Source: Elsinoe ampelina | Taxonomy: Eukaryota | NCBI GenBank assembly: GCA_010093995.1 | Contig: ML992515.1 | Location: forward strand, 363,533-427,532 | DNA length: 64,000 bases | Direction of reading: 5' to 3' | In this document: positions 1 to 64,000 of the stretch, piece after piece | Position numbering within the stretch: the stretch's first letter is position 1 | Layout of the letters: each line of letters begins with the position of its first letter | Notes under the pieces: model-generated | What the model was told of the DNA's origin: nothing | The model's database searches: none | Seen by the model: only the letters and a program-made list of their open reading frames with translations | Translations under genes and position numbers: made by a program

Positions 1-653
1 GGGAGATCCTGCTGCAATTGAAGCAAGACTGGCCCGCGTAAGTTGCTCACCATGCTTATTGGACACAGCTAATAGGAGACAGTGTTCCAGAACAGCCCGG
101 CTCAGCACAGCGACGAGCACCGAGATCAAGAGCCAGCACCGTCTCAGCATATCGCAATCCTGACGATGATGTGGCATTGAATATCCCAATCAGATCTCGA
201 GTCGTGTCGGCACAATCATCCATCCAAGGCTCACCAATCCGCGAAAGACCTGGCTACGACTTCCCCGTCAAGCCACCCCTCAGCAGAGGCACCACGTTCG
301 AAGGTCCTCGGTCATTACAGCAGCGCGACGGATCACCAGCATCGCTTCCTCGACTCTCACGCGTCCCAACAGAGAATAGTGTTCTCTCAAGCCGCAACAA
401 CCTACGACCTATTCGGACTCGTGACTCGGCCAATGGTGATGTTTTCTCGGACGTAAACGATGACGATTACTACGACTCCCGATCTGCTTCTCCCGCGCCT
501 AGCTTCAACTCACAAACGTTGAGAAATGGAAGTGAAGGCGGTGCGAGGAAGATGGCTCCGCCCCCACCGCCACCAAGCAGGAGCAAGAAGCCGCCTCCAC
601 CGCCGCCTCTCAAGCGGAGCGCTCTTAGTACGAGCGAGGTACCGTTTGCATAA
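1..653 (+). CDS. 3' part of a probable BAR-domain adaptor protein (Mug137/endophilin-like), gene begins before window
   Basis: GT..ctaat..CAG intron at ~38-81; last exon ends in a Pro-rich tail PPPPPPSRSKKPPPPPPLKRSALSTSEVPFA*, which I recall from fungal BAR proteins; the BAR domain itself is not in the window. Confidence 0.5.
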
Positions 654-1510
654 GGATGGTGTCTCGGATTGTCGCGGTGGAGGAGGGATTTGGCATCGAG
701 TCACGTATGATCAGCAGTTGAGCTGCACCAGGCGTTTGGGAGGCAAAACATTTGGGTGGATTGAGCGTTTTGCATTTTCAGATCACTCTCTAATACCCAT
801 GTAACTGTTCTGAGAATCATTGGCGCATCAATTATAATAATTTGTGCCGCATACAGGGACATTCGTGTGGTCGAATCGATGTAGTGAGCCTCGAAGCCAG
901 CGGTCCCATTACGCACAACCAGACCTTTTCCTCCAGAATGACACCACCAAAAAGCTGTCAGAATCGTTGCGAATGCTCTTCAATATTTTCTTCACGTCAA
1001 TAAGTATCTGTGATGACCCTTTCAAGTGTCCAACAATGACGATAGGCGCCCATCATGGTCGCCGCGAATGAGGTTGCCGCTTCACGCAGCCGCCCCTACT
1101 CACTCAGCTGAGGATGTCGCATAAAGGCAAGAACTGCGACGATGGCATCTTTCAAACACCTAAGCTGGCACTGGATGATATCAGTCACCATCTGATCAAA
1201 TTGCAATGAGACCACTGGCGGTGTCACGCACTATCGCCATCCTCCGATCCCAACCGGCGGGCAGGGTGGAGTCTTCAGGTATGCCACTACCAGTGCGGGT
1301 GCAGCGACAAGCTTTCAGGAACCACGCCGATCTCCTGCCTGTTCCTGAATATAAAGGCAGGCTCCGCGTCTTTGGGCGGCCCTGCTGTCGGCCCAGGGCT
1401 ACCGAAGCCACGATGTGGTTAAACATATCGTGGCCGATCAGGCTGGAGAACAACCCGTAGGTATAGTATGACGCGGATAGACCGGTGAGTTGATTCCTTC
1501 TCACACAGTT

Positions 1511-2797
1511 ATGCCTGAGATGGAGCCATTGGGTAAAGCAGTCTTGCTTCTGCTGGAAGACTATCCACCTGCTATCTTACCCACGTCTTTCCTTCTGCTG
1601 GCGTTGTGCTCCTTCGTGCTCGCTCTGCAGACCACCGGCATCCCTCGCCATGCCTACACAGCTGCCTTCACTCTCCTCGCGGGCGCCGCCTTCGCCACAT
1701 GCGACCAATGGCCCGGCACCGCAGCACACATCTTCGGTCTCACAGTCCTCATTGGCCTCCTCCACGCCTACAACGTCCTCTTCCTAGAACCCGAAACCCT
1801 CCAGTACGAAACAATCCGCCACCAGCTCACCCACGAAAAGTCCCCCTCCGCCTCTCCCTCCACCAAAGCCCACCCCACCCCCCTCACCTCCCCCTCCCGC
1901 CGAAACCGCTACCTCCAATCCATCCGCATAGCCCTCAACCCGCGCCTCATCAACACCTCGCGGGAAACCCCCTACGTCCGCCCCTCCCCGATCCCCTGCT
2001 GCCGCACCTCCTTCCTCGCCCACAGCCTCCTGAAACTCGCCCTCTACTACCTCTTCACCTCCTATATCCTCCCCCTCCTCTTCCCCGGCGCCCTCCATCC
2101 TCTCCTCACGGACTTCTCCCCCTCCCAGCGCCCTTTGCTAAGACGCTTCCTCTTCGGCCCATCATTCACTCTCCACGACCTGCTGCTACGGACAGTCTTC
2201 ACCATCCTCTGGCCTGTGACTACTTTCATTTCCCTGGACGCAGCGCATACACTCATGGCAATCTTCTTCGTCTGCGTCCTCCGCATGGACGAGGCAGGGG
2301 ACTGGCCCTCGCTCTTCGGGGACGTGAGGGACGTGACGTCCATACGGGCGTTCTGGGGACGGTTCTATCCCCGAGTCCTGGCAGAGGGCGGGGTGAATCT
2401 CGGGCAGGTGCTGAGCCGACGTGTCCTGGGTATGCAAGTGGGCGGTGCTGGCGAGAAGACGGTCGCAGTAGGAGTGGTGTTTGCGCTGTCGGGGGCGGTG
2501 CATGCGGGGGTCACGTGGAAGGTGAATGGGTGCGGGTGGGAGGGGGATTTGTGGTTCTTTGGGATGCAGTTTGTGGGTGGGATGGGGGAGATGCTGGTGG
2601 GGAGGGCGTGGAGGGTGTGGAAGGGGGAGGGGGAGAGGAGGAGGAGTGTGGTGGTGTTGAGGCGGGGGAGTGTACCGCCGAGGAAGGGGTGGGGTTGGGA
2701 GGATGTGTTTGGCTATGCGTGGGTGGTAGCGTGGGCGTTTTGGTGTGTGCCGGGGTGGGAGTTTGGGAAGATGGAGTGTGCGTTGAGGGAGTGGTGA
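1511..2797 (+). CDS. Membrane-bound O-acyltransferase (MBOAT_2 / wax-synthase / Tri7-like)
   Basis: Multi-TM hydrophobic ORF with DWPSLFGD..SIRAFWGRFY and VFALSGAVH (catalytic His) motifs; first ATG at 1511. Confidence 0.85.
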   Translation: MPEMEPLGKAVLLLLEDYPPAILPTSFLLLALCSFVLALQTTGIPRHAYTAAFTLLAGAAFATCDQWPGTAAHIFGLTVLIGLLHAYNVLFLEPETLQYETIRHQLTHEKSPSASPSTKAHPTPLTSPSRRNRYLQSIRIALNPRLINTSRETPYVRPSPIPCCRTSFLAHSLLKLALYYLFTSYILPLLFPGALHPLLTDFSPSQRPLLRRFLFGPSFTLHDLLLRTVFTILWPVTTFISLDAAHTLMAIFFVCVLRMDEAGDWPSLFGDVRDVTSIRAFWGRFYPRVLAEGGVNLGQVLSRRVLGMQVGGAGEKTVAVGVVFALSGAVHAGVTWKVNGCGWEGDLWFFGMQFVGGMGEMLVGRAWRVWKGEGERRRSVVVLRRGSVPPRKGWGWEDVFGYAWVVAWAFWCVPGWEFGKMECALREW

Positions 2798-3758
2798 TGG
2801 ATACCTCGGTGGCCAGAGAGAGGACGAAAAGAGAAGGAGAAGGTGCCTGCCTTTGTCTATGAGCTACGACCGGGACCGCTCTGAGAGACTGTGAGTGTAT
2901 CATGCCGCTGTGGCGATCAGATGTCCCGTTGTGCACGTCTCGAGGATGCCATAAGATCGTCTGGAACGTCACAAGGCGATTCGCGACAGTCCAGCTTCAG
3001 GGTCTGTCCCGGTTGTTGTAAGCACCGGACGAGGCTGAATTGTCAGGCCAACAATGGAGAATTGCTTCGACGGCGGTGCACGACTGTCTTTGTTGCTCAC
3101 CTTTGTTCACTTTGAACACGCAAATGTGCAACAATGGGTCACGAATGCTGCATAGTTAGTACTGATTCATTGAGCTCTACCGAATGTCAGACCGGTGAAG
3201 AACGTCCTGTGGAGTGTTGTTGAGCACTGCCCTGTTGTAGAGCGAACTTGAGCTGATGCACAGTCGCTAATTGGCCTCTCAGTAACAAACTCAATTCATT
3301 CCCATGGTCCACCTGGACATTGCTCGAGTCAGTGCCAATACTCTGGCCCACCGGATTGACCTTCCACCATATGGAGCTTTGAGGCCACCTAGCTAGGGAG
3401 AGCAGCTTACTTCTTCACCGGAGAACCTGAAAACCTGCAGACTACTCGATTGGATCAGTAACATTACTAACAGTCTCCGCGAGTCCTTTGAGTCTCTGCC
3501 CTCTGTACCACCAGTCGCGTCCGGTGGACTAGGGCAACAGGTTCATTGTCAGCTGCAGCTCATCAAACGAGGTAGCTTTGATGAAGTCGGTGAGACGACA
3601 GAACATAAATAAGCCATGATGCCTCCAATCCTTGGTCAGTGGCCTGGATCATCACATTGGAACCGTCGGAGTATCTCTTTCAAGTGTCGTCGTTCGTGCT
3701 GCTATACCATTTTGCCAAGATTCTCCTTTCGGACTAGCGCAAAAACATAACCTCGGCA

Positions 3759-5687
3759 ATGAACTACAGGTCTGAGACCGGGCTTGCGAGCCTCCTTCAC
3801 ATCGCAGCTACTCTGCTTCTATTGCTTGGTAGTGCTCACGGTCGTCCGCATAATGCTAGATTGGACGGCATTGCGGATCACGGTGGGATATCGCCGGCCA
3901 GGACGCCCTCGGAGCCGCGTAGCTGGATGTCGTCCAGCATGACGAGCAATGTTCTGAGCAATCCGGACCGTGGACTGGCACGAGAAGACAGTCCAACACA
4001 AGCCATTGGTGACCAGAATGGGCATGGTGTACCCACCCTCGTTGCTCGCCAATCGGACAAGAATATCAAGATCCTCGTCGCCGGCGACTCCATCACCCAA
4101 GGCGCCGAAGGCGACTACACCTGGCGTTGGCGACTTTTGTCATGGCTGCAATCCGACGGCACCGCAACGAAGGTGACCTTCGTCGGTCCATATCCTGGTA
4201 CTCAAAACCCTGACCCGCCTCAAGATCCCCAGCCTCCTCTCTTCTATGGCCAGACGCCACCAGCAACCCCTCCCCGCGTCACTGGCGGCTACGCAACAGC
4301 TGTGCCCACCGCATTCATCCCGGAGAACAATCATCTCGCTCTCTGGGGTCGTCAGGTTGCACAAGTGGTCCCTGAGATTGGCGGTGTGGTCGAAAAGTAC
4401 AAACCGGACTATCTCCTCGTGGCACTTGGGTTCAACGACATGGGCTGGCTCGTATCTGACTGGGCCGGGACTTTGACCAGTATCCGCTCAATCGTGGCAA
4501 ATGCTCGTCAGGCGAATTCGAACTTGAGGATCGTACTTGCCACCGTCCCGAACCGCACCTTTATCCGGCAGGATCTGGTCGACAACACGACTCGATATAA
4601 CAATGAGATTAGGAATGTGGTTGCAGCTCTGTCGACACCAACAAGTCCCATCACGCTTGCTGAATTTGCGAAGGAGTATGCCTGCGGTCCCACTGGCGAC
4701 TGTCCAGCAGCTTACGATGGACTGCATCCCAATGCATTAGGAGAGTGGCAGATCGCTAAAGCCTTTTCTGATGCGCTTGTGAAACACGGTCTTAGGACAA
4801 AAGGAATCACCGTACCTACTATCATTGACGAGCCTACGGTCCTCACCCCTCAAATCGTTGCCGAGTCTGCCCCCTGGGGCGTCAACGTAACCTGGGACAA
4901 AGTCTACGGCAGCCGAGGCTACGACACCAGAAGCCGAGTCAAAGGCTCGATGACCTGGAGCGAGGGTGTGTCGAATACCAACCGTATGCACATCACCTTC
5001 ACCGCCGCCGGAGTCGACTGGGAGTTCCAAGTCCGCGCTAGCAGAGGTGCTGCCGACAAATACAAGTCTGCATGGAGCGACGTCAAGACCGCTACGGCCA
5101 CGAAGTCCGGCGCCCCTGGCCCAAAGGGTATCCAAGCTGCTCCCAAAAATGGCGGCGTGACTGTCACCTGGTCGCCCCCAGATGGCAGCTGGGCCGTGCA
5201 GCAATACGAAGTCATCGTCTTGGACAAGGATATTCCCGGCGCTTACATCCAGGCTTGGAGCTTCGGCACCAATGGAGCAGCATTCATCACCGGCCTGGTG
5301 AATGGACACAAGTACGATCTCTGGATCGCGACATGGGCAACCATCAATGGCCAGCTCGTTAGGGGCGATCCGACGGGTGGGCCGGGTTTCACGCCTGGGT
5401 CGGGAGCTGTTGGTGTTCCTTCTGGATTGAAGGTGACGACAAAGGACGCGACGACCGTGGACCTTGGGTGGGCTGCTGTTACTGGTGCTTCTGGGTATAA
5501 GGTGTATTTGAGGAATATCAATGATGGGTCTGCGTACTCGACGGACGGTGGTGTGATCCAGGGGACTTCTCATGGTATGGCGTTCCTGTTCCCTGGCGTT
5601 TGGAACTTTGAGTTCTGTGTTTCGACGTTGGTGGGATCGGCGGAGAGTGCGAAAAGTCCTTGTATTGCGGCGCAGAGGCCGGCCTGA
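3759..5687 (+). CDS. Secreted SGNH/GDSL esterase with three C-terminal fibronectin type III domains
   Basis: Signal-peptide-like N-terminus; SGNH blocks VAGDSITQG, ALGFND, DGLHPN; FN3-like repeats (VNVTW..VYG, VTVTWSPP, VDLGWAAVTGASGYKVY); intronless. Confidence 0.9.
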   Translation: MNYRSETGLASLLHIAATLLLLLGSAHGRPHNARLDGIADHGGISPARTPSEPRSWMSSSMTSNVLSNPDRGLAREDSPTQAIGDQNGHGVPTLVARQSDKNIKILVAGDSITQGAEGDYTWRWRLLSWLQSDGTATKVTFVGPYPGTQNPDPPQDPQPPLFYGQTPPATPPRVTGGYATAVPTAFIPENNHLALWGRQVAQVVPEIGGVVEKYKPDYLLVALGFNDMGWLVSDWAGTLTSIRSIVANARQANSNLRIVLATVPNRTFIRQDLVDNTTRYNNEIRNVVAALSTPTSPITLAEFAKEYACGPTGDCPAAYDGLHPNALGEWQIAKAFSDALVKHGLRTKGITVPTIIDEPTVLTPQIVAESAPWGVNVTWDKVYGSRGYDTRSRVKGSMTWSEGVSNTNRMHITFTAAGVDWEFQVRASRGAADKYKSAWSDVKTATATKSGAPGPKGIQAAPKNGGVTVTWSPPDGSWAVQQYEVIVLDKDIPGAYIQAWSFGTNGAAFITGLVNGHKYDLWIATWATINGQLVRGDPTGGPGFTPGSGAVGVPSGLKVTTKDATTVDLGWAAVTGASGYKVYLRNINDGSAYSTDGGVIQGTSHGMAFLFPGVWNFEFCVSTLVGSAESAKSPCIAAQRPA

Positions 5688-5723
5688 GGGAGAGTCTGAT
5701 GACGGGCGGTGCTCGGGGTCAGT

Positions 5724-6150
5724 CGTATGTACGGCGGCTGCTTCAAGTTGTCGTAGCTAAGCAAAAGGATAGATCAAGCACAAAGAAAACGCGTCGCCAT
5801 CGACCCTTTGTGTTTCTCCACACAAAACGAAGAGGTCACGTGCTTGCCAGACTCACCCGCGGCCGATGAAATCGCCTAGTCGCAAGCTCAACCCATCTTT
5901 CACCACCAGTCGAGTCTCCGACTATTGGTCACGTGCGCAATGAAATCATCCGTTTTTCGTATAGGCTGTTCTTTTTAGTTTAGCCACCTCTACCACTTCC
6001 ACCACCACCTACCACACGTCAAACCAGATCGAAGGATCGCGTATGGGTACGTTCTTGAGCTCTACAAGCTTATGGACGTTGCGGCTAAGCAGAATTATAG
6101 ATCAAGTACAAAGAAACGCATAGTGAACCACCTAGCCTTTGTCTCTTTCA
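5724..6150 (+). repeat. Diverged ~70-100 bp direct repeat (5724-5820 vs 6040-6150) at the left edge of the accessory island
   Basis: gctaagcaaaaggatagatcaagcacaaagaaaacgc...cctttgtgtttctcca vs gctaagcagaattatagatcaagtacaaagaaacgc...cctttgtctctttca. Confidence 0.75.
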
Positions 6151-7028
6151 CCGGGATCGCCTTTCACCAGCAGGGCACGAACATAGACCCAGTCATGAAA
6201 CGACTTAGGAGTGGCGAAAGCTATGGGAACTGCAAGAAGACCAAGACGACTGTCTCCAGCCTTCCCGCCTCAACTCTCGACACGCCTATGGGGCGTAGTG
6301 CCGTCCAGACGTCGAAGATCTTCGACATCCCTCCAGAATTGCGCAACCAGATCTGGGAATACGTTTACCAGAAAGAAACCATCACCATCGTGCTGTACAG
6401 AAACCGTCCGAAGCAGATTACCGAACCGACCAAGCGCCATCTCGCCAGCATGTCACTCACCTGCGTCCTCTTCTCAAGAGAGACATCTTCCTTTTTTCAT
6501 CGCAACATCACGCTCAGCTTCAGGTACAGCAAGACTCTCCGCTCGTTCTCAAAAGGAATCAGTGAGTCGTTACGCCAGATCCTGACGCGTCTCGAGGTCC
6601 AGGAAGAGTGGACTAGGCACCACACAGACCCCTATCCGACTGACAGGTGGGTCGCGCTCGGGACTGTGCTTGGTAGTTTTCCCAACTTGGAGATGGTAGT
6701 GATTGATATGTTTGGGGAGATGGAGTTCGAGTACCCCCGCATCTCTGACTCGGTCGCTCTTGTGGAGGCTCTTGACCAGACCCGAAGCGCAATGGATGCC
6801 AAGAGGGCGCTGGAGGCTCAGCTCGCAGGAGGTCGCTACCAGCATCCCGTCACGCCAAGTAGTATGGTGGTCATCACTCCGAGACCGTGGAACCATTTCC
6901 GCAACACTCCGGTGCCGCAAGCCGACAGGGACATGTGGCACCGAAACGAGGACGCTAAGCATGACTTCACCATCATCTTTGGGGCAGATGATAAGCCTGT
7001 ACAAGCGGACAAAAGACGCCAAAGCTAG
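6072..7028 (+). CDS. F-box-like/2EXR-type protein, array member 1 (true start may be ATG 6195)
   Basis: IFDIPPELRNQIWEYVY motif followed by SLTCVLFSRET helix, shared with four downstream ORFs. Confidence 0.7.
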   Translation: MDVAAKQNYRSSTKKRIVNHLAFVSFTGIAFHQQGTNIDPVMKRLRSGESYGNCKKTKTTVSSLPASTLDTPMGRSAVQTSKIFDIPPELRNQIWEYVYQKETITIVLYRNRPKQITEPTKRHLASMSLTCVLFSRETSSFFHRNITLSFRYSKTLRSFSKGISESLRQILTRLEVQEEWTRHHTDPYPTDRWVALGTVLGSFPNLEMVVIDMFGEMEFEYPRISDSVALVEALDQTRSAMDAKRALEAQLAGGRYQHPVTPSSMVVITPRPWNHFRNTPVPQADRDMWHRNEDAKHDFTIIFGADDKPVQADKRRQS

Positions 7029-7569
7029 TGAGGCATGCTACTGGTCAAGGGAGAAGGATCAATCGCCCGAGGGTAGGAGGTGCTAATCAGCACGTTGAGA
7101 CGTCAACCACATTGGGCTTCAATGGTAGTAGTCATGCCACTGGAGAGGTACCAGTACGTGCTGCAGGATGTGATGATGACCGCCTCCGGGCAATTCTATG
7201 GCAGTAATTGCGTTTTCTGGTAGTGATTAAAGCCGGCTGGGGCGTGGATAGTGTTATCGATGCCGCTGAAGGCACGACCAGAAGGGCTGGCCGAGTAGAG
7301 TTGAGCCTGAGCCAAGGGTACAGTCTCTGATAGTATTTGAAAGCAAGATACTTGCCATTCTTGACTCTTAGTGCTGTTTCTGCAGGTCGTGATGCTTTTC
7401 CTGGTAGTACCCGATACCCGAAACCTTGGTGGCGACTTTAAGATCCCTCCAGCTGACCGACCTTGATTCCTCTTCACCTCCATCTTTCACACAATATCAC
7501 ACTGGAGAACCCAATAGACACTACCAGCATCCTGCCATCCTGGCAACACAGCCCAGGATCCTTCTCACC

Positions 7570-8307
7570 ATGGAACCAGTCATCAAGCAAGCGAGCACGG
7601 ACGGCACTATGAAGGTTCCACATCAGCCCCACGGCCACTCTCACCACAACCCCTTCATGCTCCCCGCTGAACTCCGCCGGATGATCTGGCAGCATCTCTA
7701 CCGCACCGAGGCACGCATCAGCCTATACTACAGCCGCGCTAGGTTGACCAGAGACGAGCCCAACAAAGACCGCAACCTCCTCGCTTCCGCTCTGCAGTAT
7801 GAAGCGCTCAAAGACGAGATACTCTACGCTCTGTACAAGAGCATCCGCCTTGTCTTCATCACCGAGCGTGCTTTTAGTAGCTTCAGTCGTCGAGTCACAG
7901 CGACTCACAAGGACTTGATATCTTCATTCCTGGTCAAGCAAGACATGTGGCCTCAGAGCTTCTATCCCTACAGAAAATGGCAGCGCATCGGCGAAGCGGC
8001 TGGCACGTTCAGGGGACTGAAAGAGTTGGATTTGGCCATAACGCACACGATAAGCCTACAGCACGGCGTGAATCTTGCGGTGATGCGTCATTTGGTGGAG
8101 TATATGGACGAGGTTTACAAGAAGTGTGAGACGCAGAGGGTGAAAGAGGGCTTTGAGGGGAATGTCCAGATGAGGGTGACTGTGCCGACGCCGCCAGCTG
8201 AGAAGACGTTTGCGTGGAAGGTGAGATGGATGGACGGATTGCAGGGCAATGGACCGTACACGGTTTGGTTCTCAGACTCGAATTGGAGGACATCACGCTT
8301 TGGGTAA
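7570..8307 (+). CDS. F-box-like/2EXR-type protein, array member 2
   Basis: FMLPAELRRMIWQHLY motif; YPYRKWQRIG...F..L matches member 1 YPTDRWVALG...FPNL; first ATG at 7570. Confidence 0.7.
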   Translation: MEPVIKQASTDGTMKVPHQPHGHSHHNPFMLPAELRRMIWQHLYRTEARISLYYSRARLTRDEPNKDRNLLASALQYEALKDEILYALYKSIRLVFITERAFSSFSRRVTATHKDLISSFLVKQDMWPQSFYPYRKWQRIGEAAGTFRGLKELDLAITHTISLQHGVNLAVMRHLVEYMDEVYKKCETQRVKEGFEGNVQMRVTVPTPPAEKTFAWKVRWMDGLQGNGPYTVWFSDSNWRTSRFG

Positions 8308-8881
8308 TTGATCTGGTAGCCGATAGGCGCCCCATACTACCACTGCGTGACCAGAGGTCGATAGTCTGGGAGATCAGAGCATATGGCCGAGAAGCTCGAC
8401 TTTGCCAGGAGGCGATATGCTGGTAATTCACTTGCGGAATAGCTACCAGATCAGGGGGTATGATAGAGGCCTATCGACGGTGTAGTACATCGACCAGATC
8501 CGAAACCAAAAGGCACTACCAGCGAGTCAGAGGCAACGGTGGGACATTGACCAATGTGGGACGCTTCTGGTAGTTCAGTATAGAAGACACGGTTGTACCA
8601 AAAACCGTGAATCAAGAGGTCATGATAAATGAAGGTCTGTGGTAGTTTAAAGGTGCTTTGGCCTACCAGGAGCAATGGGAGACCAGATGACCGCTACGTG
8701 TGGCGTTGGTCCAAGCTTGCCACGATGTTGAAATGCGAGCTCTTCACGCCTGCCTCCCTTGGCTTCACCAACACCATAGCACAATTTCTGGTAGTTATTA
8801 CAGCGATATACTACCAGCTAGTAAGCCGGATAGCCGTGAACTCCTGATCTAGATGCTAATCCTGGTAGGATAATATCCAAA

Positions 8882-9699
8882 ATGCCAGCCATGAAGCGAG
8901 GCTGGTTCGATGAGCACAAGGGGGAGCAGCCCATACTGGTAGTACCTGGTCTGCGGAAACTACCAGAGCGCAGCCACTGACGATACCTCAGCGTTACGAC
9001 GACGACGATCGTCCAGCGAAGAAGGCCAGAATCGGCGACAAGGTCAATCTCCTAGACCTACCAGACGAGATGCTCCAGAAGATATGCATGTACTTCTACA
9101 AGACCCAGTGCTTCCACCTGGTAGTACCTGGCGACCGATTCGAGGCAGCGATTGCGCCGCCACTGGATCGCGAACGGCTCGGCCTTGTCATCACCTGCCG
9201 CCGGCTCAAGAATATGGCCTTATGGGCACTCTACGCTCACTCCTGCTTCATTTTCGGCGGGACCAGAGCCCTCATGGCGCTCGCGATCAGACAGCCAGAG
9301 ATCAAGTACCTCGTCCGACGTGCTGTGATACAGCAAATGTTTGACCCGTACGGCGAGAGCACTACCAGGACAAACTACATGTTCGCTGGACAGCTCCTGC
9401 GACATTTCACTCAGCTCAAACGGGTCTATCTGATGATCTGCCGCCCTCCGGATCTTGCGCTGGCGCCAGATGAAGGAGGATCATATTTTATTGAGAACCG
9501 CCTCACTGAGTACTTCACCAGAGGGTTGAGACTTCCCACAAAAAGGCACGGCGTGTCACAGATGAAAGTGACGGTGGTGGTGCAGGCGAACGAGAGGAGG
9601 GATGATCCTGAGAACGAAGAGGAGCTGGTCATTGGGCAAAAGGACTTGAAGGACGGCAAGATTGTTTTGGGCTGGAACTGCACCGCAGGGATCAGGTGA
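8882..9699 (+). CDS. F-box-like/2EXR-type protein, array member 3 (one predicted intron 8939-8991)
   Basis: Splicing GT(8939)..actgac..CAG(8991) joins MPAMKRGWFDEHKGEQPIL in frame to RYDDDDRPAKKARIGDKVNLLDLPDEMLQKICMYFY; LVITCRRLK helix; NLS-like PAKKAR. Confidence 0.65.
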
Positions 9700-10143
9700 G
9701 CAGTGAGAGGCCCAAGTTCTGGTAGGACCAGTATTGTAGATACTACCAGTTATCAGAGGCGACGGAGGCGGTCTCGTTTGCGTGCAAATTGAAGCTTCTC
9801 ATCCTCAACCATATAACAATGAGATACATCGATGATTGGATTTGCAGACTACCAGGCAGAATCCTCTGGTGGATCCTTGCGAACAAAGAATGAGCATTGC
9901 AATAAGCATCGGAAGAGTGAATGCGCGCAGACAAAGCACTTTGTTGCTGCACAAGAGAGTCACCCTTTGTTGTGTTCGCCATCTTTGGGATGTGTGGCGT
10001 GATCCTGATACATACTGGGGCTGGAGTGGCGTGTGCCAATATCGCGTTCGTGAATTTCGATTTCTGCACACTTTCCACCCCAACATCAACAACCCATCTT
10101 CCGGCGCGCAAAGTCGGTGTCGCACGTCAATCCATTGCACAAG

Positions 10144-11103
10144 ATGGTGACCGTTGAAGCGCCGGATGAGAAAGGAACTACCACATTACTCGATCCAACT
10201 GGACGTCTTTCAACAATCATGGACGCACCGATGAGCTCTGCAGCTTTCGAGTCGCACCACCAGCAGCGCTCTGGTAGGGATATAGCCGGCGATGACCAGC
10301 ATGTTGCACCCGATACTGCCCCTACCCTCTTAACGCTACCGACGGAGATTCGCCAGAACATCTGGAAGCACGTCTATGCTGGGTCTGAGATTTGCCTGAA
10401 CTATCGGGGCTGTGGCATGATTGTCTATCCAACAACCTCACACGAAAGTATTTCGCCGCACGAGAAGAGTGCCGAAAAGCCATCGTACTGGGAACACTTC
10501 ATGAGCCAGAGAAAGGCCGACAAAGAAGCATGGCGTGACAGTCGCACCCGCCCCGCCATCGCCCTAGCTCTTGTCCATCCGTCGATCTATCAGGAGGTCT
10601 TACGTACTTTGTACGCTTCTACCACCTTCACATATGGTACCGCTATGCCCTACGAGTGTGGGTTCAAATATTTCCATCCGGACGCCAGGGCTCGTGTCAC
10701 ATCTCTGAAAATCAACGCTGGTCTGTGCAGATTTGGTGAAGGGATGTGGAAGCGTGGATCTAAGAAAGCGATCGCTGGGTTGGCCGGGCTCAAGAAGCTG
10801 GAGTACATCACGGTCGCAAGGACGGCAGAAGGACCAGCAACAAATGGCCATCTTCTTCGTTACATCACAGAGGGCTTCCTGAAGCGCCTGGTCGATGCCT
10901 TGCAGGCTCAACCCACAGGAGGAGGACCGAAGTCGCTTCGGAGCATTGATTGTACCGTCGTCATCGAATTCGACGACAACAACAACAGCGATCAGGATTT
11001 CGATTTCTCTTGGGTTCCTGAGCTGGGAGAGCTCTACCCAGTCACACTAATCGCCAAGAGGAGAGAGTTGCCGTACAAGCGTGAACCAGGTGTTGTGTAT
11101 TAA
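10144..11103 (+). CDS. F-box-like/2EXR-type protein, array member 4
   Basis: LLTLPTEIRQNIWKHVYAG; ALALVHPSIYQEVLRTLY; close paralog of member 5. Confidence 0.75.
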   Translation: MVTVEAPDEKGTTTLLDPTGRLSTIMDAPMSSAAFESHHQQRSGRDIAGDDQHVAPDTAPTLLTLPTEIRQNIWKHVYAGSEICLNYRGCGMIVYPTTSHESISPHEKSAEKPSYWEHFMSQRKADKEAWRDSRTRPAIALALVHPSIYQEVLRTLYASTTFTYGTAMPYECGFKYFHPDARARVTSLKINAGLCRFGEGMWKRGSKKAIAGLAGLKKLEYITVARTAEGPATNGHLLRYITEGFLKRLVDALQAQPTGGGPKSLRSIDCTVVIEFDDNNNSDQDFDFSWVPELGELYPVTLIAKRRELPYKREPGVVY

Positions 11104-11567
11104 GGGGGGCTACTGCAAGCAACACACCCAGGGTGGGAAACCTGGCGCTGGTCGATAATGTGTGGGTTGCCTGGTAGTTGCGACTGTGTGGGCGAGGGAA
11201 TTATTCGCCAGATATACCAGTGCCTTCTGCATGATCCAGTGGCTAGGACCCAAATGAGACTTGTATACTACGTTTAGATGATCGTTCCCTCGTATATGCA
11301 GCAAAATCATGTAGCTACAGCCCGGACGTGTGTGATAACTAAGCCGTCACCGTGTGAATCGGCCTGGTAGTATCGAAGCTGGGTGTCGCGGCTGGTTTCA
11401 GGTGGCGTGTACTGGTATCTCGAAGCTTTGTCGGCCTCCTTCTCGCAATCACCAACCACATCGATCTTTTCATCAACATCATCGAAATCACTTCTCATTC
11501 CACGCAGATCCTGCTATCATCGCCATCAATCGCAATGTGGCCTTCGTTGACCAACCCCACTCACAAG

Positions 11568-12744
11568 ATGAAGCCGCCCAAGAATAAGTGTACTCTCAAG
11601 AACGACGGCGTTGTTGACCCTGCCGTCAAAGAAGGCATGACCATACCACGTCGAGCAGAACAGAGTGAACGCGATCTGACTATTCACAGCAGTGCGCGAA
11701 TATCTGGCCGCCGAGAGACGCAGGTTGGGCTTGAGCACTACCACGGAGGACAAGCCGCGGGAATCCAAGAGGGTCACTTTTCGTGAGCCAGACATGGGCG
11801 GGGTAGTCGGAAGGTTCTCGAGCCAGCAAAAGAGCTTGGAAACTACCATCAAGGGGATCGACAAGATGCGCCTATCCAAATCGTCAACAAAGAGATCGTC
11901 GCGCCTCCTACTCCTGCCAGCAGAAATCCGCCGTCAGATCTGGAAAGACGTTTACGCCGGCACAGTGATCATGATCACCGAAACCGGGCACGGCGTGCAT
12001 GATCCGCCCGAATCCGCAAAGGAGCTGTATGAACAGCTCCCTAGTGAGGAAATTCCAAGAGGGGCCACGATCTGGATTCACGGGCTTCCGGGGCAAAGGG
12101 ATTACCGTGGACGACTTGATGGCAAGGAATACTTCAAGATCAGGAAGGAGGTCGAGAACGAAGCCATCCATACCGCTCGCATTCGTCCTGTCCACTCTTT
12201 GGCTCTAGTGTGCAAGTCGATCTCTCAGGAAGCCTTGAGCGCCATGTATGACAACGCAACATTCCACGCCCGAGACTCTGGACGTCTGGAACGATTCGTG
12301 TCTCTGCTGAGTTCTCGTACGATCTCACTCGTCAAGTCCCTTCAGTTCGTCGGGTATGAGGAAAATGATTTACTTCGGCACTGTGGTGAAGTTGAGAAGA
12401 AGGTGCTGGTGCTCAGGCAAGCCGTCAAAGCAATGAGCGGTTTGGAGGAGCTCCATTGCACGTTCTCTGCAGTTACACGGCGGGCACGCTCCGTGATTCG
12501 GGCGGATGCTGAGTGTGCTGAGAGGATTCTGGCCAGCGTCGAGGATGCTTTGCCCATCTCAACCACTAGAGAAGACGGTACACTGTCGCTCCGAAAGTTG
12601 AGATGCACGGTCGTCATCCAGTACCTCGGAAGATCCGATGATTCCGAAGAGATCCCCTGGACGGGGAAGGTCAAAGAAGGACCGCATAGATTCAAAGTCA
12701 TATTCGAGAAGGTTGAGCACCGTTGGATTCCGTGGTTCATTTGA
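11568..12744 (+). CDS. F-box-like/2EXR-type protein, array member 5 (possible GC-AG intron ~11635-11689)
   Basis: LLLLPAEIRRQIWKDVYAG; SLALVCKSISQEALSAMY; SLRKLRCTVVI parallels member 4 SLRSIDCTVVI; upstream exon joins in frame via GC donor, ctgac branch, CAG acceptor. Confidence 0.7.
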
Positions 12745-15700
12745 GTATGAGCGCCGTTGCTGGTAGTACATATCGCCGGTAGTGCGGGTACAAGCATTCA
12801 TCGACGCCAATTTCAATGTATGACTAGGCGTGTGGTAGTACTTCGATGGCGTCGTATAGCCGGGACGCTTCTCGATCGAAGATTCAGCGGACGAAATAGT
12901 TAAAATTTGACCAAATCTCGACAGGTGCGATGCTTCTGTTCTCGTTGGAAGCCGTGTGCCCTTGCACCGTGGATAGTAAGGACTGCTAGAGAAACTACCA
13001 AGGCGCAGCGACTCTGGAATGCAGTTGAGCCAAGTCCTGGTAGGTGGCAATTCCGCTGGTCGTGCTTGCCGGCCATCAAAAAGGACACCCCCTCCGCCTG
13101 ACCACCACTTCTGCGTTCGCTACGGTCGAGGAGAACACAGGTATAGGCGGATTGTCATGCAGCCACGCTTCAGGCATTCCATCTCCAAGGCAGGCCACTG
13201 ACTGCCAGAAAGTCTGACTGCTCGATGCCGGATGCTGGAGAAGGTCCATGCAAACTCATCGCAAGGACGCGCCCCAGTGACGAGAGGCGCGTGGTAGTAT
13301 CTGGGCTCAAGATATCGCCAACCCAAGGACTCTCGGCTTCAGGATTTCGCCGATCGACTGGGACGAAAGAGTGTCCAGACAGTCCCTCATGGTGCGACCC
13401 TAGCGCCAGAAGTATCCGGAAAGGACTTCTGCTGAATGGCAATCTCCCAGATCTCGACCGACCTCCTCTCTACATTCTCAGGCGGCTCACGACTGTGGTG
13501 ACTCAAACGCGATGCTGGCAACAAGCGCCAGATGGCCTAGCGTGTCCCATCATCACAGCGACCTGGTATCCCGCCAGATGTGCCTGGGTCCATATGATAC
13601 AATGTACCCAGCTCTTGGTTCTGCTGGAAGCTTGCTGCGCCCTTGAAGGAACCATTCCGCTACGATTTGTGCAGAAGCTTGAGGGTTGACCCGGCGTGTC
13701 GGTCTTCATTCGACCTTGTACTACTGGCTAATCGAAACGGAGATCGTGGAGGCGTTGTGCTGCTCGAGTGTCGACCAGACGCATGTTGTGAGCATCCGAA
13801 CTCGAAGATCCACTGAGGCCCAAGAAAGCAGGGCCGTCGAGTGAGACGGCTGCACAGGCGTCTGGGGCAGCTGAGAGTCTCTTTGACAGAAGGCTTAGAG
13901 GTAGAACATGCAGCTATAGCGCCATGAATGTCCTGCGTGGTATTCGTCGTCGTGATAGGGATCGATAGCTCGCAGACATTGTTGCTCACATCATCCTTGG
14001 CTAGGTGCTACAGGCAGCGTGCGGCGCCATTTGCGGCGGATGGGGAGTTGAGATCCGCATTCGCTACACGCTACGACGATGGCAGAGGACGTTGGGAGCA
14101 TACAAACATTGCCGACGAGTATTCTGGTTGTAATATAGTCGTGAGAGGATGGGTTGGAGAAAGCCGCACGTGGACCCGACTTGATTTTGGATTAGACTTT
14201 TGCCGAGGCCAGCACCTAGTGCTACATACATGTCCATCATGCACCCTGCTTCTTCCTTGGAGCGCTCGTACATATCAGATAATGCTGGTATACAACTCAC
14301 TTCTTGCTCACCTCCCTGCTCTTGTCTACTGTCATGTGCTGCCTTGGAGCTGGTAGTTCCTCGCCCTTTAGACTACCAGACATGGAGCAGCAAGCCGTTG
14401 GTGTTATTGGTGGTGGCCATAGCTGGTAGTTCCCTCCATCCCAAACTACCTGACTTGATGCAAGCGTCTCACATTGTTCATGCCCTGGTGCCTTGAGAGC
14501 TGGTAGCTTTACTCAAGTAATACTACCAGAAATGTCAATCCCAGGCTGCGTGGAGGGACCAGCCGCCACAATGGCTGCTGTTCTGTTGGAATTCGCGGAG
14601 CACCACTCAAGATTGCACGGAGAAGTACTGCCAGAGGTGTAGCGTACTAACATCAGGAGGAAGGACACAGCTCAATTATTTGGTAGTCCTGGCGGTTGGA
14701 TCTATCAGGTCGACCCATGAAATGGACGGATCTGAATTGCAAAGGCACCCGGCCCGGTAGGCGGGCTCTGCAGAATGTGGAACCGAATCAATCTACACCT
14801 AGAGCCATCGCGGCACCTCGGCCAACAAGACACCTCCGTCACTCCTCATCCGACGAGTCTCTCAACCCAGTTCTTTCCCTCCTTTCCGTTCTCAACCTCT
14901 TCTTCATCTGCTCGTGTCTTGCTGGAGTAGGTCTGAGAGTACCGTGACTTTGTGCTGAATATCTGCTAGTGGCTAGCTCGCAAAGTCTTTGTGAACGAAA
15001 AGGCTCTGCAGCCTGAGCTCAATCATGTTGCATGTGGAAGCGGACTAATGCAGGCGGGGCAAACATCCTTGCAAATCCGATGTCGATCAGTGGCGCAGGT
15101 CGTTGTTGTGGTCCCTGCATTGCCTATGCAAACGATCTACGGACGTACCAGGCTACTAAGGAGCATGTCGGCGTACACTGTACCGGAGGTAGGTCCGCCA
15201 GAGGGGCAGGATTGATACGATGTGCCATGGAAAAGTCTGCCCAGTCTACCTTGCCTGCCCGACCGACCAGAATTCTGCGGTGCTAAATCGGCCAGCATGT
15301 CGTTGCTGTCCAATCGAATGGCACTTTGACTTATCTTGGGCGTGCCTTGTACATCTCAGTGGTTGTCGGATGCCAGAAGCGAATTTTAATATTCCGTGCC
15401 TTCGTCGCACGACGTCACCTGGTCTGTATGGACGACTCAAGAGCGTCCGTGATCAATCTTCAGCTCAGGTCATTCTATCACAACAATCTGTCAGGACATT
15501 TGCGTGGTTCCCCTGATGAACTGGTGCTCATGCGAGCACGGGGCAACGCAGTAAATGGGAAGGACGTGTAGCCCGTGAGGTCGTGCTGCAGCCATATCAT
15601 TGCTGGTGGTGTTGTGGAGGGCGGGGATTGTTGCCGAGGCCCCCGGGTTAGGAGGGGGGAGAGATGTGGGGGTAGGGGGAGTTAGTTGGGGGAGATTGGG

Positions 15701-15842
15701 TCCCAACCAATTTTGCAGTGCAGTCTATATCTTCTTCCATCTAATCTTGGGACAGCATATCGATACAGTAGTCCATACCTGGACCGGACCCGCTCAACGG
15801 AACACATCAAGACTTGCCATTCTTGCACTTGCCCTTGCCTTG

Positions 15843-17765
15843 TCAGAATCTGGACTGTGAACCACCATAGCCTTGGAATGGATTCGTACTCGGAGCTGCA
15901 CCGTCATCGAGATCGAATGGGTTGACGCCGGCAAGGTAGTCGGTACCGAGAGGAGAGCGGTTACTACCAGCGCTGAATGAAGTTTGCACACTTGACGTGC
16001 TACCAGCGGGCGGGTTGCTGCGTGGTCGACCAAAGAGGGCGCCAAATGCCTCGCCGGGCGCACTTTTCGGTGCTGGCTTTGGTGGAGGGGGCACATCCGT
16101 TTTACTCTGCACCTCGCCAAACCCTGGTAGTTGTAAATTACCAAGTTTGCTGCCCGAGAGCCCGCTTTTCAGAGGTCTGCTGCCAGAACCGGCCATTCCT
16201 TGGGCAGGGATTGGAGAACCAGGGCCAAATTTTCCCATACGAGGAGATGGAGCGCCGAATACCGGATTTGCAGTACCAGGAGCAGCACCACTGGCCGCTG
16301 GCAATGCGCTCCAAGCGCTGGCAGGTCGCGGAGTTGTGTTTTCGCCTAGATATGGCGCATCTTTCAGGATCTGAGCCTTGAGGGCTCGAACGCGCTCTAG
16401 GCGCGATGCCGGTCGAGTACCGGTATCTTGCTGAACTTCAGTGGCGGATTCGGTGGCGAGCGGCTTGTCCGTCTGTTGGATGTCTGAGAGCTGTTGTCTG
16501 AGAGCAGACCTTTCCTTTGTGGCCTTATTCATCTGTGCCTGGTGCGCTTTTGCTTGATCGTTCTGAATCTGCTGGATCTTGCGGACCTCCCTGCGCCAAT
16601 GGGCGACTTCTGACCGCAGACTGCTCTCGCCCTGTCTCAAAGCAGAGATGTCTTCCTTTCGGCGTCTCTCGTAATCCTGAGCTGCTTCATACAAGCCTTT
16701 GTTGAACATCTTCTCGCGGTCGAACTGTTCGTCCTTCATCCGGCGAAGTCTGGCCTCTGGAGAGCCCTGCAGCTCATGGAGCTGTCTTTGCTCATCGCCT
16801 TCAATTGGGCCTGGTTGATTTTGTCGTATGCCTCCAGCTCTTGGATCTTCACCTGTTGCAAGTTGACTTGGCTTTGGAGTTCTTCACAGGTCTTCTTAAT
16901 ATGTCGAAGAGCCCTTCCCATCGGGGTCTCTGGTTCCGTGTCGGACATTGCTGTAGCGCTGGAGTCTCGTCAATGACCGAACCAGACATGACTGAAATAG
17001 TGACTCACCTACGCTCTGCTTCACCTTCTTGACCAACCTGCACTTCCACATCTTCGACCCTGGACATAGAAGTCCCAAGATTGTCGTCCGCCGAATCAGC
17101 TCTAGCTGTGTGTTCGAGCGCCTGGTCCTTCTTTCGATCTGCTTTTCGGGCCATGTCGATCAGTGTCACCATGGCATCCTCCACCTGATGCAACGACCAA
17201 GCTCCATGTCCGTCGTGCGTGATACCAAGGTCCTGGAGAACTTCCCTGACAGACTGTTTCAATGGATAAAACCGTTGTGACCAGTATGTTGACGCCAGAT
17301 CCTGAGCCAGAACACGTGGAACAATATCTTCTCCTTCGCCCGGAATGTGGAGGCCCAAAAGACGTCCTTGATGCCGGCCTAGAAATTTTTCGAATCGTTC
17401 TGCGGATGTTTCATCATCTCCGTCGTACTGTTCGGCTACGGTGATGATTTGTTCCACAAAATCCTGGCGTGTTGCCTCGACATGTGCCTGCCAGGAGCGA
17501 CAACCGGCGGCCATGCACCTTTCTTCGACGATGGCTGTAGCTTCAGGATTGAGCCCAATTGTATCCATATTATGGCGGAGCTGGGTGACACGTTCGAGCT
17601 TCCTGTGATTCATCTTCATCAGCATGCTGTAAAATGCACCAGGTTCTGGTAGTGCTGTTGCTTTTCAACTACCAGGCCGGAGGAAGGATCTTACCTCAAA
17701 TTTGCAACTGCCTCCCAGAGAGATGCATCGTAATCTTCCAGCGTGATGGGCTTGGTTGAACTCAT
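15843..17765 (-). pseudogene. Orphan coiled-coil protein family A, copy A1 (two introns, one frameshift near 16790)
   Basis: ATG 17765; GT-AG introns 17627-17694 and 16959-17008 join ORFs 17005-17625 and 16736-16948 in frame; continuing into ORF 15843-16739 needs a frameshift; N-domain (VEERCMAAG, TYWSQRFYP, HDGHGAWSLHQVE) matches ORF 23466-25700. Confidence 0.7.
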
Positions 17766-18077
17766 TGTTGCGGTGAAGGGTGAAATTCCGAATTCTGGAC
17801 TGGCACGGAAAATTCTTCAACTCCAAAAGAGGCCAGAAAATGTGCTGATCGCGTTCCGCTTGCCCATACTACAGACCAACTCTAGTGGACTTGTATTGGG
17901 ATGAGAGTTCCAAACGCGGCAAATTTCTGCACCAGTCACCTCAAGGCCTCATTCTAGAGGCATCTAATCACACGGAACGATCGTCAGATGACTTCCGAAT
18001 AGACCCACAAGACCGGTTGCTCTGTCAAGGTGTTTTGTCTGCAATGTCAAGTAGCTCGAGCATAGAGGTCTTTACGT

Positions 18078-18267
18078 GGGAATTGTTATCGAGTGACTAC
18101 GTTTGAATTATTAACGTACCCTAGGGGGTTAAGTAGTACACCCTCTTAAGTAGCAGTTTGTAATTAGCCCGGTCGGAAGTACTTAAGCTATATGTTTTTC
18201 ATGAAGCTTGTCCAGAAATAATGTAGTCACTTAATAACCAAAGCGCGGTCACCCGATAACAATTCCC
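18078..18267. mobile_element. ~190 bp MITE-like element / inverted repeat with 37 bp arms, lightly RIP-mutated
   Basis: gggaattgttatcgagtgactacgtttgaattattaa (18078-18114) vs reverse complement of 18231-18267 gggaattgttatcgggtgaccgcgctttggttattaa; AT-rich interior; no clean TSD. Confidence 0.65.
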
Positions 18268-18510
18268 CTGTTTGAGGTAGGACAGCTCTTCCCCTACCAG
18301 GTCCCAAAATTTTCAAGGTTCAAACAGCATCAATCACGCGCTGGCTCATCTGCCCTAGTCCCGTCTCTGGCCGCCACCGCGGCCTGTTCCCATTGAGCTG
18401 GTGGAAGGAGGCTGCCTTCGAAGTCGCTTGACCCACTCATCTCTCGGCGATCGATCATCGACACGCTCTGCGAGGAACCAATATCTGCGATAATTCACAA
18501 GCTCCCCTCA

Positions 18511-18623
18511 GTCTCACCTATCACATCCGTCTCATCTATCACATCCGTCTCATCTATCACATCCGTCTCATCTATCACATCCGTCTCATCTATCACATCC
18601 GTCTCATCTATCACATCCGTCTC
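18511..18623 (+). repeat. 18-bp tandem repeat (GTCTCATCTATCACATCC) x ~6.3
   Basis: Six consecutive units, only the first with one mismatch, plus a 5-bp partial unit; ~115 bp upstream of the B1 ATG. Confidence 0.97.
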
Positions 18624-18737
18624 CGCTCAGCACTTGAAACGTCGACCGTCAAGAACTTCACCTGCTTCGAGTTTGTTCATCTCACAGACTTAGAAGAGAT
18701 CAGCCGACCCAGGCTGCTCTATCATAATACAGCAGCT

Positions 18738-20608
18738 ATGGTGTCGGCTACCAAGGCCATGTCCAGCGATGATCAGCCACCTCCCGAACCGGCACCTCTT
18801 GTTGATGCTCGCTACGTTACTAGTCGCACCGCCAACGCCCTCAACATACTACTAAGTGATCTCACGGAGGCCTCCAAAGCCATCAAAGACCAAGGCACCG
18901 ATGCAGACACTCTAGATGCGGCCGCAGAGGCGGTCACAGAAACAGCAAACGAGGCCAAAGATCTGTTGCGAATGCTCAGGAAAGGTATGGAAGCAAAGCT
19001 ACAATCCTCACAAACATTAAAAAACAGAGTCGTCACCGGTCTGGAGGCTGCAAGTAGCTCGATCGACTCCTCTGCGACCGCCACAGTAGAGGCTCTCGAC
19101 AAGATGGAAAAGGCCACAAGCGCTGCTGTGGAGCGATGCGAGCAGATTGGCGACGTTCAAATTGACCTCACAAACCTTGTAAACGGTGACACTCCACATC
19201 AGCAGGCGTACATGGGCAAGATTCAGGCAATCACAGAGGACATGACGACGTACTATCAACAAGCGTCGAATGACCGCCAATACTTTGTCAATCCAATCGA
19301 CAGACACCCCAACAAACAGCTCACCCAGAGCCGTCTCCAGCATGTTGTGGACGAGAGTTTCCGGCGCCTCATCCAGCCAGCTCTCAGCAAACTTAACTCA
19401 GAAGCCATCCACACCGTCGAGAGTCGCCACCAGGAGCTCATCCAACTTCATGCAGAGGCCGAGCGTCTAAAAACTCAGAATGGACAGCTATACCATCAGC
19501 TTAGCATCGCGACTGGAACAACTGGTGGCAGTTTGGTGGAGACCGACAATGCACAGATGACACAAGTCCAGACCTCCAACCAAGAGCTACGTGCAGCATA
19601 CTCTACACTACTTCAGACCCATGCAACTCTGCAGGCCGAATATGAAAATGCCATGAAAGAGGGAAGGAGGATATTCTCGGAATTGGAATCAGTGAAAAGG
19701 GAATTCCAGCAACTTCAGACCAAATCTCAGGACTACGAGCAATCTAGTGGTCAACAGGTTCTCAATCTCGCCAATCAACTCAGGCAAGAGCAAGAGAAGA
19801 CCCGTAAGCTGCGTTATGACAACGAAGATTTGATCTACAACCAAAACAAGTACAGGTACAGGGAGAGGGCTCATCGAGTGGAGAGTAATATCGAGCTGCC
19901 CGATATCAGTACGTCACGGCTCCGACGACAGGAGGATCATGAAGATTTCCTGGAGGGAGGTTCTGCTCGTCCCCGGAAGCATGGAGCATCGTCGCCGGTG
20001 GGAGCCCACAAAAGCGCGTCAACAGGGTGGTCGTTGAGGCCGACGTGTTGCAATCCTTGATAGCGCAAGCCGCGGACACTCAGAACAGAACTGGTAGTAA
20101 CCAGAGCAACGACGGCATCACTGCTACAGGACAAATCGACTTCGACAATGAACTGGAGCAGCTCGTCCACCAGTACCGCGACCGGGCGCACATTCCTGCT
20201 GGAGTGTGGCAATCTCTTGTCCCCTACAATACACATACCTCAGGGACTAGGTATACCGCTGGCGCTGCACAGAGCCACATGGAAGCGTCAGGCGCAAGCG
20301 TACTCGGTAGACCGGAGCTTGAGAACCAGCTAGCACCACAACCAAATCCCAGCACTCTACGCACCTTTGGCGGTCCACCGCAACATTCAGGCGTTAGCAT
20401 CTTCAATCGAACAGGCTTTCCTGTCACAGAAACTCGTCCCCAACCTGGTGCGTATGATGGCTCGGCTAGCAAGACCGAAGGGTCTCCCGCGCCGAGATAT
20501 GTGCGATTCGATGAAACGCCCAAGCCAACGACAATGGCTTCCTCTTGCCGCCTAACAATCCAGTCAGGTCGGCCCTCCGCCTCCATCAGCCCTTTCGGGT
20601 CATCTTGA
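18738..20608 (+). pseudogene. Orphan coiled-coil protein family B, copy B1 (frameshift near 20010)
   Basis: 440-aa coiled-coil ORF continuing in another frame as KRVNRVVVEADV...; shares RTANAL/RTLDAL, LQH......IQPALSKL/IQH......IAPELQKM and RKHGASSP/KRGATSP with B3. Confidence 0.6.
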
Positions 20609-20789
20609 TGCTTTCGCTACGACTGGGAGGACATATATACCCCTTCGCGGAGGTCCTAGATTTCCTTTCTCCGTAGTTCAATTACATGGTTAGCATTTTT
20701 TCTATAGAAAAACAGTAATGACAACCCTTTTCGATAATCATTTGTCAGTATGTTAGCTATAGACACAGAAATCAAAAACAGTATTCTTA

Positions 20790-21800
20790 CCATCGTTCCC
20801 CTGGTATTTTCATGAGAAGAATACCACCAGGCCGCATGGCTTACCTTGCCTTACCTGTCTCCCTGCCTGAAATCTGGTAGTACCACTTTGAAGGTACTGA
20901 CAGCTTGGACCTTGTTCGTCTTGTCTGCCTCCGGTCTGCCCCTTCACCCTTGAGTCTTTTACAGAATCCTACTACCCTGCCTCATGGCTTCCTCCCTCGG
21001 TGATCTGTTCTCCTGCCCATCGTCTGGCAAGTACTACCAGCTTTCCACTGCTTTGCTGTGCCCACCTGAATCTGTCCTTTCCTCTCTGGTAGTTCCACAG
21101 GAAAAACCTTACCCAGCCGCATGGTTCTGCTTGGTGACCTGTTTTCCCATCTATAATCTGGTAATCTAGCAGCTCAGATACTATCAGGCATGTACCACTT
21201 TGCCTTGTCTGCCACTTGCCCCGTTAGCTCTGGTGGTTGTATCAGAGAAATACTACCAGTGCGTACGTTCACCTTGGAGACCTGTCTCTTGGGCCAGAAT
21301 CTGGTGGTGATACCAGCTCTGCCCTTTGTTTCATCTGCCTGAAGTCCGCGCCTCTCCCTGGTAGTCTTTGAACGTCAAACCGTACCAGGCTGCATGGCTT
21401 GGCTCGTCCTCCTCTGTTCATTCTGGTGATGATGCTCACAAGATCCCGCAAGTCATGTGCTGCCCAGCTTCTCTCTGTAGCCGCAGCCTGACTCTGGTAG
21501 TATCTGGCTGTGAGATCCTACCAGCCTACCATATCGTAAAGCTTACCTTACTCCCGTCTCTTTGTCCTGAAAGGCATGCTTACAGGATCATGACAGCTGT
21601 GCGCCGCTCATCTTAACTACGTGTATGTGTGTGTTGTCCCTCCTGGCTTTCAATTGCGGTAGTGATGCTCGCAAGGTCCTACCAGCTGTGCTCATGAGTT
21701 CGGTCTGCCCCTTCTGATTCTCTTGAGGTCGAGAGGAAGGTGATACCTGATTGCTTCCCTCGCCATACTTGCCTGCTTCTCCTTCTCCATGATATGGTTG
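20790..21800 (+). repeat. Degenerate minisatellite array built from CTGGTAGT-N14-ACTACCAG dyads and gcatggcttacctt..cctgtctccctgcctgaaat linkers
   Basis: Units recur every ~60-140 bp (dyads at 20874, 21158, 21230, 21494, 21657); homologous to 29990-30218 (inverted), 42255-42590 and 46210-46525. Confidence 0.85.
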
Positions 21801-22045
21801 TGCTGTTCGCCCAAGGGTCCAGGCCATACGCTGCCTGAGCCCTCCACCCCCGTCCTGTTCCCCATCCCAACTCTCAATATGCTAGGATAGCTCTCCAAAT
21901 ACAAGTTAATAAGGACGTAATTTTGCTGTACCTCTATACCTCCGCTTCGAGATACTAATAGTATATAACTCCTCAATTAATACTACTATAACCATGATTA
22001 TTTGGCAATACAATCAATCATGATTGATTGTGGTCTTCACTGGTC

Positions 22046-23341
22046 TCAACGTTGTTCGAGTTGTTTGCGGCGGTATGCCTCGCGGTCTTGGTTGACTTTG
22101 ACCTGCTGGTCGTGTGCGTCCTCGGGGAGACCGATGATGCCCAGTTTGATGGTGGTCTCAGGCTTGTCAACAGCCTGTTGCTGTGAGAAGACGCATGCCT
22201 TGCCTGTACCCGCACAGTGTGGGCACTTCTGCCCATTCATAGCCATCTCGTACGTCCAATCTGTGCCTGCTGGGTATGATCCTAGACCCACCGAGTTCAT
22301 ACACCTTGTCCCTCTATTCACAGCTAGGAAGAGGCGGTTGTTTTTGCGCTTTCTTGGGTCCATCGGCTTGTTCGACCAGTGTCCTTGCTTTAATTCAAGG
22401 ATGTGTTTCTTATTTGTGTCACCGACCATGGAAGCGTTAATCCAGGACTCACTGTCGATAAAAGCATCAGTGAGGACAAATCTCTCGGGGGCAGGCAGCT
22501 GGTCGGACCCTGCCGCGGGGGATGACTGGGGGAGGCTGGTGGTGCTGGTGTGGCCACGAAGCTGGCGGACTGATGCCGAAGAACTACCAGCGGCAGAGGA
22601 GCGGTCTATGATACCACCAGGCTTGACGGTAGGCTTCACTGTGCTCGAAGGCTTCGGGGGTGAACCGGTGAAAATAGGATTAGATTTCTGCTTGCGGATT
22701 TGTTTGAAAGGTGAAGCTGGCCGAGGGAGATCTGGTAGGTTGAAGGTTGTTTGCTTGGTCTTGCGATTGAAAAGGCTCTTCAAGGGAATACTGCCCTCAA
22801 CCGACTCAGTGACTTCGCCTGGAATACTCGCAGCCTCCGATGGTGCAGCCTCCGATGGTACTGGAGATGGTCCGAAGCGCGGGTGCAGCTGCCCAAATTG
22901 CCCGCCGCCGAAAGTTGGAATGGGTGTCTCCTCCTGACCGAACCTTTCAGGTTCGCGCCATGGAGTACTACCAGGCTGATTCGCAGTTCCAAAGCTTGCA
23001 AATCCGCTTGGTTGGCCGCCAAACGGCACTGCAGGCACTCCCTGACCGAACAGCTGGGCGGCAGGCGGTGGATTCGTTTGATATAATGAAGCGACGTGTT
23101 GAGCAATCTTTGCCATCAGATGATCGTCTCTGGTGGTAAGGGAAGTATCTGATCGCACTCGCTTCATCGAAGCGCCCGCCGGCGATGTAGGCCCGCGCTT
23201 GCAATGAAGTGAACACCTGGTAGTACCCACGGCACCTGGTAGTAACTTTAGCTGACTGGTTGTTTGATGGATCGATGCGTTGATGGGTTGATGAGCCGAC
23301 GATATGACAAGCGAAAGGAGGGGCGGGAATTGCTCAGACAA
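22046..23341 (-). pseudogene. Family B copy B2, apparently 5'-truncated (C-terminal half only) with Cys-rich C-terminal domain
   Basis: Homology to B3 begins at KRGPTSPAGASMKRVRSDTSL (~23200); conserved C-domain FIDSESWINAS..DTNKKHIL..KQ..W...NRLFLAVNRGTRCMNS...WTYEMAMNGQKCPHC...CVFSQ..KLGIIGLP; N-terminal coiled coil absent. Confidence 0.7.
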
Positions 23342-23465
23342 TAAAAATCGGCCTCCGATTCAGTCACATTCCAACAATTTATACCGTAGCTTCATGGGAC
23401 AGCTGCGCTTCTTGACTTATTTTGAATCATAAGGTAGTACGTAGAATAGCTGTCATCACATCGGA

Positions 23466-25700
23466 TTGATGGCTTTCGCAATGCAGACCTCTAATGCTTC
23501 CAGCAACATCATCGAGACCAAGAACCTGAAAGCAGAAATGCATGCCCTCCGCATCAATCCAAACCAACTCGCCAGTGTCGAAGCCAGATGTATCGACGCA
23601 GGCCGACGAACTCGTCAAGCATTTCGAGAGCTTGAGAAGCAGAAGTCCAGGGCAGCTAGATTGGAGGAACTGGAACATGCGGCAAAGTACCACCCGCAGC
23701 GGCTTCGTGTCGACATTGCAGTCCTTGAAGATGCGGTCGGCAAGTTTGAGGATGATCCAGAGTCTCTTTTATTGCCCAACAGCCTCAATCACAACCCTGA
23801 AGCCACATATTGGGAACAGGTATTCCTCCCTGCCGACAAAGAGATCCGAGAAGCATTCCACAGCGCTCGCGTCCCTCATGACAAGAACGGCGGATGGTCC
23901 ATGCGCCAGGTCGAAGTTGCTGTTCGACAGTTGATCGTTCTGGCCAAACAAGCCAAGGCCTTCCAAAAGCAGGCACAGGATCTCTTGAAAGAGAACAAGG
24001 CCATGAAGCAGGAGGTGGCGAGGCGGTCTGTTCTGGATGGGTCGACCAGTAGAGCGGGGGCCTCGAAGCATGGTGGTTCGACGTCGAGTGGTTCGCAAAG
24101 CTCTTTCATCACAGGCGATGATGCTGGGAAGGACGCTGCAGCCCTTGCTGCGAAGTTGAGTGACACCGAAGTCGACATCACGGTCGCCCAAAAGCAGCTG
24201 GAAGACGCCAATATTCAGAACGAAGAGCTCAAAGCCAGCATTGCGGCTCTGCAAAATCGCAATGAGAGTCTCAACAAACAGGTCATCAGACTCACCAGCT
24301 CTGGAGATGGTAGTACCAATCTCGAGATGGAATCAGCGCTCAGAAATCTCCAGGAAAACGAGACGGTCCGGGAGCAGGCACACACACAGGAGACCAGGCG
24401 TCTGACATACGATCATATCAGTCAGAAGCGAGCTTTGGAGGATGAGCTATTAAATCTGAACGGCGTCCTCGCTCACGTCAGAGGACAGCTTAGTACATTC
24501 CAGAAGCTGCATAAAGCCCAGCGGGATGAGCTAGAAAAGCAGGGCCGAGTGCACCAAGGCGAGCTGAAGAGCGTACAAAAGGCACTCGACGCCAATCGCT
24601 CGGAGTGCGAAGCATTGTCGGTGAAGTTGGCTGGTGGGTCCGAAGGGTCCTCTGAGATAATCATCGCGTTGCAAGCTGCTATCAAGGATGCAACACATGC
24701 CTCAAGACGCATGTTCGAAGCGGCTGCCGTACCTGCTGTATCACAACAGCCGGTCGAGGACACATCACTGGTTCGAAAGTTGAAGCAGATCAGTGACAAT
24801 GCTGCGGCAATAAGGTCGGCACGAGGAAAGTCAAACCTGTCGACGGCCTCCTGGGATGTCTCCTACAATTTGGCAGACCAGTCACCGCGTCCTGACCTTG
24901 ATCACCGCGAATCGACGACTAGAGCCCCGGTAGCTCCACGTTCGGGAAAAGTTGCTCAACCCAAGACAAGGCATCAGGATAAGGCCATCTCCGGCTCGAC
25001 GTTGCCACCGCCTCAGAGAACCTTCGGCTCTGTTGGCAGATTTGCTCCAGCAGGAGAGCCCGATAGGTCGGCTCCGGCCGGTGGATCTACTCCAGTTAGC
25101 GGATCTGCTCCTACCAGCCGGGATGTACCCGCCGGCCGTCATCCACTCGGTGGAACGTTCCAGCAGAGAGCCTTCGGTGTGCCACGCGAACGCGAAAATA
25201 CTCCCTCAGAGGCTACTATCACGCCCGCGACCTCGGTCAGTGGTGCATCTCCTGTCCATTACAACTTCGGTCGTGGAAGCCGCGAACTGGGGCTGCTGGG
25301 AGGAAAAATGCATCTCAAAGAACACGCGCCAGGCTCACCTCCTCTCCACTGTGATTATGATGACAGCGACATGGGCAAATCATTTCCGAAACCGCCTCCT
25401 CTTCCCCGCGAGGATCCCCTCACCGCGAAGCCCAAGCCAAGTCTGATGGAGCAGGCAGTGAGAAAGATGACAGCAGACGCTGAGAGGAATAACAGACGCA
25501 TGCAGGAGGAAATTGTTCGAGGCTTGGCTAGGTCGCCTGCTCCCCTTCCCGGATTGAACGCTTCTGGCCGCGCAAGTCCATTCGCAAACCGCCAGCCTCA
25601 GGCTTGGACACCAAGGGATACAAGGAGGGTGACGGAGAGCGAGCAGGGTCCGGAGCTCTATAACCCCACTCCTGCGAATTGCAGAAAGGCCCCGAAATGA
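23466..25700 (+). CDS. Orphan coiled-coil protein family A, copy A2 (5' exon uncertain)
   Basis: 744-codon ORF; N-domain VEARCIDAG, TYWEQVFLP, HDKNGGWSMRQVE paralogous to A1, then long heptad region and Pro/Ser-rich tail. Confidence 0.75.
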   Translation: MMAFAMQTSNASSNIIETKNLKAEMHALRINPNQLASVEARCIDAGRRTRQAFRELEKQKSRAARLEELEHAAKYHPQRLRVDIAVLEDAVGKFEDDPESLLLPNSLNHNPEATYWEQVFLPADKEIREAFHSARVPHDKNGGWSMRQVEVAVRQLIVLAKQAKAFQKQAQDLLKENKAMKQEVARRSVLDGSTSRAGASKHGGSTSSGSQSSFITGDDAGKDAAALAAKLSDTEVDITVAQKQLEDANIQNEELKASIAALQNRNESLNKQVIRLTSSGDGSTNLEMESALRNLQENETVREQAHTQETRRLTYDHISQKRALEDELLNLNGVLAHVRGQLSTFQKLHKAQRDELEKQGRVHQGELKSVQKALDANRSECEALSVKLAGGSEGSSEIIIALQAAIKDATHASRRMFEAAAVPAVSQQPVEDTSLVRKLKQISDNAAAIRSARGKSNLSTASWDVSYNLADQSPRPDLDHRESTTRAPVAPRSGKVAQPKTRHQDKAISGSTLPPPQRTFGSVGRFAPAGEPDRSAPAGGSTPVSGSAPTSRDVPAGRHPLGGTFQQRAFGVPRERENTPSEATITPATSVSGASPVHYNFGRGSRELGLLGGKMHLKEHAPGSPPLHCDYDDSDMGKSFPKPPPLPREDPLTAKPKPSLMEQAVRKMTADAERNNRRMQEEIVRGLARSPAPLPGLNASGRASPFANRQPQAWTPRDTRRVTESEQGPELYNPTPANCRKAPK

Positions 25701-26218
25701 GCTTCTGATTAGAGCCCATGGCCCTGGTTGGTTGGTGATGAACGACCGGATGGGTGCGGGAACATCTGCGATTATATAGTTGTTATTGAAAGTGGTATAT
25801 AGATGGAGAGACTGTCACGCGCAGACTGACAGGTCCGATCCGCAGATGCTGTCCAGCAGCTCTAGGCTGTCACTTGTGCGATACGGGTCGCCGGTAGGTA
25901 GCGAGCTGTCTGCATGATTCCCAGTGGACCATGACGCGATTCCCTAATTTGGCGCCTGAGCTTGAACGTGAACAGAAAACGCACAGCTTGCTGTCGGGGA
26001 AAGAACGAAGTGCTCTTCAAGCAAACGAGCGTTGTCTGACTTTGCTGCATCCTTTGCCGTGAACTCATTGATGCTCTAACGACGGCTGGCATAAGCTCTG
26101 CATCATCATCGCCTTCTGCATCTTGAGATTCATCCTTTCCCAGCAGTAACGAGAGGCAGGCTGACAGCACTCTTCGCTTCATTGTCTATCTTCTAGCACC
26201 ATCACTGTCATCGCCAAT

Positions 26219-29194
26219 ATGGACGGCAATATGGACGAAGATTATGATATGCTGGACGCATCAGAACCTGATGATACGGAGACCTATACATCCTCTCCTG
26301 GTCTGCGTCGACGACTTTCGAGACGGCCACCTCGCGTACGAGCCCATTCACGCTACCTTGGAGGGACGCAAGATCTTCTGACTGGACCCACGGTAGCCAC
26401 TCCTCCTTCCCGTCCGCGTCCAGTCTATATTGCCTCTTCTGAAACATCTGCGTCGCGTTCTCAGCCAGTCGCCATTGGTAGACCTTCTCTCCCACAGCGA
26501 CCACAACCACAATACTTGCCCAGCGATACCGGTACGCCATTCTCAAGTCTCAGCCTACTCTACGCCTCGGATCCCGCACGCAGTCGTGACGGAACACCGC
26601 GACTGACTTGGCCTGATTCCTCAGATCCCTTACACAGTAGCGAAATCACAGAAGAATCACCACGCAGACGGGAGACACTGCCACGTGAGGAGCAATCACC
26701 ACAGTTAATACCAGGTGAGCACTTGGTAGAAGCTCATCTTCGATCCATGATCCCGCCGGCCAACATCGGTGCTCCATCCTTACCACGACGACTTGGTAGG
26801 AGGGAGGTGGCGACGTCTGGTTTTCGCATCTTCAATCCTGCTGCGGAGCCTGGTTCGATAGATGGCGACGATGGGGAGATCTCGGAGCTCTCAGCGTCGG
26901 TCGTGAGCTCACACTCATCTGACGTGCAGATCACGGGAGGCACAACTCCTCCACGACCGAAGACAAATCAGCAGACGGTCGTAATCAAACAGGAGCCACT
27001 GTCGGACGATGATTTGAAATTCACCTTCAACGATGGTTACGATGACGACGGATATGAAGTGGCCGAGCGTGGAGACGATCAGTATGGCGGCGAAGACGTT
27101 GAGGATGAGGAAAGAGCGGACGACGACGAAGAGCATGGAGATGGGGATAGAAGCTTGGACGGGGATGAGGGCGAGGACAAGGACGATGGCGATGAGCACT
27201 ACGAGCAGGGCGAGGGTGGAACACAATATGAAGAGGCCTATGAGGCTGAGGCACAGACTGAGCACGCTGGCGACTGGCGCGCTACTGCCACTGGTAGGAA
27301 GCTGCCTACGACTCACCAGGCCGGCTCTGACCCCGAGTCTTCGGTGGACCACCCTACGGACGTTCCACGGGATCAGCGACGGGCAGCGCAAAGGATGGAT
27401 TATAATGTTAACAACCATCCTGATTTCGCTAGCTCTCAACTTCAAGTAGAGATGTCCCCCGAACAGGTGGGGCAAGAGCTTCTTCCTACCCTCGTCAACA
27501 GATTTGAGGATGCTTTCGACATAGGATTGGAGAATCGGACAATTCCAGTCAAGAACGAGGAGTCTTTGATTATGGGTCTTCCCCCTTACGAAAGTTTCGA
27601 AAAGTCTCAAGGTTTCCAGACTCTTCAGAGGAGGCGTGAGCATTGGTTGCAACGCGATACAGACAAGTACGACAAGTTCTTCGTCAACACTGACAGAGGC
27701 GCAATGTATGCTACCTACAGGCGACACACAACAATCACTCTTCTGGAACTCATATACGCTATCGACATCGACAGTCCACAGAAGGGCGTTTATAGTGTTG
27801 TCAGCAATCGAAGGGGATCAGCAGGGTTTTGCGAGGATGGCATAGGCATCATGGTACACTTCACCCCCGACATGGTATCCTGCATGCTGAAAGACTGTAT
27901 TGGCGACGCACTGCTTCACGATGAGATTCAGCATGCGTGGCCTACCTCCACCCCCGCTGCCACACCTGGAAACCCACAAGCATCACGGACCGAGATCTAT
28001 GGTCATGTTTTTCGCCGCGAAGGCTTCTCCAAGGAAGCGACAATCCACGGTTTTGCTGGCAACAGACTGATGCGTCCGACTTGCAATGATGTTGCCCTTC
28101 TCTTGCAATGGATGAAGGCGTACGCAGAAGGAGTTACCATCAATCGCGAGGCCGGTGGCGCTGTTGGGGGCGCACAGAGCATTGAGAGAGGCCACATCTG
28201 CGTCCAGATCGATAAAGCCATTCCTTCCGCATACGATACCAATAATTCAGCTCGGCCCGTCAAATCAACAAGGAAGTACATCCGGAATCAAAATGACATT
28301 GACAACGTCCGCAAGTTTATCGAAGCCAATACGGCGCGACTTGAAGGCACCATGCATGCTAGGCGACTGGTGGGGACAGATGAATGTGATTTCGACATCT
28401 TCGAAGCTGGGTACACCGACAATGCTTCCAGGCGCAAGACAGAGCATGCCCGTCACGCGAGCTCCAACCGATTGCTCTACCTCGTCGATGCCATCTTCCG
28501 GACTCTACTTGCTTCTTCAGGCGTTTCAATGATCTACCGCACAATCATGGTCCTCGACAGCCCCGACCAAGCTGGCCTTGCCGAACATCTTGTTACAAAG
28601 CTTGGCGGAGGTTACGTGGAGGATGGCGGTTGCAATGGCACCTACGCAGGACACTCGGTGGGCAAATCACGTACTATCGACCCCTTGATCTATGAATTAC
28701 AGCGGCTTGAGAATGTTCAGCGTGGCGTGGTGACCCACATGGCACAAGTGTTCTTGGAGGAAGCGAACCAGAAGCTCGGCGGCTACAGTGAGGAGACGAC
28801 CAGCATTAGCAAGACACTCGCATACGCCAACGCCAAGATCACGAGAGAAGCCTTGCGGGCTCACGATGTGCTCACAGAAGCCAACCAGTTGCGAGAGTTC
28901 AACAGGGCTCGCATGCTCAAACTGGCCCCGGATGCGCTCAAAGCGATGAGACTGTACACTGTGGTAGATGATCATTTAGAAGACATGATCGATGATTTCA
29001 GTCGATATTCTGCGCTCGACCGCGTCAGCGTGCTAAGTCTGCAGCAAGCCATAGATCAAGCGTCCATGAGTCACCTGAATCCTTTCAAACGGCCACCTCC
29101 TGAGCAGGATCTCACTCAGGAAGCCTCCAGCACAACTCAAGTCACGAAGTCTAGCTCTGCCTACCTGCCCAGCAGCCAGAGGAAGGGACAGTAA
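26219..29194 (+). CDS. 991-aa protein: disordered acidic N-terminus plus putative GIY-YIG-like nuclease domain and helical C-terminus
   Basis: Intact intronless ORF from ATG; ordered motifs EIYGHVF, FEAGYTDNASRRKTEHARHASSN, QAGLAEHLVTKL, GGCN resemble the GIY / YIG-R-H / E / N pattern. The gene is likely real; the fold call is an inference. Confidence 0.55.
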   Translation: MDGNMDEDYDMLDASEPDDTETYTSSPGLRRRLSRRPPRVRAHSRYLGGTQDLLTGPTVATPPSRPRPVYIASSETSASRSQPVAIGRPSLPQRPQPQYLPSDTGTPFSSLSLLYASDPARSRDGTPRLTWPDSSDPLHSSEITEESPRRRETLPREEQSPQLIPGEHLVEAHLRSMIPPANIGAPSLPRRLGRREVATSGFRIFNPAAEPGSIDGDDGEISELSASVVSSHSSDVQITGGTTPPRPKTNQQTVVIKQEPLSDDDLKFTFNDGYDDDGYEVAERGDDQYGGEDVEDEERADDDEEHGDGDRSLDGDEGEDKDDGDEHYEQGEGGTQYEEAYEAEAQTEHAGDWRATATGRKLPTTHQAGSDPESSVDHPTDVPRDQRRAAQRMDYNVNNHPDFASSQLQVEMSPEQVGQELLPTLVNRFEDAFDIGLENRTIPVKNEESLIMGLPPYESFEKSQGFQTLQRRREHWLQRDTDKYDKFFVNTDRGAMYATYRRHTTITLLELIYAIDIDSPQKGVYSVVSNRRGSAGFCEDGIGIMVHFTPDMVSCMLKDCIGDALLHDEIQHAWPTSTPAATPGNPQASRTEIYGHVFRREGFSKEATIHGFAGNRLMRPTCNDVALLLQWMKAYAEGVTINREAGGAVGGAQSIERGHICVQIDKAIPSAYDTNNSARPVKSTRKYIRNQNDIDNVRKFIEANTARLEGTMHARRLVGTDECDFDIFEAGYTDNASRRKTEHARHASSNRLLYLVDAIFRTLLASSGVSMIYRTIMVLDSPDQAGLAEHLVTKLGGGYVEDGGCNGTYAGHSVGKSRTIDPLIYELQRLENVQRGVVTHMAQVFLEEANQKLGGYSEETTSISKTLAYANAKITREALRAHDVLTEANQLREFNRARMLKLAPDALKAMRLYTVVDDHLEDMIDDFSRYSALDRVSVLSLQQAIDQASMSHLNPFKRPPPEQDLTQEASSTTQVTKSSSAYLPSSQRKGQ

Positions 29195-29380
29195 CGATCA
29201 CCTATTTCGGTACAATCTCGATAGTATCTGTAGACGTAGCAACCCAAAAAAGAAAAACACCAGTATCCTTACCTACTCGTGCTCAAGCCATCCGGTGACT
29301 TCGTCTGCCATCTCAAATGTCATCTGTGCTTCTGCTGAACATCGCCCCATTTGCGAGTGTCGTATGAGTCTCAAGCATCG

Positions 29381-29491
29381 GTCAATTGTCATGTATTCGG
29401 TGGTTCCGCGACCCAAAACTCACGTCCGACCCTTCAATACAACACACCCTTCGTACTCGGCACCTCCCCCTCCCTCTCCTTAACCCTACTC
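29381..29491 (-). pseudogene. HIS3: Displaced duplicate of the HIS3 3' end (last 18 codons + stop + part of 3' flank)
   Basis: 29434-29490 encodes [18 protein letters not shown] vs [18 protein letters not shown] at 49755-49811 (53/57 nt identical); flank catgtattc.gtg.ttcc and cacgtc.gacc.ttca also shared; same orientation as HIS3. Confidence 0.95.
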
Positions 29492-29989
29492 AACTCCAGT
29501 CCACAAGGAAAGCGGCTTCTGCTGTCGGGCTGACCACTCCGGACTGCATGAGCACCCTTTCTACCTTTGAGGTCCAAGCACAGAAGGGTAAAGGTAGAGC
29601 AGCGGAGTCTAGCCCCAGCGACTTTTACAAGGTTACGCCTCAGGGTCGGCGGGGTTCTCCAGGAGAATTCTCTAGGTGAAGGGCAGGTAGCGACCGCTAC
29701 TGGGAGGACAGTTCTCGCGGGTGATGCGCACCATGGCAGAGACCCAGAATGGAACGGATGTGCTTTGGCAGTGGGACAAGATCAAATGATAGCAAGAGGG
29801 GACAAGTTGGCTGATATGGAGCCTCCAAGCATGCTCGGAGACTTTTACGATAGACAGTATTGAAACCTTGACTAACATGTCGTGCAAGATCTGTTTCAGT
29901 GATTTTCTTACCCGTTCACGCCGCCCTGGTAGGTGTTTCATGTCGAACTACTAGAGATGGAAAGATTGCAGCTTGGGGCTTGTGTTGTT

Positions 29990-30218
29990 GAAGAAGTCGT
30001 ACTACCAGAATTTCACTGGGGAGATAGGTCATTGACTGCAGGTGAGGCATGCGGCCTGGTAGTATCCCTCGATGAAACTGCTAGAGGCAAAAGGAGAAGG
30101 TCCAGGTGGAGGTAGTAAAGCAGTGTAGAGCTGGTAAAGCCTACTAGGTAGTACAATCACAGGCAGACAAGATGAAGAAGGTCAAAGCTGGTGGTTTTCA
30201 AGAAATAGTACTGTACTA
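29990..30218 (-). repeat. Inverted copy of the CTGGTAGT-dyad minisatellite, continuing at 39776-39802 beyond the transposon
   Basis: aggcagacaagatgaagaaggtcaaagctg...gtacta|ccagatttcgagcagggggacggg matches the reverse complement of 20854-20930. Confidence 0.8.
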
Positions 30219-30399
30219 CAGGGCTTTTCAGTTCAAACGAGCCACCCCCAGGCTTGGCGCACGCTTTACTGACTTCTAAGCTACAAATTTTAGTAGCTAG
30301 AGGTCTAGATAGTATATAGTTATAAATTTGTTATTATTAACTAAAATTAAAGCTCAAATAAGATATAATAAAGATAGTATACCTTTACGTAAGTATATA

Positions 30400-32250
30400 A
30401 TAGCTAAAAAGTACTCTACTACTCTCCCTTACTACTAGCCGGCTTATAATAAGAGGCTTTTAAGAGCTACTTATAAGGCTAAAGAGGTAGTTAATACTTT
30501 ATAAGAGAAAGAGATAGTAGTAGAGTTATTACTAGTACTATTATAGTCTTCTTAGCGCTCTTCTAGCTCTCTTAAAGAGATTAATCTAGTTTAATAGAGG
30601 CCTTTAATACTATAACTATAAGCTAGCTAAACGCTAGTACCTTATCTAGTCCTTCTAAATATAGACTAAGCTCTTCTTAAGTATATTATAGCTAAAGGCA
30701 CTATAGCTTCTTTTACTACTAACTAGCTAAGGCCTTTAATTAAGTAACTACTACTAAGAAGGCCTTCTTTCTAGATAAGAGTAGTAGTAGTAGTAGTAGT
30801 AGAAGAGAAAGAGTTAAATAAGAAGCTAAAGTTAGTAGAGAAGATATTAAAGAAGAAAAGGAAATAGTTTATTAAGAAGGTAGCTACTTAAGAGAAGAAG
30901 AAGTAGAAGAAGAAGAAGAAGACTACTATAGAGGCTACTATAGCCTCTATAGTAGCCTCTATATAAATATCTCTATTATTACTTCTACTAGAGACGTAGG
31001 AGAATTACTTAAATAATTCCTTTACTAGTTACTTAGTAGATATAAAATTAATAGTAAAGCTTAGATTAAAGAAGGTAGCTCTAGATAAGTATACCTTTAA
31101 CTAGCTAGCTAAGATCTTATAGTCTTCTATATTAGATTAGGTAGTAAAGAAGGAATTAGCTAGCTTAGAGTATAATATTATTCTTCTTAAGGTTAATATA
31201 ATTACTTAGTATAGTAGCCTTAAAGAGATAACTACGTAGCCTTTACTATAGTATAGTTAGCTAACTTTAAGAACTTAACTAGTAAGCTAGAGGTATAGGC
31301 TCGAAATAAGTAACTACTATTAAAGGCTAGCCTAAGTATAGTAATAAAGAAATTAACTCTAGTACTATCCTTAGCTTAAGCCTCTTAGCTATAGCCTCTT
31401 TTAACTATACTAATCTCTTAATTAATAATAGTATTACCTTCTATACTATAAGCCTTTTCTACTCTCTTACTAGTATTAGCTTAACTATACTCTCTCTTCT
31501 CTTTATAGTCTTTTTAAGATACTATACCTTCTTAAGGCTATACCTTAGTAACTAGCTAACTATATAGTATATTAGTAGTAGTAAATAGTAATTAAGAGCT
31601 AGATTTAATATAGTATTAGAAGTATATAGATTAGACTTATATAAATTTTAGTAACGTATACTAGAGAACTATTAAGAGTAAGTACTATAAGCTAGATAAG
31701 GCTATAAGGCTTTAATAGAGCGCTATAGTAAGAAGTAATAGCTATAGTATTAATTAGCCTTCTCTAGTACTTATAATTACTCTTAATAGAAGTAGGTCTC
31801 TAAGAAGAGCTATCTTAGAGATCTTTATTAACTTACTATATCCTATACTACTAACTCTACTACTAGCCTATTTAGCTTTACTAGTACTAGTTAATACTAT
31901 TAATATTACTAATATATACTTAGAACTACTACGCTATATACTTCTCTAATTCTTACCTTCTTTAAGTAGTATAATTACTAACTTTAAGTAATTCTTACTT
32001 ATTAGTTCTAATACTAATCTAGTAGAAGTTTTAGCTAAATTCTTTAACTAGTTAAAAAGGAAAAAGGCCTTTAAAAGGTAAAAGGCTATACTTAATAATA
32101 TAGAGTTTAGATTAAAGAGTAAGAATTATAATATTAATAGCCTCTAAGGTATTAATCCCTCTTATTAGAGAGAGGAGTAGTACTTTAATAAAGGCCTCTT
32201 AGTATAGATAATTAGTAAGATAAGCTTCTTTAAGCGCTAGCGCCTTTAAT
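30400..32250 (+). pseudogene. RIP-degraded second (cargo) ORF inside the Tc1-like element, convergent with the transposase; limits approximate
   Basis: ~1.9 kb of TpA-saturated, coding-like sequence with a Glu-rich run (30840-30925) and a helical-looking segment (..VEVLAKFFN*LKRKKAF..); product not recognised. Confidence 0.4.
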
Positions 32251-33300
32251 AGTAATATTATACTACTTAGTAGACTAGATAGCCTTCTAAAATTAGTATA
32301 AGAAGAGATAGTAAAAAACTAAAATAGTAGTATAGAGTTTTTAATATCTCTTAGTACTAGTAGATATTAAAGCTAAGTTTAACCTTATAAGCCTTCTATC
32401 TCTTTATACTTATCTATTTATCTTATACTATATCTATAGCTTTTAAAATAGTTTCTAGCATCTTTACTATAGTATAACTAAACTACTAATACTAAGAAGT
32501 TCTAATATTTATTAAATTCTATAGCTAAATATTAGTACCTCTTTACCTATACTTTAAGTACTAAGAATAACTACTTAATAGAGTTAAAATCTAGTAAATA
32601 TAGTAGTAAGTACTTAAGGTAGCTTCTATATTTAATTATAAGCTCTTTTACTTTATTATAGTAATATATTAAGGTATTATCTATAACTAGAATTAAGCTA
32701 GCTAGTAGCTATAGTAGTACTAACTTCCTTAGCTACTAGATAAAGATATTTTTTATAATTAAGCTATAGTAGATAAGTACTCTATTAAAGTATCTATTTA
32801 TAGTAATTACTAGAAGTATATTCTAGCGCTTACTTTTTTACTTTAGCTAACTATTCGTATAGTTAATACTAATAAGTATCTATCTATATCTCCTCTATAT
32901 AGTATACTTATTATAAGCTAACTTATTAATATAAATAATACTTTTAACTAGCTAGCTCTTATAGTATATACTTTAATTATTTCTTAATATAGTATCTCTT
33001 TTTATAGCTACCTTCTTAGCTACCTTCCTTAACTACTTCTAGCGCTTAATTATTCTCTAGATAGTATTAATAGATACTAGTATAGTATAGATCTTAAAGA
33101 GAAAGTCCCTTACTTTATTAAGATAGGCTATAGGAATATTATTAAGGTATAGAATAACTTACTTAGAGTAGTATTAGTAGATAGTAGAGACTAGTAAGAG
33201 TAAGACTTATATCTTTAAGAGCTAGAGATAGTAGCCTTAAGTAGTAGTTAACTTTATTAAGAGAATAGAAAGTACTAAAGAACTTAATTAATAGCCTTAT

Positions 33301-33504
33301 TAATGCAAGATAGATACGAACTAGATTTAGTTAGGATATAGTTTAGATTAGTTATGTAATCTTAGTATTATAGCTTAGGCTTCTAGCTGCTTTACTCTTA
33401 ATATTATATGTACTTTATATACTAGCTTTTCTTCTTCTTCTTCTAAGTCTTAATATCTTAACGAATAGACATAATTAACTCCCTTACCTTACTAGTTATA
33501 ATTA
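33301..33504 (+). repeat. 5' LTR
   Basis: Direct repeat of 39289-39492; ends TA..TA are RIP products of TG..CA. Confidence 0.95.
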
Positions 33505-36500
33505 CTATATCGAGACTTTAAATAACTATAACTAAGCAATAGAGCTATTAAATTATCTAGTTATTCTACTACTTATATAACTACTAACTATTACTTATAA
33601 AGAATTAAAGAATTAAAGAAGAAGCTATTATAACTATAGTTCCTACGTATACTATAATAGATTCTCGCTGCCGCTATATAGGTTAATACTACGAACTTTA
33701 AAGATATAAGAAGAAGGTAATAAGTCGAGTTATAGACGACTCTTAAAGGAAGTAGACCGCTAGCTAAAACTTTTTAATATTCCCTTTATTACGCGTTAAC
33801 TTTTTATACTATTTTATTTATAACTAACTACGCTAAGTATAGCTCGCTCTAACTATAGTAAAGATAATTACTATATAAGTAAGATCTCTTTACTCTCTAC
33901 TAACAATAATAATAAACTAGTCTAGTTAGCCTATTACGACCTTATCTACCTTAGCGACACTAACCTTAAGAAGAGACTATAAGAGATAGATAAGATAACT
34001 ACTCTACGTAAGGCCTTTACCTTTATCGAGTTTACCTACGATAAATAGGTTACTATATATAACTTAGCGCGTACTAACGCTCTTAACCTATATAACTAGT
34101 TAGACAACACTCTAATAGAACTAGATACTACTAATAGCACTACTAATAATCTTACTATCTAAACTATACGCTACCTTATAGACATTAGTAAACTTAAGGC
34201 CGAACTAGCCTAGCTAAGAGCCGAGATAGAATATGCTATACTAGCTCTCTCTATATATAGTAATATATTATTTAAAAAGATACTAGACTTCGCTATCTTC
34301 TCTAGTAGTACTCTAGAATAGTTCGAGGTTTTTAAGCACTAGATAAAGAATAAGATACGTACTAATACTAACTATTTCTCTACTAAGGTAACCTAGTTTA
34401 CCTATCTCTACTCGCGCCTTTCTAGTAAAGTATATACTCTTATTATAGACTTCGCCGGTAATAACACTCTTAACGTCGAAGCTGCTCTTAGTATCTTAGC
34501 CTAGTGCTTTAAAGACTCTAACTGTAAGGCTACTACGCGCGCTTAGTTCGCTAGCCTCTTCTAGTATAATACCTCTTTTAACTCCTTTATTAGCGAATTT
34601 AATAAGTACGCTCTTCGCGCTAAGATTACTAAGGATAAATAGCTCTACTAGTTACGTTAGAAAATATCTAATAAACTACGTATTGCCCTTGTTAACTTTA
34701 ATACTAATAACCTTTCTACCTTTATTATAAAGGCCTATACTACTAACTATAATATCTAATAGAGCAACCTTATTACTAAGCGCACTTAGGCCTTACGCTC
34801 TAGCCTAGCTATAAGCTACGCTACTACGGCACTAATCTATGTGTCTTATTCTACTTCCGCGCCTACTGCTCTAGCTACCTTCTACCCTATTACTAGAGGA
34901 GCTCTATAGCTCTTCTATCTAGCTCTAATACTTACCTATTACGTATGTAGCAAGCCTAGCTATATCTCTACTAAGTATATAGCTAGCGCCTTAGAGAAGG
35001 CTACTTATACTACTATATGTCCTATACGTATTAGTGCTATAGAAGAGATATAATAGCTCTAGGATCGCTTAGCCGAATTAAGCAACTAAGTCGATACTAG
35101 TTTAGCTTACGAACTAGATCTAGTTTAGCCTTAGTTTAACCCCGAAATGGATTATAAGTCTACTAACCTATCTAGCTAGGGAAATAAGTAGCTAAAGAAC
35201 AAGTTCTATTCTCTAGTAGAATAAGGGTAATTCGAGATAGATCCGGAGGTATATAGTTATTAAATAGCGTCGTTAGCTACTACATCCCCGCTATTATAAC
35301 TTCTATTACTATTTACGACCCCTATAACCGCTCTTACACTATTACACTTTAAGCCTTTATTAACACTAGCGCGCTTATTAGCGCCGTAGTTAACTATAAC
35401 GTTCTTAATAAGCTAAAGAGTTTTAGCTGTCCGGTGGCACTAGCTAGCCCTATTTAGCTTTAGGCTTATAATAGTGTTCTAATAGAACAAGTTACTTATA
35501 GCGTCTCTCTTACTACTACCGTTTCTAGTAAGCTAAATAACCTTACTACCTTCCGTATTATAGATATTAGCTAATTCGATATTATCCTTAGCCTCGGATG
35601 GCTTAAGGCTAATAGAGCTACTATTAACTATAAGTATAGCTAAGTTATATATAAAGAAGAGTTTTCACTAATAGTCGTTAAGTAGGAGCTACTATAGCTA
35701 ATTAAAAGACTAGAATCTAGATCTAAGCCTAGCTTAGATCTAGGAATCTAGCTCGGTAAAGCTACTACTCTAGTTTAGAACTAGTTTAGTTCTAATCTAA
35801 CTCGCGAACTAGGTTCTAGCTTAGCTACTAAGATAGGACGAACTAGACTATATCGACTACTAGCTCTTAGGTCGAACTTTAAGCTAAATTAGGGAGAGTT
35901 TAAGCTAATCTCTTATAGTACTTAGCTAATGTATAAGTTCTCCTACGTACTTACCTACGTAAGTGACACTAAGTAAGAAGAGCTAACTATTGCTTTTATT
36001 AGCGCCGCTACCTTTGTATTAGTAGCTAAATACTAAAAGAACAAGGTGTTTATAATCTTAGTAAAGAATATTAAGGACTACTACTAGATAGCTTCTAAGC
36101 TAGAACTAGACCCTATAGTAGTTCTCCTAGAAGAGCTATAGGAGTTTACTAATATCTTCTCTAAAGAGTAATCTAATACGCTCCCTCTATATCGGCTAGA
36201 TTTCGACAATCGGATTACACTTAAGAATAGAGCTAAACTACTACGTACTAAACCTCTTTACTACCTATTACTAGAGGAGCTCGATATAGTAGAGCTATTT
36301 ATCCGTAAGTACCTTAATAAAGGCTTTATTACGCTAAGCTCGGCTAGCTATTCCTTGCCTATTCTCTTTGTTTATAAGCCTAGTAGCAGACTTTGCCTTT
36401 ACGTCGATTACTATAGCCTTAATAAGGTAACTAAGCGAGATATCTATCCTCTACCTCTTATTAAAGAAACACTTACGCGCGTAAGTAAAGCTAAATAGTT

Positions 36501-39288
36501 TAGTAAGATTAACATCTATTAAGCCTTCTACTACCTCTATAACTCTATTAATAGTAAAGACCTTACTATATTCTCTATACGCATAGGTAACTTTAAGTAG
36601 TTAGTAATACTATTTAGCCTTACTAACGCCTCTATAGTATAGTAGAGGTTTATAAATTATAACTTTATTAATATACTTAAGCGCTTTGTGTTAATCTATC
36701 TTAATAATATTCTTATCTATACCGACGGCACTTGCTAAAAGCATGCTAAGTATATTAAGCTAGTACTCTAATATCTCTACGATTTAGGCCTAAACGCTAA
36801 TATTAAGAAGAGCAAGTTCTACCTAATAGAAGTAAAGTATCTTAGTATTATTGTTAGTCGAGATAGAGTTAAGATAGATCTAAAGAAGGTCGAAGCTATA
36901 TAAGCCTAGAAATAACTAGCCTCTAGTAACACTACTTAGGTAAGAAGCTTTATTAGTTTCTATAGCTACTATCGCTACTTTATTAAGGAATTTAGCACTA
37001 TTACTAAGCTGTTAAATAACCTACTTAAGAAGAACGCTACGCTATAGAATAATAAGTATACTACTATATTTAACTATATAAAGTATACTATTACGAGTGT
37101 CTCTATCTTAGCGTACTTCGATTACTTAAAGTAAGTAGTCGTCGAAACTAACGCCTCTAACACTACTACCGCTAGGATTCTATTGTAATATAACAATTCT
37201 AACGTCCTCTAGCCCGTTACCTTCTTTAGTAAATCTATAAGTAAAGCCGAATATAACTATATAATCTACAATAAGGAGCTATTAGTAATTGTCTAAGCCT
37301 TTAAGGAATAGGCCCCTAAGCTTATAAGTACTTAATCTAATAAGGCTATTTACGTCCTTACTAACTACTAATCCTTAATGCATTTTATAAAGACTTAGAA
37401 GCTATTACGCCGCTAAGCGCGCTAGGCTCTTTACCTTACGTAGTTTAACTTTAAGATTATATATAGGCCTAGCGCTGCTAATAGTAAGGCTAATATACTT
37501 ATAAGGAGAAATAGAGATATACTACGTTTGAAGGAAGACCCTAATCTACGCTAGACGCTATTGCTATATAAAGTGCTAGATTAGCGCATTATCGACGAAC
37601 TAAATCTAGGTCGTATCTAAGCTAGATTACTAATCTAGGCTAAACTAAGATCTAGTTTAGCACCTATTTCGCCACCTATTTTGCCGCCTATTTCGGCTTA
37701 TAAGCTAGGCACCTATATAGTACCTATCTCCGCTATAGAAGAGCCTTTACCCCTTTTTAATAAAGTAGCTAAAGCTAACTTACGAGACTTTAACTTCGAG
37801 ACAGTTCGTAGCGTCTACTATATAATAGAAGCCTTCCTAAAGAGGAAATAGTTACTATTAACTAATGTTACAATTAAGAAGAGAATACTATACACTACTA
37901 GCCGATTAATTGTGCCTTTCTCTATAGCTATAAAAGTTATCTAAGGAGTCTATATATCGAAGAATTATACACATAGAGGGGCTACTAAGACGGCTACTAT
38001 AATTAAGTCTACTTTCTATATCCCTAGGTGTAATTCTAACGTTAAGAGGTTCGTCGCTAACTATTACAACTATAAGCGCTTAAAGGCTCGCTATAGCTTA
38101 CTAGCTAGCCCCCTATCGCTATTGCCTATTCTAGTTAGGCCCTAGCAATATATTACTATAGACTTCGTTACTAGCCTACCTCTAGTAGATAGCTATAACG
38201 TAGTACTATATGTTATTAATCGCTTATCTAAGGAACGACACTTAATCTCTTACTTCTAGAGAGAAGAAGAAACCTCTATATTCGAGACAGCTAAGCTATT
38301 ATTCTTCTATATATAGAAACTATATAGCCTACTAGATAGTATCACCTTAGATTGTAGCTCTTAGTTCGTTAGCGACGTATAGAAGAGACTCTACTAAATC
38401 CTAAAGATTACTACTAAACTATCTACTATAGGGTATCTATAGATAGACGGCTAATTAGAGGTTATAAATCGTAAGTTTAAGCGAGTTATTTGTTTATACG
38501 CTACACGCTTTAGTAATTAGACTCTTATTCTACTAGTTATAGAGTTCTCTACTAACGTTAACCTATTAGAGAGCACTAAGCTATTACTATTCGAGGTTAC
38601 TAGAGGATATAAGCTAAGGCTAAGCTTTTAACTCCCTTCCGATACACTATTAATAAGAGCTAAGCTAAATAAGATCGACATCCGTGCACTTGCTAAACAA
38701 CTAGAAGAAGCGCTAGCTATTACTAAAGCTAACCTCGCTATTGCCTAATTACGTATAGTAGAATAAGCTAATAAGTACTACTAGCTAATAGAGTTTAAGG
38801 TAGGTAATTTAGTATAGTTATTAACAAAGAACCTCTAGCTATATAGTAATCTAAAGCTACTACTAAAACACGTTAGTCTATATAAGATCCTTAAGAAGTA
38901 GTTACTATTAGTATATAAGCTAGATCTACTAGCTACGCTACAATAAATCTACCTTATATTCTATACTAATCTACTTACTAAGCATCTAAATAACTCTCTA
39001 CTAGGCTAAGCCTTTAAGGAACTACCTCCGATAGAAGTTAATAGTAAAGAGAAATACGAGGTAGACGACGTAGTTAATATACATATACTACATAGTAAAC
39101 TAGTTACTTATATAAGCTAGAAGAGCTATCCGGAGAATCTTATCTAGTGGCTAATTAACAATCTTAAAGGAGTAGCCGATATACTACGTAACTATCTAGA
39201 CTCTTATATAGATAAGCTAAGGCCGAAATAGATTAATAAATAATGTATAATAGTGTTTAAGAGTAAATACACTTAAGAGAGAAAGTAG

Positions 39289-39492
39289 TAATATAAGATA
39301 GATACAAACTAGATTTAGTTAGGATATAGTTTAGATTAGTTACGTAATCTCGGCATTGTAGCCCGGGCTTCCGGCCGCTCCGCCCTTAATATTACGTGTG
39401 CTTTATATACTAGCTTTTCTTCTTCTTCTTCTAAGTCTTAATATTTTAATAAATAGATATAATTAACTCTCTTACCTTACTAGTCGTAATTA
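39289..39492 (+). repeat. 3' LTR
   Basis: Direct repeat of 33301-33504; differences I checked are C/T or G/A transitions. Confidence 0.95.
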
Positions 39493-39839
39493 CTTATCCT
39501 CTAGATAGTAGAGTAAGTAACCTTAGTAGTACTATAGATAGTATAGTCTAAATAGCTTTTAGCTAGAAGAAACTCTATATTAGCTAATTTAGCTAGAGTA
39601 ATTTAATAGTTTACTATACTAGCTATTATATCTTTTTTTAGCTTTAAAAATCAAGTAATTAACGATAATTACAACTATAATCTATCTAGACTTCTAGCTA
39701 GCCAAATTTGGTAATGCAACGTCTTAAACGATCACGCCAAGCCTGGGGGTGGCTCGTTTGAACTAAAAAGCCCTGTACCAGATTTCGAGCAGGGGGGACG
39801 GGACCTCGGCTGCCGCCACATCAAACCAGAAATTTGTGA

Positions 39840-42248
39840 CGAATTCCACACACACCGCACGACAATTACTACCAGAGCAACCATGGTTTCGCAGAACTTC
39901 AGTCAGAGGTCGATCGGACGCTGGATGCTCTTCGAAGCTGGCGAAAGGCACTGTTGTACGACCAGCAAGCCATCGCGCGAGGTGCGGCGACCGACGAAGA
40001 GCGAGATGCCTTGATGATGGCGTCTGCAGCAATCCTGGAGAATCTGCAACAGGTCGCCCAGCAGATCCGGAGACTGGTCGACAAGAGCCACAATGGGACT
40101 AGACCAGGCACGGACATTGAGCAAAACCTGCAAGCTGGCATCGAGAAGAATCTCGAATATCATGAATTCGTCGCCCACAATATCGAACAGCTGGCTGAAG
40201 GAGAAACCGAGGCACAAAGGGCGCAGGACAGATTGCTCAACCATGTATCTTCACGTATTACTACTATGGAGGATCGTGAAGAACAAAACTTCGAATTACT
40301 GTCCAGTCGTATCGAGAACTACAGCACCAAAGTGCTCGACCAAGAAGACATCCAGCACCTCATCACATCATTGTATCAAAGTCATATCGCACCCGAACTC
40401 CAGAAAATGCATCAAAGCTACCGTAGTGCCATCACTAGACAGAATGCTGAGATCGGCGGCCCTGGCACTGGCATGGCAGACTATGAGACGATCAAACGAC
40501 AGCGTGATGAGCTGCAACAGACAGTCCGGGACTTCCAGAATATCGATGAAGAGGCGGCAACAAGCCAGCTCACTGGATTACGATTCGAACTGAACGAGTT
40601 GAAGCGTCAAAATGACATGTTGAAGCTCGAAGTTGCTCAGGCCAAAGAGCGAGCGGACGAGGCTGAAGCGGCGAATCAGAGACACAGTGCGGAATGGAGG
40701 AACATTCTGGACTTGCAAACACGCAAAGTGGACCGACTCGTTGACACGGAAAAGCGACAGGGGCACGAGATCAAATTACTCACAGACAAGAATACCAAGT
40801 ACCGGCAGAGCACCAGCGATCTTCACAAGGAATTAGAAAGAATCCGCAGCGAGCGTGAGGATCAACGAAGACAGAAGAACCACTACAAGGATATTCTTCG
40901 CAGGAACGGCCTACTAGAGGAGATGGATGAACCTGTGGATCTTGATGCTCCGCTCGTCGAAAGTGTTCCCACACCCACCAAGCGTGGAGCCACGTCTCCA
41001 GCCAGCTCGTTGAAAATAAAACGACAACGATCCGATACTTCGCTGCTTCTCAGGGAGGAAAGTCTCGCCACTAAGATTACCCAGCAACTTGCGGAGCGCT
41101 TTGGCATGCAGCAGATGGGATTCCAGCATCAGCAGCAACCATCAACTCTTGGGTACCAATTCGGTCAGAACACCTCGCCCGGCTTTGCTCAATTTGGTCA
41201 GAACACATCGGCGACCTCTCTCGGATTTAATCCAGGTATCCCAGGAAACCCTTTTGCGCCTCTCCCTGGTGTCGCTCAAGGTCAAGCAGGCACAAGCAAG
41301 CCATTCGGGAGCGTACCTGTCCCCGGTCCTACTACGGGTGCCTTCTCCAAGTGGCGTGACCATCAAGAGAAGTCCCAGCAAGATACACCAGTTCCTGAGT
41401 GGGGTACAATGGAGTCTGAACGTCAATTCGAATCACCTGTACCGCCGTCCGAAGCTGCTAGCGTGGATGATATCATCAGACCGTTCGTAGAGGGTACTCC
41501 AGGTGGGGGCACACCTCAGCAGAACACCTCACGCAAGGTCCTACCCCCTGCTCCTTCAGAGTATCCGCCAAGGTCGTTGTCACCAAAGAAATCTGCCCCG
41601 AATCTTGGTAACACTTTACCCTCAAGGAATCCCGCTACTACCAAACCAGTGAGGACGAATGCCCCGCTTCCTGCTGCCACCAACCCACCGTCACGTAGTC
41701 TGAGAAGCAGAGCCAGCATGCCCAGCGTTCAGCAGCCACCGGCGTCACCTCCACATCCTACCAGATACCATGTCACCGATGTCTTCATCAATGAGGAGTC
41801 CTGGATCAATGCTTCGGTCCCTAGCGACACGAACAAGAAACACATCCTCGACGTCAAGCAGGCAGCTTGGAATGGAACGCCGCTCGATACTTAGGCTCGC
41901 AAGAGCAATCGTTTGTTCATGGCTGTAAATAGGGGTACCAGATGCATGAACTCGATAAGCAAGGGGCCATGGTTGGGTGGTAAGGAATGGACGTACGAGC
42001 AGGCCATGAGTGGAGAGAAGTGCCCGCATGATGAAGTTACTACCAGATTATGTGTCTTCTCGCAAGACAAGGAGGTCGAAACGGCTGAAGACGTCGTCAA
42101 GCTAGGCGTTATTGGACTGCCGCAACGCGTGATGAGCAGGCCAGGGTCAACCAGGAGCGCGAGAATAACTACCAGAATTGATCCATCTGGTAGTTTTAGT
42201 GATAAGAAACCTGTGTTTTTAGAATCCGTGTCTGTGCCCCCCACCTGA
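39840..42248 (+). pseudogene. Family B copy B3, near full length, with in-frame premature stop at 41892-41894; start uncertain
   Basis: ORFs 39954-41894 and 41913-42248 are in the same frame (..PLDT*ARKSNRLFMAVNRGTRCMNS..) and align continuously with B2; frame open from 39840. Confidence 0.8.
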
Positions 42249-42254
42249 ATCGTT

Positions 42255-42590
42255 CCCCGGGTAGTTCTACGAGAGGAATACTACCAGGTCGCCTGGCTTA
42301 CCTTACTGAACTGTCTTTGTATCTACAACCTAGTAGTTTCGCGAGAAGAATACTACCAGACCGCATGGCTTATCTTAATGACCTACCTCCCTGCCTGAAA
42401 CCTAGTAGTATTATATTCTAGGTACTACTAGCTTTACTGCTTTACTGTCTCTACCTAAATCCTACTGTTTTACTTCTAGTAGTTTTACACGGAGAATACT
42501 ACTAGGTTGCCTAGCTTACCTTAGTGACCTGTCTCTATGCCTATAACCTAGTAGTACTACTTCTTAGGTACTACTAAGCTACATAGCTTA
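42255..42590 (+). repeat. CTGGTAGT-dyad minisatellite downstream of B3 (left part, increasingly RIP-mutated)
   Basis: gagaagaatactaccagaccgcatggcttatctt..cctccctgcctgaaacctagtagta matches 20814-20882; dyads with 14-nt spacers at 42258, 42330, 42402. Confidence 0.85.
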
Positions 42591-42899
42591 TTCTTGCTCC
42601 TAAAAATCCTAGGATAAGCTTAGTAATCTAGATAGCTACGCATACTAAAATCTACTAATATTAGTCTATTTTATGAATTATATATCTATTTCGTATCTAT
42701 TTAAGGCCGAACTAGTCTATACTATTAATCTATCTTAGTAGCTAAGCTAGACATCTATCTAGCACAACTTTAACTCTATCTTAGCTACGAACTAGACGCG
42801 AGCTAGATCGACACTTCTATAGCGCCGAGTCTATCTTAGCTATCTATCTAAGATTAATACGATCTCTAAGCCTTTTTTAAGGATAGAAGAATAATAGAT

Positions 42900-43860
42900 A
42901 GCATATATAGGCTTATACCTTACCTCTTACGTAGCGCTATTAGCTAGAGATATATAAATTAGTATAATACTAGGCACGTCGAGCTTCTAATTACTCTCTA
43001 AGATAGAGGCTAGCTAAGGACCCTTACTAACGAGATGCTTAATAATCTTAAATGCCTTATAGTAGATAAGCCTAATATGTACTTAGACAAGTATATAGAG
43101 TACCTTAAGCTTAAATAGGGCGTAATAGTGTTATAATCTACTATTAGTTATAGCCTCCTTTCTCGAGATTTGCCACTTAAGGTAATAGGTTAAATTACTA
43201 GCTAGAGAGACAAGGAATTATATAGTACTTAGCATAAGAATATTAAGCACTATTAGAGTAACTAGCTCGTCTTCGTTAACGAGGCTATAGTAAGCGAAAG
43301 GTGCTTAATAAGGCGCTAAGGTTGTACTATATAAGGCGTGCTAGTAGCGGATTAGATAGACTAGTATATTAGTAAGCGCTTCTTAGTACTTCTAGCTATT
43401 ACTAAGGAGAAGTAGTTAAAGGATCCTATAGTCTTCTAAGGCTTAATTACTGCCGAGATCTTCGAGGATTAGTTTTAGAACTACCTAATACTATAGTATA
43501 TACCTTTTCTAGGCCTATAGTTAGTAGTAGTATTAGATAATTACTTAATTCACTAGTGTAAAGTAAGTAAAATCTAATATAAATAAGTGCTAAGCTAAGA
43601 CTTTAGGTACTTATATATATTACTCGTAGTTATAGAGTTACTATTATTTTCCTACTAGCCTATTTACTAGATCTTAATCTAATAGAGAAGAGCTTCTACC
43701 TATTAAAGTAGTAGATGTACTATTATCGCTACCTTACGCTAGAGTAGCTATTACTAGAGTATTATAGCGATTTTGTTAACTTTATATAAGAGGCAGCTAA
43801 TAGGTTTAGTAATAGCGTAGATTAGAAAGCTATCTTTAGAAGCTATATAGTAAATGTGTA
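42900..43860 (+). pseudogene. Tc1/IS630-family DDE transposase relic; limits approximate
   Basis: RIP versions of motifs LVFVNEA (~43266), VVVLDNYLIH (~43523), FLLAYLLDLNLIEKSF (~43649); intron-like gtaagt..ctaag..tttag 43563-43606. Confidence 0.85.
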
Positions 43861-43984
43861 ATATTAATAGAAGGACTATATAAGCTTGTTATTCTCTATA
43901 TTAGTCTTAATATTAGCCTTATTATTACGCTATATACCGTTCTATAGTTCTCTATTAATAGGTAGTAAATACTTACGTATATTA

Positions 43985-44431
43985 CGAAAATCCTAAAGCC
44001 TAGAAACACTTAGAAATAGTAGCGATTACTACATTTCTAGCGTTTCTAGTATTTCTAGCTTACTCTATGTCCTAGCTATTACTAGCGCTCGCTAGCGAGG
44101 CTAGCGCTCGCTAGCCGTTCTACTTGTTCTAGCTGTTCTAGCTAAAATTTGAAAAAAAACTCTATATATAATATAGTTTAGAATTAAACTTAAAGCTTTT
44201 TAGAATAACAAATTTTGTATAGTAGAAAAAGGAATTACTTATAGGTTATATACTTACCTACTTAGCTATAGAACATATATATTTTACAATAAGAAACAAA
44301 TATATATAATAGTTATTATAAAAATTTAACCTTAAAGAAAAAAATTCTCTTTGCACTAAAAAACTAGCGCTACGTTTCTAGTATTTCTAGTCGTTTTACT
44401 CGTTCTAGCCGTTCTAGCCTTAGGATTTTTA
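43985..44431. mobile_element. MITE-like non-autonomous element nested in the second transposon
   Basis: TA-flanked inverted ends cgaaaatcctaaagcctagaa / ttctagccttaggattttta; internal short repeats tttctag/gttctagc and duplicated ctagcgctcgctagc. Confidence 0.6.
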
Positions 44432-46209
44432 TAACATATAAATCTCTAGAGAGATAACTAAATAAAACTACAAAGGCTAAATTATAGTATAGCCTCTTTA
44501 ATATTGTTCTTTAATGCTCTTTAGAGCAGTTTTATATTCTAGTAGCTACGCTCGAGGTCTATAAAGGTAGTACTAAGCTATACTTAGTAAGCTAGATTTT
44601 TATACTTAAGAAACTTAAAAAACTAATAGAGGTAGGCTAGAGAGTTAAGTCCCTTAGTACACGAGAAGAATCTATTACTTTAAGAGTATAGTAATCTTAA
44701 ACTATATTAAGCTAAATAATAAGAGTTAGTAGAGAGGCTAGTAAAGGTCGGAAGAGGTACTATAGAACTATAGCTATTTATAAAGAACTATTAGTAGAGA
44801 GAGAAGAGATAAAGAGAGTATAGAGAAGCTCTAGTAGAAGAGAAAAAGAACTAGCCTTTAATACCTCGGCGTTAGTTATGTTACTTCTAAATCTAGTAAT
44901 AGCTCTTCTAAATTTGCTTAATTATGTACTTTAAAGACTACTAAATAGTCGAATTACTAGCGTAGAGGTCCTTACGCTATATAAAGGCTACGTCCTTATT
45001 AATAGAATAGTATATAATAGCCTTAGCGTTATCTATAGAGAAGTAAGCTACTTAATACTTATTTAGATAGTATACGCTAGTGTAACGCTAAAAACTCCTT
45101 ATATCGAGCTAGAATTAATCTTAGAAGTACGTCTTAGCCTAATAATTATATACTAAGTTAGTATATATCTCCCTAAGGTCGTTCTAGCTTAATTAAGTAT
45201 CTAGTAGCACGTACTTAGTCGGTAGAGAAGGCGCTAGCTACTAGAATTATAATGCCTCTAAAGAAGTGCTTAGCGTAACTAGTATAGCTATTACCTCTAC
45301 TACTAGCGTGCTCTATAACTCCTTAATAATAAGCTTAAGAAACTAGACTCTAATTCTACTATAGAATTATAGCTGCTACTTAAGCCTATTATAGGAAGAA
45401 TTAAGAGCGTTAAAATCCTTAAAGACTACGTATAGTTTAATAGTATTTATATAGTTAAAGAGCTTAGTATTACGCTTCTTAAACTGTATATCGACTTCTC
45501 TTTAGCTAGTAATCTAGTTAACGAGGTAGTATAAATCTAGCTAGAGACTAAATAGACTCTTACTAGTATTACTAGTACTCTCTACGTTGCTAATTATATC
45601 TCTTTTAAGGTTAGTAATCCACCTTAAAAGGAAATTAACAACTCGTAGCTACGAGCTAGCTAGTAGTAAAGCCTTCTACTAGCTTAACACCTATCGACTC
45701 CTCGGCGATAATAACACTATACTATAAGTACTAGAGGCCTTAGAAATAGAGCGCTAGGTACCTTTCTAACCTTCTAAAGCCCCTTATAGTGTTCGTTTAT
45801 TAGTATTACTATCGTATAGTACTTAGAGAGGTTGTCGGGGGTTACTCTTAGTATAAGCGTAGGTCCTTAGACTAGTAGCACTTTTAGCCCCTTTTATTAG
45901 CTACTTCGGTAGAGTCTTCTTAATAGCCTTTATAACTAGCGCCTTCTCCTTCTTACTTATTTCTATAGCGGCAGCTTAAGGCTTACTTCTCTTATAACAA
46001 GTTAGCAGTTTTAAACAGATAGGCTTAGGCTTAAAGGTTAAAGGTAGCTTACTAGCTATTAAGTAGCTAGAGTAATATAAGTTACTCTAAGAGTGTTTAA
46101 TAGGCTTCTCTAATGCTAGAGGCTCTCGAAATTAAACGTTTTAAGCACTTAACTAAGTATTACTATTGCTTAGCAGAGTAGGTGTTTACTCTAAGTTTAA
46201 GAGCAATAA

Positions 46210-46525
46210 TACTTGCCCTTGTCTGCTGTCCCGTCACCTTTGGCCATTCTATCAGAGAGACCACCAGCCCGCATGGGTTTCCTTGTAGCCTGTCTCCCTG
46301 CCCAAATCCTGGTAGTAATACCTCTCAGGTACTACCAGCTCTTTGCAGCTTCACCTTGTCTGTCTGCGATCTGCTCCTTCAAGTCTGATAGTATTCGGCC
46401 GCAAGATCCTACCAACTGTGCTCATGAGTCCGGTCTGCCTCTCCTGGATCTCCGAGTGTGCACTGGAAGGTACTGACAGATTGCATTCTCCACTAGGCCC
46501 AACCGTTTCTCCTTCTACATGATCT
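46210..46525 (+). repeat. CTGGTAGT-dyad minisatellite (right part) plus the array-terminal segment
   Basis: Perfect dyad 46309-46338; cgcaagatcctaccaactgtgctcatgagtccggtctgcc..ttctccttctacatgat matches 21670-21793. Confidence 0.85.
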
Positions 46526-47113
46526 GTGAAGTGGAAAAGAGAGTGAAAGTCGAATGTAAGGAAGCGGTCTTGCAATCAAGGACTTAGTCTTCATGTGGAA
46601 TGACAGACGAGTAAGTAGTCAAATCCCATGTCAGATTCAGTCCCACTCGTCCAATTCCCCCATAGATCCGAGGAACTCCCCTCCCTGTCTTGAGTCCACG
46701 AGCCGGTCACGATGATTGTAGAAGGGGAGCCAATCTTCTCCAGCAGGAGCAAAGGAATCACGAGAGATGCATAGCATCGTGTTACAGCCCGGGTTTACTC
46801 TGAGGAGGGACTGGGAACGTATGAGAAGTACAACACCATCAGAAGGAACCCCGATCTGTAGACAGCCGTCTGAAGATTCCAGAGCCGCATTTGCCGAACC
46901 TGCATGACCGTCACGTGCGACTCCAGCATCCTGGTAACAAAAATCCTGGCAGCGGCACACGGAAGACATCCGCCTTCCCGGACCATACAGCGCGACCGAG
47001 TGGGGCAAAACCGCCGACGGTGAGTGGTAGACAGAGCTATCACTCTTTCATTTTCACATCACCTCCCTACTTTGTCAATATCCACAACCATTATACGGGC
47101 TTCACTGGCAAGC

Positions 47114-48454
47114 ATGAGCACCCACACGAGATTCACCGAGAATGATGGCCAAGCCTATGCGTATGAATTCCACGACTACACTGCTCTGGGGGCTCCTTCT
47201 GGTGCGACTTGGGCTAGCCAGCGTGCTGGCCTTCTTGAATATGAGAGAAAGAAGGTCTTGAAGGAAGGGTGGAGAGCCATGTATGACTGGCTTGTGAGGA
47301 CACTGGCAGACCACGAGAAGCAGAAAAGAGGTGACTCACTAGTCATCGACCACCACGTCCTCTTGTCGCTGGAAGAAGAGGCCTTGTGCAGATCTCGGAT
47401 CCTCCATGCTGCTGCAAAGGTCGCGGAACAGAGCGCCTTCAACGGCGGCAGCATTCCCACGACAGATATCAACAAAGCCACTGGCCAGATGACAATCAAA
47501 AGCTCTCTACAGCCTTCAAAGCGCAGCGTTGCGCTCGATCAGACGAGCGGCAGCGCAGGCGAACACAACATAACGGATGCGGTTTTGATTGAGAGCTTGA
47601 ACACGCAGAAGGCACGACTCAAGATCCATGGCTTCAAGGAAGAGATCTCAATGCAGTCCAGTAGGATTCAGCACATGCTGACGGTTCAACGCGAGAGGCA
47701 TCAGAGTCTGTTCGACGTCATGATCGCCGCACTTCTTGCTGCATTCGCCGCCGAGCAAGCTGGAGCCACGTTCCAGAAGGCTTTGAGCGACTGGTACATC
47801 AAAGAGGTTCAAGCGGCGGCGCTGAGTGGCCAACCATGTGATGGACGCAAGGTCGCCTTCCATGAAGAAGTGCGTGGGAAATCCGGCTCGGCCAACGCTG
47901 GTGCAAAGACCGGAGGCGAGGAAACAGACTATCTGGAAGATAATGGTTATTACGAGGCTCTGGAGGATTCGAGGGAGTTCGAGACCAGAATCACGACTAT
48001 GGTGAATGTACCCATGAACCTGCCGACCCGGGAAAGGCGTCAGCAGGTGCTGGCTCGTATTCAGCAGCTGTTCCGCAGTTCAACTCCAGCTGTTGAAGCA
48101 CCACCACCTCCTCCTCCTCCTCCAGAGCCGACACCGCAAGAGCGATACATCGCCAGGAGGAAAGCGTGGATGGAGCAACACAGGAGGAAGCCGATCGACT
48201 TCGACACGCCTGTCAAAGCCGAAGACAGGCTCCCACCCCGCTCTCCCCTTAATTTCAAAGGCGGGAGGCACCCTATCCAAGACCCATGGGAGCGTTTTTT
48301 GTGGGACAACTTTGACGACATCACCGGCGGTCCCATCATCAAGCCGCATCGGACCAAGGAGGAAATCGCCGAGGATATAGCGGGCGTGAAGCAGGCCTAC
48401 TACGACTCCCAGGCCGCGCACCGCTTCCGCATGAGGCACCAGTTCGGGCTGTGA
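47114..48454 (+). CDS. Orphan hypothetical protein (446 aa from first ATG), helical with poly-Pro linker
   Basis: Long intact ORF with coding-like composition; no recognisable motif. Confidence 0.65.
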   Translation: MSTHTRFTENDGQAYAYEFHDYTALGAPSGATWASQRAGLLEYERKKVLKEGWRAMYDWLVRTLADHEKQKRGDSLVIDHHVLLSLEEEALCRSRILHAAAKVAEQSAFNGGSIPTTDINKATGQMTIKSSLQPSKRSVALDQTSGSAGEHNITDAVLIESLNTQKARLKIHGFKEEISMQSSRIQHMLTVQRERHQSLFDVMIAALLAAFAAEQAGATFQKALSDWYIKEVQAAALSGQPCDGRKVAFHEEVRGKSGSANAGAKTGGEETDYLEDNGYYEALEDSREFETRITTMVNVPMNLPTRERRQQVLARIQQLFRSSTPAVEAPPPPPPPPEPTPQERYIARRKAWMEQHRRKPIDFDTPVKAEDRLPPRSPLNFKGGRHPIQDPWERFLWDNFDDITGGPIIKPHRTKEEIAEDIAGVKQAYYDSQAAHRFRMRHQFGL

Positions 48455-49754
48455 GGCGTGGAGGAAGAGTGGAGTGAGCTCTAGTCTGCATAGGAGCAGT
48501 AGATGAAAAGTGAATGTAGTTATGGCCTTGCTCTTGCATCGAATCCAGGCATCTGATGTCAAACGTCTCTTCCAGGACCACCTTCGTGCGCTGCTGACAG
48601 CCGGGAATTACCACCCGTAACGATGACGCGCTGTATTTCCCACGCCATAGCGCCGAACCACGTGGTATGCTAGTTGACGATGCGATTGAGGCGTTCCAGG
48701 TGGCCCCTCAGTTGGGGCTGGTCGTGCGCGGTGCAGGATGGTGTAGGATGATGTGGGAGATACTACCACTTACGCAGCTAGTTGTAGTATGAAGCCTTGT
48801 GGCTACGCGAAGCCTTCTCGACATGGGAGACTGATTTCGATGCGATGCGCAGACATCCCCAGCAGAAGTACCAGGTGCTTAGCATGTGGTAGTACTTGAT
48901 TGCTGGCCTCGCCGGGAATTTTCAGTCATCGTCAACATTTCAAAGACCAGAGTAGAAGATCGGTGCAGAAGATTCCAAGCAGATACTACCAGGTGCGTAG
49001 TATGTAGTAGTGTCAGATCGCTGGCCTCGCCGGAAGATGTCATCTATGGTCATCGTCCTCAAGATTGCAGCAGCACATCCCCAACAGATACAACCAGACA
49101 AGATGGAGTGGATGCAGATGGGCAGGTCTGCATCAGACCTCTTTGCTGGTGTGATGGTGATCCCTACCGGGAGAAAAGCTGAATGTACTACCAGTACCGT
49201 AGTCCTTCGTGTAGGACTTTGCACGAGCGTTGAGAAGTGCACCACCTGGCAGGTATTCAAGCAAGGGATACAAGCGCCCTGGAGCAGTCAAGCGTCCTGT
49301 CAGCCTTGAGAAATCCATTACGAGCGATGTCATATTCGCTTCAGTGACATCTTCGCCTCTAGAGGTGGCAAACGGGCACAAGCGTCGGATGCCAACCCAT
49401 TGCCAATTCACAGCTAGTCCAGAACAAAGGACTCGGGCCAGTGTCGAGGTAACCAATTGTCATTTCGGATCAACTGCCAGGTCTGACCATCCTGGTCGGA
49501 ACAGGGTGGTGGTATCTGGGAGCTGTCAAGGGTGCAAAACCTGGGATCGAGCAGGCACTGATCACAAGGAGCAAGGAGGTGGAAGTGAAGCCCGATGTAG
49601 CAGAATGCAAAGCCGGATAACAAGTCACACGTTCCAGATCAAATTTCCTGATGTGACCGCGTAGGGATTGGCCAATCGGCATGTATTCAGTGATTCCTGC
49701 GAACCATCAGGCCGGCTATACACTGCAATCGATACAAGGCGCACGTCAGACCTT

Positions 49755-50447
49755 TCAGTACAACACCCCCTTCGTACTCGGCACCTCCCCCTCCCTCCCC
49801 TTGACCCTACTCGTAGCCATCCTCGTCGCCACCGCCAACGCCTTGAACGCACTCTCCGCCCTATGATGATCATTATCCCCTCTTATACAATCCACATGCA
49901 TCGTCACCCCGGCCCCCTGACTGAAGCTCTGCAGACAATGCGGTATCATCTCACAGCTCAAATCCCCCAGCTTCTCCCTCTTCAACCCCAACTGCGCAAC
50001 GCAGAACGGCCGATTACTGATATCCACCACCGCCCTCGACAACGCCTCGTCCAGCGGCGCATACGCATACCCAAATCTCGCAATCCCAGCCGTCGACCCC
50101 AGCGCCGTCTTGAACGCCTGCCCGAGAGCAATGAACGTGTCCTCCGCCGAGTGGTGGTCGTCGATGTGCAAGTCGCCTTTGCAGACGAGCTGGAGGGACC
50201 AGCCGGAGTGCTTGGCCATGGCGTGGAGCATGTGGTCGAGGAAGCCTATGCCGGTGTCTATCGAGATGGACTGCGAGGCGGAGGATTGTGAGGCGTGGGA
50301 TTTGGTGCCATTGGCTGTGGAGGGAGAGGTGGAGTCGAGGGAGGGGAGGGGGGAGAGGGCGCCGCCGTCGAGGTTGAGGGTGAGGACGATTTTGGTTTCG
50401 TTGGTGATGCGTTGCAGCGTTGTGCTGCGGGCGGGGAGGTCGGCCAT
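49755..50447 (-). CDS. HIS3: Imidazoleglycerol-phosphate dehydratase
   Basis: [60 protein letters not shown] signatures; ATG at 50447. Confidence 0.98.
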
Positions 50448-50497
50448 GTTGTGGAGTTTGAGATGGGTGGTGTCGAGCAATCGGGCGTGGTGGTTGA

Positions 50498-50503
50498 GAG
50501 TCA
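50498..50503 (-). promoter_or_regulatory. Possible Gcn4/CpcA cross-pathway control element (TGACTC) ~50 bp upstream of HIS3
   Basis: GAGTCA on + strand in the short HIS3/RPC19 divergent intergenic region; HIS3 is a classic Gcn4 target, but a 6-mer can occur by chance. Confidence 0.3.
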
Positions 50504-50670
50504 GGTCGAGATAAACTTTCTTGAATGTCCGTGCTTGGAGATTCGGCGCCGAGAGATTTGCGGAACAGATCCGCGATAAGATCATCTCAAGGTTTTTGCC
50601 CGCATTTTCATTGGCGGCATCAGGTCGAAGTGCATATTTTGGTCATCTGAAGGTCGAGTCTGCAGTGAAG

Positions 50671-51224
50671 ATGTCGGACACGGAGATGAGAGACGCAAAT
50701 GCTGGTGCAGAGGATAATGCATCGGTGGCGGACCGACCCAGCGAGAAGAATCGCATTCGAGTGGTGAGAATGGTTTAGTCGAAGCTGCATTCATAGTCTG
50801 ATATCAAACAGCTGCCTGGATCGACAGACACGGCTGCTTCATTCGAGTTTGAGAAGGAAGACCACACATTGGGCAATGCCCTCCGCTATATCATCATGAA
50901 GAAGTATGCATCTCTGCCGATTTCGCCTTCGATCACCAGTGAACTGACACCACGATAGCCCGAACGTCGAGTTCTGCGGCTACTCAATACCGCATCCTTC
51001 AGAAGAGCGCATGAATCTGCGTATCCAAACTTGGGGTAAGGCTTTCCCAAACTTACGGCCTTCGTCCGCACTGCTAACCCCTTCCAGATGATGTTAGCGT
51101 ATACGATGTGCTAGAACAAGGCCTTCAAGATCTCGCAGATCTGTGTGATGTGGTCATTGAGAAGTTCACGGAGTCAAGGGACGAGTATGAAGCTGCCAAC
51201 CCAAGGGCTGAGGTAGCGGCATGA
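50671..51224 (+). CDS. RPC19: RNA polymerase I/III shared subunit AC19 (RPAC2), three introns
   Basis: Spliced exons give [51 protein letters not shown] introns with ctga/ctaac branch sites. Confidence 0.93.
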
Positions 51225-51317
51225 TTGTTGGAAACGCTGGGGATGCAGTCGGAGTTGCAGGGTTCTTGACGATGATTTTGCAATTGCAGGCGTTTCCTAG
51301 AGTCTGTACATGATACC

Positions 51318-51956
51318 CTAGTTTCTTCCCTGTCATGTACTGTCAGTGGTGTGGCGCATGCAAGGACTGAGAACGACTGACCTCTAAAAATCCCTGAATG
51401 AAGTTCTGCGGTAACCGGGACTTTGGATCCTCCTCTGCCCTGAAGTACTTGAGGACGTGCGTAAGCTGCTTCCAGTAATTCATCGTCTCCTGTATCAAGT
51501 CTCAGTTTCGCGTTGTATGTGCAAGCCGACTGTGCTTGCGCCGCGGTCCGTGGACACCTAGCATACCTGGTATTCTTGATGCGAATTGAAAATGAGCACA
51601 TCTACCGTCTTAAGCTGCTGAACGTATCGGTGCCTCTCGAATTCTTGTCGGATCTTGGTGCGAATGGCGGAGACTGGCATGTCGAGGGAGTACATCTGTT
51701 GGATCTCTGGCGCCTTGACGTAGTCAGTTTGTGCTCGGACAGTACTCGTACAGCTCTTCCAATCTACTGATCCATTCCACCCAGTATTCATGTCGGCGTA
51801 CGTACTGCTCTAACCCAGTCTCTGTATGAGTTCAAGACTCGCTTGCTCGCATCCTGCCAGTTGACCGCTGCCTCGGTGTCAGTGCCGATCAGCCAATGTA
51901 GAGCCGTGATACTCACACGAGCGCGTACGCTGCGCCAGATATGTCGGATTGATCAT
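51318..51956 (-). CDS. NDUFA6: Complex I accessory LYR-family subunit NDUFA6 (B14 / 14.8 kDa), multi-intron
   Basis: [13 protein letters not shown].., [51 protein letters not shown]. Confidence 0.92.
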
Positions 51957-52171
51957 CGTTCCAGTCGTGAGTCGATAGTCATCCAGTAAACAAGGAGCAC
52001 ATGTGCGAGGTGAGGTTGAAGCCGGAGACAGGTCTTGGCATTCCCGAAGCCGACGTCGAAGATTCATCCCACCTTCTTCCCATTCATGAATACCTGACGA
52101 CAACACCATCCGATTACTTCAGGGCTGCTTGATTGGCAATTCGATCTGTCTGCTCGCATATCCTCGCCAGA

Positions 52172-52818
52172 ATGCCCGCCATACGCTCAGCTCGCAACCG
52201 CAAACCACCTCCCGAAGGATTCGACGACATCGAAGACACCCTCCTCGAGTTTGCCAACAAGATGAAGGACGCCGAAAACGCATCGCATGAAGGGAAGAAG
52301 AAGCACGAGACGGTCTGGCCAGTCTTTCAGATCACACATCAGCGTGAGTGAACACTGCAATCACCTTTCGATTGAGTCGAAGCATACCATCATTCGGCGG
52401 GGTCGGGACGAAGGACCGTCTGCTCTGGCATTTAGTGGGGGGTCTCTGAGGTCTGTCTATAGCTTTCTTGACTTCTTCCTGTTCTCCAAACTCATCATAC
52501 TGCTTACTCAACCTCGACGAACTAGCGCTGACGTTCCGCACAGGCTCACGCTACATTTACGATCTCTACTACGAGAAGGAAGCAATCTCAAGACAGCTGT
52601 ACGACTGGCTACTGAAGAATGGGTACGCCGACGGCAATCTCATCGCCAAGTGGAAGAAGCAAGGGTACGAGAAGCTGTGCTGTCTTAGATGCATCCAGAC
52701 TAAGGAAACCAACTTCAACTCGACATGTATCTGCAGGGTACCGAAGAAGCAGATGAAGGAGGAGCAGAACATCCAGTGCGTCAGTTGCGGGTGCAGGGGC
52801 TGTGCGAGCTCGGATTGA
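52172..52818 (+). CDS. BUD31: Splicing factor Bud31/Cwf14 (G10 protein), one ~200 nt intron
   Basis: [61 protein letters not shown]. Confidence 0.97.
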
Positions 52819-53540
52819 GGTCGCTATCTTGGACACTGGTGTTGCGATCCAAGGCTCCGGCTGCCGTGGTTGAGGAAATTTGGCACAACAGGGGAGGCCT
52901 ATCTGGCGGAGCATTTGCGGATCAGGACAGGGCGCGGCCAGGAGAGGAGAGGTCACGAGAGCATGCTAAATCCCGCGCCGGGAGCGCGCAAGCTGTTGGG
53001 TGGATGAGGGACTAGCGATCCATGTGGCAGGTTCAGCGGGATGGAAATCATGGTTGCTTAGAGCTCACTACACCAGTACACGGCCAAAGGAAGCATTCAC
53101 GAATTGACGGAAGGACAGCTTTGGTTAGCCAGTAGCTTTATCTGCGTTACGTAGAGCATCTGGCTGTTACGAACCACCAGCTTAGCCGCTATGAACTACC
53201 AGCTGTCGTGCAGTGCAATCAGTACCCCTCTTCCCGTGAGAGCCGCGACACCATTCGCTGACCACAATCAGCACATCCTGCCACCCATCATGCTATCAGA
53301 AGTAGCTTCTCCAATACGCCACAATGTATGCCCAGGTACAACCTCTCTGGCTGATCCTTGACTCTCAAACCCAAGCTGCACTATCCTGCCTCTCATCCAG
53401 CGCGCCGACCTGCCCAGCGACATGAACCGGAGTCTGCCCAGCGACCTGAACAGGAGCCTGCTCGACCCTCACCGTCGGGGTTCTCACCGGAATCCTGTAA
53501 CACATCAGCCCTGCTCCCTCCCCTCTGTCAAAGTAGAAAC

Positions 53541-53945
53541 TCACCCCAACAACCCCTTCACCTCCCTCACCCTCCTCTCTACCTCCCCCTCACGCTTCTT
53601 ATACTCCCCATACTGCACATAAGTCAAATACCCCTCCGCCTCCTTAATCCCCTTGATCTCCTCCCCAAACAACTCAATCGTCTTGGTGGCATCGGCGACT
53701 ACCACGGCGATGTGGTCGCGCGTCTGGCGGATGATGTCCTCGCGCGCGCTGATCTGGAGCTCGATCTGGTCGGTCTTGGCGATGTGGGCGTTGAGGTGGG
53801 CGGATTCGGCGAGGAGGAGGTCGAGTTCGAGGCGGAGCTCGGAGGGGGTGGGGAGCGCGGTGAGTTCGGCTGACTCTGGGGTGGTGCTTGGGGGGCCGGA
53901 GGGGGTGGGAGGGGTGGTGGGTTTGGGGCGGGTGAAGCAGGACAT
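53541..53945 (-). CDS. Small hypothetical coiled-coil protein (MSCFTRPK...)
   Basis: ATG 53945, Pro/Thr-rich start then heptad-like helix; codon pattern like neighbouring genes. Confidence 0.55.
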   Translation of the reverse strand: MSCFTRPKPTTPPTPSGPPSTTPESAELTALPTPSELRLELDLLLAESAHLNAHIAKTDQIELQISAREDIIRQTRDHIAVVVADATKTIELFGEEIKGIKEAEGYLTYVQYGEYKKREGEVERRVREVKGLLG

Positions 53946-54446
53946 TGTACTTGGTGTTGTTGGTGGTTTGGTTGATGGTAAGCGATGCGTTAGTAAGTAC
54001 GGCGATGGCGCAGTGGAGCGGTGAGGTTGTGAGCTGTTGTTTTGATGCCGAGCTGAAGAGAAGAGGTGGGAGATGTGATTCAAGTGGTGAAAAACCTGAT
54101 TCATGATTGTTGACGTGGCTAGTGATCGGACGATGCCGTCACTTTCACATGTCAGGACGTGAATGCACCTGAGCGACACTACTGGTAGGATCGCCTTGGT
54201 CGATACACATGATGCTGCTCTGCGAAGCTCAGTCAGTTACCGGCCTTCAAGCTCCATAAGATACATGAACCTTCCGATGCTGCAGATATGTTTGCCACCA
54301 AGGAATGGCTATCGGTGACAACAATTGCTGCACTGCCAAGATTCATAAAGAGAATAGGTACTCACTCTCTGCCCATCCCGCCACATACATCCCTCGCCAA
54401 CCCATTCGACATCCCAACCACTAATCCCTAGACGTCCTCGCCTTCA

Positions 54447-55433
54447 TCACTTAAACTCCCTCCACACTTCCCCTACCACCTTTCCTCCTCCATCAAACCT
54501 CACGCCCTCCGCCCTCAACATCTCCCTCTTCGTCTTCGCATGCTTGCCTCCCTCCCCCCACTCCCCTCCAAACCCGCCAATCTTCCCTCCGGTTGCCAGC
54601 ACCCGATGACACGGTACCACCGGCGCGAACGGGTTGTTCCGCATGGCATTCCCCACTGCTCGGGCGCAGGTCTTGTGTGATGTGGCGGAGATGTGGTCCG
54701 ACATGGCTTGGTAGGTGGTGTATTTGCCTGGAGGTACTTGGCAGAGGAGGGTGAGGATTTGTTTGCGGAAGGGGGTTAGATTGCTATGCTTGATGAGGTC
54801 CAGCGGGGCGCCGTCGGGGTATGTGGCGTTTGTGATGGGGTTGCGGCGTTCGGAGGAGGATGGTTGCTGTTGTGAATGCTTGGAATCTGTGGGTGGCGTG
54901 GGTTCGGCTTCGGACTTGGGCGAGGGGAGGAAGTAGGATGATACTTTCTTGTCGTCCTTCTTGGGCTTTTTAGGACTCTTCTCTGCGTCGTTATTCCCAG
55001 GCGGCTCATGGTCTTCTACCTCCTTTCTCTTCTTGCCTTTGGCCTGAGTGTTTTCACCCTTGGTCACCTCTGCATTGGCTTCGCCCGTCAGACTACCTCC
55101 ACCCTTCTTCCCAGTGACCTTTGACGCCTTTCCCCTTACTTCCAGACTCCGTTCATCAAGCTCCACCAGCCCCGCCTCACCCTTTGCGATCTTCTCCCCC
55201 AACTCGATCGCTTCCCTCAATTGATCTTCAGACATATTCTTATATGCCGGAGACTTGATGACTTGATTCCAAGGCTTATCCTTGCCGATCACGTTGTCCA
55301 GAATAATGCGAGCGAAGCAGTGGTCTAGCACAACTGGCCATTTGGGTTGCGAGGGATCCTTTGCTTTTGCCAGAGAAGGGAGACGGGTCTTGTAGAGTGC
55401 ATTCCATTCTTCTTGAGGTTCACTCAACGACAT
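54447..55433 (-). CDS. MGT1: O6-methylguanine-DNA methyltransferase with an extra N-terminal domain
   Basis: C-terminal ARAVGNAMRNNP..VVPCHRVL active-site motif; N-terminal WPVVLDHCFARIILDN domain; Lys-rich linker. Confidence 0.9.
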   Translation of the reverse strand: MSLSEPQEEWNALYKTRLPSLAKAKDPSQPKWPVVLDHCFARIILDNVIGKDKPWNQVIKSPAYKNMSEDQLREAIELGEKIAKGEAGLVELDERSLEVRGKASKVTGKKGGGSLTGEANAEVTKGENTQAKGKKRKEVEDHEPPGNNDAEKSPKKPKKDDKKVSSYFLPSPKSEAEPTPPTDSKHSQQQPSSSERRNPITNATYPDGAPLDLIKHSNLTPFRKQILTLLCQVPPGKYTTYQAMSDHISATSHKTCARAVGNAMRNNPFAPVVPCHRVLATGGKIGGFGGEWGEGGKHAKTKREMLRAEGVRFDGGGKVVGEVWREFK

Positions 55434-55920
55434 GATGTACGAAAAGCGTAGAGAGATATGGAGAGGCTGGTACCGGACAAGCGCGCAGCGTGTAGGTCGG
55501 AGCAGCAATGGTGAGACGGAGGAAGCGCGTGGTGACGGGATGCAAGACTTGCGTTGAACGACGGCTATGTCGATGAGACAAGACAGGCACAGTGCACGCT
55601 AATGTATCATGATCTAGAGTCGCTATGAGTCTGGGTCACTGCGAGTTCGTTGCTGTGGATGTTTTGAATGTTGCTACCGAAGTGACGAATCGCGAGGTGA
55701 GGTCGAAACGCGGGTGGGCGAACGTCATGTCGTGTCTCACGAACAGGTCGAACACTATCAACTCCAAACCAGCTGGAACGGTTCACAAATACACAAGAGC
55801 GAACTGGTACGAATTTTGGTGCGAGCAGTGCTCAAGCACAATGAATTTCACGTAGATGTCTACGGAGAAAGGAACGGTAGCCCGTGGCTCTTTTCGATCC
55901 ACCTCTTCGGCATCGCCAGC

Positions 55921-57832
55921 TTAAGCAGCAGCTGCGACAGTCTGCGCAACTTCGACCCTCTCCTTGTCAAGGATAGACTCCAAGACATTCAGAGGGTTGC
56001 CGGTCTTCATCTCCCTCACAACATCCTCCAAACCTAGCTGCTCATCATTCCACAGCGGCTCGACCTTGTCCTTGCCCTTCTCGCCAACGCCGATGAAACC
56101 TCCTTCGGCCGCCCAGTCACTTGTGCGCTTGATGTCAAGCTGCTTCCATACACTGTCGAGCGCTTGAACAAGGTGCTCGCGGTACTCCTTGACGTGACCT
56201 GGGGTCGGCGTGATGCGAAGTCGTTCTTGACCAACTGGCACGGTCGGGTAATTGATGGCCTGAACGTAGATGCCATGGTCCTCGAGTAACAGGTCAGAGG
56301 CCTTCTTGGCAACCTCGGCGTTTCCGACAAGCACAGGAATGATGTGGGATGGGTTCGGAATGACTGGAATGTCCAGCTCATTGAGCTGCTCCTTCACCGC
56401 ACGAGTGTGCAGCTGTTGAAGACGTCGATCACCCTGATATTCCATCTGATACTCGATCGCAGTCTTTGCACCAGCCATGGTGGCAGGTGGCAGAGAAGTG
56501 GTAAAAATGAAGCCAGGAGCGAGGGATCGGATAGTGTCGACCATCTTGGCAGAGCCTGCAATATAGCCACCAACGCAGCCGTAGGCCTTGCCGAGCGTCC
56601 CGGTGATAATGTCGACGCGATCCATGATAGTGCCCTTGGGCCTGCCCTCCTTGTGCGCTTCATAGTCGAGGTGCTCAGCGACACCTGCTCCCTTTGGTCC
56701 ATACATGCCGACCGCATGCACTTCGTCGAGGAAAGTGATGGCGCCGTACTTCTCTGCAAGATCGCAAATCTCCTCAATGGGTCCGATGGAGCCGCACATG
56801 CTATACACACTCTCGAAAGCGATGATCTTGGGAACATCCGGAGAAATCGATGCAAGCTTGGCTTCGAGATCCGCGACATCATTGTGCTTGAATACCATCT
56901 TCTTTGCCCCAGAGTGGCGGATACCTTGAATCATCGAAGCGTGGTTCATGCTATCAGAGAGGATGACACAGTTCGGGAACTTGCTTCCGAGAGTCGCCAA
57001 AGTCGCATCGTTTGCCACATAGCATGATGAGAAGACCAGAGCTGCCTCCTTAGCGTGTAGATCGGCTAATGTCTTCTCCAGTCCGACGGCATGCTGGTTG
57101 TGACCAGAAATGTTGCGAGTTCCTCCTGCGCCTGCACCGTATTTGTTCAGCGTCTCATGCATCTTGTTCAGAACGTGCGGGTTCCTGCCCATGCCTAAGT
57201 AGTCGTTGGAGCACCAGACAGTGACACGCTCTTCAGCATTGTGCATATGAGCACGCGGGAACTCCTCGGCCAGACGATTGATGTTATTGAAGTAGCGGTA
57301 AGACTTGTCCTTGTGTTTCTTGTCGAGCTCATTCTCATAGAAGGCGTTGTAGTCGAACTTGGGCACCTTGGGTGGCTGAGGTGGGCCCGCAGCAGCAACG
57401 CGCTGAGAAGACTCGTGCTTCACTTCGGGAATCTGGTGAACGGCAGGGAAGGGTGCTTGGAGAGTCAGCAACTTGCATAGCGGCGGACTCATTATACATA
57501 CTAAAGTCATGCTTCCTTCGCTCCGGTTCAACTGCACGGGCTTCCTGTCGCTGAGTCGTGTGCAGGCCAGCTCGGGGAACTCGAGAAGCGTAGGCGCGAG
57601 TACCTCCATAAGCACCGGAGAGGATCGAATTGGCAGACCTGGCAGATTGGACAGCCAAAGCCTTACCCATGACAGGGCAACGGCGAGCAACAATCTGCAA
57701 GTTGGACATCATTCCCCCTCCCGGGGAAGACTGCTTGACCGAGGCACTGGTGGAAAGCGACCTGAGGGTTGCAGGAGATGTCTTGCTCAGGAATGGGCAC
57801 ATTGAGCGCGACTGACGAAGTAGAGCCTCCAT
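55921..57832 (-). CDS. HEM1: 5-aminolevulinate synthase, mitochondrial; intron 57456-57501
   Basis: Presequence [22 protein letters not shown] (CP heme-regulatory motifs); [38 protein letters not shown]. Confidence 0.98.
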
Positions 57833-59194
57833 GATGGGCTGACGTATCGATTGTGGTGTACACGGCGAAGATGGGTGAAGAATGAAAGGTGTAGGAGAGA
57901 AACACAAATTATGTTCTTACTGCTGGGGCGAGGGCGAAACAGTGGATCGGAAATGTCAGCCAGAAGTCGACGAGCCGAGCCCTGAGAATGGAGAATGTCC
58001 GCGGGTCCTCAAACTTTGAACCGATATGGCAGACCTGTGATTGGTCAAGGATTGCAGTACGTCACTTGTATAAACTGAGGTCCTTCTATGTTCCTGCATA
58101 TCTTTTCTCACCTATTGCTGTTTCAGGAATCTCAGTCAGACGGTAGTATGGAGCACTTACCGTTAAAAACACAATTACCAGTCAAATTCTTCTCCCCCAA
58201 GCACATGAGTCTGTATTGATAATCGCAAAGGGAATGAAGGCAGTTGTGCTGCCCCGCAAAGCTTACCTCAGATTCCAGCTGCCGGAAATCTCCACTCCCG
58301 TGCAGATCTTCAAACACACTCTCTCGGTGAACTGAGACCTTGCTGTGGGGATACGCGGGACAAGACCACATGAGTCGATTCGCACATCCTGGTCTTGCAA
58401 CAGGACAGGCTTCGAGGGCGCTCGCATGCTGCGTAGCTGCCACGTTGCGCGGCCCATACGATGTCAGCTTACCGAGGCCGCCAGCTTGACAGCGGATGGA
58501 CGCCAGTCCTTTCGTTGACCCTGAAGGACGACTGAATGGCCTCGGCAGGAATACGGTCTGTATGAAGCTTGTTTGCAAACAGCAAAGCTTGCATATATGA
58601 CGGATTTAGTCGAGAGGTTGCCATGAAGCCGAGGTGTCATGATCGAGTCAGGAAATGCTGTACACATTAGCCCGCAAATGCACCGGATATAGATTGTCTA
58701 CAATCCCCTGATCCGTGAAGGGTGCTGCGATAGGTCCGCCCACGTTTCCTTGCACGTGGTATGGTTGTGCTTCGAACGCATTTCTCAAGCACATCACGTG
58801 TTGAACAGAGCCGCCGGGTAATCTTCGTAAGTGGAACGCGAGATTCGCGCGTCGAATCTCCAGGCATCCATCGCCCAAATAGGCAATTGTAGACAGGCCG
58901 AAGAATGGACGCAGAGCATTTCGAAAATTCATCTACACTCACCTCAGAATCACACAGATCGCATGGGACAATACCATGTTAACGATCACACTTTATTGAC
59001 TTGAACACAAATTATTGTCGCCACGAACGCGACCGTGCTGAAATCTAGGTCCGCTTACGCTAGCGGGGGGATCGGCATATCCCCTGGGACCTGGGTGGCG
59101 TAGGATTGGAATTTCAAGATAGCCGCTCAAGGTCAGTCCTTTCTCCATTCTCACATTCCCTTCCTTCACGAGCACAAGAATCTGTGCAGCCAGC

Positions 59195-62100
59195 ATGCCT
59201 CGAACGAGTCGGCGGTCTGCGGACATCTGCAATTGTCTGTCACACGTCACTTCATACACTTTCACGAGCTGACGTTCTCAAAGCACTTCCCGCAATCACC
59301 AAGCCCGAAAGATCTCTTTCGAGGGGCAACAGGAAGTCTGCACGTTTCCTGACATCTCCTTCTCCAGACTCCGTCACCTCCGACACCATCATGGTCAAGC
59401 AAGAGCATTCCACGTCTGTCCCACCAGGGCACCGCACTTTCGAAGCTGTAACAATCGTCCGGTCTTCTTCTACCAAGAAAGGAAAATCATCCGGCTCCAG
59501 CTCTGTAGCCAGTCTATCCTCAGTCTCTAGCGACGCCGATGCATATGCGACTCCTGCTACCAGCGTCGCCATGACACCAGAGGCTTCTGTGAAAGGCAAA
59601 TCTACAGCTCCCCGCAAGCGCACTCGATTGAGTAATGAAGTCTCCGCCGAATCCAATAGTATTGAGTACGACGAGGAACTCGCAAAGGCTCTACAGCGCA
59701 AGGAATACGGGAGAGTTGAGCGCCCGACGAAGAGACAGAAGCTCAAGCAAGAGATATCGGACAGCGAGGAACTCTCGGACGCCATATCTGTCGAGGAAGA
59801 AGAGGATGATGGGGCCGAACTGTCAGATGATTCGTCAGATCGGATCGTTGCCCTCGCCAAAGCTCGCGCTGGCAAGAAGGCTGTCACTGCTTCGTCTTCT
59901 CGACAGACCACTCGCGAAGCTGGAAAGGCCGCCCGCACATCGGTCAGCAAGTCATTCAAGAAGGATATCAAGATCGAGGATAGTGACAGCGAGCTTGATA
60001 ATCTCTCGGACGACGAATCTGTGTTGAGCTTCTTTGTTAGCGATAGTGAGGCTGAAGAAGTAGTCGACCTGTCAGACTCCGACGATGAACCACTGGCTAA
60101 AGCTGCACGACGTTATGCACAATACTTCGAATCTGAAGATACTACTCCTCAGCCTTCGGTCAATCCTGCTCCAGCTCCAGCACGAGGCAAAAAGCGACGT
60201 CGCCACCAGTACCTCGCCGACATTGATGCAAGCGAGATCAGGGGTCTCATGACCCGCAAAGAGAGGGAACGCAAGAAGCTCGAAAAGGCACATCCTCAGA
60301 TCAAGACCATGTGGGCCGACCTCGAAAAGATTCCAGTCATCAAGCCTGTCCAAGCTCCTCAGCCTACCTCGATCAATCGCACGCTCAAGTCATTCCAACG
60401 TGAGGGTCTTGACTGGATGGTCAAGCAGGAGAAGTCACAATACAAGGGTGGTCTCCTGGGTGACGAGATGGGTATGGGCAAGACCATTCAGGCTGTCTCT
60501 CTGATAATGTCGGACTATCCAGTCAAGCAGCCGTCGCTGGTCGTTGTGCCACCTGTGGCTCTCATGCAATGGTCTAGCGAGATCAAAGACTACACCGACG
60601 GCAAGCTCAACGTTCTTGTCTACCATGGTCAAAATGCAAAGACGAAGGGCATGACTGTCAAGGATCTCAAGAAGTACGATGTCATCATGGTGTCTTATAA
60701 TAGTCTGGAGTCAGTTCATCGCAAGCAGATCAAGGGCTGGTCTAGAGGCGATGAGATTGTCAAGGAAGCTTCACCACTCCATGCTATCGAGTTTCACCGC
60801 GTCATTCTTGACGAAGCTCACAGTATCAAGTCCCGCACAACCGGTGTCGCCAAAGCTTGCTTTGCACTCAAGGCAAAGTACAAGTGGTGCTTGTCTGGTA
60901 CACCGGTCCAGAACCGTATCGGCGAGTTCTTCTCTCTTCTCCGCTTCCTCGAGGTCCGCCCATTTGCCGACTACTTCTGCAAGAGGTGCCCATGCTCCAT
61001 GCTTCACTGGGACGTCGACAAGGATTACCGCTGCACCGCTTGCAAGCATAGCAGTATTGAGCATGTTTCGGTCTTCAACCAAGAGCTCCTCAACCCGTTG
61101 ACACAGTCTGAGGACCGCAAGGATCGTTCCGCAGCCATGGACAAGCTGCATATGATTACCGCCCGTATCATGCTTCGCCGTATGAAGCGTGATTATGTCA
61201 GCTCAATGGAACTGCCACCAAAAGAGGTCATCATTCACAACGAGTTCTTCGGCGAGATCGAGCGTGATTTCAGCTCCAGCATCATGAGCAACACTGCTCG
61301 CACCTTTGACACCTATGTCTCCCGCGGTGTCATGCTCAACAATTATGCCAACATCTTCGGTCTGATCATGCAGATGCGTCAGGTCGCCAATCACCCAGAT
61401 CTCCTTCTCAAGAAGCACGCACACGGTGGACAGAATGTTCTGGTCTGCAACATCTGTGATGAGCCGGCCGAAGATGCAGTCCGCTCCAAGTGCAAGCACG
61501 AGTTCTGCCGCGCTTGTGTGAAGAGTTACGTCCAGGTGGTTGAAGATGGCAAGGATTCCGACTGTCCTCGTTGCCACATCCCACTCGCTATCGATCTCGA
61601 CCAGCCCGAGATTGAGCAGGATGAGGAGGCAGTCAGCAAGAGCAGCATCATCAACCGCATTCGGATGGAGAACTGGACCTCTTCGACCAAGATTGAAATG
61701 CTAGTCTACGATCTCTGGAAGCTCCGCAGCAAGAAGCAGACTCTCAAGTCCATCATCTTCTCGCAGTTCACGTCTATGCTCCAGCTGGTCGAGTGGCGTC
61801 TTCGTCGCGCCGGCTTCAACACTGTCATGCTTGACGGCAGCATGACTCCCATTCAGCGTCAGCGCTCCATCGATCATTTCATGAACACTCCCGAGTGCGA
61901 GATCTTCCTGGTGTCCCTCAAGGCTGGCGGTGTCGCTCTCAATCTGACCGAGGCCTCTCGTGTCTTCATCATTGATCCGTAAGTATATGGCCAACACGCT
62001 TGCATGGTCACAGCTGACAATCGTAGATGGTGGAACCCTGCTGCTGAATGGCAGTCTGCCGATCGCTGTCATCGTATCGGACAGAAACGTCCTTGTGTCA

Positions 62101-62255
62101 TCACCCGTCTCTGCATCGAGGACTCTGTGGAATCTCGTATCGTCATGTTGCAGGAGAAGAAGGCGAACATGATTAGCGGAACGATCAACAACGACAAGGT
62201 GGCAATGGAGAAGTTGACTCCGGAGGATATGCAGTTCTTGTTCCGCGGATCTTGA
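59195..62255 (+). CDS. RAD16: SNF2-family ATPase with RING finger, nucleotide excision repair protein Rad16 (start tentative; intron 61979-62026)
   Basis: [28 protein letters not shown]3HC4 RING ([17 protein letters not shown]), [30 protein letters not shown]. Confidence 0.95.
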
Positions 62256-62794
62256 GCTGTCCACGACAAGACACAAAACTCAAACAGCCGCTCAAGCTGG
62301 CTCACTTCCCTTCATCAAAAGCATCTTACGCAAGTATTTGGTGGAAATTGGTCGGCATCCCCGGTGGAAATGGCACGATCTGCAAAGTATGGAGAGCATG
62401 ATAAGCATTTGGGAGGCGAATGGGTTGCTGCTATTGAGCGAACAGTATCATAGTTGAGCATGCTAGCAGTCTAGCTTCGAAAGTGGAATGAATAGACTCG
62501 TCACATGCATATACTTGGATCAGCTCTCGAGTTTGGTTATTAGCAAGTTGATAAACTCGGTTGAGGTTGAGATTGAGGTTGATGCATGCTGCTGTGTCCC
62601 GAAGTGACCTCATTGAGACTTTCTTGGCGATGGCTGAGACCTCCGGGACTGAAATCTTGAATGGACAAAGCAAGATCTTGGTTCAAAGGTTGGGAAAGGC
62701 AATCACTTTTCCTCGGGCTTGGTCTTCAAGAACAAGATGTACCACTTCAACATTGCAGCAGCTCCGAGATAGCAAGACCTGATTTGCGGCCATC

Positions 62795-64000
62795 ATGTCT
62801 TCCCCGCCGGACTCACCAGCCACTACGTACCGCTTGGGTGGTCTGGCGCATTTCCTGCCGCTTGGAGAGGAACCTACTCTGTCCAGTCGTGGCCATCTAC
62901 TTCCTCAGCTACTTCAGAATCGCAACTCTGCAAGCTATGCTGATTTACCCAAGCTGGCCGTCTCGCCTGGCCGACCGCGACGTCGGCCTTCCTCTATTGA
63001 CACTGGACCGCGAAGGGGCGAGGACGATGGAGAAGCCCAGCAAGATAGTGACTGGGAGACATTGGGGAGCGATCGAAGACGAAGTCTGGCGCCTCCAGCC
63101 ATGTTGACGCCCCAGATGAGGTCGCAGAGGTTGATTGGCAACTCGAATCCAAGATACAGATGGGAACGGTATTACAAGTCGGAGGAAGAGTTGAAGAAGA
63201 TGAAGAAGCCAATTCGGGAATACTATGAGCGGAACAACTATCTCATCCAGCAGTACATGTACATCGACCGATTACTGGACTCGTCCCTACCTCACAATCT
63301 GATTCAGGAGTACAGCCGGCCACAACCAGATGTGCCCCCAACCATCAGCGAGGAGAGCGGACAAACGTCTACCATGGCCTCACCAATGCTGAATGGATCC
63401 GACGGGACAAACACGCCGAATGACGGGCAAGAGAATGGGACAGCAAAGAAGCTCAAACGGACACCAAAAGCTCTCTACAAGGTGCAAGAGGACGAGAATA
63501 CCCCTCTCCTCAAGCAGCAGGATACCAACGATGAGGCCGCAAAACTCCTCCCAGAATACGAACCCGAGGAGGAGGTCGACTCCCAGTCCAAGGCCGTTAC
63601 CATTGCCATCTACGTCAACCTCGTAGCCAACACCATCCTGCTCGTTCTCAAAATCATCGTCACAGTCCTCACCTCGTCCGTCTCGGTCCTCGCCTCCCTC
63701 GTCGACGCAGCCCTCGACTTTCTCTCCACAGCCATCATCTGGACCACCACCTACCTCATCTCCAAAAACGACGCCTACAAATACCCCGTCGGCCGTCGCC
63801 GCCTCGAACCTATCGGCGTCCTCGTCTTCTCCGTGATAATGATCACCTCCTTCGTCCAAGTCGCCCTTCAAGGCCTCTCCCACCTGACAGGCCCCGACCA
63901 CACCATCGTCCAACTCACCATCCCCGCCGTAGCCATCATGGGCTCAACCATCATCATCAAAGGCGGCTGCTGGCTCTGGTGTCGCCTCATCAAAAACTCC
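62795..64000 (+). CDS. Cation diffusion facilitator (MTP-type metal transporter), runs off the window end
   Basis: Open frame from ATG 62795 to the end; SVSVLASLVDAALDFLS and YPVGRRRLEPIGVLVFS motifs. Confidence 0.9.
   Translation, partial: MSSPPDSPATTYRLGGLAHFLPLGEEPTLSSRGHLLPQLLQNRNSASYADLPKLAVSPGRPRRRPSSIDTGPRRGEDDGEAQQDSDWETLGSDRRRSLAPPAMLTPQMRSQRLIGNSNPRYRWERYYKSEEELKKMKKPIREYYERNNYLIQQYMYIDRLLDSSLPHNLIQEYSRPQPDVPPTISEESGQTSTMASPMLNGSDGTNTPNDGQENGTAKKLKRTPKALYKVQEDENTPLLKQQDTNDEAAKLLPEYEPEEEVDSQSKAVTIAIYVNLVANTILLVLKIIVTVLTSSVSVLASLVDAALDFLSTAIIWTTTYLISKNDAYKYPVGRRRLEPIGVLVFSVIMITSFVQVALQGLSHLTGPDHTIVQLTIPAVAIMGSTIIIKGGCWLWCRLIKNS

Follow-up and report, generated by a model that had tools for sequence, protein, structure and literature searches.

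The 8-bp word CTGGTAGT/ACTACCAG is strongly enriched in one lineage-specific island of a fungal chromosome. There it lies mostly in noncoding DNA, forms inverted pairs of fixed spacing that recur at a regular period, is conserved where the DNA around it has diverged, and lacks the covariation expected of an RNA stem. A possible reading of this pattern, to which we give a probability of roughly 45%, is that selection maintains the words because a sequence-specific DNA-binding protein, probably a dimer, recognizes them, and that their arrays are homotypic clusters of such sites. Binding by a protein, its dimeric state, and the effect of binding are what we infer from the sequence.

We counted 49 exact copies on both strands of the window, the whole 64-kb stretch of DNA analyzed, compared with a mean of 2.16 in 100 shuffled controls (standard deviation, 1.44; maximum, 6; 0 of 100 reached 49). 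All but two of them lie within positions 7217 to 49194, where the first-pass annotation had reported at least 45 and we found 47. The remaining two, at 1286 and 53195, are the pair that it had noted in the flanks, and there are no others. Markov models of orders 1 to 3 predict 0.62 to 3.94 words for the 28,900 non-RIP bases (28.9 kb) of the island. The strong excess over the earlier estimate of about one chance copy in ~29 kb of non-RIP sequence therefore stands, with the estimate itself widened to 0.6 to 3.9. The 21,700 flank bases (21.7 kb of the window, against which the island specificity of the word was gauged) hold 2 words, with 0.38 to 0.70 expected from the same orders of model. At each k from 6 to 10 the word was the top-ranked island k-mer, and CTGGTAGTA occurs in 27 copies in the island versus 0 in the flanks. 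The core is TGGTAG, within a longer consensus of approximately CTGGTAGTAYYT that is common to solitary half-sites too. The word is absent from the housekeeping genes on either side, and a screen of 119 metagenome loci and 12 viral loci turned up no clustered relatives.

The inverted pairs were analyzed by taking half-sites with at most one mismatch (74 forward and 86 reverse) and tallying spacers of 0 to 80 bp. Forward-to-reverse pairs within 80 bp numbered 25, and 19 of these have a spacer of 14 (n = 14) or 15 (n = 5); a spacer of 13 occurs once, as do five other values. The histogram within the window thus has the peak at 14 to 15 that the first-pass annotation predicted. Its four perfect N14 dyads (8788, 14350, 17646, and 46309) and one perfect N15 dyad (8936) were all found in place, and every near-perfect N14/15 dyad on its list was recovered, together with additional ones at 14423, 20801, 21358, 29926, 42476, 42548, and 46385. 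Reverse-to-forward spacers concentrate at 41 to 47 (n = 17), which implies a dyad period of ~72 to 74 bp, and the dyads do repeat at this interval across about six arrays. A period of ~73.5 bp would correspond to ~7 helical turns and the distance between half-sites to ~2 turns. The fixed spacing of the inverted pairs therefore holds, but most exact words are solitary: 29 of the 49 have no partner better than 4/8 at N14/15, and ~22 solitary words sit outside every array. The sites are distributed as follows.

7122 to 49194, no strand: motif-rich domain, non-RIP DNA of the lineage-specific island, with a DUF7730 gene to the left and the IGPD gene to the right.
7217 to 7527: solitary exact half-sites at 7217 (plus), 7401 (plus), and 7520 (minus), 5' of a 2EXR/DUF7730-like ORF whose ATG is at 7570.
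8313 to 8966, no strand: "old" array whose 9 slots recur every 72 to 75 bp (one 107-bp step), with perfect dyads at 8788 (N14) and 8936 (N15); it occupies the gap between two plus-strand ORFs and begins 6 bp past the stop codon at 8305 to 8307.
9719 to 9855, no strand: dyad at 9719 to 9749 (1 mismatch, N15), 20 bp past the stop codon at 9697 to 9699, and an exact half-site at 9848.
11171 to 12767, plus strand: three exact but solitary half-sites (11171, 11364, and 12760), in the gaps to either side of the DUF7730 ORF at 11680 to 12744.
14350 to 14529, no strand: "old" array with dyads at 14350 (perfect), 14423, and 14500 and a period of 73 to 77 bp.
17646 to 17675, no strand: perfect N14 dyad in the first intron (17603 to 17694, minus strand) of a gene at ~15.8 to 18.2 kb.
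20796 to 21700, plus strand: "young" array in which the 72-bp repeat is present at least 9 times (nhmmer E values, 3e-21 to 3e-9), between convergent 3' ends (plus-strand ORFs ending at 20060 and 20608; stop of a minus-strand gene at 22046).
23217 to 23243, plus strand: a direct pair of exact half-sites separated by 19 bp, 50 to 70 bp upstream of the ATG at 23167 of a minus-strand orphan gene and before a divergent plus-strand gene; a site in a similar position precedes the paralog at 39868.
29926 to 30088, minus strand: short array of the 72-bp family (nhmmer, 30085 to 29992; E value, 5e-16), with a dyad at 29926 (N13) and two exact halves (30001 and 30056); the array touches the left boundary of the first RIP block.
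42168 to 42600, plus strand: "young" array of 5 to 6 units starting ~10 bp past the end of the ORF at 41895 to 42248 (TRF period of 72 in the row at 42270 to 42409; nhmmer E value, ~1e-20); its right part (42390 to 42600) holds 5 copies of a RIP-type form of the word versus 0.4 to 1.1 expected.
46238 to 46400, plus strand: short array with a perfect dyad at 46309 and degenerate neighbors, where the second RIP block ends on the right; a segmental copy of 20823 to 20946 plus 21670 to 21796.
48718 to 49194, no strand: loose cluster of exact words at 48985 and 49187 and five one-mismatch words, between the 3' ends of the ORF at 47024 to 48454 and the IGPD gene.

The word had been described as occurring in intergenic, intronic, and coding DNA alike. 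The intronic dyad at 17646 to 17675 was confirmed: contigs in three of four runs (X3, X4, and X6) join 17601/2 to 17694/5, omitting 92 nt whose CT..AC ends read GT..AG on the minus strand, and the X5 contig reads through. Spliceosomal introns are carried by the neighboring genes. Coding copies are few; 10 of the 47 island words lie in long ORFs and just 4 of these in frames continuous from a start codon, leaving 43 outside intact reading frames. Frameshifts or premature stops suggest that several of the island genes are decayed, and the gene for a 991-amino-acid (aa) protein has no site nearby. Two copies of a 71-bp segment from the IGPD 3' end (29421 to 29491 and 49742 to 49812) bracket the right half of the island.

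Comparison of the repeat units separates the parts that persist from those that do not. Between 12 and 14 units are homologous, head to tail, along the entire length of one degenerate 72-bp tandem repeat (nhmmer and alignment), and as whole-length copies they have related spacers; the arrays at 8313 to 8966 and 14350 to 14529 share only the period and the half-sites. When the word is masked, the flanks of 39 of the 49 sites have no homology with the 72-bp unit. The first-pass annotation had called the spacers unrelated, which is true of the old arrays and solo dyads and false for these 12 to 14 units; derivation from one ordinary element with homologous spacers, which it named as a refutation, thus holds in part, for roughly one copy in four. 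Units of the young arrays are still alike in every part. In the old arrays, for which the compared slots were chosen partly by presence of the word, half-site identity is 0.76 to 0.96, whereas spacer identity (0.44 to 0.45) and inter-dyad identity (0.51 to 0.53) are at the random baselines of 0.39 and 0.50. The array at 8313 to 8966 keeps 109/144 half-site positions, with spacer (0.44) and inter-dyad (0.53) identity at the baseline, and that at 14350 to 14529 keeps 46/48 (spacer, 0.45; inter-dyad, 0.51). When solo dyads are included, spacer identity spans 0.39 to 0.45, versus 0.39 at random. Neither TRF nor self-BLAST detected the old arrays, which argues that they are not a separate young subfamily. 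That the half-sites and their spacing outlast the decay of everything else points to selection on the word itself.

If the sites are bound, a sequence-specific protein would read CTGGTAGT in the DNA duplex and would prefer paired binding on inverted half-sites with centers 22 to 23 bp apart. Most sites would have been seeded by a 72-bp tandem repeat with one dyad per unit, which may then have spread across the noncoding DNA of the island, its aging arrays losing all but half-sites and spacing. The arrays could work as homotypic binding-site clusters, in the manner of enhancers, insulators, or hr regions, for the lineage-specific orphan genes. The proposal that a dimeric protein binds here is favored by the retained word and spacing, by the freedom of spacers and flanks, and by the lack of compensation, target-site duplications, and an RNA family; against it, no binder was found in the 106 ORFs. 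These ORFs (22 plus 84) yielded no DNA-binding or recombinase Pfam domain, and searches with three island gene families found no relatives. Atlas leads to DUF3716/DUF8257 (0.90 to 0.91) and T5orf172/GIY-YIG (0.78) were not confirmed by Pfam. Also counting against binding, the site positions fit no straightforward promoter rule: convergent 3' ends flank two of the arrays, and several first sites are 6 to 31 bp past stop codons. Strong selection on gene regulation is less obvious because several island genes look decayed.

Fixed-spacer inverted half-sites repeated in the noncoding DNA of one gene block are typical of Gal4/AflR-type Zn2Cys6 regulators. The sites described here share the inverted half-sites, the fixed spacer, and the single contiguous block. 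They differ in a spacer of 14 to 15 rather than the usual 0 to 11, in having 47 copies plus degenerate ones and tandem arrays, and in also occupying an intron and the DNA that separates convergent 3' ends, with no regulator gene found in the block. As the first-pass annotation held, they are unlike CGG-based sites: the core is TGGTAG, and Gal4-type sites were rejected because CGG/CCG triplets are missing from the consensus of the 49 oriented sites.

The dyad might instead be the best-preserved or most recently homogenized part of a functionless, selfish repeat (a 72-bp minisatellite or a dispersed repeat) that unequal exchange, segmental duplication, and ectopic gene conversion have spread. 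We consider this unlikely but give it appreciable weight, since the 12 to 14 whole-unit homologs have conserved blocks besides the half-sites and the island genes are decaying. Similarity among three arrays (20.8, 42.25, and 46.26 kb) is 74 to 81%, compared with 65% for adjacent paralogous gene segments, which indicates recent spread or homogenization, and arrays beside two paralogs share absolute orientation although those genes are inverted. The periodicity, too, can be inherited from an ancestral repeat instead of selected. However, neutral decay cannot give half-sites of 76 to 96% identity beside spacers and inter-dyad DNA at random identity, gene conversion would homogenize entire units rather than 8-mers, and the ~22 solitary words lie outside arrays.

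A tiny mobile palindromic element (MITE- or bacterial REP-like), inserted by a nuclease or transposase such as the 991-aa protein or one encoded elsewhere, has a slight chance of being correct. The unit of 30 to 31 bp, with 8-bp inverted ends and locations in introns, untranslated regions (UTRs), and intergenic DNA, would suit such an element. The 991-aa protein has a faint T5orf172/GIY-YIG-like Atlas signal, and the C terminus of a 373-aa orphan protein has a weak IS1595 zinc-ribbon match (E value, 0.023, below the cutoff), but both leads fall below the tools' own reliability bars. The inner 14 to 15 bp differ between copies, so the dyads are not copies of one another; the 29 solitary words and the lack of clustered relatives in the metagenome and viral loci also argue against mobility. 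No direct repeat was found in the 5-bp flanks of the five perfect dyads, and a MITE or foldback transposon was rejected on this absence of target-site duplications and because internal homology is limited to the 12 to 14 young units. Short words in dense clusters, in both orientations and often as inverted pairs, are also known as En/Spm TnpA subterminal motifs, REP sequences, and DNA uptake sequences. Unlike transposase-binding subterminal repeats, the ~42 kb described here, with a dozen genes, has no transposon ends, target-site duplications, or transposase. The MATE element of Aspergillus nidulans, several kilobases long, carries dozens of one 8-bp word ("Spe-motifs") and ORFs without known homologs; this 6-kb transposon is related to the AMA1 plasmid replicator, has palindromes at its ends, and makes target duplications. 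The island is likewise orphan-gene DNA peppered with one 8-bp word, but the word is different and no such transposon ends were seen.

An equally slight chance attaches to an RNA-level signal, a stem-loop or protein-bound word that would act from a 3' UTR or from beyond a poly(A) site, for example in bidirectional 3'-end formation, termination, or mRNA control. Many first sites lie 6 to 68 bp past stop codons (8313, 9719, 11171, 12760, 20091, and 42258), six exact words are in 3' UTR-like or decayed coding tails, and a palindrome between convergent genes reads alike from both sides. Arm mismatches are nevertheless uncompensated: pairing is lost at 24 of 31 variable arm positions and becomes G-T at 4, and only 3 are "compensated," all of them RIP hits on both arms. 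Thus, sequence is conserved and structure is not. The 10 ORF-embedded copies read in one orientation in 6 cases and in the other in 4, solitary halves are unable to fold, and the flanking housekeeping genes do without the word. A structured RNA (hairpin, snoRNA, or tRNA-like) was rejected on the broken pairing and on 0 Rfam matches and 0 ARAGORN genes.

Scarcely probable is a role as recombinase sites that shuffle or invert paralog-rich segments, like a shufflon, or mobilize the whole island. Paralogous genes do have sites of both orientations between them and at their ends, the arrays are oriented independently of the genes, and the IGPD duplicate brackets half of the island. Tyrosine recombinase crossover regions, however, are 6 to 8 bp, and contigs of the four runs show intron-type joints only; a tyrosine or serine recombinase core site was rejected on the 14- to 15-bp spacer and the absence of a recombinase domain from the ORFs scanned. 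Chance or composition as the source of the excess, for which we found no supporting point, has a probability of practically nil, being refuted by the shuffles and by the third-order Markov expectation (3.9 versus 47).

The closest architectural parallel to the proposed binding-site clusters may be viral. The baculovirus protein IE1 binds as a dimer. As described in the excerpts available of two sources, baculovirus hrs are dispersed arrays of tandem ~64- to 72-bp units, each with a 24- to 30-bp imperfect palindrome, and act through IE1 as enhancers and replication origins (PMC4535591, PMC2834656). The general plan in the first excerpt, dispersed ~60- to 70-bp units with a 24- to 30-bp imperfect palindrome (PMC4535591), is found here as well, in what appears to be an analogous form: a 72-bp unit, a 30- to 31-bp dyad, and about six arrays. 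In contrast to baculovirus hrs, the sites lie on a fungal chromosome among intron-containing genes, with no viral or IE1-like family in the 106 ORFs; the sequences are unrelated, just the 8-bp arms are kept, and many sites are solitary. The likeness is one of architecture by analogy, not membership.

A more ambitious version of protein recognition, which we regard as doubtful, is that the word is an island-specific "address code" by which a dedicated dimeric protein recruits chromatin, replication, or recombination machinery to the orphan-gene block. If true, the word would do on a cellular chromosome what hr/FR arrays do in viruses, or would correspond in fungi to Polycomb response elements, silencing or activating lineage-specific DNA as a unit. 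If the word proves to be genome-wide or merely a satellite, it would become an ordinary repeat family. What the island presents is an 8- to 10-bp word ~20- to 70-fold overrepresented in one lineage-specific region, and its 30-bp dyad is a cheap experimental probe for a reader protein and what it recruits. How fungi handle lineage-specific orphan-gene regions as units, through coregulation, facultative heterochromatin, or rapid turnover, is poorly understood, and such a probe may bear on it.

The window, from a filamentous ascomycete-type genome, has a GC content of ~0.52 to 0.56 and contains two AT-rich blocks (~30.1 to 39.7 kb and 42.4 to 46.2 kb; GC 0.25 to 0.36) of the kind produced by RIP. 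The DNA from ~7 to 49.7 kb holds four ORFs of the 2EXR/DUF7730 type, along with several long ones without a Pfam family. This island is bordered by ordinary genes, recognized with Pfam:

Left flank: MBOAT; GDSL lipase
Right flank: imidazoleglycerol-phosphate dehydratase (IGPD); methylguanine methyltransferase domain; aminotransferase; SNF2/RING helicase

We searched three island gene families against very large protein collections. Among 1.84 billion representatives, the 373-aa protein (minus-strand gene 22046 to 23167) matched nothing except itself and its paralog within the window; the 991-aa ORF retrieved only its own 374-aa record, and the 717-aa ORF only its own record. Because the window's own proteins were all that these searches returned, the island appears by this measure to be lineage-specific. 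A literature search on "2EXR/DUF7730" gave nothing relevant. A 71-bp direct duplicate of the IGPD 3' end (29421 to 29491 and 49742 to 49812, 91.5% identical) bounds the right-hand 20 kb, a stretch that holds both RIP blocks, the 39.8- to 42.2-kb paralog, and an ORF at 47024 to 48454. This duplicate suggests that the right half of the island came as a single insertion or duplication event.

The first-pass annotation had noticed at least 45 exact copies of one 8-mer between 7.2 and 49.2 kb and two in the flanks. Counting CTGGTAGT on both strands, we found 49 copies in the window, compared with 2.16 expected; 47 fall within 7217 to 49194 and the others at 1286 and 53195. Under Markov models of orders 1 to 3, the island's 28.9 kb of non-RIP DNA should hold 0.62 to 3.94 copies, versus 47 observed, and the 21.7 kb of flanks 0.38 to 0.70, versus 2 observed. 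For all lengths k from 6 to 10, the word is the island's commonest k-mer. Its core, TGGTAG, has 88 occurrences in the island and 17 in the flanks; for CTGGTAGTA, the corresponding counts are 27 and 0. The consensus with flanking positions approximates CTGGTAGTAYYT. The feature is real and statistically overwhelming; with a maximum of 6 copies in shuffled sequence, a chance origin is practically out of the question. The word marks the island only in comparison with the 21.7 kb of flank within the window.

When half-sites with at most one mismatch were considered, forward-to-reverse spacers were 14 (n = 14), 15 (n = 5), or 13 (n = 1) bp long, and only five other such pairs occurred across spacers of 0 to 80 bp. 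The 19 pairs at 14 or 15 bp agree with the spacing first proposed; the five perfect dyads (8788, 8936, 14350, 17646, and 46309) lie where they had been placed, and all of the near-perfect dyads named in that annotation were recovered along with several further ones. Reverse-to-forward spacers concentrate at 41 to 47 bp (n = 17), and the dyads therefore recur with a period of ~72 to 74 bp. Distances between cores peak at 21 to 24, 69 to 80, 93 to 100, 121 to 132, and 145 to 152 bp. The sites are grouped as follows:

8313 to 8966: dyad array
14350 to 14529: dyad array
20796 to 21700: dyad array
29926 to 30088: dyad array
42168 to 42600: dyad array
46238 to 46400: dyad array
48718 to 49194: looser cluster of sites

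Of the 49 exact words, 20 are paired at N14/15 with a partner that matches at 5 or more of 8 positions. Among the 29 partnerless words, some belong to arrays and have lost their partner to decay, and ~22 lie outside arrays.

In part, this feature is a 72-bp repeat family of an ordinary kind. Iterative nhmmer searches that started from a four-unit profile recovered 12 to 14 units that are homologous across the entire 72 bp, with conserved blocks beyond the half-sites and related dyad spacers:

20.8 to 21.6 kb, 30.0 kb, 42.26 to 42.57 kb, and 46.25 kb: whole-unit copies (nhmmer)
8787 to 8878 and 14490 to 14530: weak matches to the profile (nhmmer)

The arrays of whole-length copies, which we call young, have a mutual identity of 74 to 81%; TRF detected the 72-bp period only at 42270 to 42409. 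A functionless satellite or neutral repeat would account for these arrays. It fails on the old arrays (8313 to 8966 and 14350 to 14529), which retain the period and the half-sites only and whose units are too unlike each other to be detected by TRF or self-BLAST. There, half-site identity is 109/144 and 46/48, respectively, whereas spacer identity is 0.44 to 0.45 (random baseline, 0.39) and that of inter-dyad DNA is 0.51 to 0.53 (baseline, 0.50). The spacers, originally described as unrelated, are so in the old arrays and not in the 12 to 14 whole-unit copies. Likewise, descent from one repeat with homologous spacers applies to those 12 to 14 units, and with the word masked, the flanks of 39 of the 49 sites were indistinguishable from background. 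We therefore consider a neutral repeat an unlikely explanation for the feature as a whole. Retention of the word and its spacing while the remainder decayed is the footprint expected of a duplex DNA sequence read directly by a protein. Such conservation suggests that the island of orphan genes carries a word selected for recognition by a protein, with a fixed dyad geometry.

Inverted half-sites could instead form a structured RNA. Among the 19 imperfect dyads, however, 24 of the 31 variable arm positions break pairing and 4 yield G-T; the only three Watson-Crick "compensations" are each a RIP change on both arms, and neither Rfam nor ARAGORN gave a match. Structure-based readings of the dyad fail, and an RNA-level signal is very unlikely. 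We also rejected a C/D snoRNA cluster (in the unit alignment, inspected by eye, units do not share a conserved box-C-like stretch, and Rfam gave nothing), an origin like a tRNA or primer-binding site (a misfit in acceptor pairing, and nothing from ARAGORN), and a 27- to 28-nt mini-intron (too short, and the frames fail to join at 8939 to 8966). Insertion-type readings are weak, as the perfect dyads lack target-site duplications and have spacers that differ from one another; a mobile mini-palindrome is very unlikely.

The sites lie mostly outside coding sequence. From 7 to 13 kb they occupy gaps among tandem plus-strand ORFs, the first site frequently lying 6 to 68 bp past a stop codon (8313, 9719, 11171, and 12760), and the sites in these gaps are 50 to 620 bp upstream of the following start codon. 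The arrays at 20.8 to 21.7 kb and 48.7 to 49.2 kb both separate the 3' ends of convergent genes. Two direct copies of the word precede the ATG of the 373-aa gene by 50 to 70 bp, and one copy precedes its paralog's annotated start by 146 bp; no word is near the 991-aa gene. An intronic copy had been reported, and contigs of three of the four RNA-type runs (X3 to X6) bear it out by joining 17601/2 to 17694/5. The skipped 92 nt have GT..AG ends on the minus strand and contain the perfect dyad at 17646 to 17675; the fourth run's contig continues unspliced.

Copies in coding DNA exist, as first claimed, but are rare. Ten of the 47 exact words lie within long ORFs, and 6 of these 10 sit past a frameshift or in-frame stop. 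Sorting by RNA-derived splice pattern and reading frame, with frames ending after 295 codons (15.8- to 18.2-kb gene), at 20060 (plus-strand gene), and at the TAG at 41892 to 41894 (paralog), placed only four (9118, 9361, 22583, and 22967) in frames unbroken from a start codon. With so few copies in intact frames, we withdrew a strong enrichment of the word in coding DNA. Parts of the arrays (14337 to 15670 and 21007 to 21673) had sparse or absent contig coverage in the four runs, which carries no evidential weight, and contig ends near 20627 to 20737 and 22008 to 22044, as well as adapter-like loose ends in X3, were not used as transcript ends. None of the 11 single-letter differences between runs falls in an exact word (~0.1 expected).

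Three island genes look recently broken (41892 to 41894, 16736 to 16883, and 19943 to 20060). The TAG in the 39840 to 42248 gene removes a conserved C-terminal domain, and the ORF downstream of it retains 59% identity to the paralog. The spliced frame of the 15.8- to 18.2-kb gene is followed by a 346-aa ORF in a different frame. Frame 18738 to 20060 is followed by an overlapping 221-aa ORF, again in a different frame, and the contigs there are nonetheless collinear with the DNA. A near-perfect 18-bp tandem repeat (18511 to 18623; 6.3 copies, 98% matches) lies immediately upstream of, and overlaps, the left contig end of this gene (contig start 18594, three runs). In the 5' leader of a plus-strand gene, one X3 contig has an intron at 23437 to 23503 that starts GTAGTA, six letters of the motif's inner part, and X6 has a similar joint at 23431 to 23502. 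A single 10.2-kb X3 contig, collinear with the DNA from ~3.9 kb to 14121, spans at least five ORFs and the 8.3- to 9.0-kb array with no joint; it may stem from read-through RNA, from transcripts that overlap, or from DNA present in run X3.

In the two AT-rich blocks, RIP-type forms of the word are about as frequent as chance predicts (7 versus 6 to 9 expected and 2 versus 2 to 3 expected), so the blocks are separate insertions, distinct from the motif-bearing DNA. We dropped enrichment of this form except at 42390 to 42600, where the 42.2-kb array enters a block (5 versus 0.4 to 1.1 expected). The first block contains a 214-bp direct repeat with an LTR-like look (33298 to 33511 and 39286 to 39498; 86%, ~6 kb apart) and a 165-bp inverted repeat at its edges (30217 to 30381 and 39615 to 39777; 75%).

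The first-pass annotation envisaged a dimeric binding protein (recombinase, chromatin recruiter, or element-encoded regulator). None was identified; Pfam found no DNA-binding domain in the 22 and 84 ORFs scanned, and recombinase sites are very unlikely. Residues 450 to 991 of the 991-aa protein (26219 to 29191, plus strand) have Ascomycota-only look-alike clusters in Atlas, a protein-cluster resource (0.92 to 0.95), and faint feature-level leads to T5orf172/GIY-YIG nuclease clusters (0.78, below the reliability bar); an AlphaFold2 model of the 374-aa C-terminal protein, made without an alignment, was unusable (pLDDT 37.7). For the C-terminal domain of the 373-aa protein (22049 to 22450, minus strand), which has a CxxC stretch, Atlas leads were DUF3716/DUF8257 (0.90 to 0.91). 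Pfam at E values up to 10 reproduced neither set of leads and gave this domain a sub-threshold match to the IS1595 transposase zinc ribbon (E = 0.023; 15.1 bits, cut-off 25.4). A scan for exact dyads matched at least 119 loci in metagenome contigs; among the matches listed, 112 had only the dyad's own two half-sites and 7 had one extra, with no second dyad, which is the chance level. Viral contigs gave 12 single dyads. No relative was found; as fungal genomes lie outside these collections, this is no proof of absence. Among the papers listed by full-text searches with the 8-mers and six 10-mers, there was no description of the word, only primer-type matches.

Fungal Zn2Cys6 regulators use cluster-specific dyads built on CGG triplets. 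The island dyad shares with these a block-wide inverted site; its consensus has no CGG triplets, as had been recognized at the outset. Other analogues are the Spe-motif clusters of the Aspergillus nidulans MATE element and the subterminal repeats bound by transposases. The closest architecture is that of baculovirus hr regions, which two reports describe as dispersed arrays of ~64- to 72-bp units, each with a 24- to 30-bp imperfect palindrome, that act as enhancers and origins via IE1 (PMC4535591, PMC2834656). The likeness is one of design only; the island has no viral genes, and neighboring genes carry spliceosomal introns.

We rate the feature among homotypic binding-site arrays and tentatively, with a probability of about 0.45, favor the following mechanism. 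A 72-bp tandem repeat with one dyad per unit would have expanded across the non-coding DNA of the island through unequal exchange, segmental duplication, and conversion. We infer this spread from two features of the young arrays: they resemble one another more closely than the neighboring paralogous genes do, and their absolute orientation is constant despite the inversion of those genes. Selection would maintain the half-sites as targets of a protein that is sequence specific and probably dimeric. The dyad geometry, about two helical turns from center to center, suggests a dimer or two-domain reader. A period of ~73.5 bp, about seven turns, would put successive dyads on one face of the helix, or it may merely be inherited from the founding repeat. 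The arrays would then function as homotypic clusters, which may serve the island as enhancers, as boundaries beside the RIP blocks, or as origin- or tether-like elements.

Follow-up and report, generated by a model that had tools for sequence, protein, structure and literature searches.

We consider it somewhat probable that the paired A and B genes of Elsinoe ampelina constitute a decaying, locally duplicated block of genes for soluble coiled-coil proteins in a lineage-specific island. The DNA analyzed, termed the window, is one strand of 64,000 nt (GCA_010093995.1, ML992515.1:363533-427532). It represents 363-428 kb of a 653-kb contig, i.e., a mid-contig position between ordinary genes; an AT-rich block (GC 0.31-0.32) lies about 10-30 kb upstream. 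Between 15.8 and 25.7 kb the order is A1(-), B1(+), array, B2(-), A2(+), with another copy, B3(+), at 39.8-42.2 kb (Table 1). This is the layout which a first-pass annotation had described, including strands and the third B copy. The two head-to-head A/B pairs which it reported are borne out by the gene order, with copies that are damaged or shortened. At the DNA level a mirror symmetry is absent (blastn of the window). An orphan gene, D, and a tandem of five F-box-like/DUF7730 genes also belong to the island. No Rfam matches were found within 12.7-49.7 kb. Synonymous sites are saturated in all paralog pairs (pS 0.74-0.83). Thus, the duplications are old, which confirms the earlier view of old, strongly diverged paralogs.

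Table 1. Features of the A/B locus; positions are counted from the first nucleotide of the window.
Feature	Position	Strand	Description
A1	15843..17765	-	three exons; introns 17603-17694 and 16959-17008; spliced RNA contigs
Inverted repeat	18078..18267		37-nt arms, 81%; A1-B1 divergent intergenic region
Tandem repeat	18511-18623		18-bp x 6.3; upstream of B1 start
B1	18738..20608	+	440-aa coiled-coil ORF ending with the stop at 20058-20060; 221-codon open frame after a frameshift near 20.0 kb
Central dyad array	20792..21800		period about 72-76 bp and multiples
B2	22046..23167	-	intact 373-aa ORF, equals C-terminal half of B3; N-half absent
A2	23538..25700	+	720-aa ORF starting at internal Met
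C	26219..29194	+	991-aa ORF of dispersed family; outside A/B pair
Imidazoleglycerol-phosphate dehydratase (HIS3-type) 3' tail copy	29377..29491		direct repeat of 49667-49812
RIP-mutated multicopy insertion	30217..39777		43-nt terminal inverted repeats, TA on both sides
B3	39840..42248	+	near full-length B: coiled-coil N-half, linker, C-domain
Dyad array 3' of B3	42249..46560		split by RIP-mutated AT-rich block, about 42600-46200

As had been claimed, A and B are orphans. The large protein sets were searched with the A N-domain or profile and, for B, with the C-domain. The A N-domain in 5.8 billion proteins (lengths 408-1299 aa), the A profile in 1.84 billion, and the B C-domain profile at lengths of 280-2000 aa and 82-279 aa all returned exclusively the proteins of the window. 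Metagenome contigs yielded 166 pattern matches and no confirmed A/B locus, 40 further genome stretches (about 390 kb) contained no significant profile match, and in the organism's own genome copies were detected in the window only, these counts being lower bounds. An independent A or B, which would have spoken against the pairing, was found nowhere else; as a second locus or species displaying the linkage was not found either, this says little in favor of the pairing. The proposal of a co-inherited module which repeatedly accumulated at this locus goes too far. The pair is present twice at one locus and one of the three B copies is without an A. Repeated accumulation is not demonstrated because a single inverted duplication explains two pairs at one locus, and co-inheritance cannot be demonstrated because relatives of A and B were not found elsewhere.

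In family A the N-domains of A1 and A2 are homologous, with 29% identity over 158-167 columns (E about 1e-15), and the Smith-Waterman score of 164 was reached by 0/200 shuffles in each of three shuffle types. The position of intron 1 is identical in both genes down to codon and phase, being 1 nt plus 11 codons upstream of a conserved Met. Homology of the C-terminal halves is unsupported (28/200 local shuffles reach the score), and a relationship of A to B or D is not detectable. The spliced A1 message encodes a 295-aa ORF with a stop at 16738-16736; a frameshift near 16.8 kb is followed by a 298-aa ORF which is open to 15843. Contigs from runs X1, X3, X4, and X6 carry A1 without an indel relative to the window. 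A third, frame-keeping intron in A1 was considered and rejected, as the joint is absent from X3 and X4 (contigs drop rare forms). A2 has an upstream exon (about 23300-23436) and an intron at 23437-23503. Because this exon carries in-frame stops, some 35 A1-like N-terminal residues are missing from A2, i.e., its first coding exon is lost. One dyad of the type described below is located inside A1 intron 1.

In family B the homology of B2 and B3 is clear, with 51-58% identity in the C-domain and 37% (31-44%) in the linker. B2 comprises a basic start, a disordered linker, and the Cys-containing C-domain; two dyad half-sites are located where its homology to B3 ends, at about 23218-23250. For the C-domain pN is 0.26 vs. 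pS 0.79, for A 0.47 vs. 0.83; past purifying selection is indicated since pN is below the saturated pS. B3, which has no A partner, lacks a start codon at the homologous position and carries a TAG at 41892-41894 and a frameshift near 42125. Its 5' end bears a transposon: the 30217..39777 insertion interrupts a dyad half-site some 60 bp upstream of the B3 frame. B1 is without the Cys-containing C-domain. Its coiled-coil N-half is 23-25% identical to that of B3. Of 20,000 shuffles which preserved composition, 6 and 2 reached the alignment score of 121, and B1 and B3 are reciprocal best matches among 177 real ORFs; the bias-corrected phmmer E is only 0.9. From these alignments, B1 is probably homologous to B3 via the coiled-coil N-half alone (p about 1e-4 to 3e-3). 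B1 and B2 have no significant alignment (score reached by 55-132/200 and 64/300 shuffles). Thus, the assumed homology of B1 to B2 and B3 applies, weakly, to B3 and is unconfirmed for B2. Similarly, the description of two coiled-coil families fits A and the N-parts of B1 and B3, and not B2, in which a simple heptad score identifies no such stretch. A coiled-coil ORF beside a paralogue of C was not accepted as a B relative (score 88 against B3, reached by 5/300 shuffles).

The match of the first B1 ORF to B3 ends at about residue 392 and the B2 ORF begins at about B3 residue 393, both directly after a shared KxGxxSP motif. This might suggest a functional gene fission in which the 440-aa N-half of B1 and the 373-aa C-half of B2 together would equal one B, with A2 as the working A; the halves would be kept by complementation, or would have been made by a crossover between inverted B copies which swapped 3' halves. 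That both halves are transcribed and that the B2 C-domain was under purifying selection agrees with such a division. Yet the 221 codons downstream in B1 are open, hence this break is recent, which the loss in B2 need not be. Further, the N-half of B1 is farther from B3 (25%, 20-29%) than even the disordered linker of B2 (37%, 31-44%), as if B1 and B2 stemmed from different paralogue lineages, and the 3' flank of B3 matches the flank of B1, not that of B2. We regard fission as improbable.

The genes are expressed. X3 and X4 are runs from two studies; they must be RNA because their contigs carry GT-AG joints which are absent from the DNA run. No run is registered as RNA. A1, B1, B2, and A2 are transcribed: X3 contigs span nearly the full length of A1, B1 (from 18594), B2, and A2, and those of X4 cover A1, B1, B2, and part of A2. 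All five of the five A/B copies are damaged or shortened, with transcription persisting. An assembly error as the cause of the A1 and B1 frameshifts was rejected since RNA contigs and a second genotype show the same lesions. This genotype, represented by X4 and X6 (4/11 matching runs were compared), includes A1, B1, B2, and A2 in parts; over that portion of the 15 kb which is covered it has five substitutions and no gaps, and X4 is gap-free across both frameshift regions. A divergent allele was not seen among these two nearly identical genotypes, in a run search which finds near-identical sequence only. The open frames downstream of the frameshifts, 319 and 221 codons, are improbable from composition (7e-6 and 5e-4). 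Because they are still open the A1 and B1 frameshifts are probably recent.

Decay of a duplicated block would account for these observations as follows. One divergent A/B pair would have been copied once in inverted orientation, producing the mirror layout. A separate event may have added the B3-D block; it is flanked by the HIS3-tail direct repeats, as unequal crossing-over or circle integration would be expected to leave them. An internal deletion would then have removed the B2 N-half, the old intergenic region, and the first coding exon of A2, and the A1 and B1 frameshifts would be recent additions. The dyad arrays, which are far more alike than the adjoining genes, would have been copied or homogenized later and probably serve as substrates for the rearrangements. 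Judged by its coiled coil, basic motif, and DUF3716-like Cys-containing domain, B was most likely a dimeric nuclear DNA- or chromatin-binding protein, A may have been a co-transcribed coiled-coil protein, and both would now be dispensable. The single locus, the conserved A intron position, the lesions in RNA, and the HIS3-tail direct repeat support decay. Against it, the ORFs of A2 (720 aa) and B2 (373 aa) are long, intact, and transcribed, and both genes may be functional. Also, the B1 frameshift and the new start of B2 both lie no more than about 10 codons from one shared motif, a coincidence which is rare under random decay. The order of events cannot be rooted because relatives are lacking. 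Decay says nothing about the role of an intact pair and is compatible with a spent driver.

The dyad is a more surprising feature than the decaying A/B cluster. It consists of CTGGTAGT-N14/15-ACTACCAG, i.e., a fixed spacing with a variable spacer, and is mostly intergenic. In the genome 204 and 73 sites are present vs. 20 and 1 in controls. Each B copy adjoins a dyad array, and the central array is 72-81% identical to those at 29.9-30.2, 42.25-42.6, and 46.2-46.5 kb. Elsewhere in the genome dyads adjoin housekeeping genes, e.g., RPB2, ADE2, CDC48, and RPL18, with neither A nor B nearby. The central array represents this genome-wide dyad expanded locally and is not A/B-specific. A preference for convergent gene ends is absent: of 84 loci, picked for containing a dyad and with genes approximated by long ORFs, 24 were convergent, 24 tandem, 16 divergent, 11 inside, and 9 at an edge. 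A role as a general intron element was dismissed (13/45 with a donor-like word within 32 nt vs. 708/4200 random; the distance is not fixed). A tandem-dyad scan of metagenomes returned one unrelated 42-bp repeat only, and a literature search found no published description of the dyad.

The domain and fold searches assign no function to A or B. Against Pfam the A/B frames have no match at E 0.01, with weak coiled-coil matches only at E up to 10; a nuclease, kinase, HET, NLR, or other cell-death domain was not detected. The folded parts are short, the remainder being coiled coil or low complexity. The proteins are soluble, with helical or coiled-coil N-parts and long low-complexity tails; across seven A/B frames the highest Kyte-Doolittle 19-mer mean is 0.55-0.98, i.e., none is above 1.0. 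In this they differ from wtf, a multi-pass membrane protein. The A N-domain model (pLDDT 56.5) consists of generic helices with a best Z of 5.8, and the ESM Atlas connects A to unnamed helical clusters only. The B C-domain model (pLDDT 53.5) is too poor for a fold comparison; Foldseek returned no match at E 0.001 (best Z 3.9). A PDB sequence search gave nothing under E 0.15.

One lead was obtained for B. By ESM features, a score uncalibrated for protein parts, the B C-domain is nearest to DUF3716-bearing ascomycete clusters (0.90, 191/256 shared); among the members of the clusters scoring 0.90, 0.89, and 0.87, 28% and 91% carry DUF3716 or 29% carry DUF8257. DUF3716 (PF12511) itself does not match B2 or B3 in Pfam at E up to 10, and the hhalign probability is 0.2. 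Thus, a DUF3716-like nature of the C-domain, suggested by language-model features alone, and with it a DNA-binding role of B, are leads only. The genome has three DUF3716 matches, none of them in the window. These three members share six invariant Cys spaced CxxC..C..CxxC..C; B2 has four cysteines, including a single CxxC, and the aligned domain of B3 contains three.

The neighboring gene C belongs to a family with six further matches on contigs C5, C14, and C16. It has a motif reminiscent of GIY-YIG-like nucleases, which Pfam does not confirm; its MDM2 matches (best E 5e-4) were taken as chance. A and B might be accessory genes left behind by a DNA transposon or other selfish element, comparable to the DUF3716 genes of the IS3EU-related Zymoseptoria REP9, with B binding dyad arrays as subterminal sites and C possibly as an associated nuclease. 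REP9 has two DUF3716 genes plus an orphan gene (PMC8232023). The ESM lead, the dyad array beside every B copy, and the presence in the window of 4/24 perfect N14 dyads of the genome fit this proposal. It is nevertheless distinctly unlikely: a transposase, terminal inverted repeats, and a target duplication are absent around the A/B block, there is a single locus, dyads occur beside housekeeping genes without A or B, and the C paralogues have no A/B neighbors in the stretches examined.

The first-pass annotation had pointed to poison-antidote meiotic drivers and allorecognition loci, an idea which the domain search neither supports nor excludes. As a relic of such a two-gene system, one gene would have poisoned spores or fused cells devoid of the locus and the divergent partner would have protected, with decay after fixation or loss of sex. 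This, too, we consider unlikely. Tight divergent linkage survived a duplication, and rapid evolution, orphan status, and many pseudogenes beside repeats are in keeping with a driver, yet these features fit any orphan cluster. The wtf drivers of fission yeast are likewise accompanied by a divergent family, wag, in repeat-linked units (bioRxiv 2022.06.24.497463), and vegetative expression is compatible with drive, given that Spok genes are expressed in vegetative cells and are toxic there (PMC6660238). On the other hand, driver-type domains and membrane segments are absent, no dispersed copies were found, and the second genotype with its 5 sites reveals no divergent allele. B3 lacks an A and carries most lesions, yet A1 and B1 are broken too and a poison-first order is not visible.

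A synthesis of these ideas, which we regard as very doubtful, sees A/B as a remnant of an undescribed two-gene selfish system: B would be a dimeric, dyad-recognizing DNA binder and A its coiled-coil partner, either poison or antidote; copies would have accumulated next to arrays of the site which the system itself binds, and part of the function would persist in the intact B2 C-half and A2, with the B1 N-half perhaps acting in trans. If true, this would provide a candidate driver, and the dyad, unexplained and present at hundreds of sites, would have its binding protein. A literature search found no drivers in the same fungal group. As a decaying orphan cluster the locus is of modest interest; it clearly illustrates how genes turn over through local duplication in a fungus that has RIP. 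Toxic and protective effects of intact alleles, or binding of B to the dyad, would make it more important. The dyad merits a study of its own.

Several known systems can be compared. The DUF3716 proteins REP9-1/2 (PMC8232023) and Neurospora NCU05718 (PMC4650311, PMC10776026) resemble B in being ascomycete proteins with a small Cys-containing domain, and an orthologue of a DUF3716 protein binds double-stranded TTAGGG (PMC10776026, PMC4650311); the Cys patterns differ, and the integrase-type transposase and several copies of a REP9/IS3EU-like transposon are not seen for the A/B block. The domains of het loci are absent from A/B (Pfam, E 0.01). Neurospora Sk-2 has two genes, rfk-1 and rsk, in a killer/resistance system; each of them lies at a different end of a large inverted region, whereas A and B are head-to-head (PMC6185902). 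Spok of Podospora shares a coiled coil plus a cysteine cluster with B (PMC6660238); its PD-(D/E)XK nuclease and kinase were not found by Pfam in the A/B frames, a distinction made without direct comparison to Spok sequences. The wtf-wag families of fission yeasts are likewise divergent and lineage-restricted, with a repeated element and many pseudogenes, yet wtf resides at dozens of loci and makes poison and antidote from one gene, whereas A/B are two genes at one locus and genome searches return window copies only (bioRxiv 2022.06.24.497463). Neurospora has clusters of lineage-specific genes, 'rummage regions', shaped by duplication, repeats, and rearrangement (PMC11628664). Those clusters are mostly beside telomeres, whereas the A/B island is mid-contig, between ordinary genes, and dyad-marked. 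With undetected homologues outside the lineage, local paralogues, repeats, rearrangement, and broken copies, the A/B locus has the attributes of a lineage-specific cluster, and it shares with the rummage regions orphans, local duplication, and split or fused homologues (PMC11628664).

The gene order proposed by the first-pass annotation, two families A and B in head-to-head pairs on both sides of a minisatellite and a third B copy further on, is as described. The mirror image, however, is one of gene order: the DNA of the two mirror halves has no similarity. The N-domains of A1 and A2, about 160 residues long, align at 29% identity (E about 1e-15); none of 200 shuffles in each of three shuffle types reached this alignment score. 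The two genes have their first introns at the identical codon and phase. A shuffle comparison did not support relatedness of their C-terminal parts. B2 and B3 are 37% identical in the linker and 51-58% in the C-domain. B1 aligns to the N-half of B3 only (23-25% identity, score 121). This score was reached by 6 and by 2 of 20,000 composition-preserving shuffles (Gumbel p 5e-4 to 3e-3), and both are reciprocal best matches among 177 real ORFs; bias-corrected phmmer returned E 0.9. From these alignments B1 is probably, not certainly, a B paralogue by way of the B3 N-half, and its direct alignment with B2 gave nothing significant. Every pair has reached saturation at its synonymous sites. Thus, the duplications are old and the paralogs strongly diverged, as had been claimed.

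Features of the A/B locus and its surroundings (window positions unless a sequence is named)
Feature	Position	Strand	Remark
Island	about 5.9-49.7 kb		five F-box-like/DUF7730 genes, A/B genes, genes C and D, dyad arrays, RIP-mutated insertions
F-box-like genes	5979-12744	+	tandem row of five, strongly diverged
A1	15843..17765	-	
A1 ORF1 stop/ORF2 ATG	16736-16739	-	overlapping (ATGA)
A1 intron 1	17603-17694	-	spliced in two runs; perfect N14 dyad
A1-B1 intergenic inverted repeat	18078-18267		37 nt
A1-B1 intergenic tandem repeat	18511-18623		18 bp, almost perfect
B1	18738..20608	+	
Central array	20792..21800		
B2	22046..23167	-	
A2	23538..25700	+	
Gene C	26219-29194	+	
HIS3-type gene 3' tail, direct repeats	29377-29491; 49667-49812		enclose the B3-D block
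RIP-mutated multicopy insertion	30217-39777		43-nt terminal inverted repeats; at TA of dyad half-site; internal 209-nt direct repeat (33298 and 39286)
B3	39840..42248	+	stop 41892; frameshift near 42125; multicopy RIP-mutated insertion just 5' of frame
Gene D	47114-48454	+	
Dyads in window	6-25, 29.9-30.2, 42.2-42.6, 46.2-49.2 kb		
DUF3716 matches	L041:1177-1662; L042:1198-1662; L043:1246-2049		other stretches of the genome

Own-genome searches with parts of A2, A1, B2, B3 and B1 returned the window copies only; here the N-halves of B3 and B1 miss each other, thus remote B copies could be missed. The A and B profiles found nothing significant in 40 further genome stretches that together make up about 390 kb of the 28.3 Mb, public protein searches returned only window-encoded proteins, and no A/B locus was found in metagenomes. 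There is one locus with two A and three B genes. In the stretches and sequence sets covered, no independent A or B copies turned up elsewhere, and B3 stands without an A. A co-inherited module which repeatedly accumulated is not upheld: a single inverted duplication yields both pairs, which therefore do not count as separate support for selected linkage. In all, the earlier observation is partly confirmed and its interpretation partly supported. The literature searched (few subscription journals, without supplements) held no description of the A/B pair or the dyad.

The locus is transcribed. Contigs from 4 of 11 sequencing runs matching the locus were compared over window positions 15001-30000. 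Those of the runs X3 and X4 (from two studies, conditions not on record) carry GT-AG joints absent from the DNA run and are therefore RNA. X3 covers A1, B1, B2 and A2, X4 covers A1, B1, B2 and part of A2. Spliced with the observed introns, A1 has a 295-aa ORF followed by a 298-aa ORF in a different frame, B1 has 440 aa followed by a second frame, B2 373 aa, and A2 720 aa from an internal Met, with in-frame stops in an upstream exon. The run contigs, which drop rare forms, have no gaps against the window; this includes X4, a second genotype differing at five sites. Thus, the frameshifts are real and common to both. Beyond them the frames remain open for 319 codons in A1 (chance 7e-6) and 221 in B1 (chance 5e-4), therefore the breaks are recent. 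The ATGA overlap in A1 resembles stop-restart translation; chance after a frameshift also gives it easily. The 67-nt A2 intron matching A1 intron 1 has no perfect N14 dyad.

About 970 bases lie between the A1 and B1 start codons. The B2 and A2 contig ends, which do not show starts, are about 10-35 bases apart; this short gap, together with the missing N-half of B2, points to an internal deletion. Functional fission of B is very unlikely: the first ORF of B1 and B2 are strikingly complementary, yet divergence levels and flanks suggest that they come from different lineages.

Hydropathy marks every A/B frame as soluble; wtf proteins are membrane proteins. Heptad-rich stretches are found in A2, A1, B1 and B3, B2 has none; basic motifs are present in B2 and B3. 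Pfam yielded no named domain for A/B, and the predicted structures, of low confidence, matched nothing specific. A relic of a poison-antidote or allorecognition system is unlikely, even though the layout is reminiscent of wtf-wag units (available text of bioRxiv 2022.06.24.497463) and vegetative expression would be compatible with a poison-antidote relic (parts of PMC6660238 and PMC12693581). None of the domains that define wtf, Spok or het genes occurs in A/B, A/B are not dispersed, and the two-gene Sk-2 system, in the accessible portion of PMC6185902, is laid out differently.

The only lead to what the proteins are comes from ESM features of the B C-domain, which match ascomycete clusters carrying DUF3716 or DUF8257 (0.87-0.90); direct tests did not confirm DUF3716 membership. 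The genome has three DUF3716 matches, of which two share 94% identity, have similar flanks and possibly are parts of a repeated element. According to the available sections of PMC8232023, the Zymoseptoria REP9 transposon has two genes with DUF3716. Neurospora NCU05718 is named as the orthologue of a Fusarium DUF3716 protein (PMC10776026, in part) and binds double-stranded TTAGGG directly (PMC4650311, in part). By analogy with these proteins, B may function as a dimeric DNA-binding protein does; we do not file it as DUF3716.

The central array is built of CTGGTAGT-N14/15-ACTACCAG dyads, spaced about 72-76 bp and multiples. Fixed spacing, a variable spacer and frequent tandems at 72-81 bp characterize the dyad, which looks like a candidate site for a dimeric DNA-binding protein. 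The genome holds 204 N15 dyads (<=2 mismatches) versus 20 in the control, and 73 N14 dyads (<=1) versus 1; 4 of 24 perfect N14 dyads fall in the window. Inside the island, half-sites number 2-6 per kb in non-coding sequence and in the F-box-like array, compared with 0.2 per kb in its flanks. Elsewhere dyads are mostly intergenic, often beside housekeeping genes, therefore the dyad is not a part specific to A/B. The boldest reading, a selfish A/B module in which B binds this dyad, is most doubtful. The four local arrays share 72-81% identity, whereas the genes beside them are saturated; thus the arrays were later copied or homogenised, or are more constrained. Half-sites at the B2 truncation point and the transposon insertion site are suggestive only because half-sites are this common.

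The window is fungal, as shown by intron-containing genes, the genes on either side of the island and RIP-type dinucleotide indices in AT-rich blocks. By Pfam, MBOAT and GDSL lipase genes lie left of the island; a HIS3-type dehydratase, an ALA synthase-type aminotransferase and a SNF2/RING helicase lie right of it. The symbols HIS3, RPB2, ADE2, CDC48 and RPL18 are assigned from Pfam domains. Four of five F-box-like genes match DUF7730/2EXR, the fifth has a weak F-box-like match; half-sites occur in spacers and coding parts. The B3-D block (20 kb) lies between direct repeats; either unequal crossing-over or the integration of a circle may have produced this layout. The 209-nt repeat suggests a nested element. 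Gene C is one of a dispersed family (copies on L030, L031, L032, L033 and L034; two of them face each other where contig C16 ends) with the motif GYT..H..SS.L..LVDA..Y..E..L...Y..GG, which is reminiscent of GIY-YIG nucleases; it has no Pfam match. Gene D, also without a Pfam match, is an intact 446-aa ORF, single copy in the genome and lone member of its 90% cluster. That A/B are stranded transposon accessory genes is quite improbable; they have neither element boundaries nor a transposase.

We slightly favor a once-constrained divergent A/B pair, duplicated locally and now decaying. The pair would formerly have been under constraint, would have duplicated inside a lineage-specific island and then decayed. 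A spent driver, too, would have the appearance of a cluster in decay, thus the readings overlap in part. The A/B locus is an orphan gene cluster in turnover, a kind already known, and its island is like the lineage-specific gene islands described for Neurospora in the available text of PMC11628664.

Follow-up and report, generated by a model that had tools for sequence, protein, structure and literature searches.

The end of the HIS3 gene of Elsinoe ampelina occurs twice, some 20 kb apart, in the 64-kb window (the whole stretch of DNA that was analysed, 64,000 nucleotides). This raises the question of what kind of event could have separated two copies of a gene end and yet left a working gene behind. 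The following features define the locus:

49758-50447, minus strand (with the stop codon from 49755): HIS3, imidazoleglycerol-phosphate dehydratase, the working gene, a single exon of 230 codons plus stop
49667-49812, minus strand: copy A, the tail of the working HIS3, with the last 18 codons (49758-49811), the stop codon (49755-49757) and 3' UTR, as delimited by blastn and alignment
29377-29491, minus strand: copy B, the displaced HIS3 tail, with 18 codons (29437-29490), the stop codon (29434-29436) and ~57 nt of UTR
29492-49666: the segment between the two copies, 20.2 kb, or ~7 kb without RIP-degraded transposons

A duplicated gene end

HIS3 was identified by a Pfam match of the ORF at 49758-50642 (minus strand) to IGPD (PF00475, E 2.4e-59). 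The annotated 230-aa protein is an exact entry in the public protein collection, where Elsinoe orthologues share its 90% cluster, and RNA contigs of two runs span 49664/49666 to 50472/50475 with 0 differences. As claimed in a preliminary description of this DNA, the last 18 codons, the stop codon and part of the 3' flank (by our alignment ~90 nt of 3' UTR) recur in the same orientation at copy B, and blastn, tblastn and alignment agree on this. The core blastn match joins 49742-49812 to 29421-29491 (71 nt, 91.5% identity, E 1.4e-23) and another lies in the UTR (49667-49706 and 29377-29415; 40 nt, 80% identity, E 0.006), while the last 18 residues were placed by tblastn at 29490-29437, with 17 of the 18 identical (E 2e-5). 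On the gene-internal side the homology breaks off at 29491/49812, the alignment bearing out the abrupt end described earlier. On the UTR side it stops near 49667, at most 3 nt from the ends of two RNA contigs, a coincidence that is only a hint since contigs cannot fix an RNA end. No further tail copy was found in the window: elsewhere the best Smith-Waterman scores (22-29) fell within the range obtained with 15 shuffled queries (22-33).

The junction of HIS3, copy A and insert is not peculiar to this assembly, as 46141-59999 is matched with 0 differences by an independent Logan contig (14,928 nt; X1, record 8) of the probable source run. The tail duplication with its exact borders is confirmed, and HIS3 is intact and expressed. 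The gene kept working despite ~20 kb inserted 18 codons before its end because the insert brought a second copy of those codons.

A codon-level count gave four differences in the 57 coding-plus-stop positions, three of them synonymous, exactly as counted before (copy A/copy B):

49803: C/T, GTC/GTT, synonymous
49798: G/A, GGG/GAG, Gly to Glu
49767: G/T, GGG/GGT, synonymous
49758: C/T, TAC/TAT, synonymous

Both tails retain the stop codon. In the 3' UTR, 10 of the 57 aligned positions differ and there are 31 gap columns, i.e. 31 nt missing from copy B relative to copy A. The preponderance of synonymous changes had been put forward as the signature of an integrating element, but it is a weak one and the bias is not significant: p is ~0.07 with every change assigned to a neutral copy and ~0.2 when synonymous changes in the working copy are allowed for as well, and coding and UTR divergence (4/57 versus 10/57) gives a Fisher p of 0.15. 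Nor was the suggestion that both tails were once functional alleles supported, as the Gly to Glu change of copy B affects a residue invariant in seven of seven Elsinoe-type HIS3 proteins, which fits decay rather than a second working allele. Judging from the divergence of the tails (7-18%) and of the nested LTRs (14%), the insertion event is old, and nothing points to present activity of the locus.

The insert and the block beyond the displaced tail

Two orphan genes and RIP-degraded transposons make up the bracketed segment:

30217-39777: DNA transposon shell holding a RIP-degraded Ty3/gypsy retrotransposon, from repeat detection
40014-42245, plus strand: orphan coiled-coil gene X, annotated as 626 aa (to 41891)
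42600-46200: second RIP-degraded repeat block, GC 30-34%, RIP indices 2.14 and 0.21
47114-48454, plus strand: orphan gene P0063, 446 aa, convergent with HIS3 and closest of all genes to its working tail

The shell has 43-nt terminal inverted repeats (98% complementary) with TA flanks and RIP indices of 2.16 and 0.15; the Ty3/gypsy element inside it has LTRs at 33298-33506 and 39286-39494, and gave Pfam matches to RNase H and integrase when stops were read as the letter X. The second block is multi-copy in the source genome, with a Logan word depth 4-11x that of its flanks (X1). The only other runs found consist of RNA contigs of a near-identical genome, in which the block is also present and both X and P0063 are expressed. 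Gene X, with RNA contigs spanning 40641-42226 unspliced, carries an in-frame stop (41892-41894) severing a C-terminal domain that its paralogue X' retains (blastp 32% over 329 aa, E 6e-26, and, downstream of the stop, 59% over 76 aa). P0063 is an exact protein in the public collection, in a singleton cluster, with low RNA cover in one run; it had no Pfam, NCBIfam or Atlas match and no PDB sequence match below E 0.29. No Pfam family was found in insert ORFs of at least 75 aa, nor did a six-frame HMM search reveal any GIY-YIG remnant in the insert.

Beyond copy B, further orphans follow, the whole 13-50 kb region being made up of orphans and repeats:

22049-23167, minus strand: X' (P0001), 373 aa, intact paralogue of X by blastp
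23538-25700, plus strand: Y (P0064), coiled-coil orphan of 720 aa, an exact protein in the public collection

In a search of 5.8 billion proteins the only match of X' was itself. The N-terminal region of Y resembles Y' at 17008-17664 on the minus strand (blastp 30% over 146 aa, E 1e-8). Arrays of a 146-nt repeat are common to both blocks, as are the paralogues X and X', which is as expected if related units had arrived in succession. The earlier proposal that the 15.8-29.4 kb block is an older resident of the same site lacks its counterpart in the sequence, as no third tail marks the far end.

The gene adjoining the displaced tail

Absent from the preliminary description is the nature of the gene next to copy B, which has a predicted homing-endonuclease fold of the GIY-YIG type:

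26219-29191, plus strand (with the stop codon to 29194): 991-codon ORF, facing the displaced tail in convergent orientation, for a nuclease-like protein with a predicted GIY-YIG fold
27992-28640, plus strand: predicted GIY-YIG-like catalytic domain, its first strand 'EIY' being construct residues 58-60 (numbering from 27821)

The ORF lies tail-to-tail with copy B, its stop 182 nt from the end of the copy and 239 nt from the relic stop codon. It is uninterrupted and retains every family-conserved residue, whereas the public annotation (P0012) comprises residues 618-991 only (374 codons, 28070-29191) and loses the first GIY strand. A long disordered N-terminus precedes the domain, in which EIY is followed by an insertion of ~126 aa between the GIY and YIG strands and then by GYT, R205, H209, H212, S215, E255 and N272; a coiled coil forms the C-terminus.

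Among 48,161 PDB representatives, the top VIA-align match of the AlphaFold2 model of the domain construct (pLDDT 85, pTM 0.79), and the sole one with Z of at least 8, was the catalytic domain of I-TevI (1ln0_A; Z 8.1, rmsd 2.0 Å, 87 of 92 residues), with the caveat, given by the tool itself, that common arrangements can also score a Z near 8. Matches to the C-terminal helix aside, the best 18 rows held four further GIY-YIG enzymes and no others, namely T4 EndoII (Z 5.5), PD-T4-3 (Z 5.3), UvrC (Z 4.0) and Eco29kI (Z 3.9). Relatives of the ORF (49, by phmmer) form an uncharacterised family found in Ascomycota with no Pfam model (0/49 members matched). Across 49 family sequences Y60, G197, R205, H209, H212, S215, E255 (49/49) and N272 are conserved. 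The spacings equal those of I-TevI from G to R (8) and from R to H (4) and are close to them from R to E (50 versus 48) and from E to N (17 versus 15), the I-TevI positions being our own count on the T4 sequence. Weaker agreement came from Foldseek against viral models, where nothing reached E 0.001 or below and 17 of the best 50 rows were named GIY-YIG or intron-associated endonucleases, and from Atlas leads at 0.81-0.82 (Eco29kI, T5orf172, GIY-YIG). Foldseek against the PDB gave no match, and hhalign gave the family a probability of 0.06% against a five-sequence alignment of T4 GIY-YIG proteins and of 0.19% against P0063. From the structure model and the motifs, the conserved domain is predicted to have a GIY-YIG catalytic fold like that of the homing endonuclease I-TevI.

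Elsewhere, the domain is split across frames or pieces in 7 of 24 metagenomic family loci, and one locus sits 330 nt from a telomere repeat, both typical of selfish or fast-turnover genes. The metagenomic loci show no general link of the family with conserved host genes: a housekeeping neighbor was recognisable at none of the 24, none of 39 flanking or partial ORFs of at least 100 aa reached the Pfam threshold, and the 16 loci checked had no direct repeats of the tail type at their flanks.

Origin of the arrangement

The gene-end-replacing element proposed earlier survives in its architecture, i.e. a working host gene, a new tail, an insert and a relic beginning at the same codon, a geometry that by analogy is supported as that of tail-swapping homing elements. 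Of its machinery, no integrase, transposase, nuclease or Starship captain was found within 29.5-49.7 kb. A displaced tail adjoining a predicted homing-endonuclease-like gene hints at a selfish gene-end-swapping element but does not prove it. Our preferred reading, which we hold tentatively and at somewhat less than even probability, is that gene-end swapping triggered by a nuclease took place at HIS3 and left the locus as its relic, as in WHO elements and mitochondrial mobile ORFs (mORFs). Ancestrally, HIS3 and the GIY-YIG gene would have stood tail-to-tail, ~240 nt apart, either as a free-standing homing endonuclease gene or as one unit of host-gene 3' part and endonuclease gene of the WHO or mORF kind. 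A later double-strand break 18 codons before the HIS3 stop would have been repaired by copying in a segment that carried copy A, a HIS3 tail and 3' UTR of its own, along with ~7 kb of passenger DNA (P0063 and X). Copy B, the former tail, would have been pushed downstream together with its nuclease gene; transposons may then have inflated the insert to 20 kb, to be degraded by RIP afterwards. Cleavage of HIS3 by the nuclease, the break as the cause of the insertion and any past mobility are what we infer.

In Torulaspora and Lachancea yeasts, WHO elements reportedly sit at FBA1, the aldolase gene. There the nuclear host gene stays intact, incoming DNA supplies a replacement 3' part, and the endonuclease gene has the new tail on one side and the relic on the other (10.64898/2026.08.13.744650). 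The HIS3 locus would be alike in that a protein-coding nuclear gene is kept intact by an incoming 3' part, the old one is stranded downstream from the same starting point, an endonuclease-type gene (predicted here) adjoins a host-gene 3' part, and older units and relics accumulate and decay. It differs in having a predicted GIY-YIG protein rather than a LAGLIDADG and zinc finger nuclease, in the replacement of only 18 codons rather than half the gene, in the nuclease gene lying beyond the relic, in a 20-kb insert with passenger genes and transposons, and in its filamentous Dothideomycete host. In fungal mitochondria, mORFs make C-terminal gene hybrids, e.g. in Allomyces atp6 and Glomus atp6, atp9, cox2 and nad3, the Glomus atp9 case reportedly using a GIY-YIG endonuclease, and tail divergence is taken there as foreign origin (PMC3630166). 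These share the carboxy-terminal duplication, with the inserted tail in frame and the native one displaced, but they are mitochondrial, ~1 kb long and have the endonuclease ORF between the tails, whereas the HIS3 case is nuclear, 20 kb long and has its nuclease gene outside the bracket.

The T4 seg endonucleases cut a neighboring gene and spread by co-conversion. Their free-standing GIY-YIG genes (segA, segF and segG, annotated in AF158101) lie between or behind conserved genes and are not intronic, a layout that the proposed ancestral one would resemble. Similarity at the sequence level is absent, as the hhalign result above indicates, and the fungal protein differs by its 991 aa, disordered N-terminus, 126-aa insertion, coiled coil and eukaryotic nucleus.

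Several observations weaken gene-end swapping. The GIY-YIG gene is outside the bracketed insert, which has no recognisable nuclease, and could thus only belong to an older unit, whose own relic is missing. The lack of a third tail, the non-significant synonymous bias, the relic change at an invariant residue, the age of the event, the family loci without housekeeping neighbors and a GIY-YIG assignment resting on predicted structure and motifs all count against it as well, and the runs found showed no polymorphism between occupied and empty sites. Most of these points suit a one-off duplication and insertion in which the nuclease had no role, a reading that we consider nearly as likely. An accident of replication or repair, either template switching or break-induced copying with subsequent end joining, would have put ~7 kb of accessory DNA in the HIS3 3' end, the copying having returned 146 nt upstream of its departure point and so duplicated the tail; as HIS3 is needed, only a self-healing product could survive. 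The GIY-YIG gene would be one more resident of an island rich in orphan genes and transposons, and one neutral copy and one under constraint could account for the tail differences (p ~0.2). The absence of a mobility gene from the insert also favours this reading. It is harder to reconcile with an ancestral HIS3 neighbor from a homing-endonuclease-fold family of about one to few copies, for which we estimate a chance of ~1-2%, or perhaps 20% if any suggestive class of gene in a region of this kind is counted, and with a duplicated piece whose limits are not arbitrary points but a codon boundary and, approximately, the mRNA 3' end (only a hint).

The remaining readings are less probable. It is hardly credible that the 29.4-kb copy is an assembly artefact, since 14 differing aligned positions and 31 gap columns show that the copies are not a collapsed or duplicated read pile; the other junction, on the HIS3 side, is confirmed by the source-run contig, and the flanking ORFs on either side correspond to annotated public proteins, all on a single contig of 653,217 bp. 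Only slightly better is the case for copy B as a 5'-truncated retro-copy of HIS3 mRNA that landed 20 kb downstream, with no 20-kb insertion ever: only the last 146 nt at the 3' end of the transcript are homologous, and the homology stops within ~3 nt of two RNA contig ends, but neither a poly(A) remnant nor a target duplication is present at 29360-29380, and the estimated chance of a landing no more than 20 kb away, in this orientation and right beside the next gene, is of order 1e-3 (for a genome of tens of Mb). Phage-like and ICE-like elements integrate at tRNA gene ends by a single crossover of the Campbell type, and an improbable, though less remote, reading is that circular DNA with a 146-nt HIS3 3' fragment did so at HIS3, the fragment serving as an attP-like site or as plain homology and the crossover being made by a recombinase since lost or by host homologous recombination. 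In its favour, the insert is flanked by direct repeats that comprise the entire homology region, the gene-internal end is sharp and the tails differ as if from two lineages. Against it, no tyrosine or serine recombinase or DUF3435 captain was found in ORFs of at least 75 aa across 13-49.7 kb, and homologous recombination works poorly on 146 nt of ~87-91% identity. Starships, giant transposons of Pezizomycotina, require a captain and have direct repeats of 2-16 bp (PMC11162782). The HIS3 insert differs from them in having no DUF3435 tyrosine-recombinase captain, in its imperfect repeats of 115 and 146 nt and in restoring a gene end, while it resembles them as a large cargo-carrying insert of a filamentous ascomycete with direct-repeat flanks.

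HIS3 and its two tails

The end of HIS3, the imidazoleglycerol-phosphate dehydratase gene, is present twice, on either side of an insert at 29492-49666. The working end (tail A, 49667-49812, minus strand) adjoins the rest of the gene, while a displaced end (tail B, or the relic) lies beyond the insert.

HIS3 and the displaced tail
49758-50447, stop codon 49755-49757, minus strand: HIS3 coding sequence, Pfam IGPD at E 2.4e-59
29377-29491, same orientation as HIS3: repeat of the HIS3 tail (18 codons, stop codon and 3' UTR), found by blastn and tblastn

By blastn the tails align over 71 nt at 91.5% identity (E 1.4e-23), with a further 40 nt at 80%, and by tblastn 17 of 18 residues are identical. 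The repeat measures 115 nt in tail B and 146 nt in tail A; its gene-internal border is abrupt, base to base (29491/49812), while the other fades at about 29377/49667. Four differences were found in the coding part, three synonymous and one changing Gly to Glu, i.e. the same four that the preliminary description had listed when reporting the recurrence. In the UTR, 10 of the 57 aligned positions are mismatched and 31 columns are gaps. The host gene hence stays whole with a substituted 3' part, and the displaced tail, which has the same start, follows downstream in the same orientation, which is the arrangement that characterizes tail replacement. RNA contigs from two sequencing runs cover HIS3 from 50472/50475 to 49666/49664, so that transcripts of the gene carry tail A. 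The far border of the repeat also falls close to the apparent 3' end of the transcript, but this is a hint only, as the contigs do not fix the RNA ends.

Both tails had been proposed to be formerly functional. The predominance of synonymous differences behind that proposal stands, but it is statistically weak (p 0.07-0.2, depending on the model, for three out of four; Fisher p 0.15 for coding versus UTR divergence), and the Gly to Glu change in the relic affects a glycine that is invariant in all seven orthologues compared. Across these seven, the protein tail varies at just one Ser/Ala site; the whole HIS3 protein falls into one 90%-identity cluster with those of Elsinoe batatas (one residue different), E. 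australis and E. fawcettii. For the suggestion that the DNA beyond tail B is an older resident of the same site, the further HIS3 tail relic expected of an older unit is missing in the window: searches for a third copy gave best local scores of 22-29, compared to 22-33 for shuffled queries. The last base of a CNNNG motif (CTACG) coincides with the homology border. The motif resembles the cleavage preference of the phage endonuclease I-TevI, but was given no weight, as such a motif is met by chance at about one position in eight.

The insert and the orphan island

The DNA of the window, which is nuclear and comes from a filamentous ascomycete, has 50-58% GC, apart from two blocks at 24-38% GC. 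These blocks bear the dinucleotide signature of repeat-induced point mutation (RIP), with TpA/ApT indices of 2.16 and 2.14 and (CpA+TpG)/(ApC+GpT) indices of 0.15 and 0.21.

Features of the insert
30217-39777, no strand assigned: DNA transposon shell of a 9.5-kb nest, 43-nt terminal inverted repeats, 98% complementary, TA on both sides
33298-33506 and 39286-39494, no strand assigned: LTRs, 86% alike, of a RIP-degraded Ty3/gypsy element inside the shell
40014-41891, plus strand: orphan gene X, annotated protein
42.6-46.2 kb, no strand assigned: second RIPed block, multi-copy in the source genome
47114-48451, plus strand: orphan gene P0063, annotated protein

The RNase H and integrase of the Ty3/gypsy element are recognizable once stop codons are read as the residue symbol X. 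Approximately 7 kb of the insert has an ordinary composition and holds the two annotated orphan genes, X and P0063. None of the 123 ORFs of at least 75 aa between 13 and 49.7 kb matched a Pfam family, be it a tyrosine recombinase, a transposase or a nuclease, and a search of the window against Rfam was negative. A six-frame HMM search for the GIY-YIG domain described below gave a single match, at 27833-28951, and none within the insert; neither did P0063 show similarity to that family, nor any match in an Atlas search. No endonuclease gene was thus recognized in the stretch bracketed by the two tails (29492-49666). Gene X runs into an in-frame stop codon at 41892-41894, downstream of which the frame (41895-42245) still encodes the C-terminal domain kept by its paralogue X', although the C-x-x-C motif is lost. 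As RNA contigs are unspliced across this stop codon, X looks recently truncated.

X' lies in the orphan island beyond tail B, together with the orphan gene Y. It matches X at 32% over 329 aa, rising to 59% in the C-terminal part, and a protein search with X' returned only X' itself. The insert and the island bear not only these paralogues but also the same 146-nt repeat arrays, as would be consistent with related units having come in one after another. Units of about 146 nt form short tandem arrays at 14350-14530, 20800-21880, 42257-42580 and 46237-46526, and are inverted at 30040-30190. Each holds a small palindrome (CTGGTAGT...ACTACCAG) without Rfam match, and the arrays adjoin the 3' ends of X and X' as well as the borders of the RIPed blocks. 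The island also contains a 542-codon coiled-coil orphan (ORF 18432-20057), near the start of which an 18-nt unit is repeated about seven times (18485-18628), encoding the hexapeptide I-Y-H-I-R-L. Between the island and a GDSL-lipase gene, five ORFs on the same strand follow each other in tandem (5979-12741). Three of these match DUF7730, one of them also weakly 2EXR, while a fourth ORF resembles one of the DUF7730 ORFs by BLAST only.

Six sequencing runs, the only carriers seen, matched the window: two are the probable source, and the other four carry the label of a different organism. Three of these four (X3, X4 and X5) gave spliced RNA contigs with 0-2 differences (99-100% identical to the window), from a genome in which X and P0063 are also expressed. 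This fungus or a near-identical strain is therefore present in those samples; spliced RNA could not show an empty site, and the parts left uncovered in those runs are not evidence of absence. All six block proteins found in the public collection are singletons among 90%-identity clusters, but so are all three flanking controls found (out of ten guessed), and singleton status therefore says nothing on the absence of the block in relatives.

A reading frame of predicted GIY-YIG fold and its family

The reading frame next to the relic
26219-29191 (stop codon to 29194), plus strand: ORF of predicted GIY-YIG fold, 991 uninterrupted codons, running toward tail B

With its stop codon 182 nt from tail B, this ORF places a predicted endonuclease-type gene beside a host 3' part, and before the insertion the distance to the HIS3 stop codon would have been 239 nt. 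The public gene model (28070-29191) covers only the last 374 of the 991 codons and lacks the first catalytic strand (P-x-I-Y), while the best relative, P0013, aligns already from residue 535. HMMER, run exhaustively against 1.84 billion representatives, retrieved 49 relatives at E <=0.001, eight of them at <=1e-10; a search with the family alignment gave only two proteins. In a scan of 29 of the relatives, no Pfam domain exceeded the threshold.

Residues 535-864 were modelled with AlphaFold2 from the 49-sequence alignment (pLDDT 85, pTM 0.79), and the predicted domain was compared to 48,161 PDB representatives. The only match with a Z score of at least 8 was the I-TevI catalytic domain (1ln0_A; Z 8.1, rmsd 2.0 Å, 87 of 92 residues). 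T4 EndoII (5.5) and PD-T4-3 (5.3) came next, followed lower down by the UvrC GIY-YIG domain (4.0) and Eco29kI (3.9); the remaining fold matches, among those listed, were all on the C-terminal helix. Conserved among the 49 sequences are Y60 (in the P-x-I-Y strand), G197, R205, H209, H212, S215, E255 (in 49 out of 49) and N272. Their spacing follows that of I-TevI, counted by hand on the T4 sequence, i.e. 8 residues in both from G to R, 4 in both from R to H, 50 versus 48 from R to E, and 17 versus 15 from E to N; the invariants of the T4 alignment are Y17, G19, S42, E75 and N90. The main difference is an insertion of approximately 126 aa that separates the GIY strand from the YIG strand. Less strong indications, from Atlas and from Foldseek on viral models, agree with the GIY-YIG fold.

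Other comparisons gave no such match. With the E limit relaxed to 10, Pfam still recognized none of the 49 family members, NCBIfam gave nothing, a PDB profile search yielded only coiled-coil noise and a single-sequence PDB search no match, while hhalign of the family against the T4 GIY-YIG alignment gave a probability of 0.06%. A first model, of 374 aa and dominated by a long helix, had no Foldseek match in the PDB and only coiled coils in VIA. The domain model likewise lacked a Foldseek PDB match, and in a second VIA structure comparison, against a set without GIY-YIG chains, matched helices only. The predicted fold and the residue spacing are thus those of the GIY-YIG superfamily, while a sequence-profile match is missing. 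Sequence-profile methods being blind to the relationship, the assignment rests on predicted structure and motifs, from which we consider it very probable that the ORF at 26219-29191 belongs to this superfamily. In the literature searched, neither a GIY-YIG homing element of nuclear genomes nor this fungal protein family was found to be described; matches on GIY-YIG in fungi or nuclear genomes were mitochondrial or concerned Penelope-like elements.

Metagenome contigs were scanned for family loci using a degenerate DNA motif, with flanks of at most 2 kb. The family HMM recognized 24 of the 25 loci obtained, with E values from 1e-88 to 1e-7; two of the 24 are identical and three nearly so. The ORFs range from 459 to over 843 aa, and the domain is broken across frames or pieces in 7 of the 24. 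On one contig (L027:1-2663) the family gene is the first after a telomere repeat, (CCCTAA)n, at the contig end, starting about 330 nt away. Of 40 flanking or partial ORFs of at least 100 aa, one exceeded the Pfam threshold, and this came from the single non-family locus. Adjacency to conserved genes, as at HIS3, is clearly not the rule for the family. Tail-type direct repeats were not seen in the 16 loci checked, the flanks of at most 2 kb being too short for a 20-kb bracket, and homologues of X, Y or P0063 were not found in the metagenomic flanks. With its broken copies and the telomere copy, the family is a lead in its own right. Four loci (L014, L015, L016 and L021) share an orphan neighbor ORF, convergent with the nuclease-like gene.

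Origin of the locus

The same kind of scar, i.e. a working gene with a replacement tail, an insert and an old tail that begins at the same codon, is described for WHO, the tail-swapping elements at yeast FBA1 (10.64898/2026.08.13.744650), and for mitochondrial mobile endonuclease ORFs (mORFs) of fungi (PMC3630166). We tentatively read the HIS3 locus as a relic of nuclease-triggered gene-end swapping. A nuclease would have made a break 18 codons before the HIS3 stop codon, and the break would have been repaired by copying in DNA with a HIS3 tail of its own. In WHO terms, tail B and the GIY-YIG gene would form the older unit, and tail A with P0063 and X the newer one. The presence of a predicted homing-endonuclease-type fold in what would have been the former tail-to-tail neighbor of HIS3 is not easily put down to chance. 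Our confidence is limited because the insert lacks a recognizable endonuclease, the older relic is missing, an empty site was not seen, the tail statistics are weak, the family shows no such adjacency as a rule, and the singleton control failed.

Nearly as likely is a single accident, a duplication-insertion that arose through template switching or break-induced copying and survived only because it healed HIS3: it accounts for everything except the neighbor, whose predicted GIY-YIG fold it leaves unexplained. A circle with a HIS3 fragment on it, integrated in the Campbell manner, would produce tails on both sides as well, but is improbable, as no recombinase gene was found among the ORFs of at least 75 aa. 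Tail B as a processed retro-copy and tail B as an assembly artefact are both unlikely. The retro-copy, being highly so, would be expected to end in poly(A) and to be flanked by a duplicated target site, neither of which was found, and 29340-29380 has no plus-strand T-run; an artefact is the least credible of all, and a contig from the probable source run, independent of this assembly, covers 46141-59999 with 0 differences. A Starship was rejected, since there is no DUF3435 tyrosine-recombinase captain and the repeats measure 115 and 146 nt; Starships carry a DUF3435 captain at one end and direct repeats of 2-16 bp (PMC11162782).

Gene-end swapping, if it did shape the locus, differs here from the known cases. 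In every tail-swapping case described, the new tail and the relic have an endonuclease gene between them, whereas none was recognized in the HIS3 insert. WHO proper encodes an HO-related LAGLIDADG protein with a C-terminal zinc finger; the HIS3 region is without such a Pfam match, and the predicted fold is GIY-YIG. Nuclear homing elements that swap gene ends are known from only a few budding yeasts, with WHO at FBA1. The authors of the WHO report regard them as a third and rare class, next to homing introns and inteins, and state that all known eukaryotic nuclear homing endonucleases are LAGLIDADG (10.64898/2026.08.13.744650). The kind of scar is thus already known from WHO and mORFs, and the HIS3 locus is a variant of it for which the mechanism is a candidate only. 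A more far-reaching version, which we deem unlikely, is that the family comprises the predicted nuclease of a hitherto undescribed class of selfish elements in the nuclei of filamentous ascomycetes. The HIS3 locus would then record two successive homing events, each unit replacing the last 18 codons of an essential gene of biosynthesis, as the first GIY-YIG-driven counterpart of WHO.

If gene-end swapping is the true origin, its known range would widen to a further family of nucleases, a further host gene and a further class of fungi, in a filamentous plant pathogen, and a widespread ascomycete protein family without any annotation would gain its first functional handle. Even as a one-off accident, the locus shows an essential gene surviving a 20-kb insertion near its 3' end, and the public model of the neighboring nuclease-like gene is shown to be truncated. 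Just upstream of HIS3, at 50762-51917, RNA contigs delineate two oppositely oriented, intron-rich genes, the one on the plus strand with three GT..AG introns and the one on the minus strand with four CT..AC introns, and the splice joints could serve to correct gene models there.
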